A DNA stretch of 64,000 nt, taken from positions 17,700,589 to 17,764,588 of the forward strand of contig CP154954.1 in assembly GCA_039621445.1 (NCBI GenBank), in the 5' to 3' direction. Below the pieces are notes generated by a model. The model saw only the letters and a list, made by a program, of their open reading frames with translations, was not told where the DNA came from and ran no database searches. How positions within the stretch are numbered: position 1 is the first letter of the stretch; the number at the start of each line of letters is the position of its first letter. Of the stretch, positions 1 to 64,000 are shown in pieces. The translations under genes were made by a program, and so were the position numbers. This stretch comes from Euglena gracilis (taxonomy: Eukaryota).

Positions 1-989
1 CAGCCAGGCGTTCTCGGCCTGCTGATACTGCAGCTGCTCCACCAGGCGCGGCGTCACCTCCACCGCCTTGCCTTGCGCCACAGCGGTCGCCTCCACCTTG
101 GCGGTGAAGGCGGCCATCTGCACCTCGACGGCGTTGATCTACCCCTGCAGCTGGACGTTCTCGGCCCGCCACCGCTCCTTCTCCTGCAGCAGCTCCTGCA
201 CGGCGGCCCTGAGGTGCGCCACCTTCACCAGCTCGGTGAGTCCACTCGTCGGCACACCGCTCTTCACCGCCAACACCGCGGCCGCGGCGTTGTCTTCCGC
301 CACCTTCACCTTCGCCCGCATCCTTCTGAGATCTTCACCGAAGTCTCCGAGCACGTCGTGGGTGTACTTCTTCACTCTTGTCATCCGCTCCTCCGCCGTG
401 GCCACCATGGGCATGAGCTTGTGGAGTTGTGATATTCATTGATGTAGTCTGACGATTTCGTCCTTCACCTTCACCACATTCTGCATCAGGTCCACGTGGG
501 CCCCTTCTTGGGCCGCCATTCTTGGGCGCCTTTTCCTCAGCTCTTGCACCGTCCTTGCTCGTCCACCTTGTCCTTCACGGCGGGAGCCATTTGCACGGCC
601 GCCCAGCTGTCCCACATCCCCTTCGCCTTGGAGCCGATGAAGTCGACGCTGTTGCAGAGGCGGTCCATCCACATCTGCAACGCAGCGCATGCACCCTCCC
701 ACTCGGGGGGACCCTGCATGACCTCGTCCGGCTTCTCTTCGACGTCGTACATCTCGCTCTGGTCTCCGGCCGCCAGCCACACCTCGTCGTCATCACGAGG
801 ACCTTCTCCCTGGCGTTGTTGATCACTTTCTCCTTCTCCCTCACCTCCGTCATCTCCTTCGTCGTCGGAGAGGCCCAGCCCCGGCACCTTGTGCGGCCGG
901 ACCGATGATTGTGGGGTGCGGAAATGCGGGTGCACGGCGGTGGTGCTCGGGTGTTCGCTGGGGGACCGGTAGGGAGGCGGCACTCCCAC
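1..989 (-). pseudogene. Interrupted coiled-coil/low-complexity ORF of unknown function, possibly a gag-like remnant of a mobile element; runs off the window edge
   Basis: GC-rich coding-like minus-strand frames (537-989, 139-414 and on to 1) with A/E/K/Q-rich helical peptide (LRAAVQELLQEKERWRAENVQLQG), broken by stops and frameshifts; no recognisable domain. Confidence 0.3.
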
Positions 990-2261
990 CGGTGCGGCGA
1001 TGGCTTAGCTGGACGACGACGCCATCTGCGACGGCGAGGGCCCCGCCACCGGCACAGGTGGCAGAGCAGACGGCATGGACGGATGCACGGATGGGATCAG
1101 ACCAGCCACGGGGACGGGGATCCCGTCTCGGCCCTCGGACTCGCCAGGGCCCAGCTCGTGGGCGGGGTGATAAGTGATGGCCCGCATGCCCTCATCAGGG
1201 CTCCTCGGTGGCCCGAGGCTGGGCACGGGCACCGGCAGGCCTGCGAAGGCCCGCTCACTCTGCAGCTCCTGGACGCCCCACAGGTAGGGCACCTCGGACA
1301 GGAACGGGAACGGGAAGGGCAGAAAAAGGATCAGCTGGGGGAACGGTGGGGCCCCGGGGAAATCTGAGAGGGTGGGGCCCCGGGTGGTCGCCAGGGGGTC
1401 GGGTCCCAGCTCCTGGGCTGGGCTGATTTCGGGAACAGGAGGGGGACTTGGGACGAGTCTCGAGGGCTATCGACTAGGGACACGGATTGGAGGGGGATGA
1501 GTGGGAGTTGGGGTGGGGCTGGGAGCGCGGGAAACGGGGATTGTGGGGATGGGAGTGGGGATGGGGCAAGGGATCGGGGGGTCCTTTTCGAGGTGTTTTC
1601 TTGCGCTTCCTGAGGGTTATCGGAAAGACTTGCGGTGGGGGCTACCACTTCGGAGTCCGCCGCAAGGGTTGGGATCTGTGTCCCAAGGGTCTGTGTCCCG
1701 GTGGGCTGTAGCCTCTTCATTTGTGGAAAATTCTGGGGAGGTGTGTACGCTTTGCATTTCAAAAAGAAGGCACTCGAGAAAATGGCCTTTAATGGAAAAC
1801 GTAGAAGGAACAAGCTTCTGCTACCAGTTTTCCCCTCTCGCCGGTTCGGTGACCGTGCGCGGAATGGGCTCCCGGGCGGCCGAGTGGGGGAAAAACGTCA
1901 CCCGACGCTCCGGTAAAAAATAGGCACACGCGCCCCAAAAATTCCCTTTCTTTGTGTCTTTCGGTCCCTGAATTAAGCCAGACCCTGGGTTCCGGCAGCC
2001 AAGTAATTCAAAAAATGGGGGGGGCGGTATTTTTGGCCAACTCCTTGGGGGTGTCTCTAAAGCAGTAGGGGGGGGTGAAGAAAAGCCTGGTTTGAATTTT
2101 AGAAAAGGGTAGCGGGCGGGGGGGGGTAGCGGAAAAACACCTTCACCTTGCTTCCCAGCACTGCTTGCTCTTCCTTCTTTCGAAATTGATTTCCTGCCTT
2201 TTGTTTGACCTTCCGAAGTGACTTTTTGAAATTCTTGGACAATTGTTTTCTCAAATTCAGA

Positions 2262-4365
2262 TTAATATTTTGTTTTTTCTTGATTCAACACGCACAATTC
2301 TTTGAATAAACCATTCGGAAAAGAGAACCTGGGGGGGTGAAGTGCACAGGTAAAAAAAGTAGCGGAATGGGGCAGAAAATTCGCTAATTCAGGTGCGCAG
2401 GCGCCAGGCCACCTCCCACCGCCCCACACGGCTGGCCTGTGCATAATTGGCTGGGACACTGCAATTTCTGGGATTCTCTGACCCAAAAAATGCTGGCTGG
2501 TTGACTGAGCCGGCTCCTGTATGATGGGCTTGGCTGGCCCGTGTATGCTTCGCTGGGCTGGCCCTTGCAGGATTGGTTGTGGCTGGGCTAACTCCTGCCA
2601 AGCTGACTGAGCTGGTGCCACAGCTGGCTGGGGCTGGGCTGGCCCCCCGACTGTTGACTGGGGCTGGGCTGCCCCTCCGACAGCCGGCTGTTGCTGGGCT
2701 GGCCCTGCGTTTGGCTGGTGCTGGGCTGGCCCTGCGTTTGGAAATGTAATTATCAATTTAAATTGCAAACGGGCTTCAAGTCCCAAAACTCTCGTGGGTA
2801 AAAACTTGCTGACTCATTTCTGCTGGCTGTGGCTGGCACTGAGCTGGCGTTGGGCTGGGCTGTGCAATTCCACTCATAAATTGCGACTCAGCCCGCCTAA
2901 TTTCCAGACCCCCTGGGACTGAAAATTGTTGAACACCAGCGTCACACCTTGCCACTTCGTCGTCTTGCTTGCTGGGATTCTGGTCCCGTCGGCCTTCCTC
3001 GTTCAATTGATAATATGTCGGTCCGCTGCCAATTGAACTTCTGGCCTCCACAGGGCCTCGGTCCTCTTGGCCCTCTCGCAGCACCTGAGGCATGGACGCC
3101 TGCAACAAACTGGAATTCTTTTCAAATAGGTTGGGAGGCAGCAGAAAACTTTCATGGTGACCCAGATTGTTGTAATCAGCAAAAAACGCCTGGGGTTCCG
3201 TCTGGGTCACCCCTGGCTGCCCTCTCACTGGGGCTGCAGCAGCTGGCCCTGCCATAGGGCTTTCCAAAGACAGGTTTTCCCCCTGTTTGCGAATGATGGG
3301 GGAAGGTCTGTGTCTGCAGTGGGGAGGTACATATAAAACTGGGCTGATTATCTTCTGGGGGGGGGGGGCCTGTCTGAACCAATCTTGGGCCTCCCCCCCA
3401 AGGGCTGATGTGGTGTTGGTCTTGATTGTATTGGCCACCATTTGTCTTCAGGGCCATTTGGCCTCCATTGGCACTCAGGCCTGTTTGGCCTTCATTGGCC
3501 TTCTCTCCAGGACTTCTCTGTCCCTCTTGATTCCCCATATAGGCCACCATGGCCTGTTTTTGGCATTGGCCTGCTGATCCTGGGGGGTTTGTGTCTGAAA
3601 TTGCTGGAGGGAAAGTTGGACATACCTTTCCCCAATGGGATCTTCCCAGGTTGGGGTACTGGCTGCCATAGCCTTGCCCCTGGGCCCACTGCCCTCTTGA
3701 ATGATGGCTGCCATAGCCTTGATTCTGGACCCCAGGTCCTTTTGGATGATGGCTGCCATAGCCCTGATGATGACTTGATATTTGTTGATAGTTTGTTGAA
3801 AGGCTGCTATAGCCCTTGCTTTGTCCCCTGGAAGGGGGGGGCATAGAAAAGGGGGGGTAGTCTGTTGGACCTGTGATGGTATTCCCCTTCTGTCTTCTTG
3901 TCCTCCTGACCACAGTTGTCCATGTTCCATGGTCATTCTCATGTTGAGAGGGGGATTTTGAAATATCTGATGCGGTGGGGGTGGGGGGGTTGCGATGGCC
4001 ACGGACAGGTGTGTTGCTGCCGCCCCTCCAGCTTCTGCAGCTGCTGCTGTGTCTCCACCTTCCCCAGCTTCAGCTGACTTCTTGGAAGTTCTTTGAAGTT
4101 CTTCTTAAAATTTAGAGTTTTTTTGAAATTCATTCTTCATGGAAGTCCAGTTGTTGGTCTCTGTTGTGGCAATTGCAATACTTCTGGGAATAATTCCAGT
4201 TGAACTCGAAGAGTTGAATTCTTCCGTCAGGAAGTTGAAGTTCCGAAAAAGTTCGGTCCACCAGTTGGTAAAAGTGATGGTCGTTGGGCAAGTAGTACTC
4301 CTCGTAAAATGATTCCACTTGAACTCGTAAAGGTAATACTCTTTCTCCTTGAGGTCGAAGGGCAG
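2262..4365 (-). pseudogene. Frameshifted Gln/Pro/Gly-rich ORF divergent from the YR-retrotransposon pol, possibly its gag-like ORF
   Basis: Consecutive minus-strand frames (LRPQGERVLPLRVQVESFYEEYY..., AIATPPPPPHQ..., QGYGSHH repeats, AGPAQQQP repeats) that begin beside the element's left repeat; no diagnostic motif. Confidence 0.3.
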
Positions 4366-4637
4366 AAATAGGAATCAGCCAACTCCGGCAACAAAAAGAA
4401 ATAGGAATCAGCCAACTCCGGCAACAAAAAGCAGTAAGAAGCACCCCCCGCGCACGCACAAACACACCAGAACAAAACAGCCGGCAAGGAAAGCAGGACC
4501 TCACCATCTCGAAGTGCGGAGCCCGAATGGTCTTCCTAAAAAACCTCCAGAAACGCGCACTCCCGCGAGAATAACCGACCAGGAAGATATGGAAACCGAG
4601 GGCGGAGAACGAAGACCAGAGTATCTCTCTGCAAACA

Positions 4638-5780
4638 GTGATGATTACAAACAATGATGGGGCAGCCAGGGGGAAGGACCCCAGTGATGGGCCTGTGGAA
4701 TCCCGAGACACGTTACACCCAGGGGTACCCCCTTACAAAGCCCTGCAGGCCAGCATCCCCCATTGGGTCAAGGCAGGAGCCAGCAGAGAGGTATTGAACC
4801 TGATAAGGGGAGGGGTCATGGCAGATCTTCCCCTCACCCCTCAAATGTCCTTAAAAGTTCCCTTCAAAACCCGCCAAGAGATAATGACTGCCCAGAAAAT
4901 TCTCAGAGAATACGAATGTGCAGGGGCAACCAGGCAAATCCCCCCAGAGGAGGCAAAAGATTTTGTCCCTTACTTCATCATTTCCAAAAAAGAAGGGAAG
5001 AAGACAAAGGAGAGACTGATTTCGGATTGTCGACAGTTAAATCTCCATTTCACCCCCCAGAAGCTCAGATTGGAACACATGGGAAACATCTTCCCACATC
5101 TAAGAAAAGGTTGGTTCTGTGGAAAAATAGATCTGAAGGATGCATATTTCCACTTAAAACTGCACAGCAGTCTGGAAAAACATGTTTGCATGCAGGTGGG
5201 GGGGGGGGAACGTGGCAATTTCAAGCTGCATGCTTTGGTATAAGCAGCCTGCCACAAAAATTTATGACTCTCATGAGAGTCTGGGAAAGGAAATGGAGAA
5301 AGGAAGGAAAGGTAGTTTTCATCTACCTGGACGACATTTTGCTGTTAGCCCCCAGCAAAAAGACAGCAGCCCAACATTTGGCAGATATGCAAAAAGATCT
5401 TTTACTGGCAGGTTTCAGAATAAACCTCCCCAAATCATGTCTGGAACCAAAACAAGAAAAAAAGCATTTGGGCCAGTGGATCAATTTGAAAAAAGGCCAA
5501 CTGGAAATTCCACAGGAAAAACTGAAATCCTTAAGAAAGGAATTAGGAAAGGTGCTGACAGCACAAAAAATGAGCTGCAGAAAACTCAGCTCTATTGCAG
5601 AGCAAGTAAGAAGCTATTTAGTTTCAATTCCTTTTCTCAGAATTCTGACAGATCAACTTTGCAAAATGGTGGATTTGCACACCAAGTGGGGTTGGGACCA
5701 CACCTTGACCATTCCCCAAGCGGTCAAAGACCAAATTGTGGAGTTAAAGACATTTTTGCAGTCAGGTGTGGGCAGAGCAT
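4638..5780 (+). pseudogene. DIRS-type reverse transcriptase (frameshift at G run ~5198-5208)
   Basis: Motifs RLISDCRQLN, KIDLKDAYFH, QAACFGISSLP, FIYLDDILL, GFRINLPKS. Confidence 0.92.
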
Positions 5781-6224
5781 TTCAATCCCAGGCCTCTCAG
5801 GAACTCTTCTCAGAGAGCAGCACCTGGCAATGGGGGGGGGGGGCTGGACAAAGATTCAGGACAAAAGGTGCAGGATTTTTGGAGGGACCTGCATGTCCTT
5901 CACATCAATCAAAAAGATTTGCAGGGTGCAGTGGAAACTGTAAAATCTTTGGCCAAACCAAAGCAAACAATTGTGCTTCATGTGGACAGTCAGGTGGCTG
6001 TCAGTTATTTAACAAAATGGGGAGTCAAAAAGCCATACCTAAATTCCATCCTAAAACCCCTGTTGTATCATTGTCAGGAAAATCAAATCAATTTGCAGGT
6101 GGTTTGGGTTCCCACAAGAGAACAATTGGCAGACTCCCGGACCAGGGAGCAAAAGGACCCAGGGGATTATACCCTAAACCTGAACATCTTTCACCAAATT
6201 CTTCAGTTCTTCAGAATGGAGTAA
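5781..6224 (+). pseudogene. DIRS-type RNase H domain (frameshift at G run ~5832-5843)
   Basis: LFSESSTWQWGG, HINQKDLQGA, LHVDSQVAVSYL and WVPTREQLADS match the DIRS RNase H pattern D(A/S)S..GWG / HIN..E / D(N/S) / N..AD. Confidence 0.8.
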
Positions 6225-6287
6225 AAACACATGCAAAAAATAACACGAACATGTGTTTATTGTTTTACTTTGTTTATTGTTTTTCAG

Positions 6288-6542
6288 AGATTAATGTTAA
6301 ACCCAGACCTAACATGTCTGTTGATCGTACGCCACTGGGCTTCGACATCATGGTGGCGCCAATTAATGTCAATCAGGCAGCCAGGCAGCAAAGTTTTGCT
6401 GGTACCCCCCCAATGGGGTATATTCACCAACTGCTGGGGGGAGGAGATGCACCCCCCAAGGTGTAATTTGGCCTGCTTGATTGTGTCAGGCAAATATTAC
6501 AATCCCAGGAAGTTTCGATGTCCAGTATCGACACTTACATAA
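6288..6542 (+). pseudogene. C-terminal remnant of the pol-fused methyltransferase-like domain, catalytic core missing
   Basis: CLLIVRHWASTSWWRQL resembles the (I/L)VAPxWxxxxW(F/W)xxL tail of DIRS MT domains; no DxFA or NPP(F/W) motif is present. Confidence 0.5.
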
Positions 6543-7018
6543 AAAAACTGGGAAATGTCAAAAGATATGACTCAGCCTTCAGGGCATTGGTGGGCCAGTT
6601 GTTGCACAAAGGGGTGCCCCTGCAGGGTTGCACAATCCACAGGATGGCTGAAGCCATCCTTGATCTTGCTGTTCACAGCATCAATACTGCACGAAATGCA
6701 TATGCAGCAGCCTTGTAACTCCCAGGGTTTGGGTCATTGAGATTTTCACCCCTTCTGGCTCCATTGAAAAGGAAATGGAATTCCAATGTCTGCAAGTATG
6801 CCCACTTTTGGGACCCCACTGATTTCCTAGAAAACATCTTGAGGAATTCAACACCTCTCTCAGACCTTTCTGTGAAAGAGCTCAGAAACAGACTCATCAT
6901 CTGTTGGAGGCTTTTGGCCCACCACGGGGGGGTTGATCTAGCCAGGACACAGCGAAAAATTTCGTGGGAGAAAAAATTGTCATTTCATTGCAAAGGAAGG
7001 GGTGGCAATTCCCAAGGT

Positions 7019-8280
7019 GTGTTGGGGGATGTGCTCTCATTCTGGGGTTTTGCCTTTTTTGTGCCCCTACGCCTCTGGTTATGAACTGGGCGGATCCTGA
7101 TTTCCTGGTTCAAATGGCTTGACAGTGCTGTGCCCAAGAAAAAGGGAAGAAGCACATTGAAAAGGGCCGCCGCAGGGGCAAGAGTTTAACGATCCTACGC
7201 CCTGAGTTCGAAGGACCATTCAGTGGAATTGGGTGGTGCCTTTGGACGAAACATGGTAGCAAGAGGCAGCCTGCAGCAGCCAAAGTCAGAAGACTATCAC
7301 GTTGATGGTCAGCTGGTCAAATTGATTTGCCAGAAGTTGGAAGTCACTCCAGATGTTGATGCTTTCAGCAAGCTGGCAACCAGAAGATTCCCCAGATTTT
7401 GGGGACCCGATTCCCCAGAGAATGAAGATGCATTCCGAAGAAGTTGGTCAGATGATGTGATTTGGGCCAATCCACCATTCTCAAGATTGAAGGATGTTGT
7501 TTGGAAATGGCAAGAAGATCAAGCACATGGGATCATCGTTGCTCCAAAATGGCCCACAGCAATTTGGTTTGATGACTTGATGTCTATGGTCATTCGTGGA
7601 CTTGGATTTCCAGGAGGCAGTGAGTTTTTTTGGCTTGATGCCTGTCCAGCTGGTGCATTGAAATGGGATGTGCTGGCTGTTTACATTGTCGACTCACAGA
7701 AATTGCTGCTGAGGAGATGCAAGTTTCAAGTTTTGAGCTGAAGATGTCCAAGTCTGCAAAGCGAAAAGCCAGGAAGAGGACCCTTGAGGGGTGCCTGGAG
7801 AGGTGTTTGGATGGGATTTACAGTTGATCTGAAGTTCCTGGACTACCTCTACTTCTTGTGCTTGTGTTTTTGTTCGCATCTGTGTGCTGAGGCTGGGTGA
7901 GTAGGGGTCCTGTGCCCAAAAGGCCGTTCCCCGAAGCCATGCCAAAGCCCAGAGTGCACTGTGTCTGACCTCTTCGCTGGGGGATGAATTGGGGAAAAGA
8001 AAACATTTTCGAGCACACCCTAATTTTTCCTGTCAAATCGTGCCTCCGTTTTGGAGTCGGCTACGATTTTGAGTAGGGGGGTGTTGGGGGATGTGCTCTC
8101 ATTCTGGGGTTTTGCCTTTTTTGTGCCCCTACGCTTCTGGTTATGAACTGGGCGGATCCTGATTTCCTGGTTCAAATGGCTTGACAGTGCTGTGCCCAAG
8201 AAAAAGGGAAGAAGCACATTGAAAAGGGCTGCCGCAGGGGCAAGAGTTTAACGATCCTACGCCCTGAGTTCGAAGGACCA
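7019..8280 (+). repeat. ~200-bp near-identical direct duplication (7019-7218 and 8081-8280) bracketing the MTase ORF
   Basis: Both copies run gtgttgggggatgtgctctc...gagttcgaaggacca, with weaker similarity continuing to ~7252 and ~8315. Confidence 0.95.
7223..7741 (+). CDS. Dam-like DNA N6-adenine methyltransferase domain of the type carried by DIRS elements
   Basis: Uninterrupted frame with PDVDAFS, EDAFRRSWSDDVIWANPPFSRL (NPPF catalytic motif) and GIIVAPKWPTAIWFDDL; start codon uncertain. Confidence 0.8.
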   Translation: MELGGAFGRNMVARGSLQQPKSEDYHVDGQLVKLICQKLEVTPDVDAFSKLATRRFPRFWGPDSPENEDAFRRSWSDDVIWANPPFSRLKDVVWKWQEDQAHGIIVAPKWPTAIWFDDLMSMVIRGLGFPGGSEFFWLDACPAGALKWDVLAVYIVDSQKLLLRRCKFQVLS

Positions 8281-9685
8281 CTCCGAAGAAGTGGGTGGTG
8301 CCCTTGGACGAAACAGATGGGTGGAAGTTTTGAATTTGCCACACATCCCCCTCATAAGCCCCTGGCTCTTATTGAAAGAGTATGTGGAAAGGACAGCCCA
8401 CATGGTTGGGCACAAAAATAATTTGTTGTGGTCTTTGGATGGTAAAAGACCTTTGACATCAGAAAGGGTGAATTCCCTCACCAAAGAAATTCTGCAGGAC
8501 GGGGGGGTGGACACCACCCACTGGAAACCCCACAGCACCAGAGGGGCTGGGGTTTTATGGTGGAAAAATGCTGGGTTGCAAGTGGAAGAAGTCCAGCAGT
8601 TTGGTCAGTGGAAAAATTTTGGGGTCCCTTCCAAGCTCATTATTTGCGACTTGGAGTCGCATCAAAAATTCAAACAATTATGGCCCAAAGGGGGGTGCAC
8701 AGTACCTCACCATCTCGCAGTGCGGAGCCCGAATGGTCTCGGACTCCCACGAAAGAGGAAGGGGGAGGAAGGGACCAAGAGGGCGAAGCACAAGAAGATG
8801 GTGAGCCCAACCCTCCCGCCCAAAAAATCAGCAGAAAAAGAAGGACACCCCAACCAGAAAGGGGACCCCCAACCAAGCAGCCATGGGAGAGGGGGGGGGG
8901 GGCGGGGCCACAACGGTTCAGCTTCGCCAAGGTGTCGGAGGAGGCCTCATCAACGCCAACTCCGGCAACAAAGGCGCAGTAAGAAGCACCCCCCGCGCAC
9001 GCACAAACACACCAGAGCAGAATAGCCGGCAAGGAAAGCAGGACCTCGCCATCTTCTTGTGCTTCGCCCTCTTGGTCCCTTCCTCCCCCTTCCTCTGTCG
9101 TGGGAGTCCGAAACTGATTTTTCACCAAGACTTTCACCCTTGTGGGAGTGCGACTCTTTTTGCCGCTTCGTGAGGGAAACCTGAAATAGAATGTGACAGC
9201 ATAAGCCCGCAAACAGCAGGAGGTCTACATAATGATTGGCTTTGTGCCAGTTGAAGTAAAAGCTGGCGACTCACCTTGTGCGGTTGATGTGGTTCCCATG
9301 GGTGGGTCAACAACCTTGCGCCCTGGTGCTGTCCTTGCCCTCTTCTCACTTTTCTGTTTGGAGGGGTTGCATGGCGCGGGCACAGCGCCACGACTTGAAA
9401 AATTCTAATGTGACTTCGCCACTGCCCCCCCGGGGGGGATTCGTTGTTTGAGGCTGCCCAAAGTCTTCTTGACGGGAATAATTCCCTCCTGAGCATTCAT
9501 TGCTCAACCACAAAAAGCGACGGCCGCATCTGAAATGCTGCGCCGCAAGGAATGGAAAAGTCAAAGTGGCGTCCCGCGGGGGCGGCAGTCAGTCGAGGGT
9601 CCCGGCGACAGGCGGGGGTTGGGTGGGGCGGAGTCGCGTGTGTGGGTGCGCGGCCCCGGCGGCCGTAACAGTGCCGGCGGCCCCG

Positions 9686-31781
<22,096 letters not shown>

Positions 31782-31820
31782 CTGCAAGAGAATAAGGAGT
31801 GAAAGACAGCGATGGACGTC

Positions 31821-32177
31821 CAGGGCGGTGCTCAACAAAACTAGAAAACCTCTGCTGTCCCAGCACATTCCAACTAAATATCCAAATGTTCCCACCCATC
31901 AGAAGCCCTTTTGTTTCAAAACGGCTTTTCGGCAAAACGGCAAAAAATGCCGTTTCGCCGTTGGCAAAACGGCGAAAAAGCCAAAAGGGCGAAATGAAAC
32001 ACATACGGGTGGGAACATTGGAAAAAGGGCAAAAAAAAAAAACTGGCAATTTATTGGCAAAACAAGTGGACGGCGTGTTTCTCCAGTCCGGCCATAAGCC
32101 GGTTCTTCGGCCAAAGGTCCTCCAGGGCCAGTCCCTGACAGGGAAAAAAAACAGCCTGTCCCTTGTAGACCGCCCGC
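31821..32177. mobile_element. Diverged MITE related to family B
   Basis: cagggcggt...ctctgctgtcccagcac start and cctgtcccttgtagaccgccc end. Confidence 0.6.
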
Positions 32178-32832
32178 GGAGAGCTATGTGTGAGGAGAAA
32201 AAACTGATCACACCTTCAAATTAACATTGCGAAAGTTTTGGTGTGTGCGTGCTGCCTGTAACTGCAGGTTATTCCATACCTGTTTGAAGGGGACCGACTC
32301 TCCACCGTTTGGACAACGTGATGTGATGGAAAATTAGGCGACGATTGTGGCATAAAAAAAATTCAGAACTCTGCAGCTATCAGACGGATCAAAAATGTGT
32401 GTCAAGCGATGGAACACTCACATGACACATCAATTTTCCGTTTTTCCCACAATGATGCCTCGTTTTTTCCTCAGAAAACATGCAATGCACCAGTTTTTGT
32501 GCACAATATCAGGGTGCTGAGTCCCATTGTTTTCACGCAACCCAACCAGGTGCAAACATTCAATGTTCTCTCCCTCCAAAACAGTGAGTTTTGTGGCCAC
32601 CTCGGTGGATAACAATGCCACCTCGGTGGGGGGCTGCTGAACCAGGGGATTGATGACAGTTTTGTGGATGCTTAAGTGCGACCCCCTATCATCACCTGAT
32701 GTGACTGGTGCAGCAAAACGCAGGCCAGGGGGCAAGGTGCATGGGTTTTGGAGGGCCACCCCTTGCCCAAGCGGCGCCGTTGCACGTGTGCCATGACGTG
32801 CAAGCGGCGGGCCACCTACTGGAGGCCTACAG

Positions 32833-33414
32833 CAGGGGGGGGAATTGATATCCGCAATTTTTCCGCAATTTTCCGCAATTTTCCGCAATTTCCGCAATTT
32901 TTCCGCAATTTCCGCAATTTTTCACCATTTTTTTGAAGAATTTTTTCCCCACCACCGAAGATGGAAGATGCAATGAGTTCAAGCCATTCTTCAAATGGAT
33001 CAACAGGTGTGCTATTGTTTTTTTTGTCCCCCCCATTTACCAATTTTTCTCACAGGTGCACCACTGGTCACAGGATTGGGTGCGTCCCACCTGTGCAAAG
33101 AACATCAAGCGTGTTGATTTGTGCTCGCCTGCATCGACGTGGGTGTTGCGGTGTTCTGAACCTCACAATTGAAAAATTTCTAAGTCCCCCCAAGCAGAAA
33201 TGTGTACACCCGATATCAATTTTTCCTTTTCCGCATTTTTTTTCCGCAATTTCCCGCAATTTTTTATAAATTAATGAAAGGGGGGGGTAGGGAGGAAGGA
33301 AAGAAAAAGGTATGATAATACCAGGTAGAATAAGAAACAGGTTTCGTGGATACGGTTGTGAAGTGGAACAAGGGAATTTTTCCGAAGGCCTCCAATATCA
33401 ATTTCCCCCCCCTG
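32833..33414. mobile_element. MITE (TIR cagggggggg-aattgatat) with internal ttccgcaatt tandem repeats
   Basis: Inverted ends; cctacag duplicated on both flanks. Confidence 0.8.
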
Positions 33415-34670
33415 CCTACAGTCTCCAAATGGACCTGAACCTGTCACTGAGCTAGAATCGACCCTAAAAAAGCCTCATGGTTGAGGTGAGTGTTTGGCAG
33501 GTGAGTAAGCTGCACACCGAAGAGAGCCATTCCAGGTGGTGTTTGGGGTCGTGTTTGACAAGTTATATCTGAGAATTTGCCATCGTGGTCGGTGTGTGCA
33601 AATGCGCACGTCGTCATGGTGTGCCCATTTTCCACTCCGACAACGTCCATCTTTACGTGCTTGAAACTGTGTTAACACCGACCACGTGCGCATTTGCGCA
33701 AACCGACCACTTTTTTTTATTCCGACCTAGCGCTGATACATGTGTTTTTCAGTGCATTTCTGTCTGTTTTCGGAGCAAGGCTGCGTCGTAAGCTCTTCCG
33801 ATTATTGTTGTTTCAAAAAGGCTCCAAGTAAAGAGGTCCGTTTACGTTCCATGATGCTGGTCGCATCCCTTTTTTTCAGATGGACATGAGGTCGGTTTGC
33901 GCAAATGTGCACACGTTGTCGATTTGCGCATTTGCGCAAACCGACCTCATCTTCTGTCCAAAAATAACGGTATCTACCACATCATCTTCAGCAGTGTGAA
34001 TTCTCAGGTGTTTGTGGCCGTTCTTGGGGGAACGGTACAATGGTCGATGTGCGAAATTGCGCACCAATCACTCCACGTAAATTTGTGTGATCCCCTCTCC
34101 CGTTTCATCGCGATACAATTTGGTTGAACGCATCCCCACTGCAAATTCGGTGGGGACTCGCGACATTTCCCTCCCCTTCAAACCACTTTCCCTTCACCCT
34201 GCACGGCCTTCACAGGATCCCCTGGCACGTTTTCTTTTCTGCATTCTTGGCTGGCGGCGTGATTAGACCCGCCCTGGCCCCCCTATACTTGTTCCCTGTG
34301 CTCCGGCAACGTCAAAAACACAAGGTCAAGGTTGGCAAAAACAAAAAAGTGCGTCATGCCGACCACCAAAAAAAAACAGCAAAAAACACGAAATTTGCGG
34401 GACCGCCGAGACCAAAAATGGAAATTCAGCCGGATTCATCGTCCGCCTGTCGCCTCTCGCCCTCACCTCTTGCAACACCGGCGCCTAAATCAAAAAATTG
34501 GTCGCTTTGTGCAAATCAACCAAAAAAAGTTTAAGTGCGAGATGCACCGCCTAAGTTCCATTCAGGCCGTTGGCCTCGCAATACATGTTTGCCGATTATG
34601 AAGCACAGTTAATTGAATGCCTGCGCGATACCCTAAGTCTCCACCAGCCAAAAATGACTGATTGGCTGCT

Positions 34671-34833
34671 GTTATATTATGTTATATTATACCATATTAT
34701 ATTATATTACATTACATCAATTGTATTACATTAATTATCTTACATTTTGTTATATTATATTATATTATATTATTACATTCTATTGTGTTATAGGATATTA
34801 TATTATAGTATAGTATATTATATTATATTATAT
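34671..34833. repeat. Degenerate (ATATT)n simple repeat
   Basis: Direct reading of the sequence. Confidence 0.9.
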
Positions 34834-34895
34834 TGTGTGTTGTATTTTGTTGGCTGCCGCCACATAGTGTGGAAGTAAAACCATTTTTGCCCCAG

Positions 34896-35074
34896 GCCCA
34901 CGCTTTGTGTTGAACTCCGTGCTTGACGCAATGGCCAAGACCCCCAACCTGGGGACGAAGACGGGCAAGGGTTTCTATTCTTATGACTCCAAGGGCAAGC
35001 AGGGGGAGCTGGAGAAGGACACCCTCAAGAAGTTCGGTGCCTTGACAGGGGACGAGAAGTTCAACTATGATGAG
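34896..35074 (+). CDS. Exon of a fatty-acid beta-oxidation multifunctional enzyme (HADHA/FadJ-like 3-hydroxyacyl-CoA dehydrogenase C-terminal region)
   Basis: cag|...|gtgcg; peptide PRFVLNSVLDAMAKTPNLGTKTGKGFYSYD contains the family motif LGxKxGKGFYxY. Confidence 0.88.
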
Positions 35075-35406
35075 GTGCGAACTGCTGCAGAGATTCCTTT
35101 TGGACAGAATATAATAGGCCGAAAACTGTTTCAAAAAAAGACAAATGGCAGTTGCATGGATGGGAGTAGAGGGTGATTATACTCTGACAGCATTATTATC
35201 CATGACTAAAAGGTAGAGATACTGGCCGGAAAATGGGGCGAGATTGTGACGTGGATGTTTACATGAATGCAGAACAGCAATGGTGTCAACAAAGGTGTCC
35301 ACACGGGCCAAACTGGGTTTGGAGGGAGCCCAACCTGGGACGAAGGGTTGGGGGACGGGCAGTTGCTGAATTGGTGTTGGCGGGGGCGGACGGATGGTGT
35401 CCTCCT

Positions 35407-35482
35407 GGCAGCGGTGACGACCCCCAAGTCCCCAGAGTCATCGCATGATGGATGGTCAAACCTCAGAGAAGTCTGAGCTGCC
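35407..35482 (+). ncRNA. Box C/D snoRNA-like gene A (first copy; one per array unit)
   Basis: Terminal stem GGCAGC/GCTGCC; C box GTGACGA (perfect GTGATGA in units 2 and 4); D'-like CAGA; C' ATGATGG; D box CTGA; 76 nt. Confidence 0.8.
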
Positions 35483-35665
35483 CCCCGGAGGATTGTTCCC
35501 GGTTGGGTGGGGTGTGGGCTGGGCCGGGGTCGACATTGGTTTCGCTTTTAGCGCACACGAAATCGCACAGCACAACAGGTGCGCACGCACACGGGCGCAG
35601 AGACACAGACCCAGAGCCAGGCGGGAAGGGGGGTTGGGGAGGAGGTGTGGTGACCAACCCGCATG

Positions 35666-35742
35666 GGGGCTCGATGATGCCAACCCACAAGTCTTCTGCT
35701 CTGTGATGCACATCTCAACTTGGTCGATGCTACTGAGGCCCC
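35666..35742 (+). ncRNA. Box C/D snoRNA-like gene B (first copy; one per array unit)
   Basis: Terminal stem GGGGCT/GGCCCC; C box ATGATGC; D'-like CTGC; C' GTGATGC; D box CTGA; 77 nt. Confidence 0.78.
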
Positions 35743-38700
35743 TGGAACACCTGTTTGGTCGTGTTCCCGCACGACAGGTGATTTTTTTTTTCAGGGCTGA
35801 TTGGGGCCCATCCATTTCTGTTACAGCCTGCGCATTGGACGGGTGACGTTGCTGGCTGGAAAATGGGGGTTGAGAGGGCTGGCCGCGGGGTGTGGCTGCG
35901 TGGAATGGCGGCTGTTTTGGCCGCAGTCACTCCAGTGAGCAGGAGGCAGGGCCATGGGTGGTTGGCTCACCACCAGCTCCGTGTTGGTGGTAAGTTTTCT
36001 TCACGCAAAAAAACCACATTCATCCACACCCACAAACACTGTGTGGTTGTGGGTTGGTGTGGGGGGGGGGGGGGGGGCAGCCTTAATATCCTCCAGCACG
36101 CCAATCCGATGGTGCTGCTGGCCGGAAAATGGGGCGAGATTGTGACGTGGATGTTTACATGAATGCAGAACAGCCATGGTGTCAACAAAGGGTGCACGGG
36201 CCAAACTGGGTTTGGAGGGAGCCCAACCTGGGACGAAGGGTTGGGGGACAGGCAGTTGCTGAATTGGTGTTGGCGGGGGCGGACGGATGGTGTCCTCCTG
36301 GCAGCGGTGATGACCCCCAAGTCCCCAGAGTCATCGCATGATGGATGGTCAAACCTCAGAGAAGTCTGAGCTGCCCCGGAGGATTGTTCCCGGTTGGGTG
36401 GGGTGTGGGCTGGGCCGGGGTCGGCATTGGTTTCGCTTTTAGCGCACACGAAATCGCACAGCACAACAGGTGCGCATGCACACGGGCGCAGAGACACAGA
36501 CCCAGACCCAGGCGGGAAGGGGGTTGGGGAGGAGGTGTGGTGGCCAACCCGCATGGGGGCTCGATGATGCCAACCCACAAGTCTTCTGCTCTGTGATGCA
36601 CATCTCAACTTGGTCGATGCTACTGAGGCCCCTGGAACACCTGTTTGGTCGTGTTCCCGCACGACAGGTTATTTTTTTTCAAGGCTGATTGGGGCCCATC
36701 CATTTCTGTTACAGCCTGCGCATTGGACGGGTGACGTTGCTGGCTGGAAAATGGGGGTTGAGAGGGCTGGCCGCGGGGTGTGGCTGCGTGGAATGGCGGC
36801 TGTTTTGGCCACAGTCACTCCAGTGAGCAGGAGGCAGGGCCATGGGTGGTTGGCTCACCACCAGCTCCGTGTTGGTGGTAAGTTTTCTTCACGCAAAAAA
36901 ACCACATTCATCCACATCCACAAACACTGTGTGGTTGTGGGTTGGTGTGGGGGGGGGGTGGCAGCCTTAATATCCTCCAGCACGCCAATCCGATGGTGCT
37001 GCTGGCCGGAAAATGGGGCGAGATTGTGACGTGGATGTTTACATGAATGCAGAACAGCCATGGTGCCAACAAAGGGTGCACGGGCCAAACTGGGTTTGGA
37101 GGGAGCCCAACCTGGGACGAAGGGTTGGGGGACGGGCAGTTGCTGAATTGGCGTTGGCGGGGGCGGACGGATGGTGTCCTCCTGGCAGCGGTGACGACCC
37201 CCAAGTCCCCAGAGTCATCGCATGATGGATGGTCAAACCTCAGAGAAGTCTGAGCTGCCCCCCGGAGGATTGTTCCCGGTTGGGTGGGGTGTGGGCTGGG
37301 CCGGGGTCGGCATTGGTTTCGCTTTTAGCGCACACGAAATCGCACAGCACAACAGGTGCGCACAGGCGGGAAGGGGGGTTGGGGAGGAGGTGTGGTGGCC
37401 AACCCGCATGGGGGCTCGATGATGCCAACCCACAAGTCTTCTGCTCTGTGATGCACATCTCAACTTGGTCGATGCTACTGAGGCCCCTGGAACACCTGTT
37501 TGGTCGTGTTCCCGCACGACAGGTGTTTTTTTTTCAGGGCTGATTGGGGCCCATCCATTTCTGTTACAGCCTGCGCATTGGACGGGTGACGTTGCTGGCT
37601 GGAAAATGGGGGTTGAGAGGGCTGGCCGCGGGGTGTGGCTGCGTGGAATGGCGGCTGTTTTGGCCGCAGTCACTCCAGCGAGCAGGAGGCAGGGCCATGG
37701 GTGGTTGGCTCACCACCAGCTCCGTGTTGGTGGTAAGTTTTCTTCACGCAAAAAAACCACATTCATCCACATCCACAAACACTGTGTGGTTGTGGGTTGG
37801 TGTGGGGGGGGGGTGGCAGCCTTAATATCCTCCAGCACGCCAATCCGATGGTGCTGCTGGCCGGAAAATGGGGCGAGATTGTGACGTGGATGTTTACATG
37901 AATGCAGAACAGCCATGGTGTCAACAAAGGGTGCACGGGCCAAACTGGGTTTGGAGGGAGCCCAACCTGGGACGAAGGGTTGGGGGACGGGCAGTTGCTG
38001 AATTGGTGTTGGCGGGGGCGGACGGATGGTGTCCTCCTGGCAGCGGTGATGACCCCCAAGTCCCCAGAGTCATCGCATGATGGATGGTCAAACCTCAGAG
38101 AAGTCTGAGCTGCCCCGGAGGATTGTTCCCGGTTGGGTGGGGTGTGGGCTGGGCCGGGGTCGGCATTGGTTTCGCTTTTAGCGCACACGAAATCGCACAG
38201 CACAACAGGTGCGCATGCACACGGGCGCAGAGACACAGACCCAGACCCAGGCGGGAAGGGGGTTGGGGAGGAGGTGTGGTGGCCAACCCGCATGGGGGCT
38301 CGATGATGCCAACCCACAAGTCTTCTGCTCTGTGATGCACATCTCAACTTGGTCGATGCTACTGAGGCCCCTGGAACACCTGTTTGGTCGTGTTCCCGCA
38401 CGACAGGTGATTTTTTTTCAGGGCTGATTGGGGCCCATCCATTTCTGTTACAGCCTGCGCATTGGACGGGTGACGTTGCTGGCTGGAAAATGGGGGTTGA
38501 GAGGGCTGGCCGCGGGGTGTGGCTGCGTGGAATGGCGGCTGTTTTGGCCACAGTCACTCCAGTGAGCAGGGGGCAGGGCCATGGGTGGTTGGCTCACCAC
38601 CAGCTCCGTGTTGGTGGTAAGTTTTCTTCACGCAAAAAAACCACATTCATCCACATCCACAAACACTGTGTGGTTGTGGGTTGGTGTGGGGGGGGGGGGT

Positions 38701-41700
38701 GGCAGCCTTAATATCCTCCAGCACGCCAATCCGATGGTGCTGCTGGCCGGAAAATGGGGCGAGATTGTGACGTGGATGTTTACATGAATGCAGAACAGCC
38801 ATGGTGTCAACAAAGGGTGCACGGGCCAAACTGGGTTTGGAGGGAGCCCAACCTGGGACGAAGGGTTGGGGGACGGGCAGTTGCTGAATTGGTGTTGGCG
38901 GGGGCGGACGGATGGTGTCCTCCTGGCAGCGGTGACGACCCCCAAGTCCCCAGAGTCATCGCATGATGGATGGTCAAACCTCAGAGAAGTCTGAGCTGCC
39001 CCCCGGAGGATTGTTCCCGGTTGGGTGGGGTGTGGGCTGGGCCGGGGTCGGCATTGGTTTCGCTTTTAGCGCACACGAAATCGCACAGCACAACAGGTGC
39101 GCACAGGCGGGAAGGGGGGTTGGGGAGGAGGTGTGGTGGCCAACCCGCATGGGGGCTCGATGATGCCAACCCACAAGTCTTCTGCTCTGTGATGCACATC
39201 TCAACTTGGTCGATGCTACTGAGGCCCCTGGAACACCTGTTTGGTCGTGTTCCCGCACGACAGGTGATTTTTTTTTAGGGCTGATTGGGGCCCATCCATT
39301 TCTGTTACAGCCTGCGCATTGGACGGGTGACGTTGCTGGCTGGAAAATGGGGGTTGAGAGGGCTGGCCGCGGGGTGTGGCTGCGTGGAATGGCGGCTGTT
39401 TTGGCCACAGTCACTCCAGTGAGCAGGAGGCAGGGCCATGGGTGGTTGGCTCACCACCAGCTCCGTGTTGGTGGTAAGTTTTCTTCACGCAAAAAAACCA
39501 CATTCATCCACATCCACAAACACTGTGTGGTTGTGGGTTGGTGTGGGGGGGGGGTGGCAGCCTTAATATCCTCCAGCACGCCAATCCGATGGTGCTGCTG
39601 GCCGGAAAATGGGGCGAGATTGTGACGTGGATGTTTACATGAATGCAGAACAGCCATGGTGCCAACAAAGGGTGCACGGGCCAAACTGGGTTTGGAGGGA
39701 GCCCAACCTGGGACGAAGGGTTGGGGGACGGGCAGTTGCTGAATTGGTGTTGGCGGGGGCGGACGGATGGTGTCCTCCTGGCAGCGGTGACGACCCCCAA
39801 GTCCCCAGAGTCATCGCATGATGGATGGTCAAACCTCAGAGAAGTCTGAGCTGCCCCCCGGAGGATTGTTCCCGGTTGGGTGGGGTGTGGGCTGGGCCGG
39901 GGTCGGCATTGGTTTCGCTTTTAGCGCACACGAAATCGCACAGCACAACAGGTGCGCACAGGCGCGTAGGGGGGTTGGGGACGCCGTGGGGTGGCCAACC
40001 CGCATGGGGGCTCGATGATGCCAACCCACAAGTCTTCTGCTCTGTGATGCACATCTCAACTTGGTCGATGCTACTGAGGCCCCTGGAACACCTGTTTGGT
40101 CGTGTTCCCGCACGACAGGTGTTTTTTTTTTCAGGGCTGATTGGGGCCCATCCATTTCTGTTACAGCCTGCGCATTGGACGGGTGACGTTGCTGGCTGGA
40201 AAATGGGGGTTGAGAGGGCTGGCCGCGGGGTGTGGCTGCGTGGAATGGCGGCTGTTTTGGCCGCAGTCACTCCAGCGAGCAGGAGGCAGGGCCATGGGTG
40301 GTTGGCTCACCACCAGCTCCGTGTTGGTGGTAAGTTTTCTTCACGCAAAAAAACCACATTCATCCACATCCACAAACACTGTGTGGTTGTGGGTTGGTGT
40401 GGGGGGGGGGGGTGGCAGCCTTAATATCCTCCAGCACGCCAATCCGATGGTGCTGCTGGCCGGAAAATGGGGCGAGATTGTGACGTGGATGTTTACATGA
40501 ATGCAGAACAGCCATGGTGTCAACAAAGGGTGCACGGGCCAAACTGGGTTTGGAGGGAGCCCAACCTGGGACGAAGGGTTGGGGGACGGGCAGTTGCTGA
40601 ATTGGTGTTGGCGGGGGCGGACGGATGGTGTCCTCCTGGCAGCGGTGACGACCCCCAAGTCCCCAGAGTCATCGCATGATGGATGGTCAAACCTCAGAGA
40701 AGTCTGAGCTGCCCCGGAGGATTGTTCCCGGTTGGGTGGGGTGGGCTGTGCCGGGGTCGGCATTGGTTGCGCTTTTAGCGCACACGAAATCGAGCAGCAC
40801 AACAGGTGCGCATGCACACGGGCGCAGAGAAACAGACCCAGACCCAGGCGGGAAGGGGGGTGGGGGAGGTGTGGTGGCCAACCCGCATGGGGGCTCGATG
40901 ATGCCAACCCACAAGTCTTCTGCTCTGTGATGCACATCTCAACTTGGTCGATGCTACTGAGGCCCCTGGAACACCTGTTTGGTCGTGTTCCCGCACGACA
41001 GGTGATTTTTTTTCAGGGCTGATTGGGGCCCATCCATTTCTGTTACAGCCTGCGCATTGGACGGGTGACGTTGCTGGCTGGAAAATGGGGGTTGAGAGGG
41101 CTGGCCGCGGGGTGTGGCTGCGTGGAATGGCGGCTGTTTTGGCCACAGTCACTCCAGTGAGCAGGAGGCAGGGCCATGGGTGGTTGGCTCACCACCAGCT
41201 CCGTGTTGGTGGTAAGTTTTCTTCACGCAAAAAAACCACATTCATCCACATCCACAAACACTGTGTGGTTGTGGGTTGGTGTGGGGGGGGGGGGTGGCAG
41301 CCTTAATATCCTCCAGCACGCCAATCCGATGGTGCTGCTGGCCGGAAAATGGGGCGAGATTGTGACGTGGATGTTTTATGAATGCAGAACAGCCATGGTG
41401 CCAACAAAGGGTGCACGGGCCAAACTGGGTTTGGAGGGAGCCCAACCTGGGACGAAGGGTTGGGGGACGGGCAGTTGCTGAATTGGTGTTGGCGGGGGCG
41501 GACGGATGGTGTCCTCCTGGCAGCGGTGACGACCCCCAAGTCCCCAGAGTCATCGCATGATGGATGGTCAAACCTCAGAGAAGTCTGAGCTGCCCCCCGG
41601 AGGATTGTTCCCGGTTGGGTGGGGTGTGGGCTGGGCCGGGGTCGGCATTGGTTTCGCTTTTAGCGCACACGAAATCGCACAGCACAACAGGTGCGCACAG

Positions 41701-44700
41701 GCGGGAAGGGCGATTGGGGAGCAGGCCTGGTGGCAAACCCGTATGGGGGCTCGATGATGCCATTCCACAAGACTTCTGCTCTGTGATGCACATCTCAACT
41801 TGGTAGATGCTACTGAGGCCCCTGGAACACCTGATTGGTCGTGTTGCCGCACAACAGTTGTTTTTTTTCAGGGCTGATTGGGGCCCATCCATTTCTGTTA
41901 CAGCCTGCGCATTGGACGGGTGACGTTGCTGGCTGGAAAATGGGGGTTGAGAGGGCTGGCCGCGGGGTGTGGCTGCGTGGAATGGCGGCTGTTTTGGCCG
42001 CAGTCACTCCAGCGAGCAGGAGGCAGGGCCATGGGTGGTTGGCTCACCACCAGCTCCGTGTTGGTGGTAAGTTTTCTTCACGCAAAAAAACCACATTCAT
42101 CCACATCCACAAACACTGTGTGGTTGTGGGTTGGTGTGGGGGGGGGTGGCAGCCTTAATATCCTCCAGCACGCCAATCCGATGGTGCTGCTGGCCGGAAA
42201 ATGGGGCGAGATTGTGACGTGGATGTTTACATGAATGCAGAACAGCCATGGTGTCAACAAAGGGTGCACGGGCCAAACTGGGTTTGGAGGGAGCCCAACC
42301 TGGGACGAAGGGTTGGGGGACGGGCAGTTGCTGAATTGGTGTTGGCGGGGGCGGACGGATGGTGTCCTCCTGGCAGCGGTGACGACCCCCAAGTCCCCAG
42401 AGTCATCGCATGATGGATGGTCAAACCTCAGAGAAGTCTGAGCTGCCCCCCGGAGGATTGTTCCCGGTTGGGTGGGGTGTGGGCTGGGCCGGGGTCGGCA
42501 TTGGTTTCACTTTTAGCGCACACGAAATCGCACAGCACAACAGGTGCGCACAGGCGGGAAGGGGGGTTGGGGAGGAGGTGTGGTGACCAACCCGCATGGG
42601 GGCTCGATGATGCCAACCCACAAGTCTTCTGCTCTGTGATGCACATCTCAACTTGGTCGATGCCACTGAGGCCCCTGGAACACCTGTTTGGTCGTGTTCC
42701 CGCACGACAGGTGATTTTTTTTCAGGGCTGATTGGGGCCCATCCATTTCTGTTACAGCCTGCGCATTGGACGGGTGACGTTGCTGGCTGGAAAATGGGGG
42801 TTGAGAGGGCTGGCCGCGGGGTGTGGCTGCGTGGAATGGCGGCTGTTTTGGCCGCAGTCACTCCAGTGAGCAGGAGGCAGGGCCATGGGTGGTTGGCTCA
42901 CCACCAGCTCCGTGTTGGTGGTAAGTTTTCTTCACGCAAAAAAACCACATTCATCCACATCCACAAACACTGTGTGGTTGTGGGTTGGTGTGGGGGGGGG
43001 GGTGGCAGCCTTAATATCCTCCAGCACGCCAATCCGATGGTGCTGCTGGCCGGAAAATGGGGCGAGATTGTGACGTGGATGTTTACATGAATGCAGAACA
43101 GCCATGGTGTCAACAAAGGGTGCACGGGCCAAACTGGGTTTGGAGGGAGCCCAACCTGGGACGAAGGGTTGGGGGACGGGCAGTTGCTGAATTGGTGTTG
43201 GCGGGGGCGGACGGATGGTGTCCTCCTGGCAGCGGTGACGACCCCCAAGTCCCCAGAGTCATCGCATGATGGATGGTCAAACCTCAGAGAAGTCTGAGCT
43301 GCCCCGGAGGATTGTTCCCGGTTGGGTGGGGTGTGGGCTGGGCCGGGGTCGGCATTGGTTTCGCTTTTAGCGCACACGAAATCGCACAGCACAACAGGTG
43401 CGCATGCACACGGGCGCAGAGACACAGACCCAGACCCAGGCGGGAAGGGGGTTGGGGAGGAGGTGTGGTGGCCAACCCGCATGGGGGCTCGATGATGCCA
43501 ACCCACAAGTCTTCTGCTCTGTGATGCACATCTCAACTTGGTCGATGCTACTGAGGCCCCTGGAACACCTGTTTGGTCGTGTTCCCGCACGACAGGTGAT
43601 TTTTTTTCAGGGCTGATTGGGGCCCATCCATTTCTGTTACAGCCTGCGCATTGGACGGGTGACGTTGCTGGCTGGAAAATGGGGGTTGAGAGGGCTGGCC
43701 GCGGGGTGTGGCTGCGTGGAATGGCGGCTGTTTAGGCCAAAGTCACTCAAGTGAGAAGGAGGCAGGGCAATGGATGAATGGATAACCACAAGCTCCGTGT
43801 TGGTGATAAGTTTTTCTTCAAGCAAAAAAACCACATTCATCCACATCCACAAACACTGTGTGGTTGTGGGTTGGTGTGGGGGGGGGTGGCAGCCTTAATA
43901 TCCTCCAGCACGCCAATCCGATGGTGCTGCTGGCCGGAAAATGGGGCGAGATTGTGACGTGGATGTTTATATGAATGCAGAACAGCCATGGTGCCAACAA
44001 AGGGTGCACGGGCCAAACTGGGTTTGGAGGGAGCCCAACCTGGGACGAAGGGTTGGGGGACGGGCAGTTGCTGAATTGGTGTTGGCGGGGGCGGACGGAT
44101 GGTGTCCTCCTGGCAGCGGTGACGACCCCCAAGTCCCCAGAGTCATCGCATGATGGATGGTCAAACCTCAGAGAAGTCTGAGCTGCCCCCCGGAGGATTG
44201 TTCCCGGTTGGGTGGGGTGTGGGCTGGGCCGGGGTCGGCATTGGTTTCGCTTTTAGCGCACACGAAATCGCACAGCACAACAGGTGCGCACAGGCGGGAA
44301 GGGGGGTTGGGGAGGAGGTGTGGTGGCCAACCCGCATGGGGGCTCGATGATGCCAACCCACAAGTCTTCTGCTCTGTGATGCACATCTCAACTTGGTCGA
44401 TGCTACTGAGGCCCCTGGAACACCTGTTTGGTCGTGTTCCCGCACGACAGGTGTTTTTTTTTCAGGGCTGATTGGGGCCCATCCATGTCTGTTACAGCCT
44501 GCGCATTGGACGGGTGACGTTGCTGGCTGGAAAATGGGGGTTGAGAGGGCTGGCCGCGGGGTGGTGGCGTGGAATGGCGGCTGTTTTGGCCGCAGTCACT
44601 CCAGCGAGCAGGAGGCAGGGCCATGGGTGGTTGGCTCACCACCAGCTCCGTGTTGGTGGTAAGTTTTCTTCACGCAAAAAAACCACATTCATCCACATCC

Positions 44701-47700
44701 ACAAACACTGTGTGGTTGTGGGTTGGTGTGGGGGGGGGGGTGGCAGCCTTAATATCCTCCAGCACGCCAATCCGATGGTGCTGCTGGCCGGAAAATGGGG
44801 CGAGATTGTGACGTGGATGTTTACATGAATGCAGAACAGCCATGGTGTCAACAAAGGGTGCACGGGCCAAACTGGGTTTGGAGGGAGCCCAACCTGGGAC
44901 GAAGGGTTGGGGGACGGGCAGTTGCTGAATTGGTGTTGGCGGGGGCGGACGGATGGTGTCCTCCTGGCAGCGGTGACGACCCCCAAGTCCCCAGAGTCAT
45001 CGCATGATGGATGGTCAAACCTCAGAGAAGTCTGAGCTGCCCCCCGGAGGATTGTTCCCGGTTGGGTGGGGTGTGGGCTGGGCCGGGGTCGGCATTGGTT
45101 TCACTTTTAGCGCACACGAAATCGCACAGCACAACAGGTGCGCACAGGCGGGAAGGGGGGTTGGGGAGGAGGTGTGGTGACCAACCCGCATGGGGGCTCG
45201 ATGATGCCAACCCACAAGTCTTCTGCTCTGTGATGCACATCTCAACTTGGTCGATGCTACTGAGGCCCCTGGAACACCTGTTTGGTCGTGTTCCCGCACG
45301 ACAGGTGATTTTTCTTTCAGGGCTGATTGGGGCCCATCCATTTCTGTTACAGCCTGCGCATTGGACGGGTGACGTTGCTGGCTGGAAAATGGGGGTTGAG
45401 AGGGCTGGCCGCGGGGTGTGGCTGCGTGGAATGGCGGCTGTTTTGGCCGCAGTCACTCCAGTGAGCAGGAGGCAGGGCCATGGGTGGTTGGCTCACCACC
45501 AGCTCCGTGTTGGTGGTAAGTTTTCTTCACGCAAAAAACCCACATTCATCCACACCCACAAACACTGTGTGGTTGTGGGTTGGTGTGGGGGGGGGTGGCC
45601 TTAATATCCTCCAGCACGCCAATCCGATGGTGCTGCTGGCCGGAAAATGGGGCGAGATTGTGACGTGGATGTTTACATGAATGCAGAACAGCCATGGTGT
45701 CAACAAAGGGTGCACGGGCCAAACTGGGTTTGGAGGGAGCCCAACCTGGGACGAAGGGTTGGGGGACGGGCAGTTGCTGAATTGGTGTTGGCGGGGGCGG
45801 ACGGATGGTGTCCTCCTGGCAGCGGTGACGACCCCCAAGTCCCCAGAGTCATCGCATGATGGATGGTCAAACCTCAGAGAAGTCTGAGCTGCCCCCCGGA
45901 GGATTGTTCCCGGTTGGGTGGGGTGTGGGCTGGGCCGGGGTCGGCATTGGTTTCGCTTTTAGCGCACACGAAATCGCACAGCACAACAGGTGCGCACAGG
46001 CGGGAAGGGGGGTTGGGGAGGAGATGTGGTGACCAACCCGCATGGGGGCTCGATGATGCCAACCCACAAGTCTTCTGCTCTGTGATGCACATCTCAACTT
46101 GGTCGATGCTACTGAGGCCCCTGGAACACCTGTTTGGTCGTGTTCCCGCACGACAGGTGTTTTTTTTTCAGGGCTGATTGGGGCCCATCCATTTTTGTTC
46201 AAGCCTGCGCAGTGGAAGGGTTATGTTGCTGGCTGGAAAATGGGGGTTGAGAGGGCTGGCCGCGGGGTGTGGCTGCGTGGAATGGCGGCTGTTTTGGCCG
46301 CAGTCACTCCAGCGAGCAGGAGGCAGGGCCATGGGTGGTTGGCTCACCACCAGCTCCGTGTTGGTGGTAAGTTTTCTTCACGCAAAAAACCCACATTCAT
46401 CCACATCCACAAACACTGTGTGGTTGTGGGTTGGTGTGGGGGGGGGGGGTGGCAGCCTTAATATCCTCCAGCACGCCAATCCGATGGTGCTGCTGGCCGG
46501 AAAATGGGGCGAGATTGTGACGTGGATGTTTACATGAATGCAGAACAGCCATGGTGTCAACAAAGGGTGCACGGGCCAAACTGGGTTTGGAGGGAGCCCA
46601 ACCTGGGACGAAGGGTTGGGGGACGGGCAGTTGCTGAATTGGTGTTGGCGGGGGCGGACGGATGGTGTCCTCCTGGCAGCGGTGACGACCCCCAAGTCCC
46701 CAGAGTCATCGCATGATGGATGGTCAAACCTCAGAGAAGTCTGAGCTGCCCCCCGGAGGATTGTTCCCGGTTGGGTGGGGTGTGGGCTGGGCCGGGGTCG
46801 GCATTGGTTTCACTTTTAGCGCACACGAAATCGCACAGCACAACAGGTGCGCACAGGCGGGAAGGGGGGTTGGGGAGGAGGTGTGGTGACCAACCCGCAT
46901 GGGGGCTCGATGATGCCAACCCACAAGTCTTCTGCTCTGTGATGCACATCTCAACTTGGTCGATGCTACTGAGGCCCCTGGAACACCTGTTTGGTCGTGT
47001 TCCCGCACGACAGGTGTTTTTTTTTCAGGGCTGATTGGGGCCCATCCATTTCTGTTACAGCCTGCGCATTGGACGGGTGACGTTGCTGGCTGGAAAATGG
47101 GGGTTGAGAGGGCTGGCCGCGGGGTGTGGCTGCGTGGAATGGCGGCTGTTTTGGCCGCAGTCACTCCAGTGAGCAGGAGGCAGGGCCATGGGTGGTTGGC
47201 TCACCACCAGCTCCGTGTTGGTGGTAAGTTTTCTTCACGCAAAAAAACCACATTCATCCACACCCACAAACACTGTGTGGTTGTGGGTTGGTGTGGGGGG
47301 GGGGGGTGGCAGCCTTAATATCCTCCAGCACGCCAATCCGATGGTGCTGCTGGCCGGAAAATGGGGCGAGATTGTGACGTGGATGTTTACATGAATGCAG
47401 AACAGCCATGGTGTCAACAAAGGGTGCACGGGCCAAACTGGGTTTGGAGGGAGCCCAACCTGGGACGAAGGGTTGGGGGACGGGCAGTTGCTGAATTGGT
47501 GTTGGCGGGGGCGGACGGATGGTGTCCTCCTGGCAGCGGTGACGACCCCCAAGTCCCCAGAGTCATCGCATGATGGATGGTCAAACCTCAGAGAAGTCTG
47601 AGCTGCCCCCTGGAGGATTGTTCCCGGTTGGGTGGGGTGTGGGCTGGGCCGGGGTCGGCATTGGTTTCGCTTTTAGCGCACACGAAATCGCACAGCACAA

Positions 47701-50700
47701 CAGGTGCGCACAGGCGGGAAGGGGGGTTGGGGAGGAGGTGTGGTGGCCAACCCGCATGGGGGCTCGATGATGCCAACCCACAAGTCTTCTGCTCTGTGAT
47801 GCACATCTCAACTTGGTCGATGCTACTGAGGCCCCTGGAACACCTGTTTGGTCGTGTTCCCGCACGACAGGTGTTTTTTTTTCAGGGCTGATTGGGGCCC
47901 ATCCATTTCTGTTACAGCCTGCGCATTGGACGGGTGACGTTGCTGGCTGGAAAATGGGGGTTGAGAGGGCTGGCCGCGGGGTGTGGCTGCGTGGAATGGC
48001 GGCTGTTTTGGCCGCAGTCACTCCAGCGAGCAGGAGGCAGGGCCATGGGTTGTTGGCTCACCACCAGCTCCGTGTTGGTGGTAAGTTTTCTTCACGCAAA
48101 AAAACCACATTCATCCACATCCACAAACACTGTGTGGTTGTGGGTTGGTGTGGGGGGGGGGGGGGGGCAGCCTTAATATCCTCCAGCACGCCAATCCGAT
48201 GGTGCTGCTGGCCGGAAAATGGGGCGAGATTGTGACGTGGATGTTTACATGAATGCAGAACAGCCATGGTGTCAACAAAGGGTGCACGGGCCAAACTGGG
48301 TTTGGAGGGAGCCCAACCTGGGACGAAGGGTTGGGGGACGGGCAGTTGCTGAATTGGTGTTGGCGGGGGCGGACGGATGGTGTCCTCCTGGCAGCGGTGA
48401 CGACCCCCAAGTCCCCAGAGTCATCGCATGATGGATGGTCAAACCTCAGAGAAGTCTGAGCTGCCCCCCGGAGGATTGTTCCCGGTTGGGTGGGGTGTGG
48501 GCTGGGCCGGGGTCGGCATTGGTTTCACTTTTAGCGCACACGAAATCGCACAGCACAACAGGTGCGCACAGGCGGGAAGGGGGGTTGGGGAGGAGGTGTG
48601 GTGACCAACCCGCATGGGGGCTCGATGATGCCAACCCACAAGTCTTCTGCTCTGTGATGCACATCTCAACTTGGTCGATGCTACTGAGGCCCCTGGAACA
48701 CCTGTTTGGTCGTGTTCCCGCACGACAGGTGTTTTTTTTTCAGGGCTGATTGGGGCCCATCCATTTCTGTTACAGCCTGCGCATTGGACGGGTGACGTTG
48801 CTGGCTGGAAAATGGGGGTTGAGAGGGCTGGCCGCGGGGTGTGGCTGCGTGGAATGGCGGCTGTTTTGGCCGCAGTCACTCCAGTGAGCAGGAGGCAGGG
48901 CCATGGGTGGTTGGCTCACCACCAGCTCCGTGTTGGTGGTAAGTTTTCTTCACGCAAAAAAACTCTATTCTTCCACACCCACAAACACTGTGTGGTTGTG
49001 GGTTGGTGTGGGGGGGGGGGTGGCAGCCTTAATATCCTCCAGCACGCCAATCCGATGGTGCTGCTGGCCGGAAAATGGGGCGAGATTGTGACGTGGATGT
49101 TTACATGAATGCAGAACAGCCATGGTGTCAACAAAGGGTGCACGGGCCAAACTGGGTTTGGAGGGAGCCCAACCTGGGACGAAGGGTTGGGGGACGGGCA
49201 GTTGCTGAATTGGTGTTGGCGGGGGCGGACGGATGGTGTCCTCCTGGCAGCGGTGACGACCCCCAAGTCCCCAGAGTCATCGCATGATGGATGGTCAAAC
49301 CTCAGAGAAGTCTGAGCTGCCCCCCGGAGGATTGTTCCCGGTTGGGTGGGGTGTGGGCTGGGCCGGGGTCGGCATTGGTTTTCGCTTTTAGCGCACACGA
49401 AATCGCACAGCACAACAGGTGCGCACAGGCGGGAAGGGGGGTTGGGGAGGAGGTGTGGTGACCAACCCGCATGGGGGCTCGATGATGCCAACCCACAAGT
49501 CTTCTGCTCTGTGATGCACATCTCAACTTGGTCGATGCTACTGAGGCCCCTGGAACACCTGTTTGGTCGTGTTCCCGCACGACAGGTGTTTTTTTTTCAG
49601 GGCTGATTGGGGCCCATCCATTTCTGTTACAGCCTGCGCATTGGACGGGTGACGTTGCTGGCTGGAAAATGGGGGTTGAGAGGGCTGGCCGCGGGGTGTG
49701 GCTGCGTGGAATGGCGGCTGGCTGGTCCGCAGTCACTCCAGCGAGCAGGAGGCAGGGCCATGGGTGGTTGGCTCACCACCAGCTCCGTGTTGGTGGTAAG
49801 TTTTCTTCACGCAAAAAAACCACATTCATCCACACACAACCACTGTTTGGTTGTGGGTTGGTGTGGGGGGGGGGGGGTGGCAGCCTTAATATCCTCCAGC
49901 ACGCCAATCCGATGGTGCTGCTGGCCGGAAAATGGGGCGAGATTGTGACGTGGATGTTTACATGAATGCAGAACAGCCATGGTGTCAACAAAGGGTGCAC
50001 GGGCCAAACTGGGTTTGGAGGGAGCCCAACCTGGGACGAAGGGTTGGGGGACGGGCAGTTGCTGAATTGGTGTTGGCGGGGGCGGACGGATGGTGTCCTC
50101 CTGGCAGCGGTGACGACCCCCAAGTCCCCAGAGTCATCGCATGATGGATGGTCAAACCTCAGAGAAGTCTGAGCTGCCCCCCGGAGGATTGTTCCCGGTT
50201 GGGTGGGGTGTGGGCTGGGCCGGGGTCGGCATTGGTTTCACTTTTAGCGCACACGAAATCGCACAGCACAACAGGTGCGCACAGGCGGGAAGGGGGGTTG
50301 GGGAGGAGGTGTGGTGACCAACCCGCATGGGGGCTCGATGATGCCAACCCACAAGTCTTCTGCTCTGTGATGCACATCTCAACTTGGTCGATGCTACTGA
50401 GGCCCCTGGAACACCTGTTTGGTCGTGTTCCCGCACGACAGGTGTTTTTTTTTTCAGGGCTGATTGGGGCCCATCCATTTCTGTTACAGCCTGCGCATTG
50501 GACGGGTGACGTTGCTGGCTGGAAAATGGGGGTTGAGAGGGCTGGCCGCGGGGTGTGGCTGCGTGGAATGGCGGCTGTTTTGGCCGCAGTCACTCCAGCG
50601 AGCAGGAGGCAGGGCCATGGGTGGTTGGCTCACCACCAGCTCCGTGTTGGTGGTAAGTTTTCTTCACGCAAAAAACCACATTCATCCACACCCACAAACA

Positions 50701-53700
50701 CTGTGTGGTTGTGGGTTGGTGTGGGGGGGGGGGGTGGCAGCCTTAATATCCTCCAGCACGCCAATCCGATGGTGCTGCTGGCCGGAAAATGGGGCGAGAT
50801 TGTGACGTGGATGTTTACATGAATGTAGAACAGCATGGTGTCAACAAAGGGTGCACGGGCCAAACTGGGTTTGGAGGGAGCCCAACCTGGGACGAAGGGT
50901 TGGGGGACGGGCAGTTGCTGAATTGGTGTTGGCGGGGGCGGACGGATGGTGTCCTCCTGGCAGCGGTGACGACCCCCAAGTCCCCAGAGTCATCGCATGA
51001 TGGATGGTCAAACCTCAGAGAAGTCTGAGCTGCCCCCGGAGGATTGTTCCCGGTTGGGTGGGGTGTGGGCTGGGCCGGGGTCGGCATTGGTTTCGCTTTT
51101 AGCGCACACGAAATCGCACAGCACAACAGGTGCGCACAGGCGGGAAGGGGGGTTGGGGAGGAGGTGTGGTGACCAACCCGCATGGGGGCTCGATGATGCC
51201 AACCCACAAGTCTTCTGCTCTGTGATGCACATCTCAACTTGGTCGATGCTACTGAGGCCCCTGGAACACCTGTTTGGTCGTGTTCCCGCACGACAGGTGT
51301 TTTTTTTCAGGGCTGATTGGGGCCCATCCATTTCTGTTACAGCCTGCGCATTGGACGGGTGACGTTGCTGGCTGGAAAATGGGGGTTGAGAGGGCTGGCC
51401 GCGGGGTGTGGCTGCGTGGAATGGCGGCTGTTTTGGCCGCAGTCACTCCAGCGAGCAGGAGGCAGGGCCATGGGTGGTTGGCTCACCACCAGCTCCGTGT
51501 TGGTGGTAAGTTTTCTTCACGCAAAAAAACCACATTCATCCACATCCACAAACACTGTGTGGTTGTGGGTTGGTGTGGGGGGGGGGGGTGGCAGCCTTAA
51601 TATCCTCCAGCACGCCAATCCGATGGTGCTGCTGGCCGGAAAATGGGGCGAGATTGTGACGTGGATGTTTACATGAATGCAGAACAGCCATGGTGTCAAC
51701 AAAGGGTGCACGGGCCAAACTGGGTTTGGAGGGAGCCCAACCTGGGACGAAGGGTTGGGGGACGGGCAGTTGCTGAATTGGTGTTGGCGGGGGCGGACGG
51801 ATGGTGTCCTCCTGGCAGCGGTGACGACCCCCAAGTCCCCAGAGTCATCGCATGATGGATGGTCAAACCTCAGAGAAGTCTGAGCTGCCCCCCGGAGGAT
51901 TGTTCCCGGTTGGGTGGGGTGTGGCTGGGCCGGGGTCGGCATTGGTTTCACTTTTAGCGCACACGAAATCGCACAGCACAACAGGTGCGCACAGGCGGGA
52001 AGGGGGGTTGGGGAGGAGGTGTGGTGACCAACCCGCATGGGGGCTCGATGATGCCAACCCACAAGTCTTCTGCTCTGTGATGCACATCTCAACTTGGTCG
52101 ATGCTACTGAGGCCCCTGGAACACCTGTTTGGTCGTGTTCCCGCACGACAGGTGATTTTTTTTCAGGGCTGATTGGGGCCCATCCATTTCTGTTACAGCC
52201 TGCGCATTGGACGGGTGACGTTGCTGGCTGGAAAATGGGGGTTGAGAGGGCTGGCCGCGGGGTGTGGCTGCGTGGAATGGCGGCTGTTTTGGCCGCAGTC
52301 ACTCCAGTGAGCAGGAGGCAGGGCCATGGGTGGTTGGCTCACCACCAGCTCCGTGTTGGTGGTAAGTTTTCTTCACGCAAAAAAACCACATTCATCCACA
52401 CCCACAAACACTGTGTGGTTGTGGGTTGGTGTGGGGGGGGGGGGGTGGCAGCCTTAATATCCACAAGCACGCCAATCCGTTGGGCCGGTTGGGCGGAAAA
52501 TGGGGCGAGATTGTGACGTGGATGTTTACATGAATGCAGAACAGCCATGGTGTCAACAAAGGGTGCACGGGCCAAACTGGGTTTGGAGGGAGCCCAACCT
52601 GGGACGAAGGGTTGGGGGACGGGCAGTTGCTGAATTGGTGTTGGCGGGGCGGACGGATGGTGTCCTCCTGGCCGCGGTGACGACCCCCAAGTCCCCAGAG
52701 TCATCGCATGATGGATGGTCGAACCTCAGAGAAGTCTGAGCGTCCCCCCGGAGGGGTGTGCCCGGTTGGTTGGGTTGTCTGCTGGGCCGGGGGCGGCATT
52801 GGTTTCGCTTTTAGCGCACACGAAATCGCACAGCACAACAGGTGCGCACAGGCGGGAAGGGGGGTTGGGGAGGAGGTGTGGTGACCAACCCGCATGGGGG
52901 CTCGATGATGCCAACCCACAAGTCTTCTGCTCTGTGATGCACATCTCAACTTGGTCGATGCTACTGAGGCCCCTGGAACACCTGTTTGGTCGTGTTCCCG
53001 CACGACAGGTGTTTTTTTTTCAGGGCTGATTGGGGCCCATCCATTTCTGTTACAGCCTGCGCATTGGACGGGTGACGTTGCTGGCTGGAAAATGGGGGTT
53101 GAGAGGGCTGGCCGCGGGGTGTGGCTGCGTGGAATGGCGGCTGTTTTGGCCGCAGTCACTCCAGCGAGCAGGAGGCAGGGCCATGGGTGGTTGGCTCACC
53201 ACCAGCTCCGTGTTGGTGGTAAGTTTTCTTCACGCAAAAAACCCACATTCATCCACATCCACAAACACTGTGTGGTTGTGGGTTGGTGTGGGGGGGGGGG
53301 TGGCAGCCTTAATATCCTCCAGCACGCCAATCCGATGGTGCTGCTGGCCGGAAAATGGGGCGAGATTGTGACGTGGATGTTTACATGAATGCAGAACAGC
53401 AATGGTGTCAACAAAGGGTGCACGGGCCAAACTGGGTTTGGAGGGAGCCCAACCTGGGACGAAGGGTTGGGGGACGGGCAGTTGCTGAATTGGTGTTGGC
53501 GGGGGCGGACGGATGGTGTCCTCCTGGCAGCGGTGACGACCCCCAAGTCCCCAGAGTCATCGCATGATGGATGGTCAAACCTCAGAGAAGTCTGAGCTGC
53601 CCCCCGGAGGATTGTTCCCGGTTGGGTGGGGTGTGGGCTGGGCCGGGGTCGGCATTGGTTTCACTTTTAGCGCACACGAAATCGCACAGCACAACAGGTG

Positions 53701-56700
53701 CGCACAGGCGGGAAGGGGGGTTGGGGAGGAGGTGTGGTGACCAACCCGCATGGGGGCTCGATGATGCCAACCCACAAGTCTTCTGCTCTGTGATGCACAT
53801 CTCAACTTGGTCGATGCTACTGAGGCCCCTGGAACACCTGTTTGGTCGTGTTCCCGCACGACAGGGTGTTTTTTTTCGAGGCTGAGTGGGGCCCGTTCAT
53901 TTCTGTTACACAGCCTGCGCATTGGACGGGTGACGTTGCTGGCTGGAAAATGGGGGTTGAGAGGGCTGGCCGCGGGGTGTGGCTGCGTGGAATGGCGGCT
54001 GTTTTGGCCGCAGTCACTCCAGCGAGCAGGAGGCAGGGCCATGGGTGGTTGGCTCACCACCAGCTCCGTGTTGGTGGTAAGTTTTAAAAACAAAAAAAAA
54101 CCACATTCATCCACACCCACAGACATTGTGTGGTTGTGGGTTGGTGTGGGGGGGGGGTGGCAGCCTTAATATCCTCCAGCACGCCAATCCGATGGTGCTG
54201 CTGGCCGGAAAATGGGGCGAGATTGTGACGTGGATGTTTACATGAATGCAGAACAGCCATGGTGTCAACAAAGGGTGCACGGGCCAAACTGGGTTTGGAG
54301 GGAGCCCAACCTGGGACGAAGGGTTGGGGGACGGGCAGTTGCTGAATTGGTGTTGGCGGGGGCGGACGGATGGTGTCCTCCTGGCAGCGGTGACGACCCC
54401 CAAGTCCCCAGAGTCATCGCATGATGGATGGTCAAACCTCAGAGAAGTCTGAGCTGCCCCCCGGAGGATTGTTCCCGGTTGGGTGGGGTGTGGGCTGGGC
54501 CGGGGTCGGCATTGGTTTCGCTTTTAGCGCACACGAAATCGCACAGCACAACAGGTGCGCACAGGCGGGAAGGGGGGTTGGGGAGGAGGTGTGGTGGCCA
54601 ACCCGCATGGGGGCTCGATGATGCCAACCCACAAGTCTTCTGCTCTGTGATGCACATCTCAACTTGGTCGATGCTACTGAGGCCCCTGGAACACCTGTTT
54701 GGTCGTGTTCCCGCACGACAGGTGATTTTTTTTCAGGGCTGATTGGGGCCCATCCATTTCTGTTACAGCCTGCGCATTGGACGGGTGACGTTGCTGGCTG
54801 GAAAATGGGGGTTGAGAGGGCTGGCCGCGGGGTGTGGCTGCGTGGAATGGCGGCTGTTTTGGCCGCAGTCACTCCAGCGAGCAGGAGGCAGGGCCATGGG
54901 TGGTTGGCTCACCACCAGCTCCGTGTTGGTGGTAAGTTTTCTTCACGCAAAAAAACCACATTCATCCACATCCACAAATACTGTGTGGTTGTGGGTTGGT
55001 GTGGGGGGGGGGTGGCAGCCTTAATATCCTCCAGCACGCCAATCCGATGGTGCTGCTGGCCGGAAAATGGGGCGAGATTGTGACGTGGATGTTTACATGA
55101 ATGCAGAACAGCAATGGTGTCAACAAAGGGTGTCTACACGGGCCAAACTGGGTTTGGAGGGAGCCCAACCTGGGACGAAGGGTTGGGGGACGGGCAGTTG
55201 CTGAATTGGTGTTGGCGGGGGCGGACGGATGGTGTCCTCCTGGCAGCGGTGACGACCCCCAAGTCCCCAGAGTCATCGCATGATGGATGGTCAAACCTCA
55301 GAGAAGTCTGAGCTGCCCCCCGGAGGATTGTTCCCGGTTGGGTGGGGTGTGGGCTGGGCCGGGGTCGGCATTGGTTTCACTTTTAGCGCACACGAAATCG
55401 CACAGCACAACAGGTGCGCACAGGCGGGAAGGGGGGTTGGGGAGGAGGTGTGGTGACCAACCCGCATGGGGGCTCGATGATGACAACCCACAAGTCTTCT
55501 GCTCTGTGATGCACATCTCAACTTGGTCGATGCTACTGAGGCCCCTGGAACACCTGTTTGGTCGTGTTCCCGCACGACAGGTGATTTTTTTTCAGGGCTG
55601 ATTGGGGCCCATCCATTTCTGTTACAGCCTGCGCATTGGACGGGTGACGTTGCTGGCTGGAAAATGGGGGTTGAGAGGGCTGGCCGCGGGGTGTGGCTGC
55701 GTGGAATGGCGGCTGTTTTGGCCGCAGTCACTCCAGTGAGCAGGAGGCAGGGCCATGGGTGGTTGGCTCACCACCAGCTCCGTGTTGGTGGTAAGTTTTC
55801 TTCACGCAAAAAAACCACATTCATCCACACCCACAAACACTGTGTGGTTGTGGGTTGGTGTGGGGGGGGGGGGTGGCAGCCTTAATATCCTCCAGCACGC
55901 CAATCCGATGGTGCTGCTGGCCGGAAAATGGGGGAAATTTTGACGTAGATGTTTACATGAATGCAGAACAGCCATGGTGTCAACAAAGGGTGCACGGGCC
56001 AAACTGGGTTTGGAGGGAGCCCAACCTGGGACGAAGGGTTGGGGGACGGGCAGTTGCTGAATTGGTGTTGGCGGGGGCGGACGGATGGTGTCCTCCTGGC
56101 AGCGGTGACGACCCCCAAGTCCCCAGAGTCATCGCATGATGGATGGTCAAACCTCAGAGAAGTCTGAGCTGCCCCCCGGAGGATTGTTCCCGGTTGGGTG
56201 GGGTGTGGGCTGGGCCGGGGTCGGCATTGGTTTCGCTTTTAGCGCACACGAAATCGCACAGCACAACAGGTGCGCACAGGCGGGAAGGGTGGTTGGGGAG
56301 GAGGTGGGGGGGCCACGCCGCATGGGGGCTCGATGATGCCAACCCACAAGTCTTCTGCTCTGTGATGCACATCTCAACTTGGTCGATGCTACTGAGGCCC
56401 CTGGAACACCTGTTTGGTCGTGTTCCCGCACGACAGGTGATTTTTTTTCAGGGCTGATTGGGGCCCATCCATTTCTGTTACAGCCTGCGCATTGGACGGG
56501 TGACGTTGCTGGCTGGAAAATGGGGGTTGAGAGGGCTGGCCGCGGGGTGTGGCTGCGTGGAATGGCGGCTGTTTTGGCCGCAGTCACTCCAGCGAGCAGG
56601 AGGCAGGGCCATGGGTGGTTGGCTCACCACCAGCTCCGTGTTGGTGGTAAGTTTTCTTCACGCAAAAAAAAATTCATCCACATCCACAAACACTGTGTGG

Positions 56701-58169
56701 TTGTGGGTTGGTGTGGGGGGGGGGTGGCAGCCTTAATATCCTCCAGCACGCCAATCCGATGGTGCTGCTGGCCGGAAAATGGGGCGAGATTGTGACGTGG
56801 ATGTTTACATGAATGCAGAACAGCCATGGTGTCAACAAAGGGTGCACGGGCCAAACTGGGTTTGGAGGGAGCCCAACCTGGGACGAAGGGTTGGGGGACG
56901 GGCAGTTGCTGAATTGGTGTTGGCGGGGGCGGACGGATGGTGTCCTCCTGGCAGCGGTGACGACCCCCAAGTCCCCAGAGTCATCGCATGATGGATGGTC
57001 AAACCTCAGAGAAGTCTGAGCTGCCCCCCGGAGGATTGTTCCCGGTTGGGTGGGGTGTGGGCTGGGCCGGGGTCGGCATTGGTTTCACTTTTAGCGCACA
57101 CGAAATCGCACAGCACAACAGGTGCGCACAGGCGGGAAGGGGGGTTGGGGAGGAGGTGTGGTGACCAACCCGCATGGGGGCTCGATGATGCCAACCCACA
57201 AGTCTTCTGCTCTGTGATGCACATCTCAACTTGGTCGATGCTACTGAGGCCCCTGGAACACCTGTTTGGTCGTGTTCCCGCACGACAGGTGATTTTTTTT
57301 CAGGGCTGATTGGGGCCCATCCATTTCTGTTACAGCCTGCGCATTGGACGGGTGACGTTGCTGGCTGGAAAATGGGGGTTGAGAGGGCTGGCCGCGGGGT
57401 GTGGCTGCGTGGAATGGCGGCTGTTTTGGCCGCAGTCACTCCAGCGAGCAGGAGGCAGGGCCATGGGTGGTTGGCTCACCACCAGCTCCGTGTTGGTGGT
57501 AAGTTTTCTTCCCCCAAAAACCCCATATTCATCCACACCCACAAACACTGTGTGGTTGTGGGGGGGGGGGGTGGCAGCCTTAATATCCTCCAGCACGCCA
57601 ATCCGATGGTGCTGCTGGCCGGAAAATGGGGCGAGATTGTGACGTGGATGTTTACATGAATGCAGAACAGCCATGGTGTCAACAAAGGGTGCACGGGCCA
57701 AACTGGGTTTGGAGGGAGCCCAACCTGGGACGAAGGGTTGGGGGACGGGCAGCTGCTGAATTGGTGTTGGCGGGGGCGGACGGATGGTGTCCTCCTGGCA
57801 GCGGTGACCTGGAGTGTGTTGGAGGAGGAGATGGTGACCGTGTTGCCATTATGCTTGTTCCCGTGGAACACCTGTCCGTTCATGTCCCCAGACATGAAGT
57901 TTATTGCAATTTTTTTGTGATCCACCCATTTCTATTGAAGCCTGCGCATTGGACGTTATGCTTGATGAACCTTTGTGCTGTCATTATTATTCCTTTTGGG
58001 GGTTAGCTTTGGTTGTTTTGGTTGCATTCTTTTTTTTTTTTTTTTTGGTTGCTTTTTGGTTCATAGGCATATTGGGTGGTCCAGTTTTCGTACCCCCATT
58101 TTAGTCAGCTATTAATTATTTTATACTTCGCACCCCGCTTGGGGCGGGTCAGGCATCTCTGCCATGGGT

Positions 58170-58314
58170 GGCCGCATTGGGACCGGCTGCATCCTGGCCA
58201 TGGTCACGAAGGCGGCCCCATCTGGAGGGAGACGATCGCGGACGTGCACCGAGGATGTGTGTGACCTGGGAGTGTTGGCACCGGTTTCGCCCCGTTCCGG
58301 GGAGGCCTCCTGAG
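58170..58314 (+). CDS. HADHA/FadJ-like exon with corrupted sequence (indels); 5' boundary unclear
   Basis: Fragments (D)RxCILAMV, EDV..DLG and GTGFAPFRGGLL followed by ag|gtggc; matches the family motif GxGF(A/P)PFRGG. Confidence 0.7.
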
Positions 58315-58996
58315 GTGGCCCCCATCCATTCTCTGTAACCCCGGGAGTTTGGTTTCCGTCCAATGTCAAAAGGAGAGGGATCAATAAATTCTTCAGAATA
58401 TCCCCTCCAACCTTGAAGGATTTCAAACACAGCAGCAAAGGTGGTTTTTAGAAACGGTCTGAAATATCTTGTTTTTTTGCAAATGTTGAATAGTTTTGTT
58501 ATTCGCAAATTGGCACCAATTGCATGTTTCTGGTGAGCTTTCATCCTTATTTTCTGTGCCATCCTCCCCAAAGGACCGCTTTTGGGCAGGTCCCGGGGTC
58601 GAACGCGATCATAAATTACCGGGGGGGGATTGGAGGCCGAAAAAATTGATTGGGAAAAAATTGGCGTACAGAAATCCTGCCAGATTTTTTTTTGGCTCTT
58701 TTTTTTAAAATCTTGCCAATTTTTTCCGGGCCGTTTCAAAGGTTTCCCATTGCATAATGCGAATTTTTGGTCTGGCCAGAAGTTGAATTCTGGTGGACGT
58801 CCAACCTTGCCAGGCTGTCTTCTCCCTTGTGCTTTGAAGCATTTTTTTTACCTGACCTTTTACTGGGGGGGAATTGGGGCTAGATAAAATTAGAACCGAC
58901 AAAATTGGAAACCGAAAAAATTGCCAAATCTGAAAACGGCCCGGAAAAAATTGGCAGGTTTTTTGCAAGATGACTGGAAAAAGGTTGAGTTGTGGG

Positions 58997-59118
58997 CAGG
59001 GTTCGATGTAAGGACAGGTGGGGGGGGGGTACGGACCCCCCCCCCTGCGGGCCAGGAGGGGGGTGGGGAGGACACCCCCCCACCTAAACCATGTACGCCC
59101 TCCTTATATCAAACCCTG
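58997..59118. mobile_element. hAT-like MITE family A
   Basis: Nearly the same as 16880-16999; 8-bp TSD gttgtggg. Confidence 0.92.
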
Positions 59119-59417
59119 GTTGTGGGTTCGCGGCTCCAAACCACACCAGGCAAACAAACAACCTCAATTCTCTCTTCTTTTTTTCAGCAAGCACATTTTT
59201 TGAGTTTTGGGAGGATGGGCCGATGGTCAGAAATCATTTTCCCCCATTTTTGCCAAAATATGCCAATTTGCGGCCGTTTTTCTTGTGGATTTGCATTTAT
59301 TATGCTGGGACGGAATTTTTTCCCACTGAGGACCAACCTGGTGGGGGGGATCCCCACCCTAAAAAAGAATCCCTGATGGAGAAGCCCTGGGATGAGAGCA
59401 TGCACCGCCCCTCACAG

Positions 59418-59517
59418 CTATGCAGACAACCGGGGAATCCCAGAGATCGTTTCAGCGCTTCGGAAGCTGACTGAGAAGCATGGCGACCGCTTTACGCCGG
59501 CCCCGTTGCTGGTGCAG
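59418..59517 (+). CDS. HADHA/FadJ-like exon
   Basis: cag|C TAT...CAG|gtgtc; peptide YADNRGIPEIVSALRKLTEKHGDRFTPAPLLVQ; in phase with the previous exon. Confidence 0.9.
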
Positions 59518-59731
59518 GTGTCTGTGATGTGGAAAACAAGATTCTTTTTATCGTAATTTGAGGTGTAATCAAATTCTTTTAGGTTAAAAAAAACTTGCCT
59601 CCAAAGTAAATCAGGTTCGGTCGACAAGTTTTCAAAGGTATCTTCACCCCCCCCCCCCCGGCCGGCCGGCTCCCGAATGGAAATTTTCACCGTTAGGTTT
59701 CAAGGTCAGGGGGTGAGGGCTGTGCGGGAAT

Positions 59732-60171
59732 CAGGCATTTGCTTAAGGGATTGCAGTACCCCCCCAAATTTGGACTGCAGCTAGTCCAAATTTGGCTAGT
59801 GGGATTTCTAGCAGACCCCCCCGGGTGGGTCTGCTAGCAGGCTAGCTAGTGAAAAAAAATTTTCAGTGACCGGCGCAAAGCGCTGAAATTTTTTGGGACC
59901 CCCAAAAATGGCCAAAAATGCCCGTTTTTGGCCATTTTTGTGAATTTTTGGAACAAAATCAGCCAAAAACCTATTAAAAGCCTCATTTTTCCTCTGGCGC
60001 ACAGCGCCAGAGGAAAAAAATTTTCCAGTTCGGGGGGACCCCCCGACCTGGGAGGGACCTGGGGAGGGGGGACCCCCCAGGGAGGGGGGTCTAGCTAGTC
60101 CACTTTTTCCAGTGTCTAGCCGATTGGCTAGCCAGTACCCCCCCCCTCCGGGGTCCTTAAGCGAAAGCCTG
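59732..60171. mobile_element. hAT-like MITE family D, inverted relative to 19372
   Basis: TIRs and 8-bp TSD gcgggaat. Confidence 0.9.
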
Positions 60172-61089
60172 GCGGGAATCCCCGAACCCTATGGGTCCTA
60201 TGGGTGGTGGGGGGGGTCTGACCCCCCCACCAGGCTTTCCCATGCAGCCCTGGGTGAGAGAGCCGACCCCCCCCCATATTTTTGGAGTATTGTCTGGTGG
60301 ATCAATTAGCCAGTTTTTGCTGAAAATCGGCAGGGGGTCTTGTTTGGGGGGGGGGTGTAATTTTGGGGTTTTTATTATTGGGAGGGGGTTTAGGGCTTGA
60401 CATTTCACAACAAAAACCACAAAATCCAAATGTTGAAATGGTTTTGAAACCTCTTGTTCTTTCTGTCACACACACAATTATTATTGTACAATTACTTCTT
60501 TTTCAACTATTTTTTATTTGGGGAGCGGCCTGCTCCCCCCCCCCCACCGTCGGTGCCCTCAGTGCCAATTTCAATTCAAAATTTTCCCAAAGTTTTGTTT
60601 CCCCTATTTTTTGTTCGTCGCAATTTTTGTCAGCATTTAAGAACTACAATTGACCAATTGATGTGAAATTGGTCCAAAAATGCGAAGTATGTAGCCGGAA
60701 AAACGAAAGGCAAAATGTGCAAAAAAAAGCGAAGAATACGACGTTCACAAACGTTTCATCATGAGAAAAATGCAAATTATGCAAGAAAGCAAAGCAAAGC
60801 TAAAAATTGTTGGATTATTCAAATAGATGCAAATTATTCATACCCTCCCCCCTGTTGAACAGGTGACAGAAAGAAGAGGCATCAACTGACTAGGTCTGTA
60901 GGTGGTGGTTAACTGACCAGTTTTCATTTCTTTGTACGCAACAATAACAACATTTTGCTTTGAAAATTGTTTTGTTGTGACCAGTAAATGCTGTCTATGC
61001 ATGTATGGGTAAGCACCATCAATTATATTGTGCTGATTTTGGGGTCGGTCGAAAAAGCAGTTGCCTATTGGGTCGGTTTGCTTTCTCAG

Positions 61090-61183
61090 ATGGCGGAGAA
61101 CAAGAAGGTCTTCTTCCCACACCGGCCTCGTATCCAGGCCTTTGCTTCCAGAGTGTACAACACCCCCCCTCCGACGAAGGCTG
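61090..61183 (+). CDS. HADHA/FadJ-like near-terminal exon; 3' end uncertain (in-frame stop at 61218 if unspliced)
   Basis: ctttctcag|ATG GCG GAG; peptide MAENKKVFFPHRP continues PLLVQ in phase 0. Confidence 0.7.
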
Positions 61184-62690
61184 GTTTCTGTTGCCAAGAC
61201 CCAGATCCACTACCCTGATTGCGAGATTATTGCAACATGCCAAAAAGGGTTTTTCCAGCTTCGTGGGAGGGTTTGCACCACACCTGCCAGCATATTTTCT
61301 ATGCCAGCCCTGTTGGAATTAAGGTGTATCTCTTTTCCAACCCATTTCTTGACTCAGTTTTGGCCCATTTTTGCACCCCCGAAAGCCAAAAAAAATTCGT
61401 TGCATTCCAGCCTCTTGGCTGGAAACAAATGAACCTTGTTGATGGGGGGAGGGTGGTCCGGAGCTGGAAAATTGCTTGTGGCTGGCTGGAACCCCCAGGG
61501 GTGGTGGAGTCAAATTTATTTAGGCAAGTCAGGGCAAATTTGGGGTCAAAGAAAATCGATTTGTTGCATATTTGGCAGTTTTTTTGACATTTTTTTTTGC
61601 AGTTTCAGTTTATTGGCACCCGGGCCCCCGGGGGGGGGGGTCAGCCAGCAGCCTTTTTCCAGCCTCTGAGCTGGGAAATTTGGACCGCGGGAGGTCGTTA
61701 AAAAGCGCCCTGATTGACATATAATGGCCAGGAAATGGAATTTTTTTGAGACAGTAATTTACCGGCACCAAATCCCAGCCAGTTTCCCCAAAGCAGATCC
61801 TGCGAAGGCGTGCTCCTGTCCCAATGACAGAGTCCAAGCCAAAGCCGAAGGTCTCTTACTTCTAAGTCTTCTTACTTCTTTTACCACTTTTCATTGGCTG
61901 ACGTAGCCAAAATGCAGGTGACAGGAGATGCATTGCCGATGCTGAACCTGTATTGGGCACGCATTGGAAATCCAATTTGAGGAAAGGGCACCAAAATCAT
62001 GTGATGATGCCATTTTGCCACAGGGGAAGAGTGGTTGGGACAGAGGGGTAGTGTGAAGCCTGGTCTGGGCTAGGCATCTGTGTCACCGAAATGGTACCGT
62101 AAAACAACCTTGTTTTGTTTGCATTTAATTTATTTCATTTCACTTTTTTGGTCGAAGTATTGGGCCGAAATGAACAAACGCTCTGCTGTCGCAGCTCTTG
62201 TGACGGGGTCAAACCATTTGTTGCTGCCCAAAGATTTCAGAGTTTTGGGAGAAAGTGCGTTGACCTAAAGAGAATGGGATTTTTCCGCAAATTGACCCCA
62301 CCAGCACCATCACTGATATTGTGGGTGAATGTCACGAGAAGCGACAATATGGTCGGGCATCCAGGCTGCTGCTCAAGGGTTCGCAGTACCCCCTGGGGGT
62401 GGTCGACTGCAGCTAGTTCAAATTTGGCCAGCAGAAATCCGAGCGATTGGAATCAAAATCCGAGTGATTATTGCGGCATGTGCTGAGGTGGAAATGAGGT
62501 TTTTAATGTGTTCTTTTGGCTGATTGTTCCAAAACTGGCCAAACAAATGGGCAATTCGGCCAGTTTGGGGGTGCATGATTTTTGGCGCTGTTCCCCTCCC
62601 CTCCCCTAGATCAAAAATATCTTCCAGTCCTGGTCTAGCAAATGGTTATTTTTCCAGAGTCGAGCAAATGGCCAGTCAGTAGACCCCCAC

Positions 62691-62830
62691 CAGGGTTCGA
62701 TATAAGGAGGGCGTACATGGTTTAGGTGGGGGGGGGTGTCCCCCCCACCCCCCCCCCTCCTGGCCCGCAGGGGGGGGTCCGGACCACCCCCCCACCTGCA
62801 AGGGGGGTCCGGACCGACCCTCGGGGGCAA
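62691..62830. mobile_element. Longer or partial MITE family A relative
   Basis: Starts cagggttcgatataaggagggcgtacatggtttagg, the reverse complement of the family A right end; other end not found. Confidence 0.8.
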
Positions 62831-63820
62831 AAATTGACCCCCCCCCAAAAGGGTCAATTTTTTCCCCCGGAAATTTCTGAGAACAGACATGTCCCCACCA
62901 CCTTTCAACGGCAGATTCCCGCAAGTCACCATGTGATTTTACCAATTTTTTTGATTCTGCAAGATCCTCTCCCACCACGACAATCCTATTGCGTTCGGAA
63001 ACGGGGAAATGAGAAGAAAGAGGGAGACCCAGTTTGTTTTTTTTTGTGGTATTTTGTGTGTTTTTGGTTTGGCAATTGACATGAAAAATCCCCAATTTGG
63101 TTTCCACGAGATTTTTATGCCCATTTTTTTCAGTGGTCATTTTTGAATCTTTCTGATTTTAATTTGAGTTTTTCTGCTTCATTTGGTGGTCCCCCCCCCC
63201 CGCTTTCGTCCCTCTCATGACAAATTGGTAGTGTTCTGTGTTTGGGCAATGCATTTCTGGCTCTCATCTTGCATTTCCGTTCCATTCTCTGAATGGAGAA
63301 ATGGCAATTCAAAGCGAAACGCACCGCAACTCCTTTGGACCCCATTGCTGTTGCCGTCTTTCGTTATTTGACCTTTTGAAAAGTTTTCAGAGTGGGCTTT
63401 CACAGGCCCCTCCAAAGGCTCCGCTCATTGGGTACGTTGGCTCAGTGCCCACTCTGAGGGTCCAAAAATTGGCGGAAATGTCAACACTGGGGGGAGGGAT
63501 TGCACAGGAATTCCCGGCATTTTTTTTGGGTGGCGCGTGGGGGGCAGTGGCCAGAGTTCTTTCACCACCGCTGGGCCCAACCCAACCACTTTGGGCCAGC
63601 ACACCCCCAAAGACCCTCCCTGACAAGCACCTCCGTTGCTGGGCGAGGGAGGGTTTTTTTGGGGGACCAAACTCCGCAAAAAACCGACGGGTGAAGAAGA
63701 ACACCTTTCGGGGCCACCCGGCTTCCTTCTTCTCCGACTTTTATGACTTTTTTTTTAAGAGGCCGAAAACGGCCGAGCGGGGAAGTCAAAAAATACCCTT
63801 CGAACTGCCTTCGCGACCCA

Positions 63821-64000
63821 GATTCGGACTCCCACGACAGAGGAAGGGGGAGGAAGGGACCAAGAGGGCGAAGCACAAGAAGATGGTGAGGTCCTGCTTT
63901 CCTTGCCGGCTGTTTTGTTCTGGTGTGTTTGTGCGTGCGCGGGGGGTGCTTCTTACTGCGCCTTTGTTGCCGGAGTTGGCGATGATGAGGCCTCGTCCGA
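63821..64000 (-). mobile_element. Right terminus of a second copy of the YR retrotransposon, inverted, running off the window
   Basis: Reverse complement of ~8935-9112 (cggactcccacgacagagg...gccggagttggcg). Confidence 0.92.

Follow-up and report, generated by a model that had tools for sequence, protein, structure and literature searches.

Euglena carries its snoRNA genes in tandemly repeated clusters. These are described as polycistronic and as containing many isoforms in the literature (PMC7671301, PMC2784804; PMC2613932 cites the same work), where the sources cited for the Euglena clusters are Moore and Russell 2012 and Russell, Schnare and Gray 2004, 2006 (PMC7671301, PMC2784804, PMC2613932). 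More than 200 Euglena snoRNAs have been reported (PMC6366073), and the 349 rRNA modifications of Euglena are the highest number reported (PMC7672448, which names M12677, X01484, X02031 and X53361 as rRNA entries of Euglena gracilis). Here we describe a repeat array in a window of Euglena gracilis DNA, by which we mean the whole 64,000-nucleotide stretch of contig CP154954.1 that was analysed. The array resembles the clusters known from the same genus in several ways: it appears to consist of compact box C/D genes on one strand, its unit is short (about 855 bp with two genes), its isoforms differ by single bases, and neighbouring genes look like diverged duplicates. It differs in that here 26 units, covering 22.6 kb, seem to lie within one intron of a protein-coding gene and are seen in their genomic context.

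Outside Euglena, the mammalian SNORD116 and SNORD115 loci come close. They comprise tens of tandem box C/D copies that depend on a host transcript, as we propose for the array. Their host is non-coding and repeated, and every copy has an intron to itself, whereas here all copies would share a single intron of a protein-coding gene. The clusters of plants and Chlamydomonas contain a few different snoRNAs, unlike the dozens of repeats of one pair that make up the array. What they have in common with it is that several snoRNAs share one host intron and would be freed from a spliced or unspliced precursor. That snoRNA gene clusters lie in introns in plants and Chlamydomonas is stated in PMC7671301, and in the title of Chen et al. 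2008 in its references.

Trypanosomatids belong to a related phylum. Their reiterated snoRNA clusters combine box C/D genes with single-hairpin H/ACA-like genes and give rise to long polycistronic transcripts (PMC2613932 and references in PMC2784804). Their genes are clustered, as in the array, and are processed from these long transcripts, as those of the array may be. Unlike the array, in whose unit no H/ACA-like element was recognised, trypanosomatid clusters mix the two classes, and the accessible parts of these sources do not describe them as intronic.

Results

Architecture of the array

The array is satellite-like in look and spans 22.6 kb of units arranged head-to-tail (Table 1). The first-pass annotation had proposed 26 tandem units at this place. 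Anchor positions and a unit table bear this out and add a partial 27th unit, which breaks off within the C box of its element A. Most of the full units (21 of 26) are 847–858 bp long; units 1, 2, 4, 7 and 10 carry an additional insert of about 30 nt and so measure 882–896 bp. Each full unit contains single copies of two elements, A (75 nt) and B (79 nt). The units are so alike that their alignment, 910 columns wide, has few minority cells, and the GC skew stays between +0.20 and +0.22 along the whole array. Tandem Repeats Finder missed the array because the longest period it handles is 500.

The spacer from B to the next A measures about 520 nt in each unit, and a 17-nt motif is present twice per unit. 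The hairpin found once per unit was folded at 36902–36950; it has a z-score of −2.58, and none of 200 shuffles was equally stable. Rfam miRNA models match this hairpin weakly, far below their cut-offs. An H/ACA-like guide was sought in the spacer and none was found, the fold of 36780–36880 (z −0.68) being no better than shuffles. A diverged piece of the spacer that follows B also survives in the single-copy right flank, where it aligns to unit offsets 512–612 (E 2e-7).

Table 1. Features of the array and its host gene, in positions of the window.
Feature	Position	Strand	Details
Upstream exon of host gene, residues 607–667 of Euglena longa homologue	34895–35077	+	95% identity over 61 aa, E 5e-31; GT after exon (35075–35078)
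Tandem array	35222–57808	+	26 full units of 847–896 bp and a 194-bp partial 27th (57615–57808)
Element A, first of 26 copies; box C/D snoRNA candidate, 75 nt	35408–35482	+	BLAST
Element B, first of 26 copies; box C/D snoRNA candidate, 79 nt	35665–35743	+	BLAST
Element A of unit 2, fully canonical C box	36301–36375	+	T not C at element position 11 (fifth C-box position); 0 scanner mismatches; terminal stem 36301–36305 with 36370–36374; C 36307–36313; D' 36326–36329; C' 36338–36344; D 36366–36369
Element B of unit 2	36555–36633	+	Terminal stem 36556–36561 with 36627–36632; C 36564–36570; D' 36586–36589; C' 36593–36599; D 36623–36626
Near-perfect 49-nt hairpin, then G run; one per unit	36902–36950	+	Fold −27.1 kcal/mol
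Element A of unit 4, fully canonical C box	38040–38114	+	T not C at element position 11
Element B of unit 24, fully canonical C box	55468–55546	+	A not C at element position 16
Element A, last copy	56951–57025	+	BLAST
Element B, last copy	57176–57254	+	BLAST
Diverged remnant of the unit spacer after B, in single-copy right flank	57860–57955	+	72% identity over 101 nt
Downstream exon, residues 669–717	58181–58327	+	Two overlapping frames; frame broken several times in window
Next exon, residues 713–755	59416–59544	+	Protein match; joined to 58312 in RNA contigs
Further exon, residues about 743–767	61078–61152	+	Protein match; loose end of mRNA contig behind 59517 continues into its peptide
Last coding piece of host gene	61806–61859	+	Protein match

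Copy number and reads over the array

Four public sequencing runs were compared over 56940–59600: X1, X2, X3 and X19, of which X2 and X19 are of RNA type and X3 is DNA. The tandem joint, at which 57786 leads back to 56940, is seen in contigs from three of them (X1, X2 and X19). In X3 the depth of unit contigs is 1749–2049 and that of single-copy flanks 52–75, from which this independent DNA run yields about 23–37 copies of the unit. The first-pass annotation had counted about 52 gene copies; the window itself holds 26 copies of A and 26 of B, and the depth in X3 agrees in order of magnitude.

Both RNA-type runs also contain unit contigs of 519–721 nt, at a depth of 14–20, that cover the spacers and the tandem joint. 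These contigs fit intron RNA as well as carry-over of DNA multiplied by 26 copies, and they are silent on stable small RNA. Unit depth relative to the depth of dispersed repeats was dropped as a sign of transcription, as this ratio differs between the two DNA-type runs.

Elements A and B

All copies of both elements lie on the forward strand, and a BLAST search with the unit-1 copies as queries returned none outside the array. Identity to the consensus is complete in 23 of 26 copies of A and likewise in 23 of 26 copies of B. The first-pass annotation described two box C/D segments per unit, each with a terminal stem and with C, D', C' and D boxes in order, and A and B have just this layout. 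The terminal stems beside the boxes comprise six pairs in A and eight in B, counting G-U, and recur in the minimum-energy folds. The D box (CUGA) is exact in both consensus sequences, and D' precedes C' as it should, with a gap of 8 nt in A and 3 nt in B. As read from the sequence, each C' box departs from the consensus at one position, and the D' boxes are degenerate four-base variants; the shuffle control described below covers the C box, the D box and the stem. The putative guides are 12 and 21 nt long in A, and 15 and 23 nt in B; in unit 2 they occupy 36314–36325 and about 36345–36365 (A), and 36571–36585 and about 36600–36622 (B). Because the two elements have a nearly identical D' guide in common, they appear to be diverged duplicates.

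The C box (RUGAUGA) is mostly off consensus, with a C at position 5 in 24 of 26 copies of A and a C at position 7 in 25 of 26 copies of B. A single off-consensus position in the C box is common among working snoRNAs. The perfect C box that had been noticed in two units is indeed present in the A copies of units 2 and 4, and the B copy of unit 24 is canonical too. In unit 21 the A copy has changes in both arms of the stem. The overall fold of B is no more stable than that of shuffled sequences (z −0.79, with 44 of 200 shuffles as stable), which is usual for box C/D RNAs.

The arrangement of motifs in A and B is far beyond what chance produces. We used a scanner that allowed at most one mismatch in the C box and none in the D box, and that required at least 5 bp in the flanking stem, rules that were picked after the candidates had been seen. 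On two units (1739 nt) it returned exactly two copies of A and two of B on the forward strand and zero hits on the reverse strand. Dinucleotide shuffles of the same two units gave a mean of 0.034 hits on the forward strand, with at least one hit in 17 of 500 shuffles and at least two in none of the 500. The 41.4 kb outside the array gave two hits, both strands taken together.

Variation among the units points in the same direction. Counting columns without gaps, 11 of 152 are variable in the snoRNA elements and 116 of 661 elsewhere in the unit (Fisher p 0.0012), so that the share of variable columns is 2.4-fold lower for the elements than for the spacers. With the whole unit being so uniform, part of this difference could reflect fewer homopolymer errors within the elements.

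Family matches and guide targets

No Rfam family reached its gathering score anywhere in the window, and the window contains no rRNA. When 1743 nt were searched against all 4227 families, element A matched snoU61 (RF01170) with 24.6 and 23.5 bits (E 0.014 and 0.03), below the gathering score of 55. Element A aligns to the consensus of the snoU61/SNORD61 family over both terminal boxes (C and D), the terminal stem and the greater part of its D guide. We use this match as a lead to the target and do not assign A to the family. The alignment leaves the D' half of A out, and the guide of A differs from that of the family at several positions and sits one base closer to the D box. Element B matched nothing in Rfam at E values up to 10, and a match to ceN42 in the unit had an E value of 0.91 only.

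In mammals, SNORD61 directs modification of 18S U1442 in helices 39/40 (table in PMC12288042). The D guide of A is probably aimed at the homologous small-subunit site. As this guide lies one base nearer to the D box, the predicted modified nucleotide would shift by one compared with snoU61. The first-pass annotation had seen in some targets a resemblance to LSU rRNA domain II; the snoU61 match, the sole lead from a database, points to a different place. Using the 16S, 23S and 5S rRNAs of E. coli as a stand-in from another organism, we found no complementary runs to the guides of A and B that were longer than those of shuffled guides; the longest pairing, 11 pairs with the D guide of B, was matched by 39 of 100 shuffles. 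Targets inside the unit are at chance level as well, the example being 10 nt between the D' guide of B and an arm of the hairpin, which 74 of 300 shuffles matched.

Host gene

The exons on the two sides of the array encode consecutive residues of a hydratase/dehydrogenase of Euglena longa and, like the array, lie on the forward strand. This homologue, which carries ECH and 3HCDH domains, is the sole protein match for the upstream exon. The first-pass annotation had taken the flanks for same-strand HADHA-like exons, and the match to a hydratase/3-hydroxyacyl-CoA dehydrogenase of HADHA/FadB type supports this. The joint from 58312 to 59416 has GT..AG ends and occurs in contigs of 2.3–2.5 kb at a depth of 695.5 in X2 and 545.8 in X19; it is absent from X1 and X3. 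The host gene is expressed, and it is spliced downstream of the array.

About 98 nt at the start of the downstream exon, roughly 58177–58274, lack read support, with 58186–58274 uncovered in all four runs. An X3 contig has other sequence in place of these nucleotides; in X2 and X19, mRNA contigs keep the frame intact up to 58275. We gave no weight to the interval 57830–58274, which is uncovered in X1, X2 and X19. A tblastn search of the window with loose settings found no exons for residues 1–606. In a metagenome scan with the exon peptide, there was no euglenid locus among the relatives retained, 80 out of 102. These 80 are all distant (33–89% identity over short pieces), and the best long match among them has 41% identity over residues 1–58.

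Discussion

We consider it likely that the array is a head-to-tail repeat of a box C/D snoRNA cassette with two genes, and that it lies in the intron between two late exons of an enoyl-CoA hydratase/3-hydroxyacyl-CoA dehydrogenase gene, which is expressed and has the same orientation. Transcription of such an array would give a single long precursor, in the simplest case the pre-mRNA of the host, with 52 snoRNA copies in its intron. The C and D boxes would form a kink-turn with the terminal stem, to which the core proteins Snu13, Nop56, Nop58 and fibrillarin would bind, and exonucleases would trim away the spacers. Each mature RNA of about 75 nt would contain two guide elements, one upstream of D' and one upstream of D, that would direct 2'-O-methylation of rRNA. 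In each case the methylated nucleotide would be the one pairing with the fifth guide position upstream of the box.

One could go further and see a snoRNA factory in this one intron, about 23 kb long, of a protein-coding gene: every pass of the polymerase would deliver 26 copies of each guide. This is a tentative idea, which we hold to be possible rather than probable. If it is true, the supply of the two guides would be coupled to the expression of a gene for fatty-acid oxidation, and the array would, to our knowledge, be the largest same-intron snoRNA array described.

It could instead be that A and B are real snoRNA genes and that the array is its own transcription unit, with a promoter in each spacer or a single one upstream, and with an intron location that is incidental. 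A spacer of about 520 nt with a conserved hairpin and G run would suit such a unit, as would the 17-nt motif. Nor is a host gene needed for expression from polycistronic clusters, as cited for Euglena and trypanosomatids (PMC7671301, PMC2613932). No promoter element was identified, however, no start site was read from the contigs, and since the array lies on the strand of a highly expressed host, read-through of the intron must yield a precursor anyway. We find independent transcription conceivable but doubtful.

The array could also be a satellite that amplified a segment with snoRNA genes or pseudogenes. Most copies would then be inert, and function would reside in a few copies, here or elsewhere. 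The C boxes, canonical in only two copies of A and one of B, could be read in this way, and so could the spacers, which are nearly as uniform as the elements. Moreover, some unit bins reach a summed depth of 6054–8567 in X3, more than single unit contigs do, a hint that there may be further copies or variants in other places. This scenario is nevertheless improbable for the following reasons. First, 23 of 26 copies of each element carry the consensus, and this preserves the D box and the terminal stem. Second, a smaller share of columns varies within the elements than within the spacers. Third, one off-consensus C-box position is a frequent feature of functional snoRNAs.

That the placement or the copy number is an artefact of assembly, with a long-read repeat collapsed or misjoined, is very unlikely: the 98 unsupported nucleotides right after the array and the lack of a listed contig across 57808/57809 speak for it, but the diverged remnant in the right flank argues that the array originated in place, the depth ratio in X3 fits 23–37 copies, the tandem joint is found in three runs, and the flanking exons are consecutive in the homologous protein.

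The first-pass annotation called an array of this copy number in an intron notable. This was overstated, as clustered polycistronic snoRNA genes with many isoforms are the organisation described for Euglena (PMC7671301, PMC2784804). The layout of the array extends this known arrangement; the new parts are the location in a single intron and the copy number. Our literature search found no paper on an intronic snoRNA array in Euglena, and as key papers were outside its reach this is weak evidence that such an array is unpublished.

The array leaves the known working of box C/D guides unchanged. Its relevance lies in the supply of guides: with 349 modifications in its rRNA, Euglena requires a very large number of guide RNAs. 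The view of an entire array in its genomic context suggests how enough of two guides may be provided, namely by tens of near-identical copies that are more uniform than the spacers between them. The locus also offers a test case in Euglena for two modes of expression, from introns of host genes as in plants and green algae or from free-standing polycistrons as in trypanosomatids. For genome annotation it means that such repeats in Euglena assemblies should first be screened for RNA genes and only then be masked as satellite DNA.

Results

The first-pass annotation had described a repeat array of 26 units at 35222–57808 with two elements per unit, about 52 gene copies, and this sequence observation is confirmed here by anchor matches, unit partition and BLAST. 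A 25-nt anchor gave 25 exact matches, or 26 with at most four substitutions; one degenerate unit start was set by hand. Most full units (21 of 26) are 847–858 bp long, whereas units 1, 2, 4, 7 and 10 carry an insert of about 30 nt and so reach 882–896 bp. This insert of about 31 nt (for example, near 36470–36500) marks five units toward the left end of the array and is missing from the other 21. The same variant occurs in contigs of the public sequencing runs X1, X2 and X3, X3 apparently having it in a higher proportion of its copies. Tandem Repeats Finder does not call the array because its longest period is 500. Composition does mark it: each 2-kb bin has a GC content of 0.58–0.60, with a GC skew of +0.20 to +0.22, compared with a skew of −0.10 to +0.12 outside.

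Features of the array, its host gene and its surroundings
Feature	Position	Strand	Remarks
Head-to-tail tandem array	35222–57808	+	26 full units and a 27th ending after 194 bp
Hairpin, 49 nt, near-perfect	36902–36950	+	Same place in every unit; −27.1 kcal/mol; 0/200 shuffles as stable
Upstream exon	34895–35077	+	61 residues, 95% identical to P0001 residues 607–667; GT next
Downstream exon	58181–58327	+	P0001 residues 669–717
Next exon	59416–59544	+	P0001 residues 713–755
C-terminal coding pieces	61078–61152, 61806–61859	+	P0001 C-terminus
Spacer remnant	57860–57955	+	72% identical to the spacer that follows B; right flank
Weak scanner matches outside the array	28150–28229, 25094–25173	−	Poor-looking C boxes; unconvincing on inspection

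BLAST with the two candidate elements of unit 1, taken by coordinates, found each of them, A (75 nt) and B (79 nt), 26 times, always on the plus strand and nowhere else in the window. For each element 23 of 26 copies are identical to the consensus. Both have a 5′/3′ terminal stem; its 5′ arm adjoins the C box and its 3′ arm the D box, which is exact. Inside, a degenerate D′ box is followed by a near-consensus C′ box, in the correct order; A has guide stretches of 12 and 21 nt, and B of 15 and 23 nt. The D′ guides agree at 10 of 11 aligned positions, so that A and B look like diverged duplicates of each other.

Our scanner asked for three things: a C box that keeps its GA core and deviates at no more than one position, a D box without mismatch 40–80 nt downstream of the C-box start, and at least five flanking pairs. 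These rules were set after the candidates had been seen, yet they equal the textbook definition. In two consecutive units (1739 nt) the scanner returned exactly two copies of A and two of B on the plus strand and no match on the minus strand. Among 500 dinucleotide-preserving shuffles the mean was 0.034 plus-strand matches; 17 gave at least one and none gave two. The remaining 41.4 kb of the window yielded two matches on both strands together, which is about the chance expectation.

No Rfam family reached the gathering level in the whole 64-kb window. In a permissive scan of two units A matched snoU61 at 24.6 bits (E 0.014) and 23.5 bits (E 0.03), both below the gathering score of 55, in an alignment that takes in the terminal stem, the C, C′ and D boxes and the greater part of the D guide; B matched no family in that scan. 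In the tabulated part of PMC12288042, SNORD61 is listed as guide for 18S U1442 in helices 39/40. The match gives a pointer to one of the four guide targets and is not a sign of family membership. Guide complementarity to E. coli rRNA, used as a stand-in for rRNA of this organism, did not rise above shuffles, and Rfam found no rRNA within the 64-kb window.

The unit has other features. The hairpin (table) follows an A run and precedes a G run whose length differs between units; its 10-nt complementarity to the D′ guide of B is at chance level. A 17-nt motif occurs at the unit start and again after B (37002–37018 and 37595–37611, 593 nt apart), and another 17-mer, rich in G, precedes both A and B at differing distances.

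The flanking exons match P0001, a protein of 775 aa with enoyl-CoA hydratase and 3-hydroxyacyl-CoA dehydrogenase domains; the relevant part of a preprint (10.1101/573709) assigns its transcriptome series to Euglena longa. This match points to the genus Euglena as the source of the window. Because they map to successive P0001 residues, all on the plus strand, the array lies between two consecutive coding pieces, and the earlier placement between same-strand HADHA-like exons holds. Even loose settings revealed no exons for residues 1–606 in the window. When metagenomes were scanned with the exon peptide, the 80 relatives kept out of 102 were all distant and of bacterial type.

The exon directly downstream of the array appears frameshifted in the window sequence. 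None of four runs (X1, X2, X3, X19) covers 58186–58274, an X3 DNA contig carries about 98 other letters across the whole suspect stretch (58177–58274), and the X2 and X19 mRNA contigs keep an intact frame up to 58275. Hence, the frame breaks are most likely assembly errors. The spacer remnant in the right flank argues for growth of the array in place from resident sequence.

Other repeats lie nearby. A (TTATA)n microsatellite of 33 copies (34672–34834) directly precedes the upstream exon. A dispersed, very-high-copy repeat at about 58630–59165, with many joints and loose ends, reaches a summed contig depth of 1.15 million in DNA run X3, where neighbouring single-copy sequence has 52–84. On the plus strand, 4575–9025 holds a DIRS-like retroelement remnant with broken reading frames: a reverse transcriptase domain (PF00078, E 2.4e-8, 4688–6466) and two weak matches below the cut-off, Dam-like methyltransferase (7190–7741, E 7e-4) and tyrosine recombinase (8252–9025, E 1e-3).

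Discussion

We think it probable that the array is real and correctly placed, and that its A and B elements are true box C/D snoRNA genes. A long precursor would be transcribed across the array, most simply the host pre-mRNA, given its strand and expression. The kink-turn of C box, D box and stem would be bound first by Snu13 and next by Nop56, Nop58 and fibrillarin, and exonucleases would remove the spacers. The mature RNAs would pair with rRNA through the sequence preceding each of D′ and D, and the rRNA residue facing guide position five would be methylated. These steps are those established for box C/D RNPs. Shown here are the anatomy at the DNA level and host expression; precursor processing and guiding are predicted. 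The first-pass interpretation is partly supported.

Of the words sampled from one unit, half or more are present in each of 20 runs from 17 studies. We compared contigs of X1, X3, X2 and X19 with window 56940–59600. Contigs of 2316 nt in X2 (depth 695.5) and 2513 nt in X19 (depth 545.8) link 58312 directly to 59416 across an intron with GT..AG ends, a joint absent from both DNA-type runs (X1, X3). Hence, X2 and X19 are RNA, and the host gene is expressed, with splicing at the intron that follows the one holding the array. Unit contigs in these RNA runs have a depth of 14–20, about 0.5–0.8 per copy, a level that could come equally from nascent intron RNA, from a polycistronic precursor or from carried-over DNA. 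Transcription of the array independently of the host gene is a serious, though less probable, alternative.

Gap-free columns vary less in the elements (11 of 152) than elsewhere in the unit (116 of 661; Fisher p 0.0012), a difference that homopolymer errors in the spacers may inflate. The C box has one off-consensus position: a C at the fifth box position in 24 of 26 A copies and at the seventh in 25 of 26 B copies. It is canonical in A of units 2 and 4, the two perfect boxes noted before, and in B of unit 24. In the last A copy, contigs built from the short reads of four runs match the window at the variable C-box position, and no difference is listed between them over 56940–57028. Between these C boxes on one side and the lower variability of the elements on the other, an inert satellite of pseudogenes seems improbable, less likely than independent transcription.

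In X3, unit-contig depths of 1749, 1994 and 2049 against 52–75 in single-copy flanks give about 23–37 copies, in line with the 26 assembled units; summed bin depths up to 8567 hint at more unit copies or variants elsewhere. An assembly artefact is less likely still. The head-to-tail joint is found in X1, X2 and X19; no contig among those listed for the four runs (56940–59600) bridges the right edge.

Moore and Russell reportedly described Euglena snoRNA clusters as tandemly repeated in 2012. Passages in PMC7671301 and PMC2784804 describe Euglena snoRNA genes as clustered and polycistronic, with many isoforms; those in PMC2613932 have trypanosomatid snoRNAs clustered and processed out of polycistrons, and PMC7671301 mentions intronic clusters in plants and Chlamydomonas. 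We found no report of an intronic snoRNA array in Euglena, a weak negative since the literature covered lay outside the primary Euglena snoRNA papers. The arrangement is of a kind already known in Euglena; newly seen is its full extent, 26 units with 52 candidate genes over 22.6 kb, all within one intron of a protein-coding gene that is expressed.
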